In this document: positions 1-64,000 of the stretch, piece after piece
How positions within the stretch are numbered: the stretch's first letter is position 1
How the letters are laid out: each line of letters opens with the position of its first letter
Virus record (IMG/VR): IMGVR_UViG_3300020037_009485
Direction: 5' to 3' (one strand)
Length of the DNA stretch: 64,000 bases
Source of the DNA: an uncultured virus (IMG/VR IMGVR_UViG_3300020037_009485)
Taxonomy: Duplodnaviria > Heunggongvirae > Uroviricota > Caudoviricetes
Notes under the pieces: model-generated
What the model was told of the DNA's origin: nothing
Database searches by the model: none
The model's input: the letters and a program-made list of their open reading frames with translations, nothing else
Translations under genes and position numbers: made by a program

Positions 1-603
1 AGTATGTCCAATAAAAACCTCTTTGAAATTATTTTTCATTTTAAAAGGATAATTATTGTTTTTCATACTTGCATAGCTCTTAGCTGCTAAGAATAAATCT
101 CTATCCCAGTAGAATACTTCTGGGTCAGATTCCTCTTCAACTAACTTATGACGATCAAACCCACCGTGTACAAAAAAGTTATTTTCTTGATCAAGGTAGT
201 AATTTTTTTGATTGGCAAAGAAATTAATATGTGTTATAGGGTAATTGTCATAATCAAAATCTGTAGAATACTCAGAGAGTTTAATGGAAATTTCTTTATC
301 TGGGTCGCAATTTCTTATGTACGATTGTAAAGTTTGCTTACCACCTTGGTTGAATAAAATATTAGCTCGACCTGTTCTTATTGAATCATAAAAACAAACG
401 TCATGGTTACCCTTTATTGAGATTAGTTTTTTTATTTTTAATAATTCTTCAACACATTCGTAGCTCTGTAAACCTCTGTCTACAATATCCCCTAATTGTA
501 TTAGTTCATCGTTTTCATAGTCAAAGTTTACAGCTTTCAATGCAGCTTTTAATTTATCAGCTTCACCATGTATGTCCCCCATTACAAATCTTCTTGTTCC
601 CAT
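1..603 (-). CDS. PPP-family/calcineurin-like metallophosphoesterase (Ser/Thr phosphatase), 3' end runs off the window; missing from the ORF track
   Basis: Manual translation from ATG at 603: MGTRRFVMGDIHG...LGDIVDRG...KGNHD...FVHGG...FIGHT. All five metallophosphoesterase motifs are present and the frame is open to the window edge. Confidence 0.9.
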   Translation of the reverse strand, partial: MGTRRFVMGDIHGEADKLKAALKAVNFDYENDELIQLGDIVDRGLQSYECVEELLKIKKLISIKGNHDVCFYDSIRTGRANILFNQGGKQTLQSYIRNCDPDKEISIKLSEYSTDFDYDNYPITHINFFANQKNYYLDQENNFFVHGGFDRHKLVEEESDPEVFYWDRDLFLAAKSYASMKNNNYPFKMKNNFKEVFIGHT

Positions 604-986
604 TCTTTTAATTCATTATCAATTTCTAATATTAGATTGTCTGTTTGAATAAATCCAACAGATTCACCTTGATGTTCTTTTATCGGTAACCATGTTACTT
701 TTGAATCACCTGACAGTTGGAGTATTTCCAATTCCTCTGCAGGTAAAAATTCAACAATTTGAAAAGGGTTTGAGCCTGCTTTATAAGTGTCCCAAACACT
801 CTCAAGTAATATACTACCAGTTAATGTTTCAGTTACTAAAACGTTATCAAGAACTAAAATCCAAGATGAAGTAGCAAAACGACTTCCTTTTGTAAAAAAG
901 ATATCTCTAGTATAATGCTTGTAAACCCCTAAAACAATAGCTCCTTTATATAAACTATTTATCTTATATGTTTGACCTTTACTCAT
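582..986 (-). CDS. hypothetical protein, paralogue family A, C-terminal IxxEL tail
   Basis: N-terminal YKINSLYKGAIVLGV; C-terminal LILEIDNELK. Confidence 0.7.
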   Translation of the reverse strand: MSKGQTYKINSLYKGAIVLGVYKHYTRDIFFTKGSRFATSSWILVLDNVLVTETLTGSILLESVWDTYKAGSNPFQIVEFLPAEELEILQLSGDSKVTWLPIKEHQGESVGFIQTDNLILEIDNELKEWEQEDL

Positions 987-1329
987 TCAACTCATCATTT
1001 ATTGCTTTGATTATTATCTCAATTTGTATTAAAGGGAATAAGTCCATTGATACTGGTGTCCAGATAACATTGTCATGGTAACGTACTAAATTCCAATCAA
1101 CATAATATGTAACACTCTCTAAATCATTCCACTTTTCAATTGCATATTCACTTAAAACAAACCCATTCCTACCATCAACATTCAAATTTTTTTCAGAAGG
1201 GTCGAGAAATTTCAATAAAAGAAAACAACTTGAATTAGTAAATTTAGTAGATTCTTGGAACCACGTCCCAACAATTAACTTGCCATTTAACATATCTCCG
1301 ATTTTATATGGTTTTGATTTAACAGACAT
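979..1329 (-). CDS. hypothetical protein, paralogue family A
   Basis: YKIGDMLNGKLIVG...VIW...IIKAINDELNE. Confidence 0.7.
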   Translation of the reverse strand: MSVKSKPYKIGDMLNGKLIVGTWFQESTKFTNSSCFLLLKFLDPSEKNLNVDGRNGFVLSEYAIEKWNDLESVTYYVDWNLVRYHDNVIWTPVSMDLFPLIQIEIIIKAINDELNE

Positions 1330-2059
1330 GTTGTAAAATTATTTGTTGAAATCGTGAAATAATCATCTTAACATAAGTTTTAGCATCAAATCCATATGAC
1401 CCTATAGCCCAAAAGTCATTCACTTCAATTAAAACTGTTTCATTTTTATCAGTTACACCAACATCTAACGTGTAAGCTACTGGTGAACTAGTGTAAGTTC
1501 TTACCATTTCTTCAATTTTATCTATTGAAGGGAATGTTTTAAAATCACCTAGATAATATTGAATACCTTTGATCTCCCCTTTGTAAACGAAGACTCTATA
1601 TTCTGACTTAATTTTAATAAGATCACTTAAATAAACTAAAGTTTCACCTGGGACATTACAATATTCTTTTAAGAAGTTTATTGTACTTTCTTTTTCAATC
1701 AAACTACCTGAAAATAACTTAATTTTATCAGCTGGTTTTATGAAAAAAGGATAACTCCATTGTTTACATTCTTCTAATGTAATTTTACTAATCGTTCTAC
1801 CTAAGTATTGTTCTAACTCTTCTGGGTAACCTAAATATTTAGGTTCTTGAATTTTAAGCTCTTGAAAAAATGCACTCGTTGCTTCTACAGAACCAATAAT
1901 AATATCTGAAGATGTAATTCGTTTATTCAAAAGTGTGTTTTCTAAATCAGCACCATCAAATTTTACAATCGTATAACCTAAATCTTTTAAAGGTAAAACA
2001 GAACAGTAGACAAAGTCGTCTAAATACTCTTCACCTAATGTTTCTAAAAATGCTTTCAT
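1319..2059 (-). CDS. ATP-grasp domain protein (R2K/DUF4343-like)
   Basis: PFFIKP..KLFSG, SEYRVFV, YTLDVG, LIEVND motifs. Confidence 0.8.
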   Translation of the reverse strand: MKAFLETLGEEYLDDFVYCSVLPLKDLGYTIVKFDGADLENTLLNKRITSSDIIIGSVEATSAFFQELKIQEPKYLGYPEELEQYLGRTISKITLEECKQWSYPFFIKPADKIKLFSGSLIEKESTINFLKEYCNVPGETLVYLSDLIKIKSEYRVFVYKGEIKGIQYYLGDFKTFPSIDKIEEMVRTYTSSPVAYTLDVGVTDKNETVLIEVNDFWAIGSYGFDAKTYVKMIISRFQQIILQHVC

Positions 2060-2352
2060 GAGTTTAGTTCTAAATTTATTTGATTAATTGTAAATTCAAA
2101 TTCTTGACTTGAAAAATATATATCTCCAATGTCAACAACTGTCCAAGCAACACGAGTACCTTCTTTCAACCAAGTACTATATTCTACTGTAAACCCTGGA
2201 GTCCAATTACGCTCTACACCTACTTCATAAGTCCAACCATCACTATTAGGAAGTAATATAGCTCCAGAATCACGAGTTGAATTAACATACACTCCTAAAA
2301 TTCGTTTAAGATTTCCACCATCTTTGTAAAAACTATTTATCGTATAACTCAT
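2056..2352 (-). CDS. hypothetical protein, paralogue family A
   Basis: YTINSFYKDG...ILGV...VAW...TINQINLELNS. Confidence 0.7.
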   Translation of the reverse strand: MSYTINSFYKDGGNLKRILGVYVNSTRDSGAILLPNSDGWTYEVGVERNWTPGFTVEYSTWLKEGTRVAWTVVDIGDIYFSSQEFEFTINQINLELNS

Positions 2353-2659
2353 TGTTTATTTCGTTAACTATATTACTAAAAGATTCATCTACTATTTCAT
2401 CTGAGAACATAATTTGTTCTCTCAAAACAAATTTCCACAAAACTTTTCGACCACACTCCAAGTCATAACTTTGTTCAAACCTCTGCTGAACTTCAGGTAC
2501 GTATGCTTTTGCTGCACTCCAATTCCAACCGCTTTCTTCATCTGCAACTAATAGATAACCTTCATCCATTTGTTTATCATAAAGTAAACCTAAAACTAAT
2601 TTACCATCAAATAAACTACCAATAGTATATTTAGTATATTTTAACTTTTCAGATTTCAT
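2333..2659 (-). CDS. hypothetical protein, paralogue family A
   Basis: YTIGSLFDGKLVLGL...VLW...IVNEINNEL. Confidence 0.7.
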   Translation of the reverse strand: MKSEKLKYTKYTIGSLFDGKLVLGLLYDKQMDEGYLLVADEESGWNWSAAKAYVPEVQQRFEQSYDLECGRKVLWKFVLREQIMFSDEIVDESFSNIVNEINNELYDK

Positions 2660-3015
2660 GCATTCAATTCTCTATTAATATTATCTACAATAACTTCTAA
2701 TGATTCAAAAACTTCTCTACTAAACTTATCAGCTGACAACCAAACATATTTTTTTCCTTCTTTTAAAAAGTTTTTAGCAATTAAAAATTCTTGACTTTCC
2801 CATGCTGCAATATGACTTGTCACCTTTGTTAAAACAAATGAATGTGCTAACCAAGAAGGTTTTATTAAATTATTAGAACCTTCTACAGAACTACGAACTT
2901 CTAACAATAATTCTTGATTAGATTTTACACCTGTAAAACTTTTACCTGTTACACCTCGAACGACTAAATAATAACCGTCTTTAAAAAAAACTTGATTTAA
3001 AAAAAACTTATTCAT
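2656..3015 (-). CDS. hypothetical protein, paralogue family A
   Basis: VVRGV...LLLEV...YVW...IVDNINRELNA. Confidence 0.7.
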   Translation of the reverse strand: MNKFFLNQVFFKDGYYLVVRGVTGKSFTGVKSNQELLLEVRSSVEGSNNLIKPSWLAHSFVLTKVTSHIAAWESQEFLIAKNFLKEGKKYVWLSADKFSREVFESLEVIVDNINRELNA

Positions 3016-3397
3016 TGTTTAATTCTTGTGTTATTTTTTTTATTTCTTCAGCCATTAAAAATGAATCTAATTCAACACCGAAAGATAATAAAACAGTGTT
3101 CATTAATACAATATAACGAGAGTCTGGAAGTAATACTTTTTTATCTATAAAATGATTTTGTTGTTCCCAATTAGCGATATACAAGTTAATATCTTCCCCC
3201 ATAACAAAACTATAATCATTCAATTCCCACTGACTATTCAAGTGTGTATAATTAATTCCTTTATAAATCTCTAATAATAATCTTTGAGGTTTATTCGCAA
3301 ATCCATTATCCATCACACCGCGGACAATAAAATCAAGTCCTTCAAAAGAATAAACTTGTCCAAGACGAAACCTACCTAAAGATAATGCTTTACACAT
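3008..3397 (-). CDS. hypothetical protein, paralogue family A
   Basis: IVRGV...LLLEI...EIKKITQELNNE; closest to 2656..3015. Confidence 0.7.
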   Translation of the reverse strand: MCKALSLGRFRLGQVYSFEGLDFIVRGVMDNGFANKPQRLLLEIYKGINYTHLNSQWELNDYSFVMGEDINLYIANWEQQNHFIDKKVLLPDSRYIVLMNTVLLSFGVELDSFLMAEEIKKITQELNNE

Positions 3398-3722
3398 TTG
3401 AATCTAACTCAATGTTAATATTTAAAATTATTTGATCTAAACTAAGTAACTCTACTTCCTTAGAAGGTAACCAACAGTAAGCATTTCCAATTTTAAGATT
3501 TGCTTCATCTAACAAAGGTTCTCTTACAGACCAATTATCTAACATTGAACGTGTTAGAAAAAAACAAGTCCTACCATCAATAAAACTTACCTCTTTACAG
3601 TCTACTAATATCCATTCAGAACCTCTGTCTTGCATTATACCTCTTACAACATATTGTTTGTCTTTATAAACAATTGTATTGTTAACAGAGATTGGTTTGA
3701 ATACATTTTGTGTTAATCCCAT
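3390..3722 (-). CDS. hypothetical protein, paralogue family A
   Basis: VVRGI...WILV...YCW...IILNINIELDSNV. Confidence 0.7.
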   Translation of the reverse strand: MGLTQNVFKPISVNNTIVYKDKQYVVRGIMQDRGSEWILVDCKEVSFIDGRTCFFLTRSMLDNWSVREPLLDEANLKIGNAYCWLPSKEVELLSLDQIILNINIELDSNV

Positions 3723-3958
3723 TTTGTTCTAAACTTAGATGTACTTGGTTTTATAACTTTCCATTCTTCTTCTTTAATTTGATGTGCTACTAATTTTCGT
3801 TCTAAACTCTTTGTAGTAAACCCTAACAAAGCAACTGCTTTATTGAAACGTTGAGTTCTTTTTAATTCTCGAACAATAATTCTTCTTTCTAATGCGTTTA
3901 AATTCAATTCACCTTGATAATCTTCAGGTTGAAAAACATAAATTGTCTGTGTTGCCAT
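3713..3958 (-). CDS. Fis-type helix-turn-helix (HTH_8-like) DNA-binding protein
   Basis: LNALERRIIVRELKRT..NKAVALLGFTTKSLERKL matches the Fis/NtrC C-terminal HTH pattern. Confidence 0.7.
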   Translation of the reverse strand: MATQTIYVFQPEDYQGELNLNALERRIIVRELKRTQRFNKAVALLGFTTKSLERKLVAHQIKEEEWKVIKPSTSKFRTKWD

Positions 3959-3959
3959 G

Positions 3960-4367
3960 TTAACTTTCTAATTCTTCGTTTATACTACTTATAGTTTTGC
4001 TTAAAAGTAAAATGTTTTCTGAAACCTTTTCCAAATATGTAACATCATTTGATATCCATGTTGCTAAACTGAAAAGATCTTCTTCTTGAAGATTAGACTC
4101 TTCAATGTAAAACTCTTTCTGATGCTCTGTTAATTCTCTATTAATTATATCATGTGTTATTCTAAAAAGTGTGGGGGTGATAGTTTGAGTAGGAAGTACT
4201 TTATATGGAGCACCGTCTATAATTTTTATTAAAGTTTTATTCCAATTTTTTTTAGCGTAATCACTTAAAAACTTTCTAACAACAACAACTTCTCCAATAA
4301 AAGTTTGATGCCCTATTATAATTTTAACTATATCACCTAAAACTAATTCCGTATCTCTTAAGCTCAT
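3960..4367 (-). CDS. hypothetical protein with C-terminal IxxEL tail
   Basis: LVLGDIVKI (KOW/SH3-like start); ends TISSINEELES. Confidence 0.65.
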   Translation of the reverse strand: MSLRDTELVLGDIVKIIIGHQTFIGEVVVVRKFLSDYAKKNWNKTLIKIIDGAPYKVLPTQTITPTLFRITHDIINRELTEHQKEFYIEESNLQEEDLFSLATWISNDVTYLEKVSENILLLSKTISSINEELES

Positions 4368-4726
4368 TGTGAATTCAATTCAACGTTAATTTTTATAATT
4401 TCTTTTTCTATATCTTTTATTTCTATTAAACAAATTTCAACATCTGACACCCAAATACATTCATCTCCAAAGTGAGAGGTAATATTTTCTGAAACATCTA
4501 TAGTAAGCTGATTATTGGAAGCCCAATTAGCAACAGTCCACTCTTTCAAACAAAACACCCTATCATCTGGGTCTGTCAGTGATTCAAAAAAAGCAGTTGG
4601 TAAACTTTTAACTGGTATACAATAACTAAGTGCACAACTACGACTAGGGGTAGAATGGATTGCATAAATTTCACAAATGCAATCCATTCGTTTAAAAACA
4701 CCTGCTGTATAGGGAAACTTCTCCAT
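4364..4726 (-). CDS. hypothetical protein with C-terminal IxxEL tail
   Basis: CIW motif, then EIIKINVELNSQ. Confidence 0.65.
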   Translation of the reverse strand: MEKFPYTAGVFKRMDCICEIYAIHSTPSRSCALSYCIPVKSLPTAFFESLTDPDDRVFCLKEWTVANWASNNQLTIDVSENITSHFGDECIWVSDVEICLIEIKDIEKEIIKINVELNSQ

Positions 4727-4727
4727 A

Positions 4728-4925
4728 CTATTCTTCTAATAGAGTTATATCTAAAATTGATTTGATTTGAATATGAGGCTGTCTACTGATAGTGCAACAC
4801 AAACCTACACTAGGAAAGAATTCACTTTCACCAACGAATTGAAGAATACCAAAATGTTCTTCACCTTTTTTATCTTTAACTTTTACTCTTTTTCCTAAGA
4901 TATGAGTTAGCGCTTCTATTTGCAT
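4728..4925 (-). CDS. small hypothetical protein (SH3/Sm-like)
   Basis: ORF at the head of the operon; GKRVKVKDKKGEEHFGIL. Confidence 0.55.
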   Translation of the reverse strand: MQIEALTHILGKRVKVKDKKGEEHFGILQFVGESEFFPSVGLCCTISRQPHIQIKSILDITLLEE

Positions 4926-4972
4926 ACGAGTTCTCTATATACCTGAATATAAGAAATATTTTATAAACAACA

Positions 4973-4995
4973 AAACCTGCAATCTCTGCAGGTTT
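4973..4995 (-). terminator. intrinsic terminator-like hairpin
   Basis: AAACCTGCA-ATCTC-TGCAGGTTT; near-identical copy at 57639..57661. Confidence 0.6.
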
Positions 4996-5249
4996 CACTA
5001 GGTAATTTTTAAGAAATTTAGTTAACTTTCTTTGTTACTGTCGTTAACATTTACTTCAATAGGGGTAAGTCTACCTAACCCTAGAATACGTTTTTTAAAA
5101 TCACACCCAACGATAAATCAAAAACCAAATAATTCTAGCTTTTAACACACCTAATCTGGTCCTTAAACTACAATTTTTATAGCGTCCTCTTTCACTGAGA
5201 CATTCAATTATCATCATTTTCCTTTCTAAGGTAAGTTTATCTGTTTTCA

Positions 5250-5885
5250 TTAATTTTCAACAAATTTGATTTTTTGACCAGTTAATTTTTCAATATAACT
5301 AACATATCTATTTAATAATTTAATTTCCTCAGGTGATTTTTTCTTCACACTTGTTAAACCTTTAGCAGTTAAATTATCAACAACGCTTGCAGGTTGAGAT
5401 TGAGTAGTTTGTTTACCTTGTTCTTCTTTAATTTTATCAAACTCTGCTTTAATATTTTCACCTGCAAGATATTTGTTAGCAAATGAAACTAAACTTAATA
5501 ATTGCTTTCTAGTATCGTTTCCAGCTTTTTTATTTGAATTTAACAATTCAGCAAAAGTGTTTTTATCAAACTCATCGTTTTTATGTTTAGTATTTATTAC
5601 AGTGTTATAAATATTTAACCAAGTAGTTATTTGATCTAACTTCATAGTGTTTATTTCTTCTGAAGATAAACCTGATTTACTTTCTACCTCTGGTTTTAAC
5701 AACGTATCAATTGCTGGGAAGTTACTATCAATATAAAACTTATTTAAAGCAGTATATTTTTGAAACAAATCAGTAATTTGATTAATTTGTTTAATTTTAG
5801 TTTCATGTTGCGGAGTTAGCTTATCTTGATTTGCTAACATCTCCAAAGCTTTATTTAACTTCTGTATATTTTGTTGATAATTCAT
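5250..5885 (-). CDS. hypothetical late protein ending in the EKLTGQKIKFVE motif (putative internal head protein)
   Basis: Motif shared with 5 other proteins; CTATTTA upstream at 5907..5913. Confidence 0.6.
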   Translation of the reverse strand: MNYQQNIQKLNKALEMLANQDKLTPQHETKIKQINQITDLFQKYTALNKFYIDSNFPAIDTLLKPEVESKSGLSSEEINTMKLDQITTWLNIYNTVINTKHKNDEFDKNTFAELLNSNKKAGNDTRKQLLSLVSFANKYLAGENIKAEFDKIKEEQGKQTTQSQPASVVDNLTAKGLTSVKKKSPEEIKLLNRYVSYIEKLTGQKIKFVEN

Positions 5886-5913
5886 TTTTAACTTAGATTA
5901 TATTGATAAATAG

Positions 5914-6666
5914 TTATTTATTATCTAATTCATCAAACATATCTTCAATAATATTAATTATTGGGTTTCTCACCTGATCTGTTTTTTCAAACTTTACAAC
6001 CCCAAAGTGAGAATTACCTTCAAACTTTTCTGTTAACCATAACAAACAAGATTCTCGCTTTTGCTTTAAATCTATTTGCTTAACATCTCCAGTTATAATT
6101 ATTTTACTATTTTCCCCTATTCGAGTTAAAACAGCTTTCATTACATCATAACTTAAGTTTTGAGCTTCATCTACAATAATAATCGTATTATCAATCGATC
6201 TTCCACGAATAAATGCTAAAGGTTGTATTTCAATCAACCCTAATTCTTGTAATTTGTTAGCATTAGCTGGTCCTATCAATTTAGTAAAATTATCTTTGAA
6301 AGATTCCATATAAGGTTGCATTTTATCTTTCAACTCACCTTTTAAAAACCCTACTTCTTCACCTTTCAAATCAGTTACTGATTTAACTAACATGATTTTT
6401 TTAAAATGTGGTTCTGATTTCAATAGTTTTAAAGCTTGTGCAGCTGCAAGAAAAGTCTTACCACAACCTGAAAACCCAGCACCAATTATAATTTCTTTTT
6501 CTTTGATTAAATTGACGAATTTTTTTTGATTTTCTGTTTTACATTTAAAATTTATGTTTAAGTTATTCAAATTAAACTCGTTAGGTTTAGCTCTTTGATT
6601 CATACTTCGAACAATTTCATCTTCTTCCTCAGAGGATAAACGCTTTTTACTTTTCGGTTTTCTCAT
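5914..6666 (-). CDS. phoH: PhoH family ATPase
   Basis: GFSGCGKTFLA, GFLKGELKDK, AFIRGRS, IVDEAQN, TRIGENSK, TGDVKQID, VRNPII. Confidence 0.95.
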   Translation of the reverse strand: MRKPKSKKRLSSEEEDEIVRSMNQRAKPNEFNLNNLNINFKCKTENQKKFVNLIKEKEIIIGAGFSGCGKTFLAAAQALKLLKSEPHFKKIMLVKSVTDLKGEEVGFLKGELKDKMQPYMESFKDNFTKLIGPANANKLQELGLIEIQPLAFIRGRSIDNTIIIVDEAQNLSYDVMKAVLTRIGENSKIIITGDVKQIDLKQKRESCLLWLTEKFEGNSHFGVVKFEKTDQVRNPIINIIEDMFDELDNK

Positions 6667-6680
6667 TTGTTATGTATTAG

Positions 6681-7754
6681 TTAATCTTCTATTGTTAAAT
6701 AGTTATTTATTATCTCTTGTGCTTGTTCATAAGAAACAATTACTGTTTTATTTTTACCTACTGTTTGTATTACTTTCAAATGACTTGTTAGTGTTATAAA
6801 TTCTTTTAAAGTTTTATATTGATATTTTTTTCCTGAAGCGTTAGCTAAATCTTTAAATTGATTAAAAGAAGGTAAAATAGCACCAGTTGTTGTTTTACCA
6901 TTGTTGTATAGAACTCTTAAGAGATCAAGGTAATTAATAAGTTTATGATAGTTCGCATTGTTTACAAGAGCTTCTTTCTTTTCTTTGAAAGAAAGAAATG
7001 CATAATATTGAGAGAAACCTACACCTATTAAAATTAACAATTCAATAAATGCAGAAATCAAAATAAAAGCTATTTGATTTTTACTAGATTTTTCTTTTTC
7101 TTTCTCTGCACTTAATAATGAAACTTGATTTGCTTCTTTAATCTTATTTTCTAATACTTGTTTGTTTTTTTCTATTAGAACTTCCCACCCTTGTACTTGT
7201 TGTACTTCACTCTCTGTTAAGCTTTTCTTTTTTCTTTGTGCAGCTGCTGTATAAAGATAATCAATTCTATCTTCTAATTTCTTATTTTCAACAACATAAT
7301 AATTTGTTAAACTATCATTTACTTTATTGATACTTTGTTGAGTATTAATCTCAATGACCTCTGATTTATTAGCATAATGATTTGCTCCACTTAAAGATAA
7401 ATAAAAGGTTAAACCTACAAGAGATAAGGAAAAAATTAAACTTAGAAAAAAAGTTAAGGTTAGTTTCTTTGTAGTTAGATAAGAAACTACAGTGTTTGCA
7501 AAGGTAAATCGTTTAGCAAATTCAAATATTGTTAAGAAAAGAACAACAAAGATTGGTAATATCCAATCTTGACCTGCAAAATGAACTGCTGTTTCTTTGG
7601 AAATTTTATTAACAAAGAAGAAAGCAAGTATAATACTTAGTAAGTTCCCTAAAAAAGAACCATAGTATAAAGTTTTATTAGTCCAGTAATGAGTTTTTTC
7701 GAAGCGTTTGTTTTCAAATTTCTTTTGCAATGAGTGATATTTTCCCAAATCCAT
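6681..7754 (-). CDS. multi-pass membrane protein with coiled coil
   Basis: About 4 hydrophobic segments flanking a coiled-coil region. Confidence 0.6.
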   Translation of the reverse strand: MDLGKYHSLQKKFENKRFEKTHYWTNKTLYYGSFLGNLLSIILAFFFVNKISKETAVHFAGQDWILPIFVVLFLTIFEFAKRFTFANTVVSYLTTKKLTLTFFLSLIFSLSLVGLTFYLSLSGANHYANKSEVIEINTQQSINKVNDSLTNYYVVENKKLEDRIDYLYTAAAQRKKKSLTESEVQQVQGWEVLIEKNKQVLENKIKEANQVSLLSAEKEKEKSSKNQIAFILISAFIELLILIGVGFSQYYAFLSFKEKKEALVNNANYHKLINYLDLLRVLYNNGKTTTGAILPSFNQFKDLANASGKKYQYKTLKEFITLTSHLKVIQTVGKNKTVIVSYEQAQEIINNYLTIED

Positions 7755-7796
7755 AATATATTTTTTTAGTTTTATATAAAATTGGTAAAAATCTCG

Positions 7797-9971
7797 TTAA
7801 ATTGCCTTAGCCACGATATCGCTCTCGGGGTATTTTACTTCAAAAATAGTATCACTATAAGGTAATATTACTCCATTAACTTGATTCATTAAAAACTTAT
7901 TGTTACTTAAAGAAGCTGGAGTAGAGGAATTGTTTCTATAACGACCTGTTTCTATTGGAGAATAAACTCTACCTGATATAGGGTCTATATTACTTGTTGA
8001 TGTTCCGAAAATATTATAAAATTTCAAATCAACAACGTTTATCACACCGTTAATCTCTTGTAAAATAGTACTTACGTTTGATACAAATATTGGTTGATTA
8101 ATTTGCCAGTTGTTAATATTAAAATAATCTCTTAATTTATTTAAACATTCAAGTAATACTTGTTGCTTATTTTTCTTATCTACTAAAACTGTAAATTCTA
8201 CTTGAATATTTACAATTCTAGCATCTACTATATCAATCCAATCCCCTATTAATCTTTTTGTAGATAAAAATTCTCTTATATTTGTTTTCAATAATTCATT
8301 TGGTGATATCCAAATGTTATCACTATTTTTATATGCAGAAAGTAATTGTTGATTTTCATCTATTCCTAATACATATAACCTAGCCTTTTCCCCAATCCAT
8401 AAACTTGGTGCTACACCTAATAAGTTTAAAGATGTAGTATCTAACGTTGATTGAACTGTTGTATTATTTATAGTAACTGGACCATTTCTTAAATCTGTTA
8501 AGAATTTAGAAATAGCTTGTGCTTTCTGTTGTCTCCCTACTGCAGTAGTTTCTGCAAGTAAATCAGTTAACAATGAATTGACACCATTTTCTACTTGTTG
8601 ATAATTTGCCACTCTTGGTTTTATTTCCTCATAAGCTATACGAAAAGGTCTACCAAACTCTGGTGGCATAGTTGAAATGATACTCTTAATATCTTCATAA
8701 GTTACACCTCTGTCTTGTGCAGCAAACAATTTAGATGCAGTTGCTCTTATCTCTTCTTTAGAAGGAGCAGCTTTACCACCCATTGCTGGTATATCGTTTC
8801 TTACTTTCAACGAGTTTCTAACAGTTTGTAAATCTGTTAAAGATGCTGTTGGTGATGCAGGGAAAAATGTCTTGATAGCAACTGTGTTAATTTGACCTGT
8901 TTGAACATTAGATTCAACTCCGCCACCAATTCTATACTTTATAAATAAAGTTGTGTTCGGGGCAGGTATTTCACCTAAAACAGAATTTTGTAATACAGTA
9001 TTCAAAGAAATTGTACTTGAATTAACAACACTTTGTTGTATTAAACTATTAAAAGAATCAAACAATGGTGTACTAGAACCAAAAGTTAAAGAAACTAAAC
9101 CATTAACATCTCTTCTAGTAATAAATCTTTTAGGAATATCTACATATGTTCCTTGTTTTACTACTGGAGTAATATAACTTGCTAAACTTTGAGTAACTTG
9201 TTGAGTTGTATTTATATCAACGAATAATTTATTATCTGCTAAAGCTCTTACCTCAAACCATGCTTTGTCTGGGTCAATAAAATCTTCATCTGGAGGTGCT
9301 ACATATTGATTACCTGTCTTTGTAACAACACCTACAACTTCAGTAATATCATTATCATCTAATGTAATGTTTAAAAAAGGTTTAGCTAAATCAGCTGATA
9401 CATAAAATCTTTGTATTTTTGTCTCACCAGCCTTTGCAACTACTGCTTTTTCTACTACATAATCAATTATTTGATTGTTAGCATCAAAATTAGGGATTAT
9501 TTGTCGATTGAATGAATCAGCAAAATTAACTTCTTCTAAGATTTCAAAACTAACACCACTGTCTGATTTTAATAATATCCCAGGTTTCAAAGCAGGTAAT
9601 AAATCAGAGTTAGGAGAAACAACTCCTGTTAAAGGGTCTACATATTTAGGTACTGTGATAGATAACATCACTTGAGTTGAAGCAGGTGTTTGACCTAATT
9701 CAAAAAACCCTAAATCTTGTGCAATTCTAACTAATGATAAACCTGCTTGTGCAGTTGATAGAAAACTTTCGTTAAAACTCTTATCTGTATAATAAGATAA
9801 CATATCTCCTACGAAAGCACACATTTCTGCATACATTATATCTGGTGAAGCATCGTTAAAATAAGCAAACTTATCCGGATGATATTGTTTTGCAAAATTA
9901 ATTAAATCTTCTCTCAAAGAGTTAAAATCTCTACTTAAATAATTAACTTGAACGTTTTGTGTACTTGCCAT
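7797..9971 (-). CDS. baseplate wedge subunit (T4 gp6-like)
   Basis: NYLSRDFNSLREDL, FVGDMLSYY, YRIGGGVESNV, AQDRGVTYED; lies next to gp25 and gp5. Confidence 0.85.
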   Translation of the reverse strand: MASTQNVQVNYLSRDFNSLREDLINFAKQYHPDKFAYFNDASPDIMYAEMCAFVGDMLSYYTDKSFNESFLSTAQAGLSLVRIAQDLGFFELGQTPASTQVMLSITVPKYVDPLTGVVSPNSDLLPALKPGILLKSDSGVSFEILEEVNFADSFNRQIIPNFDANNQIIDYVVEKAVVAKAGETKIQRFYVSADLAKPFLNITLDDNDITEVVGVVTKTGNQYVAPPDEDFIDPDKAWFEVRALADNKLFVDINTTQQVTQSLASYITPVVKQGTYVDIPKRFITRRDVNGLVSLTFGSSTPLFDSFNSLIQQSVVNSSTISLNTVLQNSVLGEIPAPNTTLFIKYRIGGGVESNVQTGQINTVAIKTFFPASPTASLTDLQTVRNSLKVRNDIPAMGGKAAPSKEEIRATASKLFAAQDRGVTYEDIKSIISTMPPEFGRPFRIAYEEIKPRVANYQQVENGVNSLLTDLLAETTAVGRQQKAQAISKFLTDLRNGPVTINNTTVQSTLDTTSLNLLGVAPSLWIGEKARLYVLGIDENQQLLSAYKNSDNIWISPNELLKTNIREFLSTKRLIGDWIDIVDARIVNIQVEFTVLVDKKNKQQVLLECLNKLRDYFNINNWQINQPIFVSNVSTILQEINGVINVVDLKFYNIFGTSTSNIDPISGRVYSPIETGRYRNNSSTPASLSNNKFLMNQVNGVILPYSDTIFEVKYPESDIVAKAI

Positions 9972-9983
9972 TGCTTTTTTACT

Positions 9984-10829
9984 TTATTTCTTAAATTCCC
10001 ATTTATATTTACCAATTGTTGTTCTTCCTTTATATGAATTACAACATTCACTTATTCTAGAAGATGCTATATTTAGTGTCAACGCAGCTTCTTTTATTGA
10101 TGACCATTCTTTAACACTACCGTTTTCAAGAGATTTTTGCAAAACTTTTTTACAACGCTTTTCTGCATTTTTTCTAACTTGCTCACAATTTTCACTAGTT
10201 TTACCTTTCCAAAAGGTAACCGGGTTTTCCAATCGTCTTTCACGCATTTTAGCCTTAGCGACTTCTGAATGTTTATTTAACTTTTTTTCAACTCTCGTTT
10301 GTAACATTTTCTCTATTGATTCTAAAGATCGAGAATATGAATTGTTTTTTGTTCGTGTTTTTTTTGTTTTTTTACCTGCTAGTTTGGCAATTTTTTTTCT
10401 TTCTTTTTTTTGCTCTATAGTCATTTTTGCATAAAATACTTTATGACTTTTACTCATTTTAATTTTTGTCGCATTAGAAATTTTTTTACCTAAATTTGCT
10501 AGACGTAATTTTACCCGAGTAGTTTCAGAACATTTTACCTGTCCATACCCGCCACTGTTTCCATTAGTTAAATTAAACCCCCATGATTTATATAAACTGA
10601 TATAATGTTGTTCCCAAAATTGCCATTCTTTAAAAGAAACTTCATCTATGATTAAAAGTTCTGGTTTTAAATCTTCTTTTAACAAACTTTTAATCCAACT
10701 ACATTTATGTGTTTTTGTCTTATCTGTTAAATGTGCTTGTAAACGATACTTAGGCTTATTTGCTTTCCCAATATATCTTACTTTATTATCTCTAGGGTCA
10801 ATCAGTGCATAAATAAATGTTGTTTCCAT
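9984..10829 (-). mobile_element. free-standing GIY-YIG homing endonuclease with NUMOD3/NUMOD1-like DNA-binding repeats
   Basis: FIYALIDPRDNKVRYIGKA...RLQAH...EQHYI...NLTNG; repeated S.ET..K(L/M) units; C-terminal EWSSIKEAA...ISECC...YKWEF. Confidence 0.85.
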
Positions 10830-10877
10830 TTACTTTTAAGTTAAATATAACAAAATAAACAATTTTTTTTCCCTGAA

Positions 10878-11261
10878 CTACTGTATTAACAGTTCAAGTT
10901 GAGATATGTCAGATAAAGCTGTACCAAACTCTACGTTAACTTTTAAAACACTTGTATTATTCTCTATTACTTTAGTTAAAGTAATGTTAGTAAATGTAAC
11001 TCCAGGGAATTGTTTAGTTAATTCATTTTTCAATTCATCAGCAAAACCTGATAAAGCTTCTTGTGGAATTAATTTATGTTGCAAAGAAGGTAAAAAAGAT
11101 CCAATAGGATTCCCTCTTCTCTGACCTTTTTCTGTTATCAAGAATAATTTTATAGCACTTGTTATCGTATCGTTAACTGTATGAGCTCTTTTCAACCCAT
11201 TTGTTTCTGAGTCTTTTTGAAAAGGAAAAAGTAATGAGGCAGATTTTTTCATTAATGACAA
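10878..11261 (-). CDS. baseplate wedge gp25-like protein
   Basis: LLFPF...IKLFLITEKGQRRGNPIGSFL. Confidence 0.8.
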   Translation of the reverse strand: MSLMKKSASLLFPFQKDSETNGLKRAHTVNDTITSAIKLFLITEKGQRRGNPIGSFLPSLQHKLIPQEALSGFADELKNELTKQFPGVTFTNITLTKVIENNTSVLKVNVEFGTALSDISQLELLIQ

Positions 11262-11599
11262 ATAATTCTTATGATTGTTGGTGAACTTGTTGAACCAATA
11301 ACACTTATTGTTACTGTTTGATCGTTTATATCTTTTATATAAGGTAGATTACCTGAATATTGTGGTATTATTAAATTTACACTTGGTGTATAACCTAGAC
11401 CGTGTGTAAAACTATATACTCCTAAGTTGTTTGTAATAGTTACTAACCCTGAATCTTTTGTTTCAGTTATAGCTTTTGCTGATATTTTAGCTATCATAAC
11501 TGATTTTGGAGATGGAGCAATTCCAGGTGTTGTTAGATTTGATATCTCTACACCTGCTGCTAACATTTTTTTCTCTATACCTTCTTGTCTTGTAGCCAT
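11252..11599 (-). CDS. hypothetical baseplate/tail-associated protein
   Basis: Lies between gp5 and gp25; FTHGLGYTPSV beta-rich C-terminus. Confidence 0.45.
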   Translation of the reverse strand: MATRQEGIEKKMLAAGVEISNLTTPGIAPSPKSVMIAKISAKAITETKDSGLVTITNNLGVYSFTHGLGYTPSVNLIIPQYSGNLPYIKDINDQTVTISVIGSTSSPTIIRIICH

Positions 11600-12537
11600 T
11601 ATGAAATTGTTATATACTTACTATGACCTTCACCTTTTTGCTTTAACTTATTAAAATCTAAAGTTAATTTTTGATATGACGCTTGAATTGACGGAGCTGA
11701 TGGTGAAGGTGATACTGGTGAACCGGGATATGTAGTAGTTCCAGGTGAAGTATTTAAAAGTGTAATAATTTGATTTAATAAATTTAATTGTGATTGCATA
11801 AATGTAAATAAAGGATCAGCAAAAACTGGTTGATGTTTTTTATTAGACTGATTCGCTAGAAATTCAAACTCTTTTGCATTTGATATAAACTTTTCAGTTA
11901 ATTCAATTTTACTTTCATCATTGTTTTCACCTTCATTTTGAACTAAAGTAGTTTTACCTTTTTCAAATAAAAGTTTATTCTTATCTTTACCTCTCAATCC
12001 AACTTTATAATTAACTGTTTTCTTTTTTGATTGAATTGAAGATCTATTACCTTTACCAGGTGTATTGTTATAATTTACTCTGATTGATTCTTCTGCATTT
12101 TCCCATGCTGTGTTAGAATCAATTTCTTCATTTAGTCTTTCTTTATCAAAAAGATCAGTTGATGATAATTCATTAGATGCTGCAAACCAAATTCTACCTG
12201 CAAAAGGTGAAGAAGGATCCATCAATCCAACTAAAACAACAGACCCGTTCTCTGGTGATTCAACATACCTACCATGTGCAGCAATACAATAAGGTAATTT
12301 ATCATGACCTTCTGTATTTGTTAATTCTCCGCTATCATTATAGTAAAAAGCATCATCAATTAAGGGGATCCTTACTCTAATACGATTTGCATTATCTGGG
12401 TCCTCTGAATCAATAACTTGTCCGAAGTAGAAAACACGGTTTATACCATTTTTTTCAGCTCCACTTAATAAATCCCCGACTCTTCCACTTAAAAATGTTT
12501 CAGGGCGAGAGACACTAATACGATTTTGCTTAGCCAT
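11599..12537 (-). CDS. baseplate hub/spike (gp5/VgrG OB-fold)
   Basis: YFGQVIDSEDPDNANRIRVRIP...LPYC...PENGSVVLV. Confidence 0.8.
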   Translation of the reverse strand: MAKQNRISVSRPETFLSGRVGDLLSGAEKNGINRVFYFGQVIDSEDPDNANRIRVRIPLIDDAFYYNDSGELTNTEGHDKLPYCIAAHGRYVESPENGSVVLVGLMDPSSPFAGRIWFAASNELSSTDLFDKERLNEEIDSNTAWENAEESIRVNYNNTPGKGNRSSIQSKKKTVNYKVGLRGKDKNKLLFEKGKTTLVQNEGENNDESKIELTEKFISNAKEFEFLANQSNKKHQPVFADPLFTFMQSQLNLLNQIITLLNTSPGTTTYPGSPVSPSPSAPSIQASYQKLTLDFNKLKQKGEGHSKYITIS

Positions 12538-12712
12538 TCAATTCTTTTCTTATTTTCAATTCACCTGTAATAAGCATTAATTCTTTATATAAAGAATCTA
12601 ACTCAGCACATTGCTTAATAAGGGAAAGACGTAAACTTTCCGATTTAGTATGTAAAAGATTACGTCTTTGTTCTAGTTCTTCACTTGAAATATTTTTATA
12701 TTTACTCATCAC
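12530..12712 (-). CDS. small coiled-coil hypothetical protein
   Basis: Overlaps both neighbours in the operon. Confidence 0.5.
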   Translation of the reverse strand: MMSKYKNISSEELEQRRNLLHTKSESLRLSLIKQCAELDSLYKELMLITGELKIRKELNG

Positions 12713-13055
12713 CGTCTTCGTCTTCTTGTAAGTACATATCTAACCCTTTTACGATGTTTTCTGGAGACATATCATCTTGATTTGTAGATTTATCTAAAAA
12801 TTCTTTAGATTTTACCCTATCCTTTACTAGATTTACTACTTTTATTATTCGATCCCTTGCAGCTCCTTTGATTTTTAAAGCATCAGATAATAAAGTACCA
12901 TAACTTTCTTTACCTAAAGTGTTATTTAAAACCTCTGTTTTATATAAGTTTACATTTAAGTTTGCTTCTTCAACATCGTCCAAACAACTGTTATATAAAT
13001 CGTTTATAAGTTCCTCTAGTCCATCATCACTAACTTTAACTTTTTTCTTAGCCAT
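12702..13055 (-). CDS. hypothetical protein
   Basis: In-operon ORF. Confidence 0.6.
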   Translation of the reverse strand: MAKKKVKVSDDGLEELINDLYNSCLDDVEEANLNVNLYKTEVLNNTLGKESYGTLLSDALKIKGAARDRIIKVVNLVKDRVKSKEFLDKSTNQDDMSPENIVKGLDMYLQEDEDGDE

Positions 13056-13455
13056 TATTAATTTCTTTTTGAATATTAATTACTACTTTCTCAAACTCAG
13101 ACAATTCAGGTTGATTTATGTACCCTATATATAAATCTCTTGTAAAAACTGTACCTAATTCATTATGAAGTGATGTAGTATAATAACTGTCTTTATCTAT
13201 AAATAAATTTTTTTCATCTATAAAATCAAACTCATCTACAAAATTTATTACTCCCCTTAACATAACGTGTGAAGTCATTATTCTAGATGAATTTATTTCC
13301 GGGTATTTTTCTAAAATTTTATGCTTAATACTATTTGCCATTGTTTTAGTTCTACTAACCAAAGCAACTGTTTTTCCATTCAATACCTCTACAACTAATC
13401 TTTCTATAAGTCTAGCTGTTTTCCCTGTTTGTCTTGGTGCAATTTCTACATACAT
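13048..13455 (-). CDS. stand-alone terminase-like P-loop ATPase fragment with IxxEI tail
   Basis: PRQTGKT (Walker A), FVDEFDF (Walker B); only 135 aa; ends VVINIQKEINNG. Confidence 0.65.
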   Translation of the reverse strand: MYVEIAPRQTGKTARLIERLVVEVLNGKTVALVSRTKTMANSIKHKILEKYPEINSSRIMTSHVMLRGVINFVDEFDFIDEKNLFIDKDSYYTTSLHNELGTVFTRDLYIGYINQPELSEFEKVVINIQKEINNG

Positions 13456-13491
13456 TATAATAATTTTAAATAGTTAATCAACTTCTTGTTT

Positions 13492-14493
13492 TTAATTTAA
13501 ACCAAGTCCTTCATATTTTAATAAGCTATTACTTAAATATCTATGAAAATCATTAAGAGACTTAGCTGATTTAATCTCTTCAATCATACTTTCTTTGTTC
13601 TCTATATTAATTTTAGTGTTTTGTAGGTAATCACAAACTAGTTTTTTTCCCTCTTTCAAATCTTCAGTTGTAAAAGCTTGTGTGATGATTTTATCTAAAG
13701 TTGAAGTTGCTTTAACTTTAGGTTTATCTTCTTTATTTTTTTGAGGTTTAACAGGTTGCATTAAAAAGTCATAAACTAAAGTTTTAAATTTCTTTAAACT
13801 TCTTGCAACTACAGGAGGGTTTAATTGTGTGTAATAACACAATTGGCGTATAAATTCGTTTTTTGTTTTAAATTCAATTCGATGCCAATTAGACAACATA
13901 TATTTTAAAGTATGACCAACGATTAAATCGTTTTTATTCATTCTTTTAGCTAAAAGCGTCTTATCTAATTGTTCAACTAAATTTCTTTTTAAATCATCAA
14001 AATCTTTTGGATCTCTTCTATTGTCTGGAATTTGATCATTCAAATCATCAACATCTAGCATTCCACCATGCTTTGCAATTAAGCTATCATTTTGAATTTT
14101 AATTTGCAGGAAATAATTCTTTACAACAGTACCTAGATATGAATAAGCTTTAGCTAATTGCCCATTTTTACCTATTCTATTAGGGTCATATTTATGAATT
14201 TGAAAGACTAAATGGTAGAAAGCATCTTCTCTTAACTGTTCTTCGTTAGAGCCAATGATTACGATTTTCTGAAACTTAGGCATTTGTAAGACACCATTTA
14301 CTAATTCCCTAAAACAAGGTTCTAGTATTGTTTCAAATATTTTATTTTTCTCTCTTTCTGTGAGATCCTTTGACAGGTATTGTTTAACTGCTAACTCTTC
14401 TTTAGCACCAAAATATCCTTCTTTAACTGGGGTAGATTCGTCAATTACTTTTGCTTTTCTACCTCTTTTTTTCTTTTGTGATTCTTCTTGCAT
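13492..14493 (-). CDS. putative phage sigma factor (T4 gp55-like late sigma)
   Basis: IHKYDPN...KAYSYLGTVVKNYF resembles the gp55/sigma region-2 segment. Confidence 0.55.
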   Translation of the reverse strand: MQEESQKKKRGRKAKVIDESTPVKEGYFGAKEELAVKQYLSKDLTEREKNKIFETILEPCFRELVNGVLQMPKFQKIVIIGSNEEQLREDAFYHLVFQIHKYDPNRIGKNGQLAKAYSYLGTVVKNYFLQIKIQNDSLIAKHGGMLDVDDLNDQIPDNRRDPKDFDDLKRNLVEQLDKTLLAKRMNKNDLIVGHTLKYMLSNWHRIEFKTKNEFIRQLCYYTQLNPPVVARSLKKFKTLVYDFLMQPVKPQKNKEDKPKVKATSTLDKIITQAFTTEDLKEGKKLVCDYLQNTKINIENKESMIEEIKSAKSLNDFHRYLSNSLLKYEGLGLN

Positions 14494-14519
14494 TTATTCT
14501 ATAACCGATTGATAAAAGA

Positions 14520-14544
14520 TTAGCTCTTCATTGCAAAGAGCTAA
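14520..14544 (-). terminator. terminator-like hairpin
   Basis: TTAGCTCTT...AAGAGCTAA inverted repeat in an intergenic gap. Confidence 0.5.
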
Positions 14545-14573
14545 ATTTGTTTTTGGTTATGAGAATAAAAATT

Positions 14574-15251
14574 TTAAGGATTAACTACTGTAGTGAGAAA
14601 GACTTCTTGCGTTTTTTTAAACTCTTCTAATTTTTCGTCTTTTGAAACGTTTTTAAGTTCGTAATCTTTTTTGCAAAGAAGTAAAGTTCGCGGGATACTT
14701 TTAACTTTTACATCATTACTTAATACACGATTAAAAAATTCAAAATAAGAGTAATATTTAATATCTTCTTTAAATGAATATTTTTTAAGTATATCAAGTG
14801 GAATAATTGCCCCATATTGAATCAAATCAATTCCTCTTTTAGATAATTTTAAATCTAACTTACCTACTTCATCAGTTAAATAAGGTTTCCATAAAGACGA
14901 ATTTAAAAATGCTCTGAAAGAATATTCACCTGCTTCCTCTGTATACAATTCAACTATTGGTAGATAAATTGTTTCTTTGTCAGAACCTACATATTCTTCT
15001 ACAGTTTTTCTAAAATGATCTTTTAAAGTTGAACCAGCGTTTATAATAACAACATGTGTAAATGCATCAGCTGTTTTATTAACTTCTTTATTGATTTCTT
15101 CTTCTTCTTTGTTTAATTCGTATCTCACAACACTTACTTCATCTCTAGATGAACCAATAATAGTTGTAACACTTTTTAATGTTTCAGAAATTAGATTTGC
15201 TTCTGTAGCATCTTCACTCTTAGGAACAGTAACGATATATTTAATTTTCAT
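14574..15251 (-). CDS. putative glycosyltransferase (GT-A-like, degenerate)
   Basis: YLPIVE...GAII...FKEDIKYYSYFEFFNR...VKSIPR pattern; no clear DxD. Confidence 0.45.
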   Translation of the reverse strand: MKIKYIVTVPKSEDATEANLISETLKSVTTIIGSSRDEVSVVRYELNKEEEEINKEVNKTADAFTHVVIINAGSTLKDHFRKTVEEYVGSDKETIYLPIVELYTEEAGEYSFRAFLNSSLWKPYLTDEVGKLDLKLSKRGIDLIQYGAIIPLDILKKYSFKEDIKYYSYFEFFNRVLSNDVKVKSIPRTLLLCKKDYELKNVSKDEKLEEFKKTQEVFLTTVVNP

Positions 15252-15559
15252 TATATTTTTATTTCAAATTTTAAAGGATTATTCTTAGTACTTTCAACTA
15301 ACCCGGTAATCAATTGATCTTCTTTGGTTAATTCTACTCGAAAAATAGGTAGTTTTAACTTTAGTAACAACATTTCAGATAATTCTTTTTGCCAATGTTC
15401 AATATCAACAAATTCTTTTGAACTTATCTTTTTAAAAATAAACTCATTAACTATTACGCTAATGAGTTTATTCTCTAATGTATAACCTATAGGGATTTCT
15501 ATAGACTTAACAGGTTCAATCATATTATTTTCTTTTAATTGTATGGTTATACAAGACAT
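15251..15559 (-). CDS. hypothetical protein
   Basis: ORF track; in operon. Confidence 0.5.
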   Translation of the reverse strand: MSCITIQLKENNMIEPVKSIEIPIGYTLENKLISVIVNEFIFKKISSKEFVDIEHWQKELSEMLLLKLKLPIFRVELTKEDQLITGLVESTKNNPLKFEIKI

Positions 15560-15809
15560 TTACTTGTACTGGACTAACTCCTGGAGCATTAACTTGCTTA
15601 AGTGCTTTCGACTCTTCTTGTTTTGCTTTATCTAAAATAGCTTTTAATTCTTCTGGTCCAACTTGTGTGGTTTGAACTATTTTAGACACTTCAGGTAAAT
15701 TAGATTTGTCTTGCTTTTTAGGTCTACCTTTTTTACCTGGAGCTTTATTTGTTGTTTTTGACAACTTTTTTAATGGTTTTTCTTCTTTTTGTGTTCCACG
15801 TTGTGCCAT
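15525..15809 (-). CDS. basic hypothetical protein (AT-hook-like KKGRPKK)
   Basis: Lys-rich N-terminus containing GRP. Confidence 0.5.
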   Translation of the reverse strand: MAQRGTQKEEKPLKKLSKTTNKAPGKKGRPKKQDKSNLPEVSKIVQTTQVGPEELKAILDKAKQEESKALKQVNAPGVSPVQVNVLYNHTIKRK

Positions 15810-15937
15810 TTATTTTATTTTTTATATTCAAAGTTAAATAACTTAACTCACTATAATTAATTGCAACAAGGTCAATCAAATCTGTGTGAGTTAAATTATC
15901 AGGACAAAGTCCTATTATGTGTAATAATTCATGCATA

Positions 15938-17191
15938 CTATTTTACTACTGACATTGCTGGTTCTTGAGCTCCTTTATTTTCTAAAGGCATAACCAAGTC
16001 ATCTAACATTGTCTCGTCTAATTTCCCTTGATCTACTGCAGTCTTTATAGCAGTAAACAACTTTACTTTATGTGCTTGTAGATCTTTTGTTGCACTCAAC
16101 AAACGAGATTTTACCTGCTTAACATCATAATTATCTAAAACTTTATCAACTGATAAAGGGGCAATGTTATTTTCTAACCAATTGATGCAAAACTCAGCTA
16201 TCATTTCAGCTAAAATAAATAAGTCGTTCGTTGGAGCCCAAATCATTCCTTCTTGTTCAGATAAATGTTCCATACCTCTACCATATACAGCAATCACAGG
16301 TACATTACTTGCTAAAGCTTCTAAAGGTGGAGCAGGATGTCCAGCTTTTTCATCTACAAAAACCAAACAAGATGATCTCTTTAAAGTTTCTGTGTAATTT
16401 TCAACATCCAATTTCTTTAGAACTCTAAATTGGAATAAATCTAAAAATGGATATTTGCTATAGAAAATATTAATTAATGCTTGAGCATCTTCTCTACTAC
16501 GACAAGATAAAGCTATAGAAGGTTGAATTTCTGTTTTACTTAAAGGTTTAAAACTTTCTCTATCAATTGAATAACCTGTAACATGATATTTTAACTCTGG
16601 CCATAGTTTAGAGTAATCTTCTTTCAATTGTTCAGATAAACATAATACATCTGTAAAACCTAAAGTACTCCAGTTAGCTCCTGGCTCTGCTGTGTAAAAT
16701 CCACCATAACCTGTTGCTAATACAATTTTATGTAAAGTTTTTGTGTTAATGAATCCTGTCATCACAGTCCAAAACCCATCAGGTATAATAATTGAATCAG
16801 TTGGAAAGAAACTAAAATCTGGTTTTGATAATTTACCAAACTTATCTTTCTCTTGAAGATAGTTAATAGTTATACCTTTTGACTCTTCAGCTTTTAAGTA
16901 AGAAGGTTTAAATCCTTTTACTTCATGAATAATTTGTGCATTAAAGCCAAGTTCATTAAGTAAACGAGCATGCTCATAAACAGTTCTAACTAAAGTACAA
17001 GCAAAAGGAATATCAGGACAATATAATAAATAACGATTTTTATTATCTCCAAATTCATTAAAGATTCTCTCTAACTTATTATATCTTTGTTCTTTTCTTT
17101 TTTCTTCTGACATTTTCATATCTGTTTGTGTTCTAAATCCAGCTTCTAATTGCTTTTGAAACTCTGATTTTTTTCTATTTTTCTTACCCAT
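15938..17191 (-). CDS. glycosyltransferase, GT-B (GT4-like) fold
   Basis: YEHARLLNELGFNAQIIH, IIIPD, EKAGHPAPPLEALASNVPVI (variant of EGFGLPPLEAMA). Confidence 0.75.
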   Translation of the reverse strand: MGKKNRKKSEFQKQLEAGFRTQTDMKMSEEKRKEQRYNKLERIFNEFGDNKNRYLLYCPDIPFACTLVRTVYEHARLLNELGFNAQIIHEVKGFKPSYLKAEESKGITINYLQEKDKFGKLSKPDFSFFPTDSIIIPDGFWTVMTGFINTKTLHKIVLATGYGGFYTAEPGANWSTLGFTDVLCLSEQLKEDYSKLWPELKYHVTGYSIDRESFKPLSKTEIQPSIALSCRSREDAQALINIFYSKYPFLDLFQFRVLKKLDVENYTETLKRSSCLVFVDEKAGHPAPPLEALASNVPVIAVYGRGMEHLSEQEGMIWAPTNDLFILAEMIAEFCINWLENNIAPLSVDKVLDNYDVKQVKSRLLSATKDLQAHKVKLFTAIKTAVDQGKLDETMLDDLVMPLENKGAQEPAMSVVK

Positions 17192-17245
17192 TGTTTTGTG
17201 TTCGAATGTTTTTCATTTTTGTTAAAAGTGATTATTTTATCTAGT

Positions 17246-17575
17246 TTAATCAACTTTAGTCTCTAATTCTTTTTTAATCTTATCTATTTCTTGATGTAGT
17301 TCTATATGTTTATCATAAGCATCTTTATCTATTAAGTTATAGACTGGGTAAATTAACTTAATATCAACACCATATTCTATAGAAGTATCTGGAACAACAA
17401 TTACTTTAACAGTAAAACCTTCTTGTTCTAATTCTTTTTGTAAAATAGTTTGAACTTCTTGACTACTTTTCGTTGCCTCCTCCATCCTAAGTCCTTTTAT
17501 ACCTATAGTTGCTTGAAATATTAAATAATTTTTAATCATAATGTATTTTGCTTTGTTTCTAATTCCATAAACCAA
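17246..17575 (-). CDS. hypothetical protein with IxxEL-like tail
   Basis: Ends EIDKIKKELETKVD. Confidence 0.55.
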   Translation of the reverse strand: MVYGIRNKAKYIMIKNYLIFQATIGIKGLRMEEATKSSQEVQTILQKELEQEGFTVKVIVVPDTSIEYGVDIKLIYPVYNLIDKDAYDKHIELHQEIDKIKKELETKVD

Positions 17576-18213
17576 TCTAAAAGTTTCTGCGTAGGTTTCT
17601 CAAACTTACCTACACCTTCTATAACTTTACCTTCTTCTAAAAAAGGGTTCCATAAACCTATAAACTCTTTCCCTAAAGATTCTAATTCACTTTCACTTAC
17701 AAATCTTACTTCTTTTACAAACAAACCAGATTTAGATAAAAACGCAAAAGTATTAGCTACTTTTCTTGTATGTGTAATTACATCTAATAAAACTACATCA
17801 AACAATTTACTTTGAGCTAAATTAACAATGTTAATATCAGCTTTATTAGCAATAATACCTTGTCCAAATAAATTAAAAGACCACTCTTCTAAAAATTTAG
17901 ATAAATGATCTTTGTTAAAGAAATACTTTGTATATGTTAAATCGAATCCAGGTTCCCAATTGGAATTAGGGACTGGTGTTTTAGAGTAAAAAGTAATCAT
18001 TTCTGGGTGTAGTTTCTTTTCTTTCTCCCAGAAGTTATTTTCATCTAAAATATCTTCTTCACCTAAATTAGCAGCAGAAGCTACACCTACTAATACTTGT
18101 TCTTTAAACTTTAGATAACTTTCTTTAAAATTAGGTACACGAAGACTATAGTCGATAACAATACCAACACGAGGTCTTCTAGATACTTTTTTCTTCTTCA
18201 TTTTTTGTATCAA
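17536..18213 (-). CDS. hypothetical protein, possibly a degenerate HAD-like fold
   Basis: RVGIVIDYSLR N-terminal strand; weak. Confidence 0.4.
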   Translation of the reverse strand: MIQKMKKKKVSRRPRVGIVIDYSLRVPNFKESYLKFKEQVLVGVASAANLGEEDILDENNFWEKEKKLHPEMITFYSKTPVPNSNWEPGFDLTYTKYFFNKDHLSKFLEEWSFNLFGQGIIANKADINIVNLAQSKLFDVVLLDVITHTRKVANTFAFLSKSGLFVKEVRFVSESELESLGKEFIGLWNPFLEEGKVIEGVGKFEKPTQKLLDWFMELETKQNTL

Positions 18214-19015
18214 TATCTTGTTTTAAATCATTAGTACAAATACCTTTATTAAACGCGCAATATTTACATGCACTTAAACTAACACTTTTAGCTTTAGTTA
18301 ACTCTGTAGAAGGTAATTGTTGTTTTATCTCTTTAGCTACTCTAGTCATATCCTCAACAATATATTCTCTAAACTCATCAGAGATTTTAATCTCATACTG
18401 TTGTACATCAATTGGGTCTCGTGCTAAAGCGACAAATCGAGTAGTTATTTTATCTAAGGGTATATTATGTTTTTTAGAAAAGAAATGTTTATATAAAGCT
18501 AATTGTCCAAAAAAACTTTTATCCTCTAGTTTTTTATCTATATCCCAAGGTTTTGTTGCTGACTTCCAATCTATAATTAATATATCCCCTGTTTCTTTGT
18601 GTTTTAATATTAAGTCAATGATACCTTTGAATTTGAACTCCCCATCTTCATCTTGAAATAAAGGTTCCATTATTTCCTCTTCAACACCAACAACATCATA
18701 CTCTTTGAATCTTTCAAAGAAATCTAATGTCTTTAAGATTGCTGTTCCTTGAATAGAAAAGTTTCTACCAAAGTAAGAATTTAAAGTAATAATATTAGAT
18801 TCGATTTCTAAATACTTCTTGAATACTTTTTCGTATAAGATTTTACTATGCTTCTTTTGAATAATTTCTTCAATTGAAGAATGTAAAGCAGAACCGAACA
18901 CTAAAAATTCATTTGTACCTTCTTGTAATTTGAGTCTATATTGAATAGCATGTTTAAAACTACATGCAGCATAAAGTCTATACTCTGAAAAGGAAATATG
19001 TTTTCTTTTCTCCAT
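18179..19015 (-). CDS. PD-(D/E)XK nuclease (RecB/Cas4-like)
   Basis: ISFS...C, FGSALH, FKGIIDL, IIDWKS, QLALY, C-terminal CKYCAF...C (Fe-S-type cysteines). Confidence 0.88.
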   Translation of the reverse strand: MEKRKHISFSEYRLYAACSFKHAIQYRLKLQEGTNEFLVFGSALHSSIEEIIQKKHSKILYEKVFKKYLEIESNIITLNSYFGRNFSIQGTAILKTLDFFERFKEYDVVGVEEEIMEPLFQDEDGEFKFKGIIDLILKHKETGDILIIDWKSATKPWDIDKKLEDKSFFGQLALYKHFFSKKHNIPLDKITTRFVALARDPIDVQQYEIKISDEFREYIVEDMTRVAKEIKQQLPSTELTKAKSVSLSACKYCAFNKGICTNDLKQDIDTKNEEEKSI

Positions 19016-19019
19016 TATT

Positions 19020-19493
19020 TTAACCCTTTTCGATTTCGTTTATTATTTCTTCCTTCAACTCTTTTTTTATCTTACTTATTTCCTTTTCTAAGTCTGATTC
19101 AATTACTTGTAAGTCAGTAATTTCAAATGCATCATCTTCTTTCTTTATAGCATCAAAAGAAAAAACTTTTTCAAGTCTAACTTCATGAGTTAAACCATCT
19201 ATCCAACCTTGACCTCTACTTCTGAAAACCCTATTACTTAAATCTTTACGTAAAATTTCCCCTTTTGGTGTGTTTAAAATTTCTACTTCCCCTGTTAAAT
19301 ATTCCCCTTCAATTCGAATATTTCTCACAACATGAGAAGCTTCTGAAGGACTAACTTCTTCACAAGGTAAATTTTCCAATTCACCGTAAATATCATTACT
19401 ATTTAATTCATCTAGAAGAGGGATAACACTTTCCTTTCGATAAATTCGTCCGTTTAAGTTTAAACAATCAAACTTTAATAGTATTACTCTCAT
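19020..19493 (-). CDS. prohead-protease (gp21-like) paralogue, catalytic residues substituted, with IxxEL tail
   Basis: NLNGRIY, YGELEN, SHVV, GEVEILNTPKG, RSRGQG. Confidence 0.75.
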   Translation of the reverse strand: MRVILLKFDCLNLNGRIYRKESVIPLLDELNSNDIYGELENLPCEEVSPSEASHVVRNIRIEGEYLTGEVEILNTPKGEILRKDLSNRVFRSRGQGWIDGLTHEVRLEKVFSFDAIKKEDDAFEITDLQVIESDLEKEISKIKKELKEEIINEIEKG

Positions 19494-19505
19494 CTTCTTT
19501 AGTTT

Positions 19506-20048
19506 TTAAAACTTTCCATCACCACCGTTGTCTTTACAGAAGCGAGAATAAGCTGAAATTAAATCAATTTCATTTTGTGAAGATGGTCCGAAAACTTGCA
19601 TAACTAAAGGGAACTGCATTACTGAAGGATTAGTAGACTTTAATTTGTTTTTATCATCAAATTGAAGTTTTTCAAGTTCATGTAGCATAACACGCAATTT
19701 ATTATCTACATCTAACGCACACCATTCATCCCAACCAATAATAATTACTGCATCTAATCCATGTAATATTTTTTGTAAATCATTTTCAGTTTTAGCTTGA
19801 CCATGAATTGCTAATTCACCTTGCTTAGATGCTTTTTGTTTGAATACATATTGTATATTTGACCCTAAAAGGTCATTACGATACTTTCTAATTAAAAATT
19901 TACCATACTCTGCTAACTCTGCATCAATGATAAACTTCTCACCTGTCATCGGCCAATTGTCTAACGTTCCTTCTTTAGGAGTAAAACCAATACGTGTTGC
20001 TATTTCTGCACCTGTTCCTGTTACAGTTGCTGTGTTTACTTTTTCCAT
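19506..20048 (-). CDS. putative phage metallopeptidase-like protein
   Basis: IQYVF...DAVIII...W...VMLHEL; second His of HExxH absent. Confidence 0.5.
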   Translation of the reverse strand: MEKVNTATVTGTGAEIATRIGFTPKEGTLDNWPMTGEKFIIDAELAEYGKFLIRKYRNDLLGSNIQYVFKQKASKQGELAIHGQAKTENDLQKILHGLDAVIIIGWDEWCALDVDNKLRVMLHELEKLQFDDKNKLKSTNPSVMQFPLVMQVFGPSSQNEIDLISAYSRFCKDNGGDGKF

Positions 20049-20052
20049 TTTT

Positions 20053-20724
20053 TTATTTTTTTAATTTGTTAACAAAATCATAAAACTCTTGTCTAGATAA
20101 ACTACTGTCATCCATAAAACAACCAGATAATTTAGAAGTCATCATAGTTGAATCATGTTGAATACCTCTCAAACATGCACACATATGGCCTGCTTCAATG
20201 AATACTGCTACACCTTGATTACCTTCACATGTTTTATTAATAAAGTCATGTATTTGCATAGTTAAATTTTCTTGCACTTGTGGTCTACGAGAAAAGAAAT
20301 CTACAATACGATTTAATTTTGATAAACCGATTACTTTTCCATCTTTACCAGGGATATAAGCTACATGAGCTTTACCTACAAAAGGTAAAAGATGATGAGA
20401 GCATAATGATTTCAATTCAATATTTCCTTGAAATACCATTCCATCATACTTATCTGTATTTTCAAATGCTGTAATTTTAGGTTCTTGTGAATAACAACCT
20501 CCCATTAATTCATTCACCAAAGCTTTAGTAAAACGTCTTGGGGTGTCTTTCATGTGTGCTGCATTTTCGTGATCAAAACGTAATGCAGTTAAAAACTTTT
20601 CCATATGTGGAATTGCTTCTTCAATAATTTGTGCTCTTTCTTCAAGGGATAAACCTAGGTTTCCGTTAGGTTCCCCTAACATTGTTTTTTCTTTTTGTTC
20701 AGATGTTCCTGTGTTGTTTGTCAT
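20053..20724 (-). CDS. folE: GTP cyclohydrolase I
   Basis: [42 protein letters not shown]; start re-called to MTNN at 20724. Confidence 0.95.
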
Positions 20725-20787
20725 TATATATATTTTAAATTTCTTTAAAAGTGTACAAAACAATTATCAAAAACAATGAGACAAAAA

Positions 20788-20814
20788 AAATCCTTCAGAA
20801 TTTCTGAAGGATTT
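20788..20814 (-). terminator. intrinsic terminator
   Basis: AAATCCTTCAGAA-T-TTCTGAAGGATTT with a T-tract on the minus strand. Confidence 0.7.
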
Positions 20815-20834
20815 CAAATAATAAAAATCTTTTG

Positions 20835-21080
20835 TTATTGTTGAGAAGTTGCAATAATGCTTTTTACATTAGTAGACTTTACACTTCTCCAATCTTTTTT
20901 TGCAAAATCGTAATAAGGGAAACTAGAACCTTTTTCTTCGACTGCAGTTTTAGGGTGAGATTGTTCAGGGATAAAACTTAAATTAGCTGTCCCAATTGCT
21001 TTACGTACTTCCCCATTGCTTTTTTCGTATTCGAAACAAACAATACCTTTAGAAAGGTTTTCTTTTAATTGTTCATACAT
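20835..21080 (-). CDS. SH3-like beta-barrel protein (DUF2693/WYL_2-like)
   Basis: FEYEKSNGEVRKAIGT...YYDF.KKDWRS. Confidence 0.75.
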   Translation of the reverse strand: MYEQLKENLSKGIVCFEYEKSNGEVRKAIGTANLSFIPEQSHPKTAVEEKGSSFPYYDFAKKDWRSVKSTNVKSIIATSQQ

Positions 21081-21193
21081 GGTTATAAAGTTATATTTTT
21101 AAATTAGACCTTAATTTAAGAACTTTTTTTTAGAAAACAATTTTCTTTCTTGTTTTTTTTCCATATTTAAAGGAAACCTAGGTAACATTAACA

Positions 21194-21697
21194 ATGTCTT
21201 ACAAAGCAAAAAGACAATCTCGTATAACTTCATTAATCAACGAAGCAATTTCACGCGTTGACCATAGTATTTCTCAACAAAACTTTATAAAAGAAGAATT
21301 ACCATCAACTAAAGGTGTTAATATTAAAGTTAAAGATCTAGCTACTATGGATGCAGATAAAATATCTAAAATAGCTGATAAAACTACTGTAAATGTTGTT
21401 GCTGAAGCAGATGAAGTTTCAATTGAAACACCTACACAGACTTCAGAGAAAGATAGAATTGAAAGTTCAGTACAAGAAGTTGCAATTTTTAATTTAGAAA
21501 ATTGGGCGAATGATTTACATTTGAATATTGGTGAAGCTGAAGAAAGTGTAAATAACGTTGTTAAATTTGGTTACTATGAAGGAAATCAATATATTGCTAT
21601 ATTAGTATATCCTACAGGTGTTATTAAAGTTTCTGGACATATTGTTCAAGACTTTGATGACTTTCAAAATATTGTTAATTTTCATAGAGATTTATAA
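21194..21697 (+). CDS. hypothetical late protein (possible head protein)
   Basis: TATTTA upstream at 21164; N-terminal LINE and IKEE sites. Confidence 0.55.
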   Translation: MSYKAKRQSRITSLINEAISRVDHSISQQNFIKEELPSTKGVNIKVKDLATMDADKISKIADKTTVNVVAEADEVSIETPTQTSEKDRIESSVQEVAIFNLENWANDLHLNIGEAEESVNNVVKFGYYEGNQYIAILVYPTGVIKVSGHIVQDFDDFQNIVNFHRDL

Positions 21698-22029
21698 TGG
21701 CAGAGAATCCTCAAGGAGAATCATGGGAAATATGGTCAAAACATGTTCTTAAAGAGTTAGAACGTTTAAATTCTAACTATGAAAGTATTAAAACTGAACT
21801 AGCTGATATGAGAGAAGAAATGGCTGAAATTAAAGCTACTACATCTGTTATCGGTGAGTTAAAGCAATGGAAAAAAGATATTGACGATGTTGCTTCACCT
21901 TCACAGATTAGATCTATGAGAGATGAAATTGAACGTCTGAAGACTTTTAAAACTATTTCTACTACTGCTTGGGCGATTGTTCAAATTATCTTTGGTGTTG
22001 TATTAGCAATCATTGGTCTTTTCAAATAA
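21697..22029 (+). CDS. coiled-coil protein with C-terminal transmembrane helix
   Basis: Heptad repeats, then AWAIVQIIFGVVLAIIGLF. Confidence 0.6.
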   Translation: MAENPQGESWEIWSKHVLKELERLNSNYESIKTELADMREEMAEIKATTSVIGELKQWKKDIDDVASPSQIRSMRDEIERLKTFKTISTTAWAIVQIIFGVVLAIIGLFK

Positions 22030-22047
22030 GAATTTATTTAAAAATAA

Positions 22048-22072
22048 AAAAGCTAGATAATATCTAGCTTTT
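22048..22072. terminator. bidirectional terminator between convergent genes
   Basis: AAAAGCTAGATA-A-TATCTAGCTTTT. Confidence 0.65.
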
Positions 22073-22399
22073 CTTTTGTCTACTTACTTTATCTTGATAG
22101 TAAGTGTTTTGTTCTTCTATAATTTTAAAGTTATTCTCATAAGCTTCACAAGTTTTTAAAAACGTTGCAATATCTTGTTCAGATAACTCAAACCATTCTC
22201 CAATAGTTTTTTTACAATCGTAATGTCGATGTAAAACAGATTCTAACTTAAAACCGTAATTTGTTTCAAATTCTGTTATCGTTGTTAAAGATTCACTACT
22301 ACCAGTTTGTAATTGTTTAACCCTTAAACTAACATTATTTTTTGTAACACCAATTTTATACTTATTGGTATTGATTTGATTGATCAAATATATTTTCAT
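22064..22399 (-). CDS. GIY-YIG nuclease (T5orf172/MUG113-like)
   Basis: IYLI...YKIGVT...RVKQLQTG...LESVLH...GEWF. Confidence 0.85.
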   Translation of the reverse strand: MKIYLINQINTNKYKIGVTKNNVSLRVKQLQTGSSESLTTITEFETNYGFKLESVLHRHYDCKKTIGEWFELSEQDIATFLKTCEAYENNFKIIEEQNTYYQDKVSRQKKS

Positions 22400-22401
22400 A
22401 A

Positions 22402-23583
22402 TTAATAACTAACATCTATAATTTTATTTCCTACTTTTTCTGCAAGAGTTTTTAACTCTACATCTCCTAAAGATAAGAAATAATTTTCACTGTTAGTATC
22501 ATTATAAAACTGAATACTTTCTATTGTAACTGAGTTTAACTCAAAATCTGAATCTTCAGGTGTAATGTCTCTTGAATTGCTTGCTCTTGCTGGAGTATAA
22601 CTGTAATCAATCACATATTTTAATTCAACCCAACCGTCAAAATGTTTACCATATTCTTTTGTGTTAAAACCTAATAAGATTTCTACAGATTCTTCATTAT
22701 CACCTGGTTCAGCTTCAACTATATAAGGGAACTTTGTAGTTGCATCAGTTATATAAGGAGTTTTATTAGCTAACATATCAGCTAAAATACTTTTAACCAT
22801 TTTAGTTGCTTCTGGTTCAAGAATAACTTCTTCAACTTCTTCTTCAATAAGGGATGTTATATGTTCTTCCTCAGAAGGTTCATCTTCTCTGGTTACAACA
22901 TAATCTATATCATCTTCATTTTCTTTAGTTTGAAATAAAACTGAACTTTCTTTATCTAAAATCTCTACAACGTTTTTTAATTTAGATAAAGCTTCTTTCA
23001 ATTCATCTGCTAAAGTGTTTTCAGCTTTTGAAGTTATTATAAAATTTTCTAATTGTTGAACTAAAGCTTCTAATTGTGATCTTTGATTAAGAGCTAGTTC
23101 AGGGTCTATACTCATTTCTTTTTCTGGTGCAACAATTTCTGAAGAAGCAATTTCTGGTTCACTCTCAATAGTAGCTAACTTTGTATAGTATTCTGAATCT
23201 TCTGTTAAGTGATCTAATACAATTTCTAAAGCTATTTTAGGATCATTAGTATGTTCCATTTCTACTTTCAAACCTGTTGAAATTTGTTCTGGTGAAAAGT
23301 CACTAACTTTTGCATCATCACCTATACCGCCAGGTAATTCGTCTTCAACTACAACTTCACTAGCTTCTAATCGTGTTAGTTTCTTTTTAGCTCTATCTAA
23401 TTCTCTTTGCAAAGAATCTAACTTTGATAATATTGCTAACTTAGCTCCCCTAGGAACATCTTTCCAATATTCATCATCTTCAACTTCTGCTTTACGATTT
23501 TGATAAGCTTGTTCTAAAGAAGAAATACGAGATTTTAACTGTTCAACACTTTCAACTGCTTCTTTTAAGTTTTTCTTGTCCAT
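22402..23583 (-). CDS. acidic multi-domain protein with DUF5661-like domain (possible head protein)
   Basis: GLKVEMEHTNDPKIALEIVLDHLTEDSEYYTKL; N-terminal KNLKE. Confidence 0.65.
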   Translation of the reverse strand: MDKKNLKEAVESVEQLKSRISSLEQAYQNRKAEVEDDEYWKDVPRGAKLAILSKLDSLQRELDRAKKKLTRLEASEVVVEDELPGGIGDDAKVSDFSPEQISTGLKVEMEHTNDPKIALEIVLDHLTEDSEYYTKLATIESEPEIASSEIVAPEKEMSIDPELALNQRSQLEALVQQLENFIITSKAENTLADELKEALSKLKNVVEILDKESSVLFQTKENEDDIDYVVTREDEPSEEEHITSLIEEEVEEVILEPEATKMVKSILADMLANKTPYITDATTKFPYIVEAEPGDNEESVEILLGFNTKEYGKHFDGWVELKYVIDYSYTPARASNSRDITPEDSDFELNSVTIESIQFYNDTNSENYFLSLGDVELKTLAEKVGNKIIDVSY

Positions 23584-23593
23584 TATTTAATTT

Positions 23594-24094
23594 TTATTCG
23601 TCTGCTAATAAAATTTCCATTGTATGAGGTGCTTTTCTATTACCACCAAAATATGGCCATAATTTATAACCTATTTTAAATAGGTTATTTGGCTTATCTA
23701 TTGTACGTTGAATCAAGTTTTTACCTTCAAACACAGTAAATACATATTTTTTATTACTTACACTAATCATAAGTTTATATTCTTGTTCAGGTTTAATTAA
23801 AGTAATAAATTTTTCTTCTCGTTTACCGTTTATATAACAATAAGCAAAAAGAGCTATATGATCTTCTACACAATGCCAACCAAATCTTGCTGAATTATTA
23901 TGATGTAACCCGTAAGAAAATCCAAAGAGTTTATTAATATCTAACTTATCAGGGAAAGGTAAAGTATATAAGCAAGATTTTTTAAATATCACCTGTTTAA
24001 CCATACGTCTACAATCAAATAATAAACTAAATCGGAATAATATATTACACCAATGCCAGTTTTTCCAAATTTTATAAGATTTAAACTTTGACAT
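23594..24094 (-). CDS. hypothetical protein (beta-sandwich-like)
   Basis: INKLFGFSYG.HH.NSARFGW...PYFGGN. Confidence 0.6.
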   Translation of the reverse strand: MSKFKSYKIWKNWHWCNILFRFSLLFDCRRMVKQVIFKKSCLYTLPFPDKLDINKLFGFSYGLHHNNSARFGWHCVEDHIALFAYCYINGKREEKFITLIKPEQEYKLMISVSNKKYVFTVFEGKNLIQRTIDKPNNLFKIGYKLWPYFGGNRKAPHTMEILLADE

Positions 24095-24110
24095 TATATT
24101 GAGTATTAAA

Positions 24111-24338
24111 CTATAAACCTCTTAACTCTTTCCAGAATTTATAAAAACCAAAATATGCTATTACACTCATTGCTAAAATAGGAATAATCAAAACTAATTG
24201 ACCGGTTCCTTCTAAATCAATAAACCCGTAAATTGTAAAAGCTAATGCTAATATAAACAATTGAATATAAAAGTTTTTCCACATAATCTTAAACCAGTTT
24301 TTAAAACTATGATCTCCGTTTGTATAATCTTTTCCCAT
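24111..24338 (-). CDS. small two-TM membrane protein
   Basis: Two hydrophobic helices. Confidence 0.6.
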   Translation of the reverse strand: MGKDYTNGDHSFKNWFKIMWKNFYIQLFILALAFTIYGFIDLEGTGQLVLIIPILAMSVIAYFGFYKFWKELRGL

Positions 24339-24787
24339 TAATAATAATATATTTTATAAATTTTATTTTGTTTCATAAAAAAACTTAACTTTGGATTCAA
24401 TTCAAGAGTTTCTGTTAAATTGAAAACAATTGTATACATCACTTCTTGTTCTGATTCTTTCTTATATACATCATAAGTGTATCCTGTGAATGAAGCACAT
24501 ATAAAGTTTAAACTTTCTTTTATTGCTGCTTTAGTTTCTATCGATTCTAATGTTTGATTTTCTATTTGTACAAAGATTTGTACAGAATCTTTTAAATAAG
24601 CACTTAACACTTGATATTCGCAATGCAATGTTCCCCAGTCTATATCAGAAAAGAATTGTTTTTCATCGAAAAACGTTAATTCTAACTTGTTTTTTACTTG
24701 AACTGTATCTTTACTAGGTGTTGCTATTGAAATACTAGCAAAACAAAGAAAACATAGTGAAATTACATATTGTTTAAGACGAGTCAT
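24338..24787 (-). CDS. secreted/periplasmic hypothetical protein
   Basis: Signal-peptide-like N-terminus (…FASISIA|T). Confidence 0.55.
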   Translation of the reverse strand: MTRLKQYVISLCFLCFASISIATPSKDTVQVKNKLELTFFDEKQFFSDIDWGTLHCEYQVLSAYLKDSVQIFVQIENQTLESIETKAAIKESLNFICASFTGYTYDVYKKESEQEVMYTIVFNLTETLELNPKLSFFMKQNKIYKIYYY

Positions 24788-24834
24788 AAATAGTTTATTT
24801 TAAATAGTTTATATACAGTAAAACTGTGAAATAA

Positions 24835-24870
24835 AAAAAAGATTATTAGTTTGTGCTAATAATCTTTTTT
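24835..24870 (-). terminator. intrinsic terminator after the tail tube gene
   Basis: AAAAAAGATTATTAG-TTTGTG-CTAATAATCTTTTTT. Confidence 0.7.
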
Positions 24871-24893
24871 TAACGTATACTCTTTGTAACTTT

Positions 24894-25433
24894 TTAGAAA
24901 ACTTGGACGAACGAGTCGCACTGTATGGTTATTGAAATTGTAGCAATATCATCTGAATCTGCTGTTACTTCACCACCATCTAAATCAGTTATAAAGCATC
25001 CATAAAGATAAAACTTTTGAATTACTGCTCCAGTTGGATCTTCCATGTTAAGAGTTAATGTTTTCTTATATGTTGCAGCATATCCACCTTTTCCTGTTGC
25101 AAAATCTGTATGTTCTCTTTGCCATTGTAAAAGTTTTTGGAAAATTGCAGGACCGATAGCATCTCTGAAAACAATTGTCATCGGTTCCATTTTTGTCTTA
25201 CCTTTATAAAAAGTAGATAAGTTTTTAAACATAACTTCTTTTGAAGCATTTGTCATTTTTGGTCTTGACGCAGACACTTCCAAAATCTCTGGAATACCCA
25301 TTTGAACTGGAAATTCTAAAGACCATAAATCTTTTCTTATCGGTTCAAACTGATTTGGGATATTAGAAAATAATTGACCTGAGTTTGCATATCCAGTTTT
25401 AAATGGCTTTACTATATTTGTGTTGTTTAACAT
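24894..25433 (-). CDS. tail tube protein (T4 gp19-like)
   Basis: FEPIRKD.W, SASRP, YKGK...PMTIVFRD, GYAATYKK, DPTGAVIQ...GCF. Confidence 0.85.
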   Translation of the reverse strand: MLNNTNIVKPFKTGYANSGQLFSNIPNQFEPIRKDLWSLEFPVQMGIPEILEVSASRPKMTNASKEVMFKNLSTFYKGKTKMEPMTIVFRDAIGPAIFQKLLQWQREHTDFATGKGGYAATYKKTLTLNMEDPTGAVIQKFYLYGCFITDLDGGEVTADSDDIATISITIQCDSFVQVF

Positions 25434-25580
25434 TCACTTAAATTTAATTGTTTATTATAAATATAAATTATTTTATAGGTTTATCGTTTCTAATAGAAAA
25501 AAGAAACACTTTTGAAGTTTTTTATTTCCTCAAAAGTGTCTGTCTTAAAATTCTATTTTAAGAGTGGTTAAAACTATTAA

Positions 25581-26522
25581 TTAATATTCGCTTTCACCTT
25601 GATAGTCTAATAAAGCGTTATACATTTTAGTTTTAAAAATTTTAGGGTTATTGATTGTAATACCATGAGGCATATCATCACCTCTAGCAATCCACCAATA
25701 ATAATCTAAAGTTTCGTCAACAATTCCGCGAACTGTATCTTCTATCGTTGATGCTTTAAAACCAGCTTTTCTTAACAAGGAATCTATTTCTCTGAATTCG
25801 TCAAACGATGTACTCAATCCAATGTCTTTTTTAAACGTTTTTGCAACTTCAGTCAACTTTACATTTTCTGTCGTTACTTGTTTAATATATCCTCTTCTTA
25901 GATATAAAGGAATCAAAGTCTTTTCAACAAACTCTTCATCACCTTCTATATCAATTATTTCATCTAAAGTAAAATAAGGTTTTAAAGAATTTATATCTTT
26001 TAAAACTACAGCTGCACCATATACTGTTTGTGCATCCATAGCATCATCACCTAATTCAAAATCATCCTCAACACCTAATCTAACTAATGCACTATGTAGT
26101 TGTTTATAATCAGCAACTAAAGATTTTCCTTTACTAGTTAATTCAAACTTTGTAGAAGATGAAGCTTCTTTTAACTTAACCTTTTTACCAGTTAGTTTTT
26201 CTAACTTTTCGATTAATTTATCTACTTTGTTGCTACTTTCCTTTATTAAAGAAGTTAACTTTTGTAATGAAACATAAACACCATCATCAGAGTTTTGTGC
26301 ATAATTTAAAATTTTACCTGTGTTAATTTCAACTGGAGAATATACTATTGTGTACTCATCCCCTAAAACAGTGTAAACGTTAACTTTTTGAAAAAAATAA
26401 ATTCCATAATCAAACTCTTCACTTATTTCTTTTACTTCAAGTAACATTTCTTCTTTAGATATTTTAGAAGAACTATCTACAGTTACTCCACCTCTATCTA
26501 TTCCTACAACATATCTAAACAT
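25581..26522 (-). CDS. modular late protein with an LEKLTGKKVKLKE motif (putative internal head protein)
   Basis: Motif at about 26164..26220; further IKE and LTE sites. Confidence 0.6.
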   Translation of the reverse strand: MFRYVVGIDRGGVTVDSSSKISKEEMLLEVKEISEEFDYGIYFFQKVNVYTVLGDEYTIVYSPVEINTGKILNYAQNSDDGVYVSLQKLTSLIKESSNKVDKLIEKLEKLTGKKVKLKEASSSTKFELTSKGKSLVADYKQLHSALVRLGVEDDFELGDDAMDAQTVYGAAVVLKDINSLKPYFTLDEIIDIEGDEEFVEKTLIPLYLRRGYIKQVTTENVKLTEVAKTFKKDIGLSTSFDEFREIDSLLRKAGFKASTIEDTVRGIVDETLDYYWWIARGDDMPHGITINNPKIFKTKMYNALLDYQGESEY

Positions 26523-26610
26523 TAACCTAATTCCTTTTTCAGTTTCTTTTATTAACTAGTTTTCTAACTTTTCGATTAATTTATTTGTTTTGTACATTAC
26601 TTTAATCAGA

Positions 26611-28023
26611 TTAAAGTTCTTTTTGTTCGAAAATTTTATCTAACAAAGTTTTATCAAACTTTCCAGCTTTAATAGTATTAGACGAATAAAGAGCAATACG
26701 AGATAATTGTTTTACTAAGAAAGCAATTCTATCTGTTAATGTAGAAAAATCTTCATTAGATGCAGTTGCACCAGATGTAATTTGTTTTTTTATAGCTCTC
26801 AATTGAGTTGTTGCTTTATCAATCTCTGCTAATGTATTTGTAACATAAGCGTCAATTTCTTTAATAACAGAAGCAGGAATAATATTACCTAAGATTGGTT
26901 CAGAAGCATCTTCTGTAGCTGCTTTTAACGCTGCTTCATCTGATTTTGCTACTGCTGTATCTTCTACTTCAACCTCTTCTTCTTCCTTTTCTTCTTTATC
27001 TTTTTTAGCTTCTGTCAATTTATCTTTTTTACAAGAACATTCAATTGAAGATTCTACTAATTTTACTTTTTTACCTGCTAGTTTTTCAATTTCACCTTCA
27101 AGTAATTCTATTTGTTTTTTCTTTGACATTATATTTTTATTTTCTTTTAATTGTTTTTCTCGAACTTCTAAACATTCATCACCGTTACCGTCAACGAATT
27201 TTTCAATTATTTCATATTCAATTCCATATTTTGAACATAATTTATCTAATTGTTCTTTTTCAAAACTGTAAACAATACAAACACCAGGTTTACCCTCTTC
27301 ACTAGGACCACTTATTGTATTATTCATTTCTCCAATTATAGAAGTGATTTCTTCTAAACTCATAGCGCTAGGTCTTGACTCTTTAAGTTTACTTTTAACT
27401 GATTCTTTTATTTTATTACTGTTTTCTGTTTGATAAGGGACTTCTTTCCAATTATAATAATCCATCCATTCTTCTACTGCATTGTCCAAATATTCAACTT
27501 TGTTATCATATTCTTCTTTATCAAACTCATTAAACTTATATGCTTTCAAAATTTCTTTTGCTTCTTTCCCCCTTTTTGTATTTGGTTCTTTTTTTATAGC
27601 TGTTTTTAAAATCCAAAGATTATCTTTTAAATCCCTATACTCTTCAGTCATTAAACCTAAACTTGTAGGTGCTTTTTTTACCACTGCTTCGTCTAAATCT
27701 AACTCTATTTCTTTTACTTTGTTTTTAGCATCTTTCATACTAACTAAAGACATTGCCCAACTTCCTTCTTCTGTCATATCACCAATAGTCTTTTTACTTT
27801 TCAGTTTAGAAATTAATTTTGGTTCATCAGTAAGAATCTCTGATATAAACCATATTGTTTGTTTTGTTTTAGTTTCTAGTTTTCTTACCAATTCACCAAA
27901 CAACTCATCGTCAGTTGCATGAGCTTTCCGTAAAGCTTGCAAACTTTCAAGTGTTAAAACCACAGCTGTTTTAAAAGTATCACCCCTAGAAGGGTAATAT
28001 TCAAAATAATATACTTTTTCCAT
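26611..28023 (-). CDS. modular late protein with an IEKLAGKKVKLVE motif
   Basis: Motif at about 27049..27093; several L/I-x-E sites (LDE, IKE, LKE, LTE). Confidence 0.6.
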   Translation of the reverse strand: MEKVYYFEYYPSRGDTFKTAVVLTLESLQALRKAHATDDELFGELVRKLETKTKQTIWFISEILTDEPKLISKLKSKKTIGDMTEEGSWAMSLVSMKDAKNKVKEIELDLDEAVVKKAPTSLGLMTEEYRDLKDNLWILKTAIKKEPNTKRGKEAKEILKAYKFNEFDKEEYDNKVEYLDNAVEEWMDYYNWKEVPYQTENSNKIKESVKSKLKESRPSAMSLEEITSIIGEMNNTISGPSEEGKPGVCIVYSFEKEQLDKLCSKYGIEYEIIEKFVDGNGDECLEVREKQLKENKNIMSKKKQIELLEGEIEKLAGKKVKLVESSIECSCKKDKLTEAKKDKEEKEEEEVEVEDTAVAKSDEAALKAATEDASEPILGNIIPASVIKEIDAYVTNTLAEIDKATTQLRAIKKQITSGATASNEDFSTLTDRIAFLVKQLSRIALYSSNTIKAGKFDKTLLDKIFEQKEL

Positions 28024-28026
28024 TTC

Positions 28027-28302
28027 TTACTGTCCAGTTTCTCCATGGATTTTTTTAGCTAAAACTTGAATTTCAGCTATTGCTTGACCGCAATGATTAT
28101 AAATTGAATCTAATTCTGCTTTATATGCTTGTTGATACATATTAGGCATTTGAATATATATATTAGCTTGAGCGTCTTGTAAAGCTTTTCTCGCTTCATC
28201 TAACAAATCAAACACTTCTTTTGATCTTTCAGATGCAGGAGCTTCAACTTCTTTTAAGAAAGTTTTATTTAAAACTTTTTCAATTTTCTTTTCTTTACTC
28301 AT
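28027..28302 (-). CDS. small late protein
   Basis: Two CTATTTA boxes upstream; N-terminal FLKE. Confidence 0.55.
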   Translation of the reverse strand: MSKEKKIEKVLNKTFLKEVEAPASERSKEVFDLLDEARKALQDAQANIYIQMPNMYQQAYKAELDSIYNHCGQAIAEIQVLAKKIHGETGQ

Positions 28303-28372
28303 TATATCTTTTAAATAGATTCTTTTATATAAATAGAAGTTTGTAATTAAAATTAAACAAAACTTTTTACAT

Positions 28373-28407
28373 AAAAAAAGGATAGATTTTTACACCTATC
28401 CTTTTTT
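28373..28407 (-). terminator. intrinsic terminator after the tail sheath gene
   Basis: AAAAAAAGGATAG...CTATCCTTTTTT. Confidence 0.7.
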
Positions 28408-28424
28408 ATTACTGTAAATTATAC

Positions 28425-31253
28425 TTATTGATTATTAAAATCAAGTGTTCCATTACGTAAAGTAAATGTTACTGAAATACGTTCTACTGGATATAGAGGA
28501 ACAATTTCGATAACTCCATATAAAGTTGTTCTGTCATTTTCTTGATCGATAACAGATACTTTAAACTCTTCAACTCCGTTTAATTTTTTGATTCTATCAA
28601 AAATTGGATTCACTGCGTTAACGAAAGCATTTCTTAAATTTGGAGTATTAAGTTGATGTAACAATGGTCTCAATACTTGATTTAAAGCTTTTTTAGCATA
28701 GTTTAATAATAATCTATTATGAACAAAAGATAATGCTGAAAACACTTCTTGAGTTGTTCTTGTTTCTGTGATTTCAAAACCTGAACCTGGAAACTCTGTT
28801 ATAGGATTAATATTAGCAGATTTTAAAATTTCTCTATCATTTAATTTCATTCTCTTACGAGTTCTAACTAAATGTTGAGTAATTGTTCTTAAAGAACCTG
28901 CTGGTGGTTGCCATACATTTTCATTTGTAGCTGTTGCAGCAATTGTTGCTAAAGCAATTAATGAAGGAGGTAACCATAAATTAACCTTATTTGTTGAATC
29001 TTCAATTTGAACCCAAGGGTAATAAATCGCATCGTAATTAGATAAGATATTAGAATTTTCTAAATCTAATTTAGCATTATCTGGAATTGGATCTAATTCA
29101 TATCTAAAGTCTGGTAAATATAAAGCGTCACCTCTACCTTCAACCATTTCTAAAGTTGTTTCAACAGCTAATGAATGATCTTGGAAGTTAAAATCTGGAG
29201 TAACTAATACTGAAAAATCAGCATCTAAACTCTCTGCGTCAGATAAAATTTCTAAACCTCTTTGTAAAGCTTCAAAGTCTTTTGATGTAGATGTTCCCCA
29301 ATCTCTTGCTTGATATACATTAAATGCATCAAAACCACCTGCTAATGCAAATACAAACTTATTACGAGCTACTTTAGTTAAACCTGTAACTGGTGTTGCA
29401 TTTGTTGGTGATGTTCTATAAATAGAATCTGCAGATAATGGATCTGTATCACATAATGTAAACAATGCTGTTGAAATATTTGTATTGTTATTAGGGTTTA
29501 AATGGAAACCTTTACCTGTTGCAGCAGATAATTCTACTACGTTTTTATAAGATAACATGTCTGATTGTAATTCAGCAAACATGTTTGTTCTATTATTAGG
29601 TAAACCTAAAATTTGTTTAGATAATGGTTTAGTTAAATCATATTGATTTGTCCAAACTACATCTGGTGTTACAATTCCTGTTGTACCAATATATCCTTCA
29701 ACACCGTATGGTAATACATCATTTGGTATTGTATCTTCTTCGTTTAATTCAACGAAAATATATCTAGATTTTAAAGGGAATGTTTCACCATCACCAATTC
29801 TTCTTAAAACGTAATTATCAGATGCAGGATTCATTGTTAAGTTTGAATAAACTTCTACAATTTGTGTTCCTGTATCTTCTCTATCAGAATAAGCTCTTAC
29901 TTTAATGTCAAATGAACCTAATCCAATATTTCCATCAGGGTTAATGTTAGATAATTCTATTTTAATTTCTGTATTAGCTGCTTCACCGTCAGAAATAGAC
30001 CAAATTCTAAATAATCTTTTTACATCACCGTTTGCATCAGCGTCTGAAACTAACCATGGAGAAATTGGAGTTTGAAACTCTACTTCATCACCATCAATTC
30101 CACCTAATGTCATAACTTCATCTTCCCAAGTTGAGATAAATGCTTTACGAACTGTTCCTGCTACGTATACTCCACTTGTTGTATCAACTAATGTTGTTAA
30201 TGTAGCATCTGTGTAAACGTTAAAGTTTGCACCTGATACACCTCCTACATACCAAGTAGTGTTATCTAATGAAGTAACACCAGAAACGTTTGCTACTGGT
30301 AAACTTGTTCCAGTGAAAACAATTGGTGTTCCATTTACATAACCATGACCTGCTGCAGTTACTGTTGTTGTTGCTCCAACAGTAATGTTAGATGGAGTAA
30401 CAGATGTATAAGTAAATCCAGTTTGTACTGTCATATCTCCTATCAAGACACTTAAAAATCCACTTAATTGTGGTGAAGTATCTCCAGGGTAATAATATTC
30501 TGAATCACCTGATGCAGTGCTTTTTCTTGTTTTAGAAGGGTAAGAAAACTCAACCCATAATGGTGATACAACACCTTGAACTTTTGTTGTATCTCTTGGA
30601 TCGTAACCGAATACTTTTCCAATATATTCTTTTGCTTCTGGTCTTAATGAACAAGGGATGTTTAAATCTGCATATGTCACAGGGCCTGTTTCGAATACAA
30701 TATGTACATTAAACAAATCATCTGTAGCATCAGTTGTTACACCGTCTCTTTGTAGAATTGTTGTAATCTCTACATAATCAACAATACCATAACCTGTAAA
30801 AGCTTGTCTTCTAGGTTTTAAAATTGCTGCAATAGTTTCTGGTGAAGCAGTAACAGGTGTTGTTCCACCTACCCCTAATGGTGTTCTTGCAGAAACAGAA
30901 CCTGTATTATAAATGATTGCAAAGCATTTATCATTACCTGAATCTACTCCTGGTTCATCACCTGGTTTTTCGTTATAACCTTCTAAACCTAAAATTCTTA
31001 CTTCTTTATAATTGTTTGCTTGTTCTAGAAATTCTCTAGCATAATATGAACTAGGGTATAAAGGATTTAGATCCCCAAATCTAGTTACGCGTTCTGTGAA
31101 ACTAGTAGAAGTTAAGATTTGAAATGCAGGACCTTTTTCTGTTAATCCTAACATTGCACCAGCGAAAGTACCAGCAGCTTGTTGAACTACTGTCAAATCA
31201 ACCTCTTGGTAATATATCCCAGAGCTAATTTTACTGATCTTATTTAAAGCCAT
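28425..31253 (-). CDS. contractile tail sheath (T4 gp18-like)
   Basis: SGIYYQEVDLT, GLTEKGPAF, YYPWV, WQPPAG, NINPI, VHNRLLL, GVEEFKV. Confidence 0.92.
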   Translation of the reverse strand: MALNKISKISSGIYYQEVDLTVVQQAAGTFAGAMLGLTEKGPAFQILTSTSFTERVTRFGDLNPLYPSSYYAREFLEQANNYKEVRILGLEGYNEKPGDEPGVDSGNDKCFAIIYNTGSVSARTPLGVGGTTPVTASPETIAAILKPRRQAFTGYGIVDYVEITTILQRDGVTTDATDDLFNVHIVFETGPVTYADLNIPCSLRPEAKEYIGKVFGYDPRDTTKVQGVVSPLWVEFSYPSKTRKSTASGDSEYYYPGDTSPQLSGFLSVLIGDMTVQTGFTYTSVTPSNITVGATTTVTAAGHGYVNGTPIVFTGTSLPVANVSGVTSLDNTTWYVGGVSGANFNVYTDATLTTLVDTTSGVYVAGTVRKAFISTWEDEVMTLGGIDGDEVEFQTPISPWLVSDADANGDVKRLFRIWSISDGEAANTEIKIELSNINPDGNIGLGSFDIKVRAYSDREDTGTQIVEVYSNLTMNPASDNYVLRRIGDGETFPLKSRYIFVELNEEDTIPNDVLPYGVEGYIGTTGIVTPDVVWTNQYDLTKPLSKQILGLPNNRTNMFAELQSDMLSYKNVVELSAATGKGFHLNPNNNTNISTALFTLCDTDPLSADSIYRTSPTNATPVTGLTKVARNKFVFALAGGFDAFNVYQARDWGTSTSKDFEALQRGLEILSDAESLDADFSVLVTPDFNFQDHSLAVETTLEMVEGRGDALYLPDFRYELDPIPDNAKLDLENSNILSNYDAIYYPWVQIEDSTNKVNLWLPPSLIALATIAATATNENVWQPPAGSLRTITQHLVRTRKRMKLNDREILKSANINPITEFPGSGFEITETRTTQEVFSALSFVHNRLLLNYAKKALNQVLRPLLHQLNTPNLRNAFVNAVNPIFDRIKKLNGVEEFKVSVIDQENDRTTLYGVIEIVPLYPVERISVTFTLRNGTLDFNNQ

Positions 31254-31357
31254 TGTTTTTATATATTTTATTAGTTTATAATAAATAGTCTGTAATTCTT
31301 AAAAGTAAATTTATCTTTTAAGAATCTTTTTAAACCAGAAATAATTAAGATATTTAT

Positions 31358-32191
31358 TTACTCTTGTATGAAGTCAGTAGAAGTATTATCTAATGTAGGT
31401 TGAACACCCCTAGATAATGTTGCTTGAACTATTTCGTTTACTTGTGGACCAGAACTCTCTGTGATTTGTAATGTATACGTATTAGGTCTTTCTCTTTTTT
31501 GAACCTGATTTGAATCTCTTAAATAACAAATCACTGCTAATTCATAAGTCAAAATATATAAAGAATAACCTTTTGAACCATCTCTATCTGCTACATCTAA
31601 ACTAGAAGGTTGAGCTGATGTTACTGGCATAATTTCAAATCTTTCATTATCAACAACAATTAGATTTCTTTTATTTTTAAAATAATCTAACATATGTTGT
31701 TCAAATTGATTTGTATGCTCTCTATAAGTTGTAACAAATTTAAAAGTATACGTAGCTCTTAATAATTGTGGAGCAGGCATAATATATTCTTCATATACAA
31801 CTCCTTGAGCTTTTTGCTTTGGAATAGTATATATAATAGGTTTATTTGATGGTGATGAACGAATATTATTCTCAGGACCTACTCCTGTTCTCCACATAGT
31901 AAAATAAGGAAAATTCATATAACCAGTACTATCATCAAACTGTCCTGGGTTTTGAAATTTAAACGCAGCAACATCAGCATCTAAAGGAATTAAATTTAAA
32001 GATTTTTCTGCAACAGTAAATCTTCTATTAAAAGTTTCCCAAACTGCTTGGTCAATATTCTCTAAAGTAATATCTCTTAAAATGAAATCACCGTTTTGAT
32101 TAGGTAAATGTGATGGGTTTAAATCACTTGTTTCATTGTAAGTAGAAGTTACTTGAGGGTAACCGTTACGCGCTCTCTTTCTTAAAGACAT
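31358..32191 (-). CDS. tail terminator/sheath stabiliser (gp15-like)
   Basis: Directly upstream of the sheath gene; ITLENIDQAV...PYFTMWR...MPAPQ. Confidence 0.55.
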   Translation of the reverse strand: MSLRKRARNGYPQVTSTYNETSDLNPSHLPNQNGDFILRDITLENIDQAVWETFNRRFTVAEKSLNLIPLDADVAAFKFQNPGQFDDSTGYMNFPYFTMWRTGVGPENNIRSSPSNKPIIYTIPKQKAQGVVYEEYIMPAPQLLRATYTFKFVTTYREHTNQFEQHMLDYFKNKRNLIVVDNERFEIMPVTSAQPSSLDVADRDGSKGYSLYILTYELAVICYLRDSNQVQKRERPNTYTLQITESSGPQVNEIVQATLSRGVQPTLDNTSTDFIQE

Positions 32192-32430
32192 TAGTTTAAG
32201 TTTTTAGTAGATTTCATATAAACATTTATAAAGAAAGGAATATCTTTTTTCTCTACAATTTTACCATCTGCCATTGTACGCAAAATAATTTGCTTAATTT
32301 GCTCTAAATCAAATGATGTTAAATCAGGGTCTTCTTCTTTAACTAAAGATTCTATATCTTTAGGATAAACAATAATATCACCTAAACTTTCTTTTAATAT
32401 ACTTCTAATTCTATTTTTTTTATCTTTCAT
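32191..32430 (-). CDS. small late protein
   Basis: N-terminal IRSILKES (propeptide-like). Confidence 0.5.
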   Translation of the reverse strand: MKDKKNRIRSILKESLGDIIVYPKDIESLVKEEDPDLTSFDLEQIKQIILRTMADGKIVEKKDIPFFINVYMKSTKNLN

Positions 32431-32990
32431 TAATAAACTCTTTTATCTGTTTGACTATCACCAGTTATATCGTTTTTAGACCCTAGAGAACTAGCTTTCT
32501 CACCAGGTATCTGTATTTGCTCTGAATCAAGAGCTATGCAAATGTATTTAATATATAAAGCTTCTCTATCAACTGCTACTGAAACCATATTAGCATCTAA
32601 TATAGTTTTATCGTAAATCATATAAATTCTATTCTTGATAGAGAAACAATCACCAATTTTAGGTTCTATGTTTAACTCTTTTAAATGATCTAAGTAACAA
32701 CTAAAGTTTAAATTCATAGTTTTATTGGGAATATCTTCTATTGCTATTTCATCTGACTGATCTAATTGAATTACACCTCTAACACTAATTCCAATAGGGT
32801 TTTTCCAAATTCTAATCAACATCTCTCCATAGAAATTTCTTTTAGATCTTTCAAAATCTACTTCAAAATATAATACAGAAGTATTAGTATGTTGTTCTAC
32901 AGATTCTCTTGAAAGCTTTTTTAAATACTTTAAAGTTTTATCTCCGTAAAAGTTATTACCACTTCCACTGTTTTCACTATTTTTAGTCAT
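32430..32990 (-). CDS. neck/head-closure protein (gp14-like)
   Basis: SRESVE...VLYF...NFYGE...HLKELNIEPKIGD. Confidence 0.6.
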   Translation of the reverse strand: MTKNSENSGSGNNFYGDKTLKYLKKLSRESVEQHTNTSVLYFEVDFERSKRNFYGEMLIRIWKNPIGISVRGVIQLDQSDEIAIEDIPNKTMNLNFSCYLDHLKELNIEPKIGDCFSIKNRIYMIYDKTILDANMVSVAVDREALYIKYICIALDSEQIQIPGEKASSLGSKNDITGDSQTDKRVY

Positions 32991-33883
32991 TATGCTCTAT
33001 TAAACAATTTCCATGACAAAGAATTAGGTGTTAAATCAAATATTCCATAATAATCATCACCTTTTTCTTTCCATTGATTCCAAAAATTTGAATCTTGTAA
33101 AGCTTCTTCAAAACTATTATAACTTGTACTTAACAAGTCGTTTATTTCACTGATATTTTCTGGAATAAAACCCCATTTTAACATTACATAATAACCATAA
33201 GCTTTAATCCCATATACATTCCCTTTAGTTCCATAAGCACCTATTTTTCTTACACCTTTACTTTTCATATAATCTAAGAAAGCATTAAAAATTTCTTTCC
33301 CTTTATACTTATTAGTTTTAGTATTAATCCAATTTAATGTTGCTTTCTCCCCTTCATAATCGAAATTAATAATATAATCTTCTGTTTCAATTATACTTAA
33401 ACCTCTTTTAAGTTTTACGTCTGAATCGCTTATGTTTATCGACTCTACAAATCTAATTTCTTTTCCTGTTAACTTAGTTAAATGTTGTTCTAAAACTGCT
33501 ACTTTTATTTTAGTAGAAGGTTCTAAATCTAAATCATCTAACTTTCTACCTATACTTTTAATTGTTGTAGTAAATTCAATTGGGTCTTTCTTCTTTGTAA
33601 TACCTGGTAATTCAGGTGCTTCATTTGCATCAATTCTTATAACGTTTTGCATAAACTCTTTATACCCTTGAGGGGATAATAAATGAGAAAACTTAACCCC
33701 TTTCTTTTTCCATAAATAAGAATGAGTAGCATACCCTAAAACATCTTTATTAGATGAATCTAAATAAAGGTATTCATCTTTATTGAAAGCGACATCCCAA
33801 TCATCAACACCTGGTAATGTAAAACTTCTTACTACTCTAAAAAAGCTCTTTGGTAATCTTACTTCTTTTAAAACTTGTTTCAT
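32990..33883 (-). CDS. two-domain late protein: N-domain, KLTGKEIRFVE motif, GNAT-like C-domain
   Basis: LNWI...KGKEIFNAFLDYMKSKGVRKI...GYYVMLKWGF resembles an acetyltransferase fold. Confidence 0.55.
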   Translation of the reverse strand: MKQVLKEVRLPKSFFRVVRSFTLPGVDDWDVAFNKDEYLYLDSSNKDVLGYATHSYLWKKKGVKFSHLLSPQGYKEFMQNVIRIDANEAPELPGITKKKDPIEFTTTIKSIGRKLDDLDLEPSTKIKVAVLEQHLTKLTGKEIRFVESINISDSDVKLKRGLSIIETEDYIINFDYEGEKATLNWINTKTNKYKGKEIFNAFLDYMKSKGVRKIGAYGTKGNVYGIKAYGYYVMLKWGFIPENISEINDLLSTSYNSFEEALQDSNFWNQWKEKGDDYYGIFDLTPNSLSWKLFNRA

Positions 33884-33910
33884 CTTTTTAACTCGTTTGT
33901 TTTCAACACG

Positions 33911-35026
33911 TTACCCTATGAAGAATTTTCTTCCACCTAGGTGATTTATCTTTGCTGCGTTCAACGCAATAGCTGCTTTATCTTCCATCATTTTTGCTGT
34001 ATCAAGGAAGTTTAATAAATTATCATATAACTTTTGCTTTAACTCTTCTTTTTCTACTTTAGACTCTTCTAATAAAGAAACATAATCAAGTTCTACTTGA
34101 TATTCAGAGTTTGGTGATGCAATTGTTCTTACTCTTCTCCATTTAGCTGCTTGAGCATATTTAGCTAAAGCAACTGTATAATTATCAACCCAACTTTTAG
34201 ATACATCATTCAAATTTGAATAAGGAACATTATCTATTCTAACTTGTGATGGGTTAGTTATAAGTTCACCTACCCCATTTGCATCTTGAGTACCTAATCC
34301 TAAGAAATCTTGTTCGTCTAAGTAATAGTAATAAACTCTTGCACCACTTGCCCAAGAACCTGCTGAAGGTCTCCCTGGTGTTGGTGTTAGTTCAATCATA
34401 TCACCTGATATGTTATAGAAAAATTCACTTCTCAAAACCTTATTTCTCGACTCTAAAGCCTGTGCTAATAATACAACATCAAATAAGTTTCCTAAATACA
34501 TCAACGGGGAAGAACCATAACTCAAACCTGATTGTCCGAAAGAAAATAAAGTTGAATTTGTTAAATCACCACTTACAGTAGCTGAACCCCAAACTTCAGG
34601 TGGTCCATACCATAATATTTTATGAATTCTTCTTGTACCTGTAACATATGGGATTGCTGATTCAACAGATAAATCATAAACCTGTCTACCTGATTCTAAT
34701 ACAAAATAATCTTTCTTCCAAGGTATTTTTCCACCTACACGTTGCATTGACGCCCACCAATCACTCAACCTTTGAGCAATCATTGTATTATCTGTAATAA
34801 ATTTTCTTGTAAAATCGAGTGTTGACGATTGACCTACTATATTGGAAAACTGATTTCTCGTTTGCCATACACCTATTTCATATAAATAATCTTTTAAAGC
34901 TCTTCGTGCAAGAACTCTAATTTCTTTTTCTGTAATATCAACATCAACATCTTCTCCACCTAGTGCTACTTGAGTAAATTCATATAATTCTTGAATCTCA
35001 CTGTTAGTCATATCCAATAAAGCCAT
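33911..35026 (-). CDS. neck/head-tail adaptor protein (gp13-like)
   Basis: ALGGEDVDVDIT, GRQVYDL, WVDNYTVALAK, C-terminal FFIG. Confidence 0.7.
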   Translation of the reverse strand: MALLDMTNSEIQELYEFTQVALGGEDVDVDITEKEIRVLARRALKDYLYEIGVWQTRNQFSNIVGQSSTLDFTRKFITDNTMIAQRLSDWWASMQRVGGKIPWKKDYFVLESGRQVYDLSVESAIPYVTGTRRIHKILWYGPPEVWGSATVSGDLTNSTLFSFGQSGLSYGSSPLMYLGNLFDVVLLAQALESRNKVLRSEFFYNISGDMIELTPTPGRPSAGSWASGARVYYYYLDEQDFLGLGTQDANGVGELITNPSQVRIDNVPYSNLNDVSKSWVDNYTVALAKYAQAAKWRRVRTIASPNSEYQVELDYVSLLEESKVEKEELKQKLYDNLLNFLDTAKMMEDKAAIALNAAKINHLGGRKFFIG

Positions 35027-35102
35027 TATATATAATCTTTATTATATAAATAGAACTATTTACTACATAATGCAAACAAAGATGAGAATATATAAAATTA
35101 AA

Positions 35103-36047
35103 TTACTTATAAATAACTTCTCTTTTTACTTTATCTTTATTTTTAGATTCTTTAATGTAAAACCCAGAAGAGACTTCTTCTAATTTAACTTCTTGACCAA
35201 TTAAATTGTAATATGTGATAGTTATATTGGAGTTTAAAATAAAATTACAAGATGTAATATCTGAAGACGTTTCAGTTCCATTATAATCTTTTTGAATTAA
35301 CTTATAATAATAAACACCTGTTGGTAATAGATAGTCATTGTACCAATACTGTTTAGGTGTCGTAGAATTACCTGCTCCTGATCTTGTATAAATTTTTACC
35401 CAATTAACACCATCTATACTTCGCCACAGTTGAAACTCTTGATTATTACTTTCACTTTCTGTTTCCCATTCAATTAAAATATTATCTTGCATAGTACTAC
35501 ATTTAAAATATGTTAATTCTATTGGAAGAATTGTGCAATTTAATATAGATGTTCCTCCAAAACGAATCTCAAATCCGTTATTCGTTGTGAAATTATCAAC
35601 TAAAATAAGATAACTCTCACCTGCTGTTACATTTAATTGTGATACCCAACCGTTACCAAAGATACCTTCTGCAACATCCCCTGCAGTTGTATTCAACCCT
35701 GTGTTTCCTGTACCTGCAGCATATGAGCATCTTATAGGACTATTAGTAGGTGGACAAGTGCTATTAGGACCCCAGATTGCAAAGTCAAAATCATTTGAAT
35801 TATTGTTTGGATCTATTGTAAAAGTTAACGTCCCTGATGTTAAAATTGTAATTGTTAACCAGGTAGAGTTATGTTCACCGCTTAAACACCCATCAGTTGA
35901 ACTAGACAACTCCCCATATTGTCCACCAGAACCACTTCCATTCGGAGTTGTATTATGCGTGTTACATATAAATGTTGCTGGACAAGTGTTTTGAGAAAAA
36001 CTCACACAAAATAATAATAAAAAAGAGATTAAAAGTTTATATTTCAT
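35103..36047 (-). CDS. secreted Bacteroidota-type surface protein with T9SS C-terminal-domain-like end
   Basis: Signal peptide; DFDFAIWGP...PIRCS; LPIELTYF...WETESESNN..F...RSIDG...YYYKLIQKDYNG; YYNLIGQEV...GFYI. Confidence 0.75.
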   Translation of the reverse strand: MKYKLLISFLLLFCVSFSQNTCPATFICNTHNTTPNGSGSGGQYGELSSSTDGCLSGEHNSTWLTITILTSGTLTFTIDPNNNSNDFDFAIWGPNSTCPPTNSPIRCSYAAGTGNTGLNTTAGDVAEGIFGNGWVSQLNVTAGESYLILVDNFTTNNGFEIRFGGTSILNCTILPIELTYFKCSTMQDNILIEWETESESNNQEFQLWRSIDGVNWVKIYTRSGAGNSTTPKQYWYNDYLLPTGVYYYKLIQKDYNGTETSSDITSCNFILNSNITITYYNLIGQEVKLEEVSSGFYIKESKNKDKVKREVIYK

Positions 36048-36107
36048 AATTTTACCAAATTTAATTGTTTACCTAAATATAACGTAAAACTGGTAAATTC
36101 TAAATCA

Positions 36108-36734
36108 ATGTACACATTCAAAGTTAAAAACACTAAAATTACAATTCAAGTCTCTGACCTAAAAAGTATTAAGTCAGATATACTTGTAAATTGGACTGTC
36201 CCTACTTTAGACAGTGGTGATTCTTTATTTATGGAAATACATAGAGAAGGTGGGTCATCTATCTATAAAGAATGTAATGGAGCATTAGCTTCTTATGGGA
36301 AATTAGCTGAAGATAACACAAAATATATTCAAACTGGTGAAGCTATTATTACAAGTGCTGGTATCCTACCAGTAAAAAAACTTGTCCACGTTGTAGTGCC
36401 TAATTACAGAAATAAACAAGAAATAAATTACAAACAAAACTTATTACTAGGTGGTATTAATTATATGTTCGCATTGATTAATGAATACTCTACTACTCAT
36501 TCCCCTTTAAGGAAAATTACACTTACACCAGTTTCAGAGCAAATCTACGGAACATTTTCTAAAGAAGAGCTTAAAACTTTTTTAAAAACTGTTATAACTA
36601 ACGCTAATACTTATTCTTTAAGAGAAGTAAATTTTGTTTGTATAAACGATGAACAAGCTAAAGAGTATTTTGAAACTCTACAAAATTTATTTTTACCATT
36701 GAGTGATAGGTTATATTTTAAACTTTTTAATTAA
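36108..36734 (+). CDS. macrodomain protein (divergent)
   Basis: ITIQVSDL...SDILVN, IHREGG, TGEAIITSAGILPVKKLVHVVVP, IYG. Confidence 0.8.
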   Translation: MYTFKVKNTKITIQVSDLKSIKSDILVNWTVPTLDSGDSLFMEIHREGGSSIYKECNGALASYGKLAEDNTKYIQTGEAIITSAGILPVKKLVHVVVPNYRNKQEINYKQNLLLGGINYMFALINEYSTTHSPLRKITLTPVSEQIYGTFSKEELKTFLKTVITNANTYSLREVNFVCINDEQAKEYFETLQNLFLPLSDRLYFKLFN

Positions 36735-38323
36735 TGAATAGTGATTTAGAAGAAAAATTAAGATCTTATTATGGTCCTAATCAATATCTTAATACTTTAA
36801 GACATATTTTAGAAACTGATGGTGTGTTAAATAAAAGTCAAATTTTATTTGCAGAAAAGCTTTTAATAACTCATGTCATTAAGAGTGATGACCTTTCCTT
36901 ATTACCTGAAGAAATTATTTTAGATTTTAAAACAGATTGGGGAAAGTATACAAACAAGTCTCCTTTTGAATTTCAAAAGCAAGATATCAATTGGCTTTTA
37001 AATAAGGAAAGAGCTATATTAGGACTTGATATGGGTTTAGGTAAAAGTTTAATTACTACAATTGCAGCAATTGAAAGTCAGTATAAAAAAATACTTATCG
37101 TTTGCCCAGCTTCTTTAAAGTTAAATTGGAGAAAAGAAATAGAAACTTTTGCAACTTCAAGTGATATATCTATTTTAGATAAAAAATTTACTCCTGCTAA
37201 ATTTACTATAGTAAATTATGAATCTTTACCAAAGTTTTTAAAAGAAATAGAAAAACATAAGTTTGAATTAGTTATAGGGGATGAAGCTCACTATTGTAAA
37301 AACTTACAATCGAAACGAACTAAAAACTTTACTAAAATAGCTAACAAAGCTAAAAGAGTATGGTTGCTAACAGGAACACCAATTGCCAACAAACCTATTG
37401 ACTTCTATTCATTACTTAAAATTTGTAAACATGAACTAGGTAAAAACAAACAAGCTTATGGTGAACAGTTCTGTGGTGGTATTAAAACATTTTTTGGTTG
37501 GGATTTCAATGGAGCTTCCAATTTAAAGAGATTACATTTGAAAACAAAAAACGTTTTATTGAGAAGAAGAAAAGAAGATACTTTAGAATTACCTCCGAAA
37601 ACAAGAACACCTATATATCTTGAATTAACTAATAGAAAAGGTTATGATAACGCTGTGACAGAATATCTTTTAAAGAAACAAAACGAATTAGAAGCTCAAT
37701 TAAAACTAATTGAATATGAACTTACAGGTTCTTTGAAGAATAAAGAATATACTGACAAATTAGTTGAACTTTCTGTATTAAGAAAATTTACTGCTTTAGA
37801 GAAAATTAAAGATAGATCTTTATTTGAACTAGTAGATGATATAATCGATCAAGGGAAAAAGATTGTTATCTTTACAAATTACTTAGATGTTATCGATACT
37901 GTTAAAGAACATTATAAAGATGATTGTTTAACATTAGATGGAAGATTATCTTTAGAAGAAAGAAATGAAAGAATAGAATTATTTCAATCAGGTAAAGGTC
38001 CTTCTATTGTTGTATGTAATTTAGCAATTGCATCTGTTGGTTTAACTCTCACTAAAGCTTGTGTAGCTATTATGAATGACTTATCTTGGTCTCCGTCTGT
38101 TATGATGCAAGCTGAAGATAGAATTTTTAGAATTGGACAAGATCAATCAGTAGATATTTTATATCCAGTTTACGATAATTCAATTGAATCTATTATGTTT
38201 GATGTGTTGAAAGATAAAATCTTTAATATCAATCAAGCTATTGAAGGTAAAACAGAAGGTTTAAGTCTAACTGGTGATATAACTAATGAAGTTTATAATA
38301 AATTAAAACTAATAAGAAAATAA
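36734..38323 (+). CDS. SNF2/SWI2-family helicase (SMARCAL1-like)
   Basis: DMGLGKS, IVCPASL, DEAH, LLTGTP, QAEDRIFRIGQ. Confidence 0.92.
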   Translation: MNSDLEEKLRSYYGPNQYLNTLRHILETDGVLNKSQILFAEKLLITHVIKSDDLSLLPEEIILDFKTDWGKYTNKSPFEFQKQDINWLLNKERAILGLDMGLGKSLITTIAAIESQYKKILIVCPASLKLNWRKEIETFATSSDISILDKKFTPAKFTIVNYESLPKFLKEIEKHKFELVIGDEAHYCKNLQSKRTKNFTKIANKAKRVWLLTGTPIANKPIDFYSLLKICKHELGKNKQAYGEQFCGGIKTFFGWDFNGASNLKRLHLKTKNVLLRRRKEDTLELPPKTRTPIYLELTNRKGYDNAVTEYLLKKQNELEAQLKLIEYELTGSLKNKEYTDKLVELSVLRKFTALEKIKDRSLFELVDDIIDQGKKIVIFTNYLDVIDTVKEHYKDDCLTLDGRLSLEERNERIELFQSGKGPSIVVCNLAIASVGLTLTKACVAIMNDLSWSPSVMMQAEDRIFRIGQDQSVDILYPVYDNSIESIMFDVLKDKIFNINQAIEGKTEGLSLTGDITNEVYNKLKLIRK

Positions 38324-38607
38324 TGCTACACAGACCAAGTGATTATGAAAAGTGTCTTGAATGTGGTTCGCAACATAGAAAATTTAAAAGTTGTAAGAAC
38401 TGTGAACGTTTAGAGAAATTAAAAGGTAAAAAATGTCCTTGTTGCAAATCAACAGAAATAGATATCATGCAACAAACTAGGAATAATGGTGTAATGGGAC
38501 CTGGGTTTTCTTCTTGGGTTGTCGCAGAAAATTTTGTTTGTAATGATTGCGGTGTATTATTTGTAACTCCTTCGAATAAGAAAAGTAAGAAGAAAAAGGG
38601 AAGCTAA
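38323..38607 (+). CDS. zinc-finger protein
   Basis: Four CxxC pairs. Confidence 0.6.
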   Translation: MLHRPSDYEKCLECGSQHRKFKSCKNCERLEKLKGKKCPCCKSTEIDIMQQTRNNGVMGPGFSSWVVAENFVCNDCGVLFVTPSNKKSKKKKGS

Positions 38608-38667
38608 ATGAGGAGCGATTCATTTAGCTTCTACGTTTGTGCAACGCAATACGGCCCTAAGTCGTAT
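38600..38667. other. GC-rich intergenic element with 2-3 hairpins (bidirectional terminator or small structured RNA)
   Basis: GAAGCTAAATGA-8nt-TCATTTAGCTTC; ATACGGC-CCTAA-GTCGTAT. Confidence 0.45.
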
Positions 38668-38668
38668 C

Positions 38669-39049
38669 TTAAATTTCTTCTTTCTCCTCAAATTCTAGTT
38701 CTAGTTTGGACACTAAATTTTCAAACTCTACTTGTGAAAAGGATTTCCAAAACCCATCATTATCCCATAAAAAGGTACTAATCTCTTCTTGAATATCGCT
38801 TTCACCATCAATTACTGTAGATAGTCTATAAATTAACTCTTGGTAAGAGTTAATATAATCATTGTTTTCTTTTAACTTAACCTTCTTCCCAGTTAACTTT
38901 TCTCTTGAAATCCAATTTGACTTTGCGTCACTTATTAAAGTATTAAGAGTATTAGAAAGATTAGAGTTGTAACTTTCAACTAATTTAACTTTCTTCCCAC
39001 TTACTCTTTCTAACAATTTTATTAACTTTTGAGTATCTTTCATTAACAT
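38669..39049 (-). CDS. small late protein with two GKKVKL(V/K)E motifs
   Basis: LLERVSGKKVKLVES and EKLTGKKVKLKEN; CTATTTA at 39069..39075. Confidence 0.65.
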   Translation of the reverse strand: MLMKDTQKLIKLLERVSGKKVKLVESYNSNLSNTLNTLISDAKSNWISREKLTGKKVKLKENNDYINSYQELIYRLSTVIDGESDIQEEISTFLWDNDGFWKSFSQVEFENLVSKLELEFEEKEEI

Positions 39050-39125
39050 AAGGTTACTTATTTTTTAATAAATAGGGAAATTCTTTACAAATAACCTTAT
39101 ATATTTAGAGTCTAAAAAGAAAACT

Positions 39126-39347
39126 ATACCAAAGACTAACCCTGATATTCATATTATTTGCGGAAAATGCGGTTGTGCAACTGAATTTGTATTTAAACTG
39201 TCTTTAAATGCAAAAGAATTCATTAAAGATGAAAACAAGTTACAACCTGCTATCTATCTAACTTGCGGTAATTGTGCTACGTTGACAGATTTAAGTGAAG
39301 TTGTAAAAGATAATACTGACTGGGAAAAACTTAAATTAGTTAACTAA
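39126..39347 (+). CDS. zinc-ribbon protein with ATA start (not in the ORF track)
   Basis: IPKTNPDIHIICGKCG...LTCGNCATL...KLVN*; fills the gap up to the ATG at 39350. Confidence 0.65.
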   Translation: MPKTNPDIHIICGKCGCATEFVFKLSLNAKEFIKDENKLQPAIYLTCGNCATLTDLSEVVKDNTDWEKLKLVN

Positions 39348-39349
39348 CT

Positions 39350-39781
39350 ATGTCTTCACAACAACAAATTATAGAACGAATTAAAAAACTTGAAGCATTA
39401 GCTGTAAGTGAGAAGAAAATTGGTAATATTCAAGCTTCTAAAACAGCTCAAGATAAAGCTAATTCGTTAAAGCAAAAATATAATATTTCAAATGCACATT
39501 TAAACCCTCAACCAGAAAAAGAAAACTCTTCAACAAGTGAATATCGTTTTAGTAAAAAGATTCGATTTCGTTCAAACGAAAAAACAATTGTAATAGAAAC
39601 ACTGCAAATGTTTTGCTATCTTCACGATTGTTATATAGAAACTTGTTATTTTGAAGTAGTGGAAAAGAAGTTTTTCTTCTTTGATTATAAAACAGTTGTT
39701 AGTTTTACTATTATAGGGAACTATAAGAATTTAGTGAAATTTCGAGATACTTTTTATAAATGGATAAATGAATACTCGTAG
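39350..39781 (+). CDS. DUF2786-like N-terminal domain protein
   Basis: IIERIKKLEALA...A..KANSLKQKYNIS. Confidence 0.6.
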   Translation: MSSQQQIIERIKKLEALAVSEKKIGNIQASKTAQDKANSLKQKYNISNAHLNPQPEKENSSTSEYRFSKKIRFRSNEKTIVIETLQMFCYLHDCYIETCYFEVVEKKFFFFDYKTVVSFTIIGNYKNLVKFRDTFYKWINEYS

Positions 39782-39817
39782 AACATGCACTATCTGTGTG
39801 TTTTAAAGATTTTTGTT

Positions 39818-39868
39818 AATTTAGTAGAAAGTTTACAAGTTATATCATATCTTTAGATTATAAATTAA
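39818..39868 (+). promoter_or_regulatory. early promoter repeat, copy 1
   Basis: AATTTAGTAGAAAGTTTACAAGTTATATCATATCTTTAGATTATAAATTAA. Confidence 0.75.
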
Positions 39869-39879
39869 AACATAAAATC

Positions 39880-40395
39880 ATGGCAAACAAAGCACCAAAA
39901 CACATTACAATAAACGAATTGATTACAATCTTTTCTCGTTTAAAAACAGCTACACCTGCTACATTGGAAACTGTAACATCTCCAACGATGAAAAAAACAG
40001 GTAATCCATATTACGGTCGTATTCAAAAGCTTTCGACCCAGCACGTTATGTTGAATTTTAATTATACAAATTCAGTTAACAATCAAAGAGAAAAAGAAGG
40101 AATTGAAACACCTTTCGTAGCTCATGCACGTAAATGGGGTGAAAGAATTGAAGGAACTCCACTTATTCAACATAAAGGTAGTTTTTATGTTGAAGCAAAA
40201 CCAAGTGGAAAAGCTCAAAATACAATTTGGCTGTGTGATGGTACTCCTATTGAAGTGAAATTAATTCAAGAATTCATGCCAGTTCCTCAAAAGTCAAACA
40301 CACAGGAAACTGAAAAGGAAATTAAAGTTCGTGATTTTTCAATTGAAAGTATCGCAGCTGTTAAAATGTTAGGTGAACATTTTATTGTAAAATAA
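39880..40395 (+). CDS. hypothetical early protein
   Basis: MKKTGNPYYG...NYTNSVNNQREKEG...WGE. Confidence 0.7.
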   Translation: MANKAPKHITINELITIFSRLKTATPATLETVTSPTMKKTGNPYYGRIQKLSTQHVMLNFNYTNSVNNQREKEGIETPFVAHARKWGERIEGTPLIQHKGSFYVEAKPSGKAQNTIWLCDGTPIEVKLIQEFMPVPQKSNTQETEKEIKVRDFSIESIAAVKMLGEHFIVK

Positions 40396-40525
40396 TAAAA
40401 ATCTTTCCATTACTTAGTTTAATTCCTGCATGTTAAACCAAAGGATGTATAACTTTTGCTACGAAGAAGTTGGAATTTATAATTGTAGCTTTAAACTTAA
40501 AATAAATCAATTAAATAAAAAGACA

Positions 40526-40975
40526 ATGAAAAAAATATTTTTCTATTCAACAATTCTATTATCTTGTTCAATGTTAACGAGCTGCGGCCCTTCAGCTGAA
40601 GATAAATATAGAGCAGAAATATTATTTGGGGATGAAGCAGATAGCGTTTTGCGTTCTACACCATTATGTAATCTTGATGAAGTTTTAGATTCAACAGAAA
40701 GTTACACTCTTGCAAATAAAGCTAGTGTAAAACAACCTACTTCAAAAACGACTGTTGTTTACTATGCAAATGATTATAACTTACCACCTGGTACTGTAGT
40801 TGACTTTTCTCCGAATAATGATTGGATAGCAGGAAACTCTGAAAATGGGGTTTGTACAGAACAAATTTATATTCACATTCGAGATGAGCATAATAAAGTA
40901 AAAACATACCCTGTTGATTATAAAACTTGGTTAGTTTTAAATGCTGACCCTCAAAATCAAATTGTTTTAGAATAA
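40526..40975 (+). CDS. putative lipoprotein
   Basis: Start re-called to MKKIFFYSTILLSCSMLTS|C (lipobox). Confidence 0.65.
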   Translation: MKKIFFYSTILLSCSMLTSCGPSAEDKYRAEILFGDEADSVLRSTPLCNLDEVLDSTESYTLANKASVKQPTSKTTVVYYANDYNLPPGTVVDFSPNNDWIAGNSENGVCTEQIYIHIRDEHNKVKTYPVDYKTWLVLNADPQNQIVLE

Positions 40976-40991
40976 ATCTAATATTCAAATC

Positions 40992-41450
40992 ATGGAAAAT
41001 CAAGCAAAAGTAGCAAAAAAAACACCTGTTAAATATGTTATGCAGGAATTCATTGAACAAAATAAAGATAAGTACAAAGATTATCACGAAGGGTTCAATG
41101 CTTATGAAAAGACTACAAACCCTAAAGCTTCAAAAGGTCTTTTTGCTGCAATGTGGCAAGTTGTTTATGGTAAGAGTAAACAAGAGAGATCTAAAGAAAC
41201 AAAAGCAGAAAAAGATGATTTATTCTATACTACTGTCCAAGATTTACACAAAGAACAAGAATTGTTCAGAATAGAAGCAGCTAAAGCAAGAACTCAAGCT
41301 TTACTTGCTAACTCTAACGATAAACGAAAAGAATTTAAAGAACAAGAAGAGAGAGCTTTAGATGCTATGTTGGTTGTGAATCGTAAAATTCGTAATTATT
41401 TAGAATCTACAAACCCTAATTATAAAAAGATCGAATCTCATGAAGGGTAA
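40992..41450 (+). CDS. hypothetical protein
   Basis: In-operon ORF. Confidence 0.6.
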   Translation: MENQAKVAKKTPVKYVMQEFIEQNKDKYKDYHEGFNAYEKTTNPKASKGLFAAMWQVVYGKSKQERSKETKAEKDDLFYTTVQDLHKEQELFRIEAAKARTQALLANSNDKRKEFKEQEERALDAMLVVNRKIRNYLESTNPNYKKIESHEG

Positions 41451-41694
41451 AACAATGCAACTAGAACCATTTAATAGAGTTGAAAATAGTCAAGAAAAGT
41501 CAGTTGAAATTATTACGTTTTTCTCTGAAGAGAATTTAGTAGTATATGAAATTTTACATAGAACTAAAACTGGTCGATCTTTCCTTAAAGTAGAAAAAAA
41601 CAGTAATTTCTATACAGAGGTAAAAAATATAAAAACGAACTTACTTCCAACAGAACAATTGAAAGTAGCTTTAGAACAAATAAATAATCGGTAA
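41440..41694 (+). CDS. hypothetical protein
   Basis: In-operon ORF. Confidence 0.55.
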   Translation: MKGKTMQLEPFNRVENSQEKSVEIITFFSEENLVVYEILHRTKTGRSFLKVEKNSNFYTEVKNIKTNLLPTEQLKVALEQINNR

Positions 41695-41709
41695 CTTAAA
41701 TTAACCTCT

Positions 41710-41913
41710 ATGAACCCTGTTTTAGTAACTCTTCTTGCTTGTGTTTTCTCTTTTATATTTGGCTTTAAACTTTGTAAAAAGTATTATAAGGTTGAATTAT
41801 TACTCTCAACTATTGCTTTTATAACTGACATGATTTCTCAGAAATATACAGATGAACAAGTAAAAGAGAAAATTGAAAAGTGGAAAGAACAACTTAGGAA
41901 AGAAGGTTTATGA
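41710..41913 (+). CDS. small membrane protein
   Basis: Hydrophobic N-terminus. Confidence 0.55.
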   Translation: MNPVLVTLLACVFSFIFGFKLCKKYYKVELLLSTIAFITDMISQKYTDEQVKEKIEKWKEQLRKEGL

Positions 41914-42331
41914 AACGTACTAAATCTGAAAAAGAAACTCTTAACCAACTTGTTCAACAGTTAAAAGTTGGTGATCTCGTATACTTAGACTTTTCCGAAA
42001 ATTTAAACAAAAACTTTTTAGTTGTTGGAAAATTCTTAGGACATGAAACAGACCTTGAAAGACCAGTTGATCATAGTTACTTTTTGAAATTGATGAAGTT
42101 TCATATAACTTATTAGAAGAACGGTGGGAAAAAGATCTAGATGCAGTTCACGGTTGCCCTTATACGAGAGAGATGTTAACTGAAGAGAATTGGAATTATT
42201 TCACACCAGAAAACTATGCTGATTACATGGTTGAAATTCAAAGAAGTGCACTTAAAGATTATATTTCTTCAACTCCTACCTTACCTTTTATTGTTGCTCA
42301 AATAAACGTTGAATTAAATGAAACTAGGTGA
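41910..42331 (+). pseudogene. frameshifted family-A-like gene with INxELN tail
   Basis: Frame 1 gives LKVGDLVYLDF...PVDH. The -1 frame from about 42077 gives LLFEIDEVSYNLLEERW...FIVAQINVELNETR* (TGA 42329..42331). Confidence 0.7.
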
Positions 42332-42623
42332 TAAAGTTTTTGTCAAAGAATTATCAACATTAAAAGAACAATATCAACTAAGTTCAGACGGTTTTGATCT
42401 AGGTCATGAAACGTTTACAACTTCTATGTTTTTCTATTGTAGGAAAGAAGTAGAAATTGTAGAAGAAATACTCCCAAATGTGTTTATAGTTAAATATGAT
42501 GAACATATCGCTCCTTGGAATTTTCCTATACTATGTTTTGAGATACGTACTATTGCTCATATATTATATGAGATAGACGAAGAACTTAAAGAAGATATAA
42601 GAAATAAAAAAGAGCTAAGTTAA
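42318..42623 (+). CDS. hypothetical protein with IxxEL tail
   Basis: MKLGDKVFVK...ILYEIDEELKE. Confidence 0.65.
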   Translation: MKLGDKVFVKELSTLKEQYQLSSDGFDLGHETFTTSMFFYCRKEVEIVEEILPNVFIVKYDEHIAPWNFPILCFEIRTIAHILYEIDEELKEDIRNKKELS

Positions 42624-42638
42624 TTCTTAGCTCTTTTT
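42607..42638. terminator. bidirectional terminator (after the major capsid gene and the early island)
   Basis: AAAAAGAGCTAAG...CTTAGCTCTTTTT. Confidence 0.75.
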
Positions 42639-42661
42639 ATTATTTATGTAATTAAACTAGA

Positions 42662-44398
42662 TTACACTGTTGTTGATGGTTGTAATACATCGAATACTTC
42701 CATACCTTTCATCCAAACAACTGCGAAGAATTTATTGTTCAACATAGATGTTCCGAAACGAGAAGCAATTTGTCTACGAGGATTGAAATCTTGTTGTTCT
42801 AAAACAACTGGAGATAACATATACTCAATATAAGGACAATATACATAACCTGAATCGAAGAATGAAGTACCTTTACGACCTACTAAACAAACTTCTGCTG
42901 GTAAATGTGGATCTACATACACTGTGTATTTTTGGTTTAATGAACCAATTCTTTCAACACCTGCTGCAAATTTTGTTCCTTCTTCATTTAAGTCAGTTGG
43001 TTTAAATGTATCCATATTAACCATTTTAGCTGCACCTTCAGAAGAAATTAAAATCCAATTAGCACCACCACGTTTTGTTGATTTTTGGATTTTACCGTTT
43101 GCACGATTAATTGCCAACATCAATGTTTGGTTGTAAGATGCCTCAGTTCCACGGAATACAGTGTTAGCTGGGTTTGGATCTACTGCATTAGCAAAATCAG
43201 CATTCCATACTTCAAAATGTCCTGCTAAGTTAACTAACTCACGAATAACTAATCTGTCTTTTTCAGCAGCTACTTCTTCAGCTAACAATTGAGTTAATTC
43301 TGCTTCAGCATCAATAGCATGGTATGCCATTAAATCTTGAGCTAATTCAACTGTCCAAGCTGTTTTCATTTTATGAATTTGAGTTTGGATAGGAACTGAT
43401 TTAATTTCCAATTTCAACTCAGAAGAGAACGCTGGATACAACTCTAAATTTAAGTATTGTTTGAAACCTAAACGTAAAGCTACTGTACCTTGATTATCAC
43501 TTGTTGGGATAATACGTAAACGTAAAATTTTATTTGCTGACCCTGGACCAGAGATACCATTGTTTGTAGACGCTGGACCTGCTTCTGATGTTGTTAATCC
43601 ACCACCAGTACGACCTGTTGATAAAGAATAATCAGTATAGTTATTAACAACTCTTTGTACGAAGAAATCTGTACCTTGTACTAATGCACCAGTAGATTCA
43701 TATACAGTGATAGAAGCTGCTTGGTCCATTGTAATACCACCCATTGCTGTTAAATCGAAATCGATAACATTAATGTTGATAACTCCTGCACCTGTACCCA
43801 TATCAACACCTGCTTTAGAGAATGCTGCAGCAAAAGCTGTATCATCTAAACCTCCAATTGATGTATTGTTAAAGTTAGTTGTGTTTGGATTCCAACCACG
43901 AGCAATTTCTTTACCTTTTGTGTTGTCATAACCTGAGTTATTATAATGACGATCGTAACCAGATGTTGATTCAAATGTATTACCTGTCATATCATCAGCT
44001 TGACCACCTGATAAATCGTTCTCTAAATAAGTAGATTTAATAGGTTTTTTTGTGTTTGATACTTTATAATCTAAGTAAAACGCAATACCGTTTGGATATG
44101 ATAATGGTTGTACAGAAATTAAATTAGGAGAAACCATCAAAGCGTTTTGACGTCTGATCATCGGAATAGCGATTGTATCAAACACTGCCATATCAGCTGT
44201 TGTGTTATTTTCTCTTAATATTTGTCTTTTTTGGTTTTCAGCTAACATAGCCATATTACCTAAATCACGACCTTTTAAACCGTATAAGTATCCAGAACCT
44301 TTCCAAGCTTCAACCACTGTTTGACGCTTCGCCATTTCTGAACGCTCTAACAATCTTCCAAGTTCATGAGATTTTGTATTTTCTCTCAAATTTTTCAT
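42662..44398 (-). CDS. major capsid protein (T4 gp23-like)
   Basis: IPMIRR, SVQPLSYPNG, KMKTAWTVELAQDLMAYHAIDAEAEL, YVYCPY, FNPRR..SRFG. Confidence 0.95.
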   Translation of the reverse strand: MKNLRENTKSHELGRLLERSEMAKRQTVVEAWKGSGYLYGLKGRDLGNMAMLAENQKRQILRENNTTADMAVFDTIAIPMIRRQNALMVSPNLISVQPLSYPNGIAFYLDYKVSNTKKPIKSTYLENDLSGGQADDMTGNTFESTSGYDRHYNNSGYDNTKGKEIARGWNPNTTNFNNTSIGGLDDTAFAAAFSKAGVDMGTGAGVININVIDFDLTAMGGITMDQAASITVYESTGALVQGTDFFVQRVVNNYTDYSLSTGRTGGGLTTSEAGPASTNNGISGPGSANKILRLRIIPTSDNQGTVALRLGFKQYLNLELYPAFSSELKLEIKSVPIQTQIHKMKTAWTVELAQDLMAYHAIDAEAELTQLLAEEVAAEKDRLVIRELVNLAGHFEVWNADFANAVDPNPANTVFRGTEASYNQTLMLAINRANGKIQKSTKRGGANWILISSEGAAKMVNMDTFKPTDLNEEGTKFAAGVERIGSLNQKYTVYVDPHLPAEVCLVGRKGTSFFDSGYVYCPYIEYMLSPVVLEQQDFNPRRQIASRFGTSMLNNKFFAVVWMKGMEVFDVLQPSTTV

Positions 44399-44442
44399 TG
44401 TTGTTTTTTTATTGTTTTTTTTGTTTTATTGTTTTTAAATAT

Positions 44443-44477
44443 ATAGGTACGGACTTTTTTAATTATTCCGTACCTAT
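44443..44477 (-). terminator. hairpin between the scaffold and major capsid genes, next to a TATTTA box
   Basis: ATAGGTACGGA...TCCGTACCTAT. Confidence 0.55.
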
Positions 44478-44493
44478 GTTTTTTTAATTATTC

Positions 44494-46020
44494 TTATTTT
44501 AAGTATTGATCATCATAACCTTCAAGACCCATTAAGTAATTTTTTCTTGCTTGATCATTATCTTCTTCTGGAGAATTTACTGATTCAGCAAAATGCTTAA
44601 TTGATTTTGAATTTTTAAGTACTGCTTCGTTAATTGAACCACGTTTGTGTTCTTTTACCATTGAAGCAACTTCAGTGTAAAGTTTTTTAACTTCTGCAAC
44701 TGTTTTGCAATTATCAAATTTCTCAACTAATTTCTCTCTAGTAGATTGTTTTAACTCTTCTACTAATGTAAGAACTGAATTAGCTTGTTTTAATTTGAAA
44801 TTTTCAAACTTTAACTTAGATACTTCATCTTGTAAATCTACAACTTGTTCAGCTAAATTATATAAAGCTTTAGATTTTTGTTCAGATTCTTTTTTCAATT
44901 CAGCAAATTTTGGTTGAGCAGTTACTTTAGCTGAACCTGTTTCTTTTACTTTAGTTGAATTAATATCTTCATCTCCTAAATCTTCAAAAGTATTTCCAGA
45001 TGGGTCTACTTTTTTACCTGTTCCAGAATGTTTTACTGCTTTAGATGCTTCTGCACCTCTAACGTTTCCAGTGATTTCTTTATCTCCTAGTTTAGTTAAT
45101 TTAATTTCACCTTCCACGATTGCTTTTGTTTTGTTGTTTTTAGATTCCATTTTTACTTTTGAATCAACGTCTTCATCACCTAAGTTTTCAAAACCTAAAT
45201 CTTTTAATTCAGATTCTCCGATTACTACTGGAGATGTTTCTTCTACTTCACCTTCTGGAGATACTAAATCAGCAATTAACTGATCAATATCTTCTGGTTG
45301 TGCAATAGGAGTAATTTCTGCTGAAGCTGTTATATCTTCTACACCTGATGGTTCTGATGCTGAAACATCACTCATAGATGGCATAGACATATCACCACCC
45401 ATTTCTGGAGCAGCACCTAAATCTAAATCACCTTCTGCTGTATCAACACCTGCTTCAACATCAACTGGAGCTGGAACATCACCTTCTGCAGGTAATTCGT
45501 CAGAAATTTCAGGAACTTCTACTTCTGGTGATTCAATTTCATCTTCTGGACCTTCAGATAATAATGCTTCCATTAAATCTGTATCTTCTTCAAAGTTGAA
45601 ATTTTCTTCTTCACCTTCTTTCCATGGATTAGTTTCATCTTCATCTTCTGATGAAAATTCATCTTCCATATCAGCAGCAGCAATTGCACCTACTTCGTTG
45701 TCAAGATCTAACCCTAATGAATCAATATCTAATTCATCTTCGTCTTCATCCTCGTCTTCAGGAAATTCTTCTCCTAAAAACTCATTTGAACCTGCTTCAT
45801 CATAATTGTAATTATAATTGTAAGCATTTTCATATTCGTTTAAATCCTCAGTTTCAGCTTCCTCTGTGTTTTCTGTAAGACGGTTTCTTAAACGATCTTC
45901 AAAAGATTCATTTAAAGAATCTTTATCTGTTTTAACACCGGCAGCTTCATTAAGAACTTTATCAACGTATTTTAAACCATCAAATACGTCAGTAACGTTT
46001 TTTTTGTTTTTATTTGCCAT
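44494..46020 (-). CDS. prohead core/scaffolding protein
   Basis: Very acidic, C-terminal coiled coil, many L-x-E sites, located between protease and capsid genes. Confidence 0.75.
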   Translation of the reverse strand: MANKNKKNVTDVFDGLKYVDKVLNEAAGVKTDKDSLNESFEDRLRNRLTENTEEAETEDLNEYENAYNYNYNYDEAGSNEFLGEEFPEDEDEDEDELDIDSLGLDLDNEVGAIAAADMEDEFSSEDEDETNPWKEGEEENFNFEEDTDLMEALLSEGPEDEIESPEVEVPEISDELPAEGDVPAPVDVEAGVDTAEGDLDLGAAPEMGGDMSMPSMSDVSASEPSGVEDITASAEITPIAQPEDIDQLIADLVSPEGEVEETSPVVIGESELKDLGFENLGDEDVDSKVKMESKNNKTKAIVEGEIKLTKLGDKEITGNVRGAEASKAVKHSGTGKKVDPSGNTFEDLGDEDINSTKVKETGSAKVTAQPKFAELKKESEQKSKALYNLAEQVVDLQDEVSKLKFENFKLKQANSVLTLVEELKQSTREKLVEKFDNCKTVAEVKKLYTEVASMVKEHKRGSINEAVLKNSKSIKHFAESVNSPEEDNDQARKNYLMGLEGYDDQYLK

Positions 46021-46106
46021 TATTTGTTTTTATTATATAGTTTTTTATGTAAATATATGTTTTTCAACAAATTTATCTAATTTGTTTGTTTTAAACTATA
46101 GACAGG

Positions 46107-46137
46107 AAAAATGCTGTAAAAAAATTACAGCATTTTT
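46107..46137 (-). terminator. terminator after the prohead protease gene
   Basis: AAAAATGCTGTAA...TTACAGCATTTTT. Confidence 0.65.
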
Positions 46138-46148
46138 TATTCTTTGAT

Positions 46149-46928
46149 TTACTTTAACTTAGCAGATATTTGTAAGTACTTTTCAACTCCAAGTATATTC
46201 AAATATGTTTGTTCCGATTCAGTTAATTGATTTAAAGTTTTAATTTGTTTATTATTTAAACCACAAACACCTTCATAACATTGACTTTCTGTCAACAGTA
46301 AAGAAGATTTTTTAGATGAACTTTCTGTTAAATCTAATTTTTCTGAACCAAAGTTAGATGCACTATCTACTAAATCCCAACAAATTAATTCTAAGTCTTC
46401 ATCTACTATATCATGCTCTGAATAAGAATCTTCTTGTAATGACCCTAATGCTCTTGATGAGATACCTATATTTTTACCATTTAAAATAAAACCTCTAACC
46501 ATTTTACCTGGTGCTGTTTCTGGCATAAAAGCATTTAATACTTTTACTCTACCGTAAACATCTTTACCTTTAAACCAGATATCATCAATTGTTGCACATG
46601 CATTATTAAGATCTGGGGTTGTAGAGTTCTCTGGGTGATTTAATTCACAATATGATAAACCTGTATTAACTTTTTCTTCCATATATCTTAAACATTCTCT
46701 TTTAAGATATTCCCATGGATAAATTCTATTATTTCTATTTGGCTTATCCCCTGTTTGAATAATACCTGTTAAGAATAAAGGCAAATCAGGATTACGTTTA
46801 CATCTTTCTATATAAGATTCTCCACCTTCTGATTCTAATAAAAAAGTAGATGCTTTAGAGTTCATCTTTCTTTTTCTGTCCCACTTAGACTCATCTAATA
46901 AAAAACGTTCTTTTCTTATTGATTTCAT
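46149..46928 (-). CDS. prohead protease (T4 gp21-like)
   Basis: NRNNRIYP, CELNHP (catalytic His), GISSRALGS (catalytic Ser), WDLV. Confidence 0.92.
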   Translation of the reverse strand: MKSIRKERFLLDESKWDRKRKMNSKASTFLLESEGGESYIERCKRNPDLPLFLTGIIQTGDKPNRNNRIYPWEYLKRECLRYMEEKVNTGLSYCELNHPENSTTPDLNNACATIDDIWFKGKDVYGRVKVLNAFMPETAPGKMVRGFILNGKNIGISSRALGSLQEDSYSEHDIVDEDLELICWDLVDSASNFGSEKLDLTESSSKKSSLLLTESQCYEGVCGLNNKQIKTLNQLTESEQTYLNILGVEKYLQISAKLK

Positions 46929-46977
46929 TTGTTTATTTTATATAACCTTAAATATGTTTGATTCTATAGATTTCTTC

Positions 46978-47029
46978 AATTTTAGTTGAAAGTTTACTAG
47001 TTTAACTATATCTTTAGATTATAAATTAA
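46978..47029 (+). promoter_or_regulatory. early promoter repeat, copy 2
   Basis: TTTAGTTGAAAGTTTACTAGTTTAACTATATCTTTAGATTATAAATTAA. Confidence 0.75.
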
Positions 47030-47042
47030 AAAACATATATCT

Positions 47043-47297
47043 ATGGCAAATACAAATAATATTATTCGTGATAATAAATTTGAAATAGAACTTATTTTAC
47101 AAATAATGAAAAATCCTAACGGTTATAGTTATGGTAATCCAAAAGGTGGACCTGAAGGGATTATTAGATATAATAATGTTGAATTAAAGGTGAGTTCTGA
47201 TAATTATGAAGCTGCATATGTGATTCATGAAATTCTTTACAATGCACAAAAAGGAGAATATAAAGGAGTTATGGAAGCTAAAAAAGCTTTAATTTAG
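47043..47297 (+). CDS. hypothetical early protein
   Basis: Directly downstream of the repeat promoter. Confidence 0.6.
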   Translation: MANTNNIIRDNKFEIELILQIMKNPNGYSYGNPKGGPEGIIRYNNVELKVSSDNYEAAYVIHEILYNAQKGEYKGVMEAKKALI

Positions 47298-47341
47298 TAG
47301 GAAGTTTACTAGTTATATCATATCTTTAGATTATAAATTAA
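47291..47341 (+). promoter_or_regulatory. early promoter repeat, copy 3
   Basis: AATTTAGTAGGAAGTTTACTAGTTATATCATATCTTTAGATTATAAATTAA. Confidence 0.75.
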
Positions 47342-47346
47342 GAGCC

Positions 47347-47832
47347 ATGGAAATTACTCATAAACATAAATTGGAAACAGTTCAATCTGTTATTGATTTT
47401 ATTTTTGCAGGGAATGCTACTTTTACTTTACGTAACCCAAGTTCAGGTAATCATTTAACTTTTAGAGTTTCTGCACCAAAAAAACAAGACCCTAAAAGAC
47501 CAATTTATTTTGTCAATTTAATGACTGGGAAAGATAATGAAAAATCATATTCATTCTTAGGAACATTGTTTGGTAAATTTAATTATCAACATTCAAAAAA
47601 ATCTACTTTATCTGCTACTGATAAAAAAGTAGAAGTTTTTGCAAAGTTTATTAATCTTGTTGAAAATAACACCTTACCAAGTAAAGTTGAAATCTGGCAT
47701 GAAGGGTCTTGTGGTCGTTGTGGTAGAAAGCTTACAAACCCAGTAAGTGTGCTTAGTGGTATAGGGCCAGAGTGTAATGGAAAGAGATGGAAAGATGCAG
47801 AAAATCAATTAAAATTAACATTAAACAAGTAA
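47347..47832 (+). CDS. DUF6011-domain protein
   Basis: FAGNATFTL...HEGSCGRCGRKLTNPVSVLSGIGPEC. Confidence 0.8.
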   Translation: MEITHKHKLETVQSVIDFIFAGNATFTLRNPSSGNHLTFRVSAPKKQDPKRPIYFVNLMTGKDNEKSYSFLGTLFGKFNYQHSKKSTLSATDKKVEVFAKFINLVENNTLPSKVEIWHEGSCGRCGRKLTNPVSVLSGIGPECNGKRWKDAENQLKLTLNK

Positions 47833-48032
47833 TAATGAAATCAAAAACATCTCAAAAAATCTTATTGACGAGATTAGAAGAGTTAAAAGAACAATTAAAT
47901 TCATTATAAACATGGATTCAGAAAACAAAAATCATTTTCAAAAAGAAGACAAACAACTCTTTTTAGTAATTGTAGTTGTAATTGTTGCAATAAGTGTTGT
48001 TGTCAGTTCATATTTCATTTAAAAGTTAAACT

Positions 48033-48926
48033 ATGACTAAATTTGTAGTAGGTTCTTTAATTCGAATTAAAGGAACAAAATGTGAAGGTGTAATTAAAAT
48101 GATTGAATCAGAAAGTATTCCTAATAATTCAATTTCAAAAAAAGATTACTCTGCAATCGAAACAGCTGCTTTTGCTTATGTTACTTTAAATAAAGGGGCA
48201 ACATATTCTACAATGCGTGTCTTCAAGACAAAAGATGACCTTTGGAATTTAGCTAAAGTTCCATTCTCAGAATTAGAACTTAGAATAGCAGGTAACGCAA
48301 CTAGTGTTTACGAGCTACTTGTAAAAAACGATTTTGATGCATTACAAAAACTTAATAAAACTAAGCTTTTGAATAAACCACCTAGAAGTTTAGGGAGTTT
48401 TCATAATACTTTAGGGTATGCTCTTTCTCATTGTACTTATGAAATAATCGATTATCTCTTAAACAATGGAGTACCTGTTACTCGACCTAGAGATTTCTTT
48501 GCATTTTCTTTAAGAAACATAAAATTATCTATAAATGAACGTGTAGATTTAATGCTTAAACTTGACGTTGTTAAAGAAATACAACTTCGTGAAATAACTT
48601 TGAGACTCTTTCCGCTTGTACGTGAGATTTTCTTTGAACAAAACTTGAAAGCTTTCTTAACTGCTTTCCCAGCATATAAAGCTGATTTATTCTCTGAACT
48701 TTCTTCTGTTTTAAAATTAAGATATTTTTACACTTTTCGTGAAGAAAATTTAAAATGTCTAATTCAAGAAAGTTTTGATATTAGTTCTATTGATTTAACT
48801 AATTCAGGTGTTCCTAAGAATGAAGCTGAAAAGAATGTTGAAGTTTACGCAAAGTTGATTGAATATTCTAAGAACCCTTTGTTGTATGATATAGTGAATG
48901 AAGTTAATTCTGAATTAAGAAAATAA
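48033..48926 (+). CDS. hypothetical protein (possible ankyrin-like repeat) with IxxEL-type tail
   Basis: TLGYALSHCTYEIIDYLLNNGV; ends DIVNEVNSELRK. Confidence 0.6.
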   Translation: MTKFVVGSLIRIKGTKCEGVIKMIESESIPNNSISKKDYSAIETAAFAYVTLNKGATYSTMRVFKTKDDLWNLAKVPFSELELRIAGNATSVYELLVKNDFDALQKLNKTKLLNKPPRSLGSFHNTLGYALSHCTYEIIDYLLNNGVPVTRPRDFFAFSLRNIKLSINERVDLMLKLDVVKEIQLREITLRLFPLVREIFFEQNLKAFLTAFPAYKADLFSELSSVLKLRYFYTFREENLKCLIQESFDISSIDLTNSGVPKNEAEKNVEVYAKLIEYSKNPLLYDIVNEVNSELRK

Positions 48927-48947
48927 AAATAAATTTATTAAAAAAAG

Positions 48948-48975
48948 AAAACCTCGTAAATGTTTACGAGGTTTT
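48948..48975. terminator. bidirectional terminator
   Basis: AAAACCTCGTAAA-TG-TTTACGAGGTTTT. Confidence 0.75.
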
Positions 48976-48995
48976 TTATTTCTTATTTTCTTCTA

Positions 48996-49940
48996 TTAAG
49001 CTCCAGATGTTCCACCTGTTGCTGTTCCTGTACCACCACCAGCAAATTGATTTTGCCATTTAATATCTTTAGCAGCACGGTAGATGATATTCTTTTCTTT
49101 ATCAACACCTAATTTACCTTCAAACTTATCAACTTTAGCTGCAGCCATGATAGCATTTATATCAGGTTGTTTATAACCTTTTTTAGTCCAAAGATTAATT
49201 GTAGTTTGGTATTCTTTTTGAAACTCAGCATCAGACTTTTTACCAAATAAACCTTCTTCTAATTCTTCTGGTGTTTTTTCTGTTTCTTCTGATTCAAAAA
49301 CAACTTTTTTACCAGTTACTTTTTCTAATTGTTCAATTAAACGTTTTAACTTATCTTCTTTTGATTCTTCGAATACAACCTTTTTACCAGTTGCTTTTTC
49401 GATCTTCTCTTTTAAAAGAGCTATTGTTAATTGTTTTTCGCGTGATATCTTTGCCATTGTTTTTTTATTTTCGTTAAAATTTATAGGGTCAGAAAACCAA
49501 TTTATAGCTTTCATTGCTTCTGTTGCTGATCGATACTTTTTCACTGGGGGAAATAATTCTTCACCGACACCTATTAAATACCCTGCATCAAATTTCCATA
49601 AACCCATTAGAGGTGCTACTATTACATATAATTTAGTTTTAGGGTTAAATCCTAGTATTAAATAACTGTTAACTACAAAATCTTCTGCAATACTTTTACA
49701 TGTTTCTTCATTGACTTTCAAATCAGCGAAATTCAGTTTAACATTATAAACTTCTTTTTTAAACTGTTTTTTTTCTAAAAATTGACTCACTTTAAGTACA
49801 CCAGGGTGAGTTGAAGGGACCTCAATTACAGGGGTAACTTCCCAAGTTATTTTAGACTTACTATTTGCTTGTTTTTTAATATAAACAGTCTCAGAGTTTT
49901 TTTTTAAAAACTCTTTAATGTCACCTATACTTTTATACAT
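48996..49940 (-). CDS. late protein with two tandem EK(A/V)TGKKVVFE motifs
   Basis: KEKIEKATGKKVVFEES...LIEQLEKVTGKKVVFES; two TATTTA boxes upstream. Confidence 0.65.
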   Translation of the reverse strand: MYKSIGDIKEFLKKNSETVYIKKQANSKSKITWEVTPVIEVPSTHPGVLKVSQFLEKKQFKKEVYNVKLNFADLKVNEETCKSIAEDFVVNSYLILGFNPKTKLYVIVAPLMGLWKFDAGYLIGVGEELFPPVKKYRSATEAMKAINWFSDPINFNENKKTMAKISREKQLTIALLKEKIEKATGKKVVFEESKEDKLKRLIEQLEKVTGKKVVFESEETEKTPEELEEGLFGKKSDAEFQKEYQTTINLWTKKGYKQPDINAIMAAAKVDKFEGKLGVDKEKNIIYRAAKDIKWQNQFAGGGTGTATGGTSGA

Positions 49941-49983
49941 TTATCTTTATTTTAAATATCTTTATTTTAAATAGTATTATTTC

Positions 49984-51042
49984 TTAAAATATACCTCCGA
50001 AGTTATCTTCATAATCACTTACTTTTTCATCATCTGCTTCTCTCTTTCTCACATTCTTCTTAAGTGCTTGCATTCTTTGAATATCGTTTGTATCTTTAGA
50101 TTTCATAAATGTTTTTTGAGCCACTTTATCTGTTTCATCAAACCAAACAGGAATCATTGAATCTAATTTTACAACAAATACTTTCACTGCATTTACAACT
50201 TCTTTTACTGAAGAAAAAGAACCTGGTACAATGTGCATTGCTATTTCTGCTGAACCTGTTGTAGCAGTTCCAGGTTTGATAGCGTTAACCCTAACGCTAG
50301 CATCCCAAATACCTTCACCAGTGAAAACTTCACTTAATTGAGAGTCATTTTTTACTACACTTAATACTTTTCTACCAATTCTACTAAACTTATCATCTAA
50401 TGTTTTCAAAGATGCAGTTACAGAACTGAAATCTTTTCCTAATGGGTAAAAAGTTGTTTTAAATGTAATATAAATTGTTTCTGGTGAATCTAATTCATCT
50501 TTCAAAACAGCTAACATTACATTTTTTACATGTTTAAAGTTTCCAATATTAATATCAACAAATTTTACTGAAGCTTCTTTTGCATCTTCATCATCTTCTG
50601 CTTCTAATAAAGTACCAACTGTTTTTTTCAACTCTAATACTTTTTCTGCAGCTTCCATGAAAGGCTTTTTAGTAATACTGTTTTTCAAAGCAGAAATACA
50701 CTCTTGGATATATTCTTTATCTTTTTTTGTTTTCAAACCTGTTGCTAAAGTTTCTACTAATTTCAATTGAGTATAAACTCTATTTTTACGATTAGATTCA
50801 AACAAACTAACTAAACGTTGTTCTGTTAAACTTAATTTTTTATATGATTCGTTAATCATATCATAAGCGATTTTAAGTGCTTTTTCCTCTTTCATTAAAT
50901 TACTTGGTTCAATATTAAAATACTTTTCTATATCTTCTATGTCTTTGTTTTCTTTTAACATAGACTCAAATAGCTTTAAAGCTGTTGAATCATTAGAAAT
51001 TTTAGTTCTAACGTTGTTTTCTCGTGTAAAAGGTAAAGGCAT
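49984..51042 (-). CDS. prohead core-like late protein
   Basis: Downstream of portal; N-half rich in LFE/LKE/INE/LTE/LVE/LLE. Confidence 0.55.
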   Translation of the reverse strand: MPLPFTRENNVRTKISNDSTALKLFESMLKENKDIEDIEKYFNIEPSNLMKEEKALKIAYDMINESYKKLSLTEQRLVSLFESNRKNRVYTQLKLVETLATGLKTKKDKEYIQECISALKNSITKKPFMEAAEKVLELKKTVGTLLEAEDDEDAKEASVKFVDINIGNFKHVKNVMLAVLKDELDSPETIYITFKTTFYPLGKDFSSVTASLKTLDDKFSRIGRKVLSVVKNDSQLSEVFTGEGIWDASVRVNAIKPGTATTGSAEIAMHIVPGSFSSVKEVVNAVKVFVVKLDSMIPVWFDETDKVAQKTFMKSKDTNDIQRMQALKKNVRKREADDEKVSDYEDNFGGIF

Positions 51043-51100
51043 TAAGTTTTTGTTTTTAAATAGGGGAGCTTTAATGTTTTTATCAAAGCTCTTTGTTTTT

Positions 51101-51469
51101 TTAATAAAAAAGTTTTTCTATAATCTGTTTGTTTTGGTTTAAAATATTTGGAGGTAAATTATTTACACCATACCATCCTACATGAGAAAATTCATGATTT
51201 GGTGTTATTTCACCAGAAACATAATCACATATTACAAACATAATCTTTTCATTTCCTTCTATCTTATATACTTCACCTTCTCTAGCAGTAACATTTAACC
51301 CAACTTCTTCTTGAGTCTCTCTTACTGCTGCATCTATAATAGATTCACCTTCTTCAATTCCACCACCTACAAAACAAAGTTTGTTTTTTCTAAAGTCAGG
51401 ATTTGTTGATAAACCTAACAACACTTCATTATTACTGTTTAATATTATTGCAATTGCAGCTCTTTTCAT
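51101..51469 (-). CDS. NUDIX hydrolase
   Basis: GGGIEEGESIIDAAVRETQEEVGL Nudix box. Confidence 0.92.
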   Translation of the reverse strand: MKRAAIAIILNSNNEVLLGLSTNPDFRKNKLCFVGGGIEEGESIIDAAVRETQEEVGLNVTAREGEVYKIEGNEKIMFVICDYVSGEITPNHEFSHVGWYGVNNLPPNILNQNKQIIEKLFY

Positions 51470-53166
51470 TATAATCCAAAGTCTTTTTTAGCTTTTCTTA
51501 AATTTTTTGTTAATGAACCTTCTGTTAGAGTTCTAACTTGCTTAGCAGTTGGTGTAGCACTTACTGGTGCTAAAATCTCTCTAATCTCTTCATCTATTTT
51601 CTTCTTCAAAACTTCTGTTAAAGTTCCTCCTTCAAATTGTAAAGAATCTAAACCACTAGAAATTTTACCATCTGCTGAACCTGTTAAACCTTTCAGTTCA
51701 GCTAATTTTTTCTCAATTTCCGGTTCCTCATACATACCATTTGTTCTCAATTGCTCTAATCTCCATGCAATTTTCTTTTCATTAAATTGAGCTTTGATTA
51801 TTTGTTCTACTTCTTTATCAGTAAATTTTAAAATTGATTTTAAAACATCTACATATGACATTAAATTTAACCCTGGATTGTTGAAATCCCAAGCACTTTT
51901 AGCAATGTTTAAACGTTGTTCAATCAGTTCTAATTTTTTCTTTTCAGAAGCAATAGAAGGGTTATTCATCTCAATAGTAAATGATTGCATTTCTTCTTGT
52001 GAACAACCTTTCATAAATAAGTGAACTAAACCTATATGTAATAAACCTTCAACAAAATCTGCTTGAATTTTTTGGATTGTTTTAGCAAAACGAATATCTT
52101 CTTCCCCAAGTGCACTTTTGTTTGACAAATCTTCTTCAAAAGATAACCATGATTTTGGGATTTTTAACCCTGCAAATAAGTCATCTTTAATAATTTTATA
52201 ATCCTCTACAGCATCTAAGTTTGAAGCACCTTCCAAAACACTCACATCAGTAGGTGACCCTTCATATGTAGGCATAAAGATTGACTCTTCAACTGACATA
52301 GGATTGTATTTAAAATCAATTTCACCTGTTTGTGGGTTCACTAAAGGTTTCTTTTGCACTTCTTTTTTCATTTCTTGTGCAAATCGAAAAGCCTCATCTC
52401 CAGTCATACCATCTGTACCAATTTTAAATAATAATTTAGAAGGAGCTCTTGTTATACGATAGATAACTAATGCTTCTCTAATTAAAATTACTCGTCTCCA
52501 TGTATCTACAATTGGTCTTAAAATACTTGTACCATAAGGTTCAGATTCAATATCTTCAGAGTTTTTCCAATGAACTATTTCATATGGTTCAAACATTGCT
52601 CCACCTCCAGAACCATACCATACAAATCTGTAATTCTCTAAATTAGAAGGGTCATACATATTTTCTCTTATAATTGCTTCAGGTGGTAAGAAAACTATAT
52701 CTGTAACACCATCTTTTGGTCTTGTTGTCAACCAACCATAAGAGTTTCCGAATTGACACATTTGTCTTACAATCTTTGACCCTTTAGAATTTAAAGCTAA
52801 AGTTTTGAAAAACAATTCCTCTAACAAATCTTTAACTTTCTTATTATCACATTTTATAGTGAAAATATTACCATTAGAATCACGAGCTGTTGTTTCTTCT
52901 GCATAAATGTCTAACCCTGCTTTTATGATAGGGAAAGTTGATGACATTTTACGATACTCTTCAAAGAATTCTACATGTCGTCTGCTCCATGTTTTGTTTT
53001 TAACAAACTGAACTATAGACGAAATCTTTTGCTTAGTTTGTCTCTCTCTATCTGATTGAGGTGTATCTAAGACAATTAAACTATTTGATTTTCTAATTTT
53101 ATCCTCACCTTTAAGTCTATCAAAAAAACCTTTAATATCGGACTGTATTTTATTATTATCTGCCAT
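51469..53166 (-). CDS. portal protein (T4 gp20-like)
   Basis: PYGTSIL, EALVIYRITRAP, LEGASNL, LFAGLKIPKS, EDIRFAKTI. Confidence 0.93.
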   Translation of the reverse strand: MADNNKIQSDIKGFFDRLKGEDKIRKSNSLIVLDTPQSDRERQTKQKISSIVQFVKNKTWSRRHVEFFEEYRKMSSTFPIIKAGLDIYAEETTARDSNGNIFTIKCDNKKVKDLLEELFFKTLALNSKGSKIVRQMCQFGNSYGWLTTRPKDGVTDIVFLPPEAIIRENMYDPSNLENYRFVWYGSGGGAMFEPYEIVHWKNSEDIESEPYGTSILRPIVDTWRRVILIREALVIYRITRAPSKLLFKIGTDGMTGDEAFRFAQEMKKEVQKKPLVNPQTGEIDFKYNPMSVEESIFMPTYEGSPTDVSVLEGASNLDAVEDYKIIKDDLFAGLKIPKSWLSFEEDLSNKSALGEEDIRFAKTIQKIQADFVEGLLHIGLVHLFMKGCSQEEMQSFTIEMNNPSIASEKKKLELIEQRLNIAKSAWDFNNPGLNLMSYVDVLKSILKFTDKEVEQIIKAQFNEKKIAWRLEQLRTNGMYEEPEIEKKLAELKGLTGSADGKISSGLDSLQFEGGTLTEVLKKKIDEEIREILAPVSATPTAKQVRTLTEGSLTKNLRKAKKDFGL

Positions 53167-53208
53167 TTATTTTTTTAAATATCATATAAAATTGGTAACT
53201 TTTTGTTA

Positions 53209-55041
53209 CTAATCTCTTCTGTTTAATGTTCTAAACGTATGAAAGTTTTTTAAATCTTTTGCTGATGAGTTATCATACTGACCGTTCTCTTTAAATCTTT
53301 TATTCTCATTAATATCGTCATTCAATAATTCATTATAATCAATCATACCGTTTGTATTATATGAACCTACTGAAACTCTACTAAATTGTTTTTTCATCAT
53401 TTCATTTGCATTAGCACGTTTAGTGATTACATAGAAAACGTAGAACATAGCATTAGTCGTTGCCATGATTAAATCGTCATGCTTATCTGGTGCATGTCTT
53501 CTTTTCCCATCTTTATCCCATATCCATGTATGCAATTCAGCAATGAAATCAGTTGAATAAACTTTTAACTCTCCTGTGTTTAAAACTTCTTCTAATCTAT
53601 CTCCACCTAAAGTTCTTGTACTTTCTCCTTGCCAGAAACCAATTTTTCTTTTTTGGTTTTTAGTTACTTCGTTTTTCTTTAAAGTGTGATGGTAAATGTT
53701 ATGATAACGTAATGTTCCTTTCAATTCTAATAAAACTGTTAACCCAGGGCCTTGATACTCTACTATAACTAAACAACTACCGAAAGTAACTGCAACATCT
53801 TTTATAATTTTTGCATATTGTAAAGGGTCTAGTTGTTCTTTATATGTAGCAACTATTTCTCTTGTTGTCATATCTAAAACAACAAATGCTGAATAATCTG
53901 AACCATCTCCTGTTGCAGCATCGGCACTTAATATATAACCATGGTCTGGATTATAATCTTTAAACTGTTTATAACTTTTCCATAAACCTTTTCCTCTAAC
54001 ACCTAACTCTTCTGCAGTAAAAGGGGGATAATCTTTAGCTAACATTTCTAAGCTTCTGATTACTTCCGGGTCTAAAACTTCACTACCAGAACCGGCAAAA
54101 GAACAATCTAACTCACATCGAGTTTTTTGTAACCCTAAACGTTTACTTTCATAATCATACCAAGGGCTTCTTAATTTACCATCTCTTATGTAATTGTAAG
54201 TTTCCCTTGTAGCATATTTCTTTAAGGAAATTGCATCTGAAACATCAGGCCAGTCTTCATTATAGAATTTTATATAACCACCTTCTGGTTTTAAATCATC
54301 TTTAACCCATTGATACATACCTAATTTATAATCTGGATGATCACTCCAATGAGCTTCAATAATATTCCAACCATTTTCTTCAGCATTTGTATACTGTTCG
54401 AAATACCAACCAGATTTACCTACAGGTGTTGAGATACCTATACATTTTCCCCCTGATTTTGTTAATGTCAAACCAGCAGCAGCCCAAATTTCACCCATGT
54501 GAGTAATCGCTGCTACCTCATCTATAATTAAGTAATTCAAAGACATACCACGTGCAGCATTTGGCTTGTTAGCTTCTGCTTGAATCATTGAACCTGTTTT
54601 CAAAGTAAATGAATCCTTACCGTTGTTGTTTTCCATATAATCTGGAATTAACCATGGCGCACTTAACTTAGCATTATCTAATGTCTCTCTTACTTGTCTT
54701 AAAAACTTTCTTGAAGTTTGTTTCTCATGAGCTAAAGCAGCAATTACTTGTTGTTGTTTTGTTGCCATTACCCATGCAACATAAGCAGAAGAAACTGCTG
54801 TTAAACCCATTTGTCGAGTTTTCATCGTAAGGTTTAAAGGATAGTTTTCGAAAGCTAAAATTGCTCTTCTTTGATGTGGGTATAATTTAAAAGGGACACG
54901 TTGACCTTTCTTTTGATCTGAAACAGTGAAATACGTTTCAATACAATATATTGGATCTTGCTTACACTTTAAAAACTCTTTGATTACTACTTTTTTTCGA
55001 GTTTCTGGGTCAAGAGATTTTAAATAAGAGGTTGTTAACAT
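53209..55041 (-). CDS. terL: terminase large subunit (T4 gp17-like)
   Basis: KCKQDPIY, KTRQMGLT, LIIDEVA, ISTPVG, DAATGDGSDYSA, HDDLIMA. Confidence 0.93.
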   Translation of the reverse strand: MLTTSYLKSLDPETRKKVVIKEFLKCKQDPIYCIETYFTVSDQKKGQRVPFKLYPHQRRAILAFENYPLNLTMKTRQMGLTAVSSAYVAWVMATKQQQVIAALAHEKQTSRKFLRQVRETLDNAKLSAPWLIPDYMENNNGKDSFTLKTGSMIQAEANKPNAARGMSLNYLIIDEVAAITHMGEIWAAAGLTLTKSGGKCIGISTPVGKSGWYFEQYTNAEENGWNIIEAHWSDHPDYKLGMYQWVKDDLKPEGGYIKFYNEDWPDVSDAISLKKYATRETYNYIRDGKLRSPWYDYESKRLGLQKTRCELDCSFAGSGSEVLDPEVIRSLEMLAKDYPPFTAEELGVRGKGLWKSYKQFKDYNPDHGYILSADAATGDGSDYSAFVVLDMTTREIVATYKEQLDPLQYAKIIKDVAVTFGSCLVIVEYQGPGLTVLLELKGTLRYHNIYHHTLKKNEVTKNQKRKIGFWQGESTRTLGGDRLEEVLNTGELKVYSTDFIAELHTWIWDKDGKRRHAPDKHDDLIMATTNAMFYVFYVITKRANANEMMKKQFSRVSVGSYNTNGMIDYNELLNDDINENKRFKENGQYDNSSAKDLKNFHTFRTLNRRD

Positions 55042-55079
55042 TTATGTATATCATCATTATAAATGATATATATAAATAG

Positions 55080-55475
55080 TTATTTTTTTAACTCTTTTGC
55101 TATTTGATATACAACATGTTCTATACTATCAGAATCTAAGAGATGTAAATCTCCTAAGATTTCACGAAAGTCATGTACAATGTTATATTTTGGTACATCT
55201 TCATTCTGTGGAGTGTTAAAATAGTGAACAAGTGTAGTATAACCAATAGATGAAGGGGATAAGTTGAAAGATACCATTACTACTTTACCATAATCGCAAT
55301 GATATAGGGATAGTTTTCCGGAAAAAAACTTAATTAAAAATTGTATTTTCTCTGGATTGAAAGAACTTTGATGAGAGCGGACTTGTTCTTCTAAAAGTTT
55401 AAGTAGATCTATACAACGAAATATACTTTGCTCGTCTTCATTAACTCTAACAATTAATTTGTATTGTTGTCTCAT
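55080..55475 (-). CDS. hypothetical protein with IxxEL tail
   Basis: Ends IEHVVYQIAKELKK. Confidence 0.6.
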   Translation of the reverse strand: MRQQYKLIVRVNEDEQSIFRCIDLLKLLEEQVRSHQSSFNPEKIQFLIKFFSGKLSLYHCDYGKVVMVSFNLSPSSIGYTTLVHYFNTPQNEDVPKYNIVHDFREILGDLHLLDSDSIEHVVYQIAKELKK

Positions 55476-55837
55476 GATTCTAACTCTTGAGTAATTTCTT
55501 CAATAATTTTTTCTAAAGGATCTACACTTGAAAAAGCATATTTTACTATAAGATCCCAATCTTCCTGTATTGAAAGAAAAAAGAAATCTCCTCTCTCGTA
55601 TATAGAAAGAGTTTTTATATCTGCTGTTCCATAGTCCCATTCTACACCACAACCATGTTCCCAATGATTTAAGTGATAGTATTTGCTACTCGTAAAACAA
55701 GAATGACTTGTAACAAAATTATTTAACCTTTCTTGAAACTGTGCACCAACTACTGTAGACAACTCTTTAAACAAATTCATCATTTGTTGGTTTTCTATTT
55801 TATTAGTTACTTTGACTGTAAATAAAACTCCTTTCAT
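55472..55837 (-). CDS. hypothetical protein with IxxEL tail
   Basis: Ends LEKIIEEITQELES. Confidence 0.6.
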   Translation of the reverse strand: MKGVLFTVKVTNKIENQQMMNLFKELSTVVGAQFQERLNNFVTSHSCFTSSKYYHLNHWEHGCGVEWDYGTADIKTLSIYERGDFFFLSIQEDWDLIVKYAFSSVDPLEKIIEEITQELES

Positions 55838-56016
55838 TAATTATTTTTTACCTTTTAAAAAAAAGAAAATTTCAATTACTAACCATGTTATGAAAGGAAG
55901 AATGATTAATGAAATAACATAACCCCACCAATTACTACCTTTAATAAGATTTAAAATAGTAAATGTTAACATTACTAAAAATATTATTAGTAATTTTGAA
56001 TAAAAATGCTTCATTG

Positions 56017-56403
56017 TTAAATTGCTTGTGTTTCTTTTAATTCTTGAATTAATTGATGTTCTTTTTCAAATTCCTCATCAGTGATATACCAACAATCTCT
56101 TAAAGGGAAAGATTTTAAATTTTTGATTGCAGAAGTCTGAAGTAAAATTTGATTTAAAATAGATTGCTTTAACTCTTCTGTTATTGTCCCTTTTCTTTTA
56201 CTAGGAACAATTGTAATTGTTATAAACTGTTCATCCCCACCTCCTGCACCATAGCAATTATGATCTTGGATTACTTTAAATACTGTATCAATAGTATTAT
56301 CTAAATCATTAGGTGAAAAAGTTAAATTTAATTGAAGTAATATAGTAAACCCTTCTTGTTTAAATTCTCCTTTATGATATTTTTTTCTTAATCGTTTTTT
56401 CAT
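56017..56403 (-). CDS. yggL: YggL/DUF469-family (50S-binding) protein
   Basis: KRLRKKYHKGEFKQEGF N-terminal signature; LRDCWY near the C-terminus. Confidence 0.7.
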   Translation of the reverse strand: MKKRLRKKYHKGEFKQEGFTILLQLNLTFSPNDLDNTIDTVFKVIQDHNCYGAGGGDEQFITITIVPSKRKGTITEELKQSILNQILLQTSAIKNLKSFPLRDCWYITDEEFEKEHQLIQELKETQAI

Positions 56404-56417
56404 TCTTAATAATTGTA

Positions 56418-57110
56418 TTAATTTAGTTTAATTTTGTAACCAGAAAATTGTTTTAAATATTTCGTTATAGGTGTTCCATTCCCATCTTTGAAAACCTTTT
56501 CCCCACCTGAAGTTAAAAAGTCAATTACACCTTGAGGTGCCATGTGAGAAGCTGCTAAAATAGAAGATTCAGTGATGTAAATCCCGTTGATTACTCTTGA
56601 TTGGTATTTTCCAATATGAGAAGCTAAAATTCTTTTATTTTCTTTTAAAAGTAATTTCATTGCAACTTCCTGTAATTCAGCATTATTTAGGAATTGTTCA
56701 TTGGAAACTTCACCTAAGCCAATTTGTTTTAAAGCTTGTCTACCTATTTGATATCTTCCCATATAACCAAATTGATTTACAATTTTATAATTATTATTTG
56801 ACTCAAGACGACCTAATTCGTATAAAAATTTATCCATAGTTTTTGTTGAATCTGGTACATAGATTACTTCACCAGGGACACTTTGATATCTTGTATGAAT
56901 GATAATAGGTCGTAAGTAATATAACCCTGCAAATATAATTGCAATTGTTAAAGAGGATAACACAAGAAAGCGTCTAGTTAAATAATGCTTGTTGTGTTTA
57001 ATAATAAACATTACTTTTTCTTTTAAGATTTGTTTTCTCAAAGGTTTTATAACTTTCTTTAAACTGTTATAATAATCTACTTTATCTTGCAATTGACTAG
57101 GGTATTCCAT
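56418..57110 (-). CDS. lysozyme-like/lytic transglycosylase with N-terminal TM (endolysin candidate)
   Basis: LGRLESNNNY..VNQFGYMGRYQIG...ITESSILAASH...DGNGT. Confidence 0.75.
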   Translation of the reverse strand: MEYPSQLQDKVDYYNSLKKVIKPLRKQILKEKVMFIIKHNKHYLTRRFLVLSSLTIAIIFAGLYYLRPIIIHTRYQSVPGEVIYVPDSTKTMDKFLYELGRLESNNNYKIVNQFGYMGRYQIGRQALKQIGLGEVSNEQFLNNAELQEVAMKLLLKENKRILASHIGKYQSRVINGIYITESSILAASHMAPQGVIDFLTSGGEKVFKDGNGTPITKYLKQFSGYKIKLN

Positions 57111-57134
57111 ATTATATAGTTTTTAGTTTAAATT

Positions 57135-57569
57135 TTAATTAAAAAAATTATCAATTATTTCCCACTCTGCACCGAATAGACCACTCTCGAGAAGACTTTG
57201 AACATCATATTCATATTTACGAAAATCTAACTTATATCTAACGTCAAAATTTTTAATATCTAAAACTATAAATAAACTGTGACCATTTACTGTTTGATGT
57301 AAATCAATCACATCACCATTTTTTAACAAGACATTGTTTTTATCATAAAAAGCAGGGTTTTCTTTCAATAGATTATCTTTTATTGTATTTTCACACTGTG
57401 TGATTGCATGACTAAGTTTTTTAGGTTCTAACTTTTCACACATTTCTACAATTGTAAGTTCTTGTCCAGGGAAATACATTCTTCTAAAAAATGCACTTTG
57501 CTCTGGCTTAACTCTTTCTAATAAACCTTTTAAAATATCTCTTTGATGACCAAACATACGTTCATACAT
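57135..57569 (-). CDS. hypothetical protein with YopX-like C-terminal half
   Basis: YDKNNVLLKNGDVI...EIIDN. Confidence 0.5.
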   Translation of the reverse strand: MYERMFGHQRDILKGLLERVKPEQSAFFRRMYFPGQELTIVEMCEKLEPKKLSHAITQCENTIKDNLLKENPAFYDKNNVLLKNGDVIDLHQTVNGHSLFIVLDIKNFDVRYKLDFRKYEYDVQSLLESGLFGAEWEIIDNFFN

Positions 57570-57580
57570 TATATAGTATT

Positions 57581-57625
57581 CTAATTATATCTAAAGATAA
57601 GAACTCCTTTGTTAACTTCCTACCT
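57581..57625 (-). promoter_or_regulatory. early promoter repeat, divergent copy 4
   Basis: Minus strand GGTAGGAAGTTAACAAAGGAGTTCTTATCTTTAGATATAATTAG. Confidence 0.6.
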
Positions 57626-57638
57626 CTTAAACACGGGG

Positions 57639-57661
57639 AAACCTGCAGTCTCTGCAAGTTT
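57639..57661 (-). terminator. terminator-like hairpin after clpP
   Basis: AAACCTGCAGTCTCTGCAAGTTT. Confidence 0.55.
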
Positions 57662-57682
57662 CATTATTTTTATTATTTTTTC

Positions 57683-58345
57683 TTAGATTATTTCATCAAT
57701 CAATCCTAATTCTAATGCTCTTTCTACACCTAGGTAAGTTTCTTTTGTACTTAACTTTTCCCACATTTTTACTCTAGCTTCGAAATCTTCTTTAGAAGGG
57801 TCTTTTCCTTCTGCTCTATCATTTCTAAATGAAAATTGAGCATATAACTCATAACATTCATCTTGCATACGATTTAACTCTGTTTGAAAAGCTTTAGTTT
57901 GTGTATGTGTACCACCCATTCCTTCGATTTGAATTTCATGTACCATTAATCTACATCTTTTATTTGCTTTTCTATGACCTGTTGCTCCACCTAAAATAAA
58001 AGTTGCAGCTGACATACAATTTCCTTCTACTTGAACATTTACTTTTACTTTGTCGTATTTCTCTAACTCTTCATAAAAATCTAGAACAGATGCAATCGCT
58101 GAAGCATCACCGCCACATGAATTCATAACAATGTTAATTTCATGCAAAGGTTCTTTTTCTTCTTTGTAAAAATCTTTAATCATATGATACTTAAAACGTA
58201 AAGCTGTTGCTAAGTTCGCATCAATTTCCCCTGCAATATATATTGTTGCTGTAGGTAGATGTACTCCGTAATTGTTTAAAACATCAATTCTTTCGACTAA
58301 ATTCATTTCTTTACGGTTTTTAATTATTTTTAATTGATTTTTCAT
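57683..58345 (-). CDS. clpP: ClpP-like protease
   Basis: MNSCGGD, CMSAAT (Ser), MVHE (His), ETYL...ALELGLIDEI; true start may be 58306. Confidence 0.88.
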   Translation of the reverse strand: MKNQLKIIKNRKEMNLVERIDVLNNYGVHLPTATIYIAGEIDANLATALRFKYHMIKDFYKEEKEPLHEINIVMNSCGGDASAIASVLDFYEELEKYDKVKVNVQVEGNCMSAATFILGGATGHRKANKRCRLMVHEIQIEGMGGTHTQTKAFQTELNRMQDECYELYAQFSFRNDRAEGKDPSKEDFEARVKMWEKLSTKETYLGVERALELGLIDEII

Positions 58346-58628
58346 AAGATACTAATTCTTCTATAAACTCTTTATACTTATGCTCTGGAAAACGGTTTAA
58401 ATAATCTTGTGCAGTCCAATTTAATTGGTGCAGATATGTTTTCCATTTTAAAGCTTGTGAAGATAAAGGTTTTAATTGTTTTTCTTTTACTTTTTTTGTT
58501 TTTTCTGGTGTTTCTACAACCTTCTCTTCAACTGTAGACTCTTCTGTTATCACCTCGTTAGAAATAATATCTTCTGTGCTTTTTAACTCATCTAAATTTT
58601 CAGAATTATTTTTCTTGTTCTTAGCCAT
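58320..58628 (-). CDS. hypothetical protein
   Basis: Between the AAA ATPase and clpP. Confidence 0.55.
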   Translation of the reverse strand: MAKNKKNNSENLDELKSTEDIISNEVITEESTVEEKVVETPEKTKKVKEKQLKPLSSQALKWKTYLHQLNWTAQDYLNRFPEHKYKEFIEELVSYEKSIKNN

Positions 58629-58649
58629 TATTGTAATAGATTTGTTTTA

Positions 58650-59834
58650 TTAAATATTAAAACCAATCTTCGTTTTCTGCTCCTGTTGAAAATCTAAATC
58701 TTTATGATTATAAATCTCTGCTAAAGTCATATCTTTTGTTATCGGTAAATCTAACCCTAAAGATTTTGCAACTAATTGTGCTTGTTCTTTTTTTAACTTG
58801 TTAAATTTATGCTCAACAATTAAACGACCTTTACGTTTTAATGCATCATCTACATCTTCGTAAGGACAATTGAAAGTACAAACTACTTGAACTCTTAAAC
58901 AATCTGCTAATAACCCATCAGTAGTATTTAATAAATTAGCAACAGCTTGATTTTGTCCACTTTTTCTTGAACGAATAATATTTTCTGCATCTTCTATTAC
59001 TAAAATAGAACCTGGGTTTTCTAATAAGAAAGCTAAAAAGTGCGGTGATGCAATCTCATGAGCTAAATCTGGTGGTATGTAAATTACGTTTTTCTTTTTA
59101 GATAACATTTTTACTAAATAACGAATATAATAAGTTTTACCGCAACCTGGTTCTCCATGTAATAAAACTAATCCTTTATTTGATTTGGAATCTTCTATTT
59201 TAGAAATTAAGTAATCATGTTTTTCCTTAAATTCTTGTCCATAATTTAAACTTAAATCTAATTGTGGTGGGTTAATGTTAAATGCTTGTAAATCTAAAGA
59301 TCCACCATAATTTACTACTAAGTTTAGTCTACAAATTTCTTCTGCTTTTTCTTCAAACTTTAGACTTAAGATTTTTTTTGTAATCTCTTCAACTTTAGAT
59401 TTTGTTTTCTGATTTAAGTTGTATAAAATGTTAATGTTATACCCTTTGTTCTTAACTTGTTTTTCACTTTCTACTTCTCCGGTTGCAGGAACTTCAACTA
59501 GAGGAACTTCAAACTGTCCTGTTCTGCTATTGAATTCAAATGCAACTTGCTCTTTATTGTTTTGTCTAACTTCAATAATAATTACTTCTTCTCCACGAGT
59601 ATCAACTAAATCTTTAGATTCTACATTGAATATTCGAGTACGAACATTTGAATTTAAAACAAACTCTGCTACAGAAGAACCTATAGAATTTAAGTAATCT
59701 AATAACTCTTGTTCATTTGCTGTAATTTCAACTCTTGAACAAGAAGGGTGTTTCTCTGTTCTTCTAACGAAAAGCATAACACCATCTATAGCATAACCAT
59801 CGTTTAAATGGTGATTGTACTGAATATTACTCAT
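58650..59834 (-). CDS. AAA+ ATPase
   Basis: GLVLLHGEPGCGKT, ILVIEDAE, LLNTTDGLL, ALKRKGRL. Confidence 0.9.
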   Translation of the reverse strand: MSNIQYNHHLNDGYAIDGVMLFVRRTEKHPSCSRVEITANEQELLDYLNSIGSSVAEFVLNSNVRTRIFNVESKDLVDTRGEEVIIIEVRQNNKEQVAFEFNSRTGQFEVPLVEVPATGEVESEKQVKNKGYNINILYNLNQKTKSKVEEITKKILSLKFEEKAEEICRLNLVVNYGGSLDLQAFNINPPQLDLSLNYGQEFKEKHDYLISKIEDSKSNKGLVLLHGEPGCGKTYYIRYLVKMLSKKKNVIYIPPDLAHEIASPHFLAFLLENPGSILVIEDAENIIRSRKSGQNQAVANLLNTTDGLLADCLRVQVVCTFNCPYEDVDDALKRKGRLIVEHKFNKLKKEQAQLVAKSLGLDLPITKDMTLAEIYNHKDLDFQQEQKTKIGFNI

Positions 59835-60042
59835 CTTCTTTTATAATTTCACGTTTAACTATTTTCTTTGACTTAATATTAGATTGTTGTATCAAATCTT
59901 CTAATTCATCAATTCTATCTAATTGATTATCTATCACACTTTCTAACCTTGCTATATATTTATTTAACTTTCCTAAAGCCCAAATACCAAAACTTGAAAC
60001 AAGAATGCTTAAAACTACTAATATAATTAAAAAAACTATCAT
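59827..60042 (-). CDS. small membrane-anchored coiled-coil protein
   Basis: N-terminal TM helix. Confidence 0.55.
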   Translation of the reverse strand: MIVFLIILVVLSILVSSFGIWALGKLNKYIARLESVIDNQLDRIDELEDLIQQSNIKSKKIVKREIIKEDE

Positions 60043-60551
60043 TATTTACTTTGATATTGACCTGTATATAAACCCGCTGACTCTCCAGAATGCATAATGA
60101 ATTGACCAATTCTTACTCCTTGTTCGATAAACACATCGTTGAAACAATAAACTGTTGCTCCTAAAGTTCCTTTAAAACCGCTATCAAACCAACTACTTCT
60201 TACTAAAATACCTTGTCTATTAAATGTTGATCTTCCTACTACTTGGCCTCCCATGTTTTTAGGGATTTTAATTTCAAAAGAAGAATTAAAAGAATACACT
60301 TCACCTTTTTTTAACAACCAACCGTTAATATCTTTTTCCCCAGGTTTTGTAATTTTAGTTGGTTTTAACAAAATAGGTTCTGGTTTAACTGAACTATCTT
60401 TAAAGATAACTGGAACAGTTTTATAACTTAAATGTGTTAACTCAAAACAATCAATATCAATACCGTTTTGTTGTATATGTTCACCTATAATAATATTATC
60501 AGGGAACGTAATTATTTCATTTTCTACAAGATACTTAGGACTTATTAACAT
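60042..60551 (-). CDS. dCTP deaminase/trimeric dUTPase family protein
   Basis: QQNGIDI, GRSTFNRQG, FDSGFKG, RIGQ, YTGQYQ. Confidence 0.85.
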   Translation of the reverse strand: MLISPKYLVENEIITFPDNIIIGEHIQQNGIDIDCFELTHLSYKTVPVIFKDSSVKPEPILLKPTKITKPGEKDINGWLLKKGEVYSFNSSFEIKIPKNMGGQVVGRSTFNRQGILVRSSWFDSGFKGTLGATVYCFNDVFIEQGVRIGQFIMHSGESAGLYTGQYQSK

Positions 60552-60601
60552 TCTTTACAAAGTTTTTATGAAAAATAGGAAAAGAATATAATAAAAACAA
60601 A

Positions 60602-60630
60602 AAGAACTTACATAGTGAATGTAAGTTCTT
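60602..60630 (-). terminator. intrinsic terminator
   Basis: AAGAACTTACAT-AGTGA-ATGTAAGTTCTT. Confidence 0.7.
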
Positions 60631-60650
60631 CTTTTTAAGCTGTATAATAT

Positions 60651-62759
60651 TTAACTAATTTTCCTACTACTTGTAGAACCGAATGGAGCTTCGTAAATCT
60701 CTAAAACAGATGCTTTATTATCGTATTCTAAATCTAACTTTCTAGCAAACGCTGCTGCTGCTTTTTTTATTGCATCATCATCTTTTGCATACATATATGC
60801 ATCAAAACTAACAATATAACGATTTGCAGTGTTTGTTTTAGAGTCTTCTGTTAATTCTTCAGCACCAGGTAGAATATAAGATAATTCATATTGTCCTTCT
60901 GGAAGTTCAGGTAATTTATCACTTGGAGCCATAACTTTAACAGCAATATCTCTTGCTTGAGTTTCTTCAAACCCTTTTACTATAATTACTCTGTTTTTAG
61001 ATTTAAAAGAATACACCTCTTCAGTTTCTTTAACCTCTTCTTCTTTCTCTTCTTCTTCTTCCTTTTCAATTAAACCATAAGATTCAACGATCTTTTTTGC
61101 TTTAACTTCCTTAGATTCAAATGCATCTAGTTTTAAACCTGACTTTTGAATCAATTCTTCTACTTTACCTCTCATATTTTTAATGAAAGAATCACTAAAA
61201 ATGTCTAAATTAACTTCATTTACATTTGTAATGTTGTTAGTATAAAACAAGTTTTCTAATTTAACTTGTAAATTAGGAGGGAATTTAATTTTATAACTAG
61301 ATAATAATTGAGCTAAAAATACTCTATCTGATTCGGATTGATTAAAATCTTGTTTGTCTTGCATTTCAATTTCTGCTCTATTATAATCGTAATCTTCTTT
61401 TTTTAATTTATTAAAAAAGTTATCAAATGTTTTTAACAAATCTGATTTAGTTGTATCATCTAATCTGATTGCATTTTTTAAACTTCCTACTGAAGATCCT
61501 TTTTCACCTAATATAACTTTTATAGAATTTAACCTTGGTGCACCTTCAACATGGTCATCAAGAATAACTATTCCATCTTTATCTCCAATATCATAAATAG
61601 TAATGTTAGTTTTAGATCGACTAAGTTTACTGTTTCTAACTTCTTTATGAATTTCTTTTAAATCTAAATTATGTTCGTTTGCATAGTCTTTTACCCAAGA
61701 AACAATACTTTGTAAATTCCACTCTTTATTATAATAAGTTTCATTTAAAGTATTCCAAGGTACTCTATACAAAATATTATTTAACTTTTCAATATTTTTT
61801 CTATCACCTGTTCTAAGTTGCTTATATCTACCTAACAAATCATCATCATTTGATTCTACTTTAGATCCATCTGATAAAGTGATAATTAGATTTCTACCTA
61901 TTGCTCCTTGAGCAAAACCTGAATCTTTCCCTAACTCCACACCTAAAATATGAAGCTTCTTATTACTTTCTTCTTGTAGACCTAAACTTTGCAATGTTAG
62001 ATTATAATTTTTAGCTAACTCATCAAATTTACTTATAATTTCCTTTTGAAAAACAGGGTTTCTTTTAGCTATTTGAGTAGAAATAAGTTCATCTTTACCT
62101 ACGTTAAGTTTATACTCTTGAGCTATTTTTTTAAAATCTGCTAAAATTTGTTCTGCATCAGGTCTATCATAAAAACTTTTAATAGCTTCTTCAGGGTAAT
62201 CGTTTTCATTTAAAGAAGTATAACCTAAATTTTGTTTCTTTTTGATTGGTGATGTTGTCATTCCGCCTTCTGGAACAGCTATTGCAGCTGTTGTCATATC
62301 TTCTTCAAGAGTATCACTAATAATCATAGGAATATCTGCAGACTTAATAAAACTATCAATATCAATTGCTAAATCTTTTAACTCTTGACTATTGAAAGAT
62401 TTTAAATCTACAGGTTTTAACCCTTCTATAGTGTTTGTATTCAACGACCAACCACTTAATAAAGCATTAAATTGTTTTTCGTTTTTTAAATAATCTGGAC
62501 GTTTACGATATTGAGTTAACGTATCACTAAGAATAGTATCTGTAGTCGGGTCTGTATCCCATTTGAAAAATTCAGTAACATATTCTAATACTTTAGAAAT
62601 TTCTTCTACAACAGGCTTTGTTGCTTCTGCTAAAGTCCCTGTCATACCTTGATCTGCAATATAAGTTGAATCTGCAGGTGAAGAAGGATATTTATAAGGT
62701 TCTTTTCGTGAACCAATATAATCTAAAAATTCGACTTCTTTTCTTAATTTCTTTTCCAT
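60651..62759 (-). CDS. large mosaic late protein with many L-x-E sites (putative processed head polyprotein)
   Basis: Short domains separated by LAE, LEE, LNE, LQE, LNE, FES, VES, LTE. Confidence 0.55.
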   Translation of the reverse strand: MEKKLRKEVEFLDYIGSRKEPYKYPSSPADSTYIADQGMTGTLAEATKPVVEEISKVLEYVTEFFKWDTDPTTDTILSDTLTQYRKRPDYLKNEKQFNALLSGWSLNTNTIEGLKPVDLKSFNSQELKDLAIDIDSFIKSADIPMIISDTLEEDMTTAAIAVPEGGMTTSPIKKKQNLGYTSLNENDYPEEAIKSFYDRPDAEQILADFKKIAQEYKLNVGKDELISTQIAKRNPVFQKEIISKFDELAKNYNLTLQSLGLQEESNKKLHILGVELGKDSGFAQGAIGRNLIITLSDGSKVESNDDDLLGRYKQLRTGDRKNIEKLNNILYRVPWNTLNETYYNKEWNLQSIVSWVKDYANEHNLDLKEIHKEVRNSKLSRSKTNITIYDIGDKDGIVILDDHVEGAPRLNSIKVILGEKGSSVGSLKNAIRLDDTTKSDLLKTFDNFFNKLKKEDYDYNRAEIEMQDKQDFNQSESDRVFLAQLLSSYKIKFPPNLQVKLENLFYTNNITNVNEVNLDIFSDSFIKNMRGKVEELIQKSGLKLDAFESKEVKAKKIVESYGLIEKEEEEEKEEEVKETEEVYSFKSKNRVIIVKGFEETQARDIAVKVMAPSDKLPELPEGQYELSYILPGAEELTEDSKTNTANRYIVSFDAYMYAKDDDAIKKAAAAFARKLDLEYDNKASVLEIYEAPFGSTSSRKIS

Positions 62760-62956
62760 TAATCATGTAAAAGTTTTTTAGAATTAGTATGAATTCCTTT
62801 AGATTCATTAAATGCACTTTCCATCAATTGTTGATTTGGAAAGAATTGCAATTCAGTAATAGATAAATCTTTACTATATTTTTCATATAAAGATTGGCTT
62901 AACACTGCGCGTTTTAAAACACCATGTTGTCTGTATGTTACATAATATGCTGACAT
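62759..62956 (-). CDS. small late protein
   Basis: Two CTATTTA boxes upstream; ends KKLLHD. Confidence 0.55.
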   Translation of the reverse strand: MSAYYVTYRQHGVLKRAVLSQSLYEKYSKDLSITELQFFPNQQLMESAFNESKGIHTNSKKLLHD

Positions 62957-62986
62957 TATAAATAGTTTTATAATAAATAGTGAAAG

Positions 62987-63568
62987 TTATAAAGAATTAA
63001 CTTCTATACATTTTTCTACCTTTTCTACCAAATCTTCTTTAGTAGAATCATTCATAATGATCCCGTCAATCATAGTTATATCCGGGTCTACATTACAACC
63101 GTAAGCGTAGCCTATTGCAAAATGTGTTAAAGGATCTGTATCAGTTGTTCTAGGGTTTCTGATATGGAAAAGTTTTATGTCAAAGTTAGGGTCTATTAAA
63201 GCTAAATTCTTTTTAAGATAAATCCAATCAATTTCTGAAAATCTACGACAATCTGTGATTACTAATTTTAAATTAGGTTTGAAGTTTTTATCTGAAGTTA
63301 AGTAAGGTTCAAAAGCTTTATCTAACCAGTAATACGGATCTATTGCTCTTTTAGCTTCAGCATGTTGAATGATCCCTGGTCTATGTTTTTCTTTCATCTC
63401 ACCAGATTCATGTAAATGTTCTAAAGGAACATTATTCAACTTAGCATACTCTTCTTTAACTAAATCAGCAAAAGAAACTCGTGTATAACCATGTTTAATA
63501 AACATAGAACCTACAGTATCTTTACCTACATTCGATTCCCCTAATAAAAATACTAATTGTGTTTTCAT
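62987..63568 (-). CDS. deoxynucleoside monophosphate kinase-like P-loop kinase
   Basis: GESNVGKDT, SFADLVK, VITDCR, IMND. Confidence 0.8.
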   Translation of the reverse strand: MKTQLVFLLGESNVGKDTVGSMFIKHGYTRVSFADLVKEEYAKLNNVPLEHLHESGEMKEKHRPGIIQHAEAKRAIDPYYWLDKAFEPYLTSDKNFKPNLKLVITDCRRFSEIDWIYLKKNLALIDPNFDIKLFHIRNPRTTDTDPLTHFAIGYAYGCNVDPDITMIDGIIMNDSTKEDLVEKVEKCIEVNSL

Positions 63569-63924
63569 TTTTTCTTAACTCTATAAATTATCAATTCTTG
63601 ACCTTCAATGTACACTTTTTTTGTCTTAAACTCTGGGGAAACACTAAACTGTTCAGGGTTAGTCATATGAGAATATAACTCTAAAAGAAAAATTAAACAA
63701 TTTCTATTAATCGTTTTACTTGATTGTGTAGTTCCCCAAATTAAATAAGTAAACAGATCATTCTTAGATATATATGGTTCAAAGTACTTAACTTTTCTAC
63801 CTCTCCAAAAGAAATATCGATTTATAAACTTAACGATTGCTGGGTTTAAATTTTTCTCCGGATTAAAGTCTTGGACTTTAAAAACTATAAAGTAATGATA
63901 TTTTCGAAATAAAAAATTTAACAT
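63565..63924 (-). CDS. hypothetical protein
   Basis: ORF track; overlaps the kinase start. Confidence 0.5.
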   Translation of the reverse strand: MLNFLFRKYHYFIVFKVQDFNPEKNLNPAIVKFINRYFFWRGRKVKYFEPYISKNDLFTYLIWGTTQSSKTINRNCLIFLLELYSHMTNPEQFSVSPEFKTKKVYIEGQELIIYRVKKK

Positions 63925-64000
63925 TAAATCTCTATAACAATTATATTTTCTTTTTTAATTTCAATTGGTGAACTTGTTGAAGATTTGTTTTTAAACCTTT

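Follow-up and report, generated by a model that had tools for sequence, protein, structure and literature searches.

We address the question why so many small proteins of one bacterial virus end in nearly the same few residues, and whether this ending is a portable signal, a trace of common descent or a product of AT-rich coding. The window, by which we mean the whole analysed stretch of 64,000 nucleotides, corresponds to G000:C1:58944-122943 (minus strand) in the genome of an uncultured, orphan 191-kb myovirus of the T4 superfamily. The initial annotation described a C-terminal motif on about 17 proteins of different folds in this window; here the motif is followed through the whole genome, using a crude call of 299 ORFs.

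The C-terminal motif, its enrichment and its conservation

A loose regular expression, [ILV]xx[ILV][NDTAQKS]xE[LI], was counted when it ended no more than 12 residues before the stop. It matched 68 times overall, and 49 of the 299 ORFs carried it in this terminal position, while shuffling of the last 20 residues gave a mean of 2.5 and a maximum of 9 (500 shuffles) and shuffling of whole proteins a mean of 1.1. There was no match in reversed proteins or in 302 unselected shadow ORFs, and one in 409 ORFs of ATP-grasp-bearing loci from other phages of 25-35% GC. The N-terminal window of the ORFs contained two loose matches and no strict ones, so both the recurrence of the motif and its location at the C-terminal end, as originally reported, were borne out. 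The strict form, I[ND]xEL, was found in 36 of the 299 ORFs (shuffle mean 0.7). With a tail HMM, 39 own ORFs (36 of them HMM seeds) scored at least 12 bits, compared with none of the 409 control ORFs, of which 13 reached at least 4 bits, 3 at least 6 bits, and the highest 10.2. The motif is genuine and far above chance, and the set is much larger than initially given: about one eighth of the phage proteins, all small and without an assigned function, end in a common short helix.

The original list of carriers stands in part. Eleven of its members are strong, with 13-25 bits (ORFs starting at 582, 979, 2056, 2333, 2656, 3390, 3960, 4364, 42173, 42318 and 55080), whereas 3008 is a paralogue with a degenerate tag, 55472 is doubtful, and 17246, 19020, 48033 and 13048 score in the control range (Table 1). 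Since the tail scores of 13048 (initially a terminase-like ATPase), 19020 (protease-like) and 48033 (ankyrin-like) are also reached by controls, the reported fusion of the motif to these bodies rests on the weakest matches.

Table 1. Tagged genes, doubtful matches and context genes (window coordinates; tail positions in brackets)
Feature	Coordinates	Strand	Tail	Tail HMM (bits)	Body leave-one-out E	Remarks
Tagged ORF, 134 aa, array member	582..986	-	TDNLILEIDNELKEWEQEDL (585-644)	19.3	0.0074	
Tagged ORF, 116 aa, array member	979..1329	-	IEIIIKAINDELNE (982-1023)	23.7		AF2 model: strands and C-terminal helix 100-115, pTM 0.55; orthologue P0002, 82% identical, retains INDELNE
R2K-clade ATP-grasp enzyme inside array, without tag	1319..2059	-				Context only; PF18299 at 1.3e-34
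Tagged ORF, 98 aa, array member	2056..2352	-	FEFTINQINLELNS (2059-2100)	25.1	0.7 (weak)	
Tagged ORF, 108 aa, array member	2333..2659	-	FSNIVNEINNELYDK (2336-2380)	22.3	0.007	
Tagged ORF, 119 aa, array member	2656..3015	-	LEVIVDNINRELNA (2659-2700)	24.9	1e-8	
Array paralogue, 129 aa, degenerate tail	3008..3397	-	MAEEIKKITQELNNE (3011-3055)	5.8	5.6e-4	Body is BLASTP paralogue of 2656-3015
Tagged ORF, 110 aa, array member	3390..3722	-	LDQIILNINIELDSNV (3393-3440)	18.6	0.018	
Tagged ORF, 135 aa	3960..4367	-	LSKTISSINEELES (3963-4004)	19.5	5.5	Body without detectable array kinship
Tagged ORF, 120 aa	4364..4726	-	IEKEIIKINVELNSQ (4367-4411)	17.8	6.5	Body without detectable array kinship
Initially 'terminase-like ATPase', probably chance match	13048..13455	-	VVINIQKEINNG	3.8		P-loop matches sub-threshold only
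Lys/Glu-rich end EIDKIKKELE of initial annotation, probably chance	17246..17575	-		8.2		Controls reach 10.2 bits
Prohead-protease-like mini-protein, 157 aa, probably no tag carrier	19020..19493	-		7.4		Lys/Glu-rich end; residues 3-89: phrog_207 at 5e-10, PF03420 at 6.5e-5
Single tagged gene, frameshift at run of T	41910..42331	+	LPFIVAQINVELNETR (42281-42328)	22.2		ORFs 41910-42116 and 42173-42331; three-frame translation; N-terminal part contains LKVGDLVYL
Tagged ORF, 101 aa, K-x-G-D-x-V type	42318..42623	+	(42552-42620)	21.0	3 (weak)	11 residues after motif
T4-type prohead protease	46149-46928					PF03420, 3.5e-23
Initially 'ankyrin-like' protein, 297 aa	48033..48926	+	IVNEVNSELRK	5.4		Weak match; no Pfam or PHROG family found
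Tagged ORF, 131 aa, singleton body	55080..55475	-	IEHVVYQIAKELKK (55083-55124)	13.2		Ala replaces Asn; adjoins terminase gene; body without similarity to either body profile
Doubtful member, 121 aa	55472..55837	-	LEKIIEEITQELES (55475-55516)	6.4		Score within control range
ClpP homologue	57683-58345					PF00574, 1.1e-14

The conserved unit is a 13-residue terminal helix of the pattern phi(-7)-x-x-phi(-4)-[IV](-3)-x-x-I(0)-[ND]-x-E-L-N, after which 1-4 residues remain before the stop; 0 to 12 residues separate Leu+4 from the carboxylate, and the tails have polar ends. It is acidic (mean charge -1.7) and amphipathic, with hydrophobic residues at -7, -4, -3, 0 and +4, Asn at +1 and +5 and Glu at +3. 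In the AF2 model of one carrier the tail is helical with pLDDT of 83-91, compared with a value near 50 for the body. Both modelled carriers, with C-terminal helices predicted at residues 65-83 and 100-115, are beta-rich and have the identical architecture of strands followed by a terminal helix; overall confidence in the models is low, with mean pLDDT values of 61 and 63.

When each position was left out of the pattern in turn, its residue was nevertheless retained: Glu+3 in 33 of 35 tails, Leu+4 in 32 of 33, Ile0 in 30 of 35, I/V-3 in 32 of 33 and Asn/Asp+1 in 33 of 41. The polar Asn+1 and Glu+3 are held more strictly than any body residue. In orthologue pairs conservation of the whole tail does not exceed that of the body; in relatives of 35-82% identity the pattern positions are kept and the remaining tail positions drift at the body rate. 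This residue-specific conservation spans bodies without detectable similarity to each other; an ordinary core helix would be expected to accept I/L/V/M swaps.

At the DNA level, codons for I, N, D, L and N in motif positions matched genome usage (p = 0.29-0.96), and those for the motif Glu gave p = 0.019, uncorrected. The AAT:AAC ratio at Asn+5 was 14:7, against 14.5:6.5 expected, and identical tail residues shared the same codon 1677 times versus 1830 expected by chance. The highest nucleotide identity between tails was 77% over 39 nt, with no excess of DNA or codon identity. As synonymous codons follow genome usage and the tails show no such excess, the tail is conserved as protein, and these results support selection acting on it at that level and not as DNA.

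Carriers and their bodies

The carriers are acidic ORFans with a median length of 113 aa, clustered in blocks which grew by tandem duplication. A strong tag is present in one of 103 proteins of at least 190 aa and in 38 of the 196 shorter proteins (Fisher p = 8e-7), and the net charge per residue is -0.049 in carriers versus +0.012 in other small proteins (p = 2e-9). Most of them lie beyond the window, 30 of the 39 strong carriers being located at 110-150 kb of the genome, and the blocks which hold the carriers are non-structural. An overlap of 1-22 nt with the following start is common among tagged genes, and tags also precede intergenic gaps of 32 to 4419 nt. Neither Pfam (thresholds 0.1, 0.001 and 0.05) gave a family for the strong carriers, nor PHROGs a match for those scanned, and the tag set is confined to this phage lineage.

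With regard to the bodies, at least two weakly supported groups can be distinguished, probably SH3-like beta-barrels, together with about 20 singletons lacking detectable mutual similarity. Leave-one-out profiles recovered 8 of 15 and 5 of 8 bodies; at E<=0.01, similarity was noticed in 8 of 861 tagged-tagged body pairs versus 4 of 5544 tagged-untagged pairs. In hhalign the two tail-less body profiles matched each other with 1.8% probability, and none of 20 further tagged bodies matched either profile at 50%. Many bodies start with F-K-x-G-D-x-V and retain a Trp. Remote SH3-like repeat proteins match the body profile in their N-terminal part only, and the remote body relatives gave sub-threshold Pfam matches to SH3_15, SH3_13 and DUF4926; the tail is absent from the 4 of 10 such repeat proteins whose sequences were read, so SH3-like barrels exist without it. 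Foldseek gave no match at E<=0.001. A VIA-wide search with the array model yielded mostly KOW, Tudor, SH3, CAP-Gly and chromo barrels at Z 2.6-3.8, the best being 3.8, where matches below Z 4 may reflect merely a common arrangement. The sole candidate for a non-beta body is one strong carrier which language-model features indicate, as a lead, to be all-helical (0.93).

Tail-less bodies of different groups lack detectable similarity, in keeping with the initial annotation. Its assertion that the tag sits on different folds is not supported: the examples offered for it are weak matches in the control range, many bodies are tandem-duplicated paralogues, and the two modelled members share one architecture. 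Whichever explanation of the tail is preferred, this argument must rest on the strong carriers and not on the four larger proteins cited initially (13048, 17246, 19020 and 48033).

Possible meanings of the shared helix

In the explanation which we tentatively favour, the one conserved amphipathic helix in which some 40-50 small, acidic, lineage-specific and tandemly duplicated proteins end would serve as an interaction handle. It would plug each protein into one putative common partner or, alternatively, join the tagged proteins to each other, and the bodies, which diverge fast and in many cases are probably SH3-like beta-barrels, would contribute differing specificities. We consider that the helix of these mini-proteins may act as such a constant handle, with a chance slightly short of even. 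The outward orientation of the helix, the binding of a partner and the timing of expression are presumed in it, and size, packing and missing annotation suggest that the carriers are probably early or host-takeover proteins. The 'portable signal' of the initial annotation should accordingly be treated as a live hypothesis, not as a finding. A more elaborate version, with the helix as the plug of a phage 'adaptor library' of 40-50 acidic early proteins in at least three unrelated body classes, whose one putative reader would be a phage or host machine (or which would bind mutually) and whose bodies would bring host targets, seems rather unlikely to us.

As many carriers are true paralogues, the common tail could also be plain common descent. 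The tail would then be the signature of a single ancient and divergent family, an SH3-like (chromo/Tudor/KOW-like) barrel with a C-terminal helix of its own as cap, which would pack on the barrel, be needed for folding and have no docking role, and the 'unrelated' bodies would be paralogues diverged past detection. This is consistent with the tandem arrangement and the evident duplications, one of which doubled a two-gene cassette at 139393-140718 of the genome, with the architecture of both low-confidence models, with the barrel-rich list of weak VIA matches, with the recurrent start and its kept Trp, and with the fact that a C-terminal helix often caps the chromo-like core (PMC5906684). Against it speak the mutual blindness of the body profiles and the 20 bodies that match neither, the strictness of polar Glu+3 and Asn+1, the remote SH3-like proteins lacking the helix, the possibly all-helical carrier and the fact that every fold match stays below Z 4. 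We regard common descent of this kind as a serious possibility, somewhat further below an even chance. An origin by chance in an AT-rich, I/N/K/E/L-rich proteome, or from a DNA element (for instance repeats at gene boundaries, overlapping starts and stops, or linkers left by recombination), has a negligible probability. The genome GC of 29.7%, the frequent overlaps with the next start and the AATG at Asn+5 in some tails would fit it, but hardly any match occurs in shuffled sequences, in shadow ORFs or in ORFs of other AT-rich phages, tags occur before long gaps as well, and codons, including AAT/AAC at Asn+5, vary as genome-wide without excess identity. Protein composition, and DNA-level conservation without synonymous variation, had both been raised initially as ways in which the signal could arise; as far as sequence analysis reaches, these tests refute either origin.

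The remaining alternatives assign the tail to a particular phage machine. A degron or adaptor-binding peptide, delivering early proteins to the phage ClpP and an AAA+ partner for timed destruction or using them as adaptors, is improbable. The phage does encode a ClpP homologue and, outside the window, AAA+ proteins, but the latter match generic AAA or MoxR/AAA_5 types and no ClpX-type unfoldase was recognised among them. Clp C-terminal degrons (ssrA, ...LAA) are short and unstructured, with constant spacing to the carboxylate and a nonpolar end, whereas for the tail a stable helix is predicted, and its polar end lies at variable distance from Leu+4. A still smaller chance is given to the view that the tail directs packaging into the virion or ejection, as a C-terminal equivalent of the T4 capsid-targeting sequence or of the encapsulin cargo peptides, with x-E possibly read by the prohead protease. 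Such a protease of T4 type is present, the motif has an invariant Glu, and the principle of C-terminal cargo peptides attached to unrelated bodies is known from HK97-fold shells. The T4 signal, however, is N-terminal and cleaved by the prohead protease at (L/I)-x-E with the hydrophobic residue at P3, while Ile is here at P4, four and not three residues before Glu; cleavage would remove no more than 3-6 residues, the packaging of some 40 species would lack precedent, and the carriers belong to non-structural blocks. It is very unlikely that the R2K ATP-grasp peptide ligase of the array uses the tails as substrates or handles (RimK- or TTL-like C-terminal modification). Its gene sits between tagged genes, and R2K.2 enzymes are predicted protein-modifying peptide ligases occurring in phages, as described in PMC4431377. 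Most tagged genes, though, are 10-60 kb away from it, and around its homologues (29-54% identity) in other phage loci the neighbours are untagged, the loose pattern being found in 1 of 409 ORFs; no other recurrent tail appeared in six ATP-grasp loci read through.

Should the helix serve as handle for a single partner, the identification of this partner would provide a mechanism for dozens of ORFans together; a compact, transferable docking peptide would be gained, as well as a bacterial-virus counterpart to the F-box/PRANC logic of eukaryotic viruses. If it is a family signature only, it marks a set of small, probably SH3-like phage proteins whose expansion in one lineage is unusually large, and offers a clean motif for recognising them.

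Comparison with known systems

F-box and SOCS-box proteins and poxviral ankyrin proteins with a C-terminal PRANC/F-box-like motif combine one docking module with variable bodies. The same logic is proposed for the phage tags: a gene family expanded in a virus or lineage, in which the bodies diversify and a short helical module at the C-terminus is conserved. There is, however, no sequence relation (no Pfam matches on strong carriers), the phage bodies are tiny and, to our knowledge, bacteria have no ubiquitin system. Closer to phage biology, the tails of T4 gp43, gp55 and gp33 dock on the gp45 clamp, and the SspB XB tail and ssrA on ClpX. These too are short C-terminal elements on otherwise different proteins, read by one hub, but they are unstructured peptides on few proteins, in contrast to a predicted stable amphipathic helix on about 40 ORFans. 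With the T4 capsid-targeting sequence and the encapsulin cargo-loading peptides the tag would share the principle of a portable terminal address in a T4-like or HK97-fold context; the former is N-terminal and cleaved, while the phage tag is C-terminal and its carriers lie outside structural modules.

The SH3-fold barrel with a C-terminal helix cap is a known architecture (chromo-like core; PMC5906684). In chromo/Tudor/KOW-like barrels, as probably in the carriers, a single terminal helix comes after a small beta-barrel, and the weak neighbours of the array model are of the same kind; these barrels differ in giving no significant sequence or fold match to the carriers, which are acidic and keep their tail across bodies without detectable similarity. 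As a lineage-specific expansion of a small domain, the nearest parallel is Bacillus phage G with its approximately 35 zinc-ribbon copies, where, according to PMC7824862, dozens of mini-protein copies in one large phage likewise have no assigned function. In phage G the whole domain is repeated, whereas here it is just a 13-residue terminal helix that recurs on heterogeneous bodies.

Frequency and conservation of the C-terminal motif

The tail considered here has the form phi(-7)-x-x-phi(-4)-[IV](-3)-x-x-I(0)-[ND]-x-E-L-N, numbered from the conserved Ile, and had been proposed in the initial annotation, from the window alone, on about 17 proteins. In the whole genome, taken as 299 non-overlapping ORFs of at least 40 aa called by a simple longest-ORF rule, the loose pattern [ILV]xx[ILV][NDTAQKS]xE[LI] occurs 68 times, and 49 of the 299 ORFs have a match no more than 12 residues from the stop. 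Shuffling of the last 20 residues gave a mean of 2.5 ORFs (maximum 9 in 500 shuffles), whole-protein shuffling 1.1 and the equivalent N-terminal window 2, while reversed proteins and 302 unselected shadow ORFs gave none; loci of other phages with a GC content of 25-35% contained the pattern in 1 of 409 ORFs. For the strict core I[ND]xEL, 36 ORFs were observed against 0.7 expected. The motif is thus real and its extent much larger than first noticed. A tail profile built from 36 tails reached at least 12 bits in 39 ORFs of the phage, 36 of them the profile seeds, and in none of the 409 control ORFs, the top control score being 10.2 bits. About 20 additional ORFs scored 4-12 bits, and since several of them share gene blocks with carriers or have bodies paralogous to theirs, the true carrier number is probably near 45-55.

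Conservation of the tail acts on the protein and not on the DNA. Codons at the conserved residues match the synonymous usage of the genome (Ile p = 0.40, Asn p = 0.29, Asp p = 0.96, Leu p = 0.77, Asn+5 p = 0.82; Glu p = 0.019, uncorrected), the AAT:AAC ratio at Asn+5 being 14:7 against 14.5:6.5 expected. In 630 tail pairs, identical residues shared the same codon 1677 times, compared with a chance expectation of 1830, and the most similar pair has 77% nucleotide identity across 39 nt; because there is no excess of codon identity, the tails are no repeat element, product of recent gene conversion or linker sequence. An overlap of 1-22 nt with the following start codon is common among carriers, and tags also precede intergenic gaps of 32 to 4419 nt. 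Two ways in which the proposal might fail, a frequency explained by composition and conservation of DNA only, had been named at the outset; the shuffles and the codon usage speak against both, and chance or a DNA element is in our estimate a vanishingly improbable explanation. As a separate observation, overlaps of tagged genes with the next start are very often of 4, 8, 11, 14, 17 or 20 nt, which suggests tight translational coupling along the tagged blocks.

Hydrophobic residues occupy positions -7, -4, -3, 0 and +4, a spacing that would place them on one helix face. With each scored position left out in turn, conservation was 32/33 for I/V-3, 30/35 for Ile0, 33/41 for Asn/Asp+1, 33/35 for Glu+3, 32/33 for Leu+4 and 18/33 for Asn+5. 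The stop usually follows 2-4 residues past Leu+4 (range 0-12). Net charge averages -1.7 over the tail segment, and the carriers as a whole are acidic (-0.049 charge per residue vs +0.012 in other small proteins; Mann-Whitney p = 2e-9). AlphaFold2 models, made from paralogue alignments for two members, both contain a predicted terminal helix. In an 84-aa protein it spans residues 65-83 (block pLDDT 91 and 83, body near 50) and is accompanied by three strands (mean pLDDT 61, pTM 0.30); in a 116-aa member of the window array it spans 100-115, with five strands and two short helices (mean pLDDT 63, pTM 0.55).

Carriers and their bodies

The strong carriers range from 52 to 191 aa in length (median 113), and the tag is present in 38 of 196 proteins shorter than 190 aa vs 1 of the other 103 (p = 8e-7). 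Thirty of the 39 lie within genome positions 110-150 kb and 34 on one strand, tightly packed in blocks between the structural and replication modules, where genes for the sigma factor, the Hc1-like histone, thymidylate synthase and phosphatases adjoin. No strong carrier matched a Pfam family at the thresholds applied, and the carriers that were scanned against PHROGs gave no significant match. From their size, packing and lack of annotation we infer that they may be early or host-takeover genes. Copies of pieces of the phage's own larger proteins were sought in the tagged bodies, and none was found below E 0.01 save a family paralogue.

Features of the window and genome (window coordinates unless marked as genome; single numbers are ORF starts; strong, 13-25 bits on the tail profile)
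Position	Strand	Feature	Support
582		tagged ORF	strong
979		tagged ORF	strong
2056-2352		tagged ORF	strong
2333		tagged ORF	strong
2656-3015		tagged ORF	strong
3390		tagged ORF	strong
3960		tagged ORF	strong
4364		tagged ORF	strong
42173-42331	+	tagged ORF	strong
42318		tagged ORF	strong
55080		tagged ORF	strong
3008		degenerate-tail paralogue	5.8 bits
55472		doubtful tail	6.4 bits
13048		tail inside control range	3.8 bits
17246		tail inside control range	8.2 bits
19020-19493	-	157-aa mini-protein, tail inside control range	7.4 bits; phrog_207, 5e-10, covering the N-terminal part of the prohead-protease family only
48033		tail inside control range	5.4 bits
1319-2059	-	R2K-clade ATP-grasp enzyme inside the tagged array	PF18299, 1.3e-34
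46149-46928	-	full T4-type prohead protease	PF03420, 3.5e-23
57683-58345	-	ClpP homologue	PF00574, 1.1e-14
genome 125941-127044 (outside the window)		Hc1-type histone-like protein and sigma-70-family factor	Hc1: PF07432, 8.8e-24
20053-20763; genome 36488-43134, 184582-185475	- (window)	GTP cyclohydrolase, QueC-, QueD- and QueE-like genes	
9984-10829; genome 8438-9196, 152607-164157	- (window)	homing-endonuclease-like genes	phrog_314, GIY-YIG, HNH

Eleven of the 17 carriers originally listed have strong tails and four fall within the control range; of the other two, the ORF at 55472 is doubtful and that at 3008, whose body is a paralogue of 2656-3015, has a degenerate tail. No terminase-like, protease-like or ankyrin-like carrier is established, because the tails of those ORFs score within the control range; the ORF at 48033 has no ankyrin or other Pfam match, and the mini-protein at 19020 has no BLASTP similarity to the full prohead protease. 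The notion of a portable tag on different folds is therefore only partly supported: the selected helix is real, and the foreign folds named as its bearers were weak matches. The remark on a frameshift was correct, ORFs 41910-42116 and 42173-42331 being two frames of one gene joined at a T run (TATTTTTTGAAATT region near 42085-42100), which could reflect a pseudogene, an assembly error or slippage.

The bodies appear partly related by sequence. After removal of the tails, BLASTP pairs at E<=0.01 numbered 8 of 861 between tagged proteins, 4 of 5544 between tagged and untagged and 2 of 8646 between untagged ones, and two of the "untagged" partners carry degenerate tails. Tandem duplications are clear, among them a two-gene cassette at genome 139393-140718, outside the window (139393+139708 and 140036+140377), in whose second copy the tails are degenerating (HSIEKELK, IMNIELLQE). 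Two groups of bodies can be aligned, the nine genes of the window array (A4) and 15 genes starting F-K-x-G-D-x-V with a kept Trp (A3). Leave-one-out searches recovered 5 of 8 testable A4 bodies (E 1e-8 to 0.018; 3 missed) and 8 of 15 A3 bodies (E 2e-4 to 0.05; 7 missed). The two profiles do not recognize each other (hhalign 1.8%), and none of 20 other tagged bodies and none of 130 untagged small proteins reached 50% to either; such shallow profiles are insensitive, so that this outcome means undetectable similarity and not different folds. An iterative body profile recruited nothing past its seeds within the genome, and A3/A4 cross-searches added a single new member (genome 131873-132334, E 1.2e-4).

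An exhaustive search of 1.84 billion representatives with the A3 profile gave 21 matches at E<=1e-3. Eleven are full-length small proteins, either the phage's own or relatives with about 35-99% identity, and every one has the pattern at its end; the remaining ten are longer and align with nothing but the N-terminal portion of the profile, over 2-6 tandem stretches, and none of the four inspected ends in the tail. Against Pfam, all ten gave sub-threshold matches alone, to SH3-fold families (SH3_15, SH3_13, DUF4926, NHase_beta_C, R67 DHFR and others). The array model had no significant neighbour in the PDB (Foldseek, best E 0.97) or in a VIA-wide structure search (best Z 3.8), the weak VIA list consisting mostly of KOW, Tudor, SH3, CAP-Gly and chromo barrels, and an array member gave no lead in the ESM Atlas (top score 0.76). 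On the strength of the sub-threshold Pfam matches and the weak barrel list, a probable SH3-like barrel is a lead for A3 and A4. In language-model features the 191-aa strong carrier (genome 43134-43709) is similar to helical-repeat clusters (0.93), which is no more than a lead; its relatives, 62-70% identical, all end in ...TI[NS]SEL.

Genome background

Bases 58944-122943 of one 191,278-bp contig (GC content 29.7%), read on the reverse strand, make up the window. Contig and window differ at 24 of 64,000 positions, spread over window 122-43172, which are strain-level variants; two of the substitutions alter residues in tagged ORFs, e.g. N/S at tail position -2 of 2056-2352. Strain variants are present among contigs from several DNA metagenomes, and array DNA was found in contigs labelled activated sludge, anaerobic digester, wastewater, freshwater and soil. 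PHROG and Pfam scans describe a large myovirus with terminase, portal, major head protein, T4-type prohead protease, sheath, tube and baseplate, as well as a sigma-70-type factor, Hc1-like histone, DNA polymerase III alpha, PreQ0/queuosine-pathway genes, a ClpP homologue and AAA+ proteins. The closest cultured terminases are about 27% identical (tblastn), and window 1-20000 has no megablast match among cultured phages; the phage is an orphan lineage. IMG/VR scans with the terminase and ATP-grasp proteins recovered only a single distant locus besides identical copies of the phage, and word-indexed protein searches near relatives alone (62-100% identity).

The Que-like genes suggest a 7-deazaguanine (PreQ0-type) DNA modification pathway. 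Homing-endonuclease-like genes are scattered genome-wide, three GIY-YIG ORFs among them being paralogous. The Hc1 and sigma factor genes sit amid tagged gene blocks, and with dozens of acidic mini-proteins around it the very basic Hc1 may be a candidate partner.

Possible roles of the helix and comparison with known systems

The motif, its selection at the protein level, its predicted helicity and the lineage-specific growth of a set of small acidic proteins by tandem duplication are established; about 40-50 small ORFans do share one C-terminal helix that is under strong selection and restricted to this lineage. The best-supported guess, plausible though tentative, is that the helix would be an outward-facing handle through which the carriers dock to a common partner or self-associate. 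In favor of it, Glu+3, Asn+1, Ile0 and Leu+4 are kept, in a polar and residue-specific manner, over bodies without detectable similarity; the helix is confidently predicted and the bodies are not; and the four inspected remote SH3-like repeat proteins have no such helix. The helix may instead be the capping helix, and so the signature, of one divergent family, which we regard as possible and only slightly less likely. Demonstrable paralogy and tandem growth, one architecture common to both modelled members, and non-pattern tail positions that vary between orthologues as quickly as the body all point this way, and SH3 barrels with a C-terminal helix cap are a known design (PMC5906684).

A Clp degron or adaptor site, a packaging signal and an ATP-grasp substrate are, even taken jointly, unlikely. 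Homologues of the ATP-grasp enzyme (29-54% identity) occur in other phage and metagenome loci, including contigs of 299-519 kb, where their neighbours are untagged (loose pattern in 1 of 409 ORFs) and where no other recurrent C-terminal ending was visible in six loci inspected; the enzyme is probably uninvolved with the tag. Phage R2K.2 enzymes are viewed as modifying host proteins (PMC4431377, PMC7824862).

No curated family matches the carriers, and full-text literature searches, with subscription journals outside their scope, gave no description of the motif or of a proteome-wide phage C-terminal tag. Close in logic to the common docking or self-association handle are T4 clamp ligands and Clp adaptors, which have C-terminal docking tails, and F-box, SOCS-box and poxviral PRANC proteins, which are docking-module receptor families. 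Chromo/Tudor-like capped barrels (PMC5906684) are similarly close to the tagged proteins, and so are expansions of a single domain in large phages, for example the about 35 zinc ribbons of Bacillus phage G (PMC7824862).
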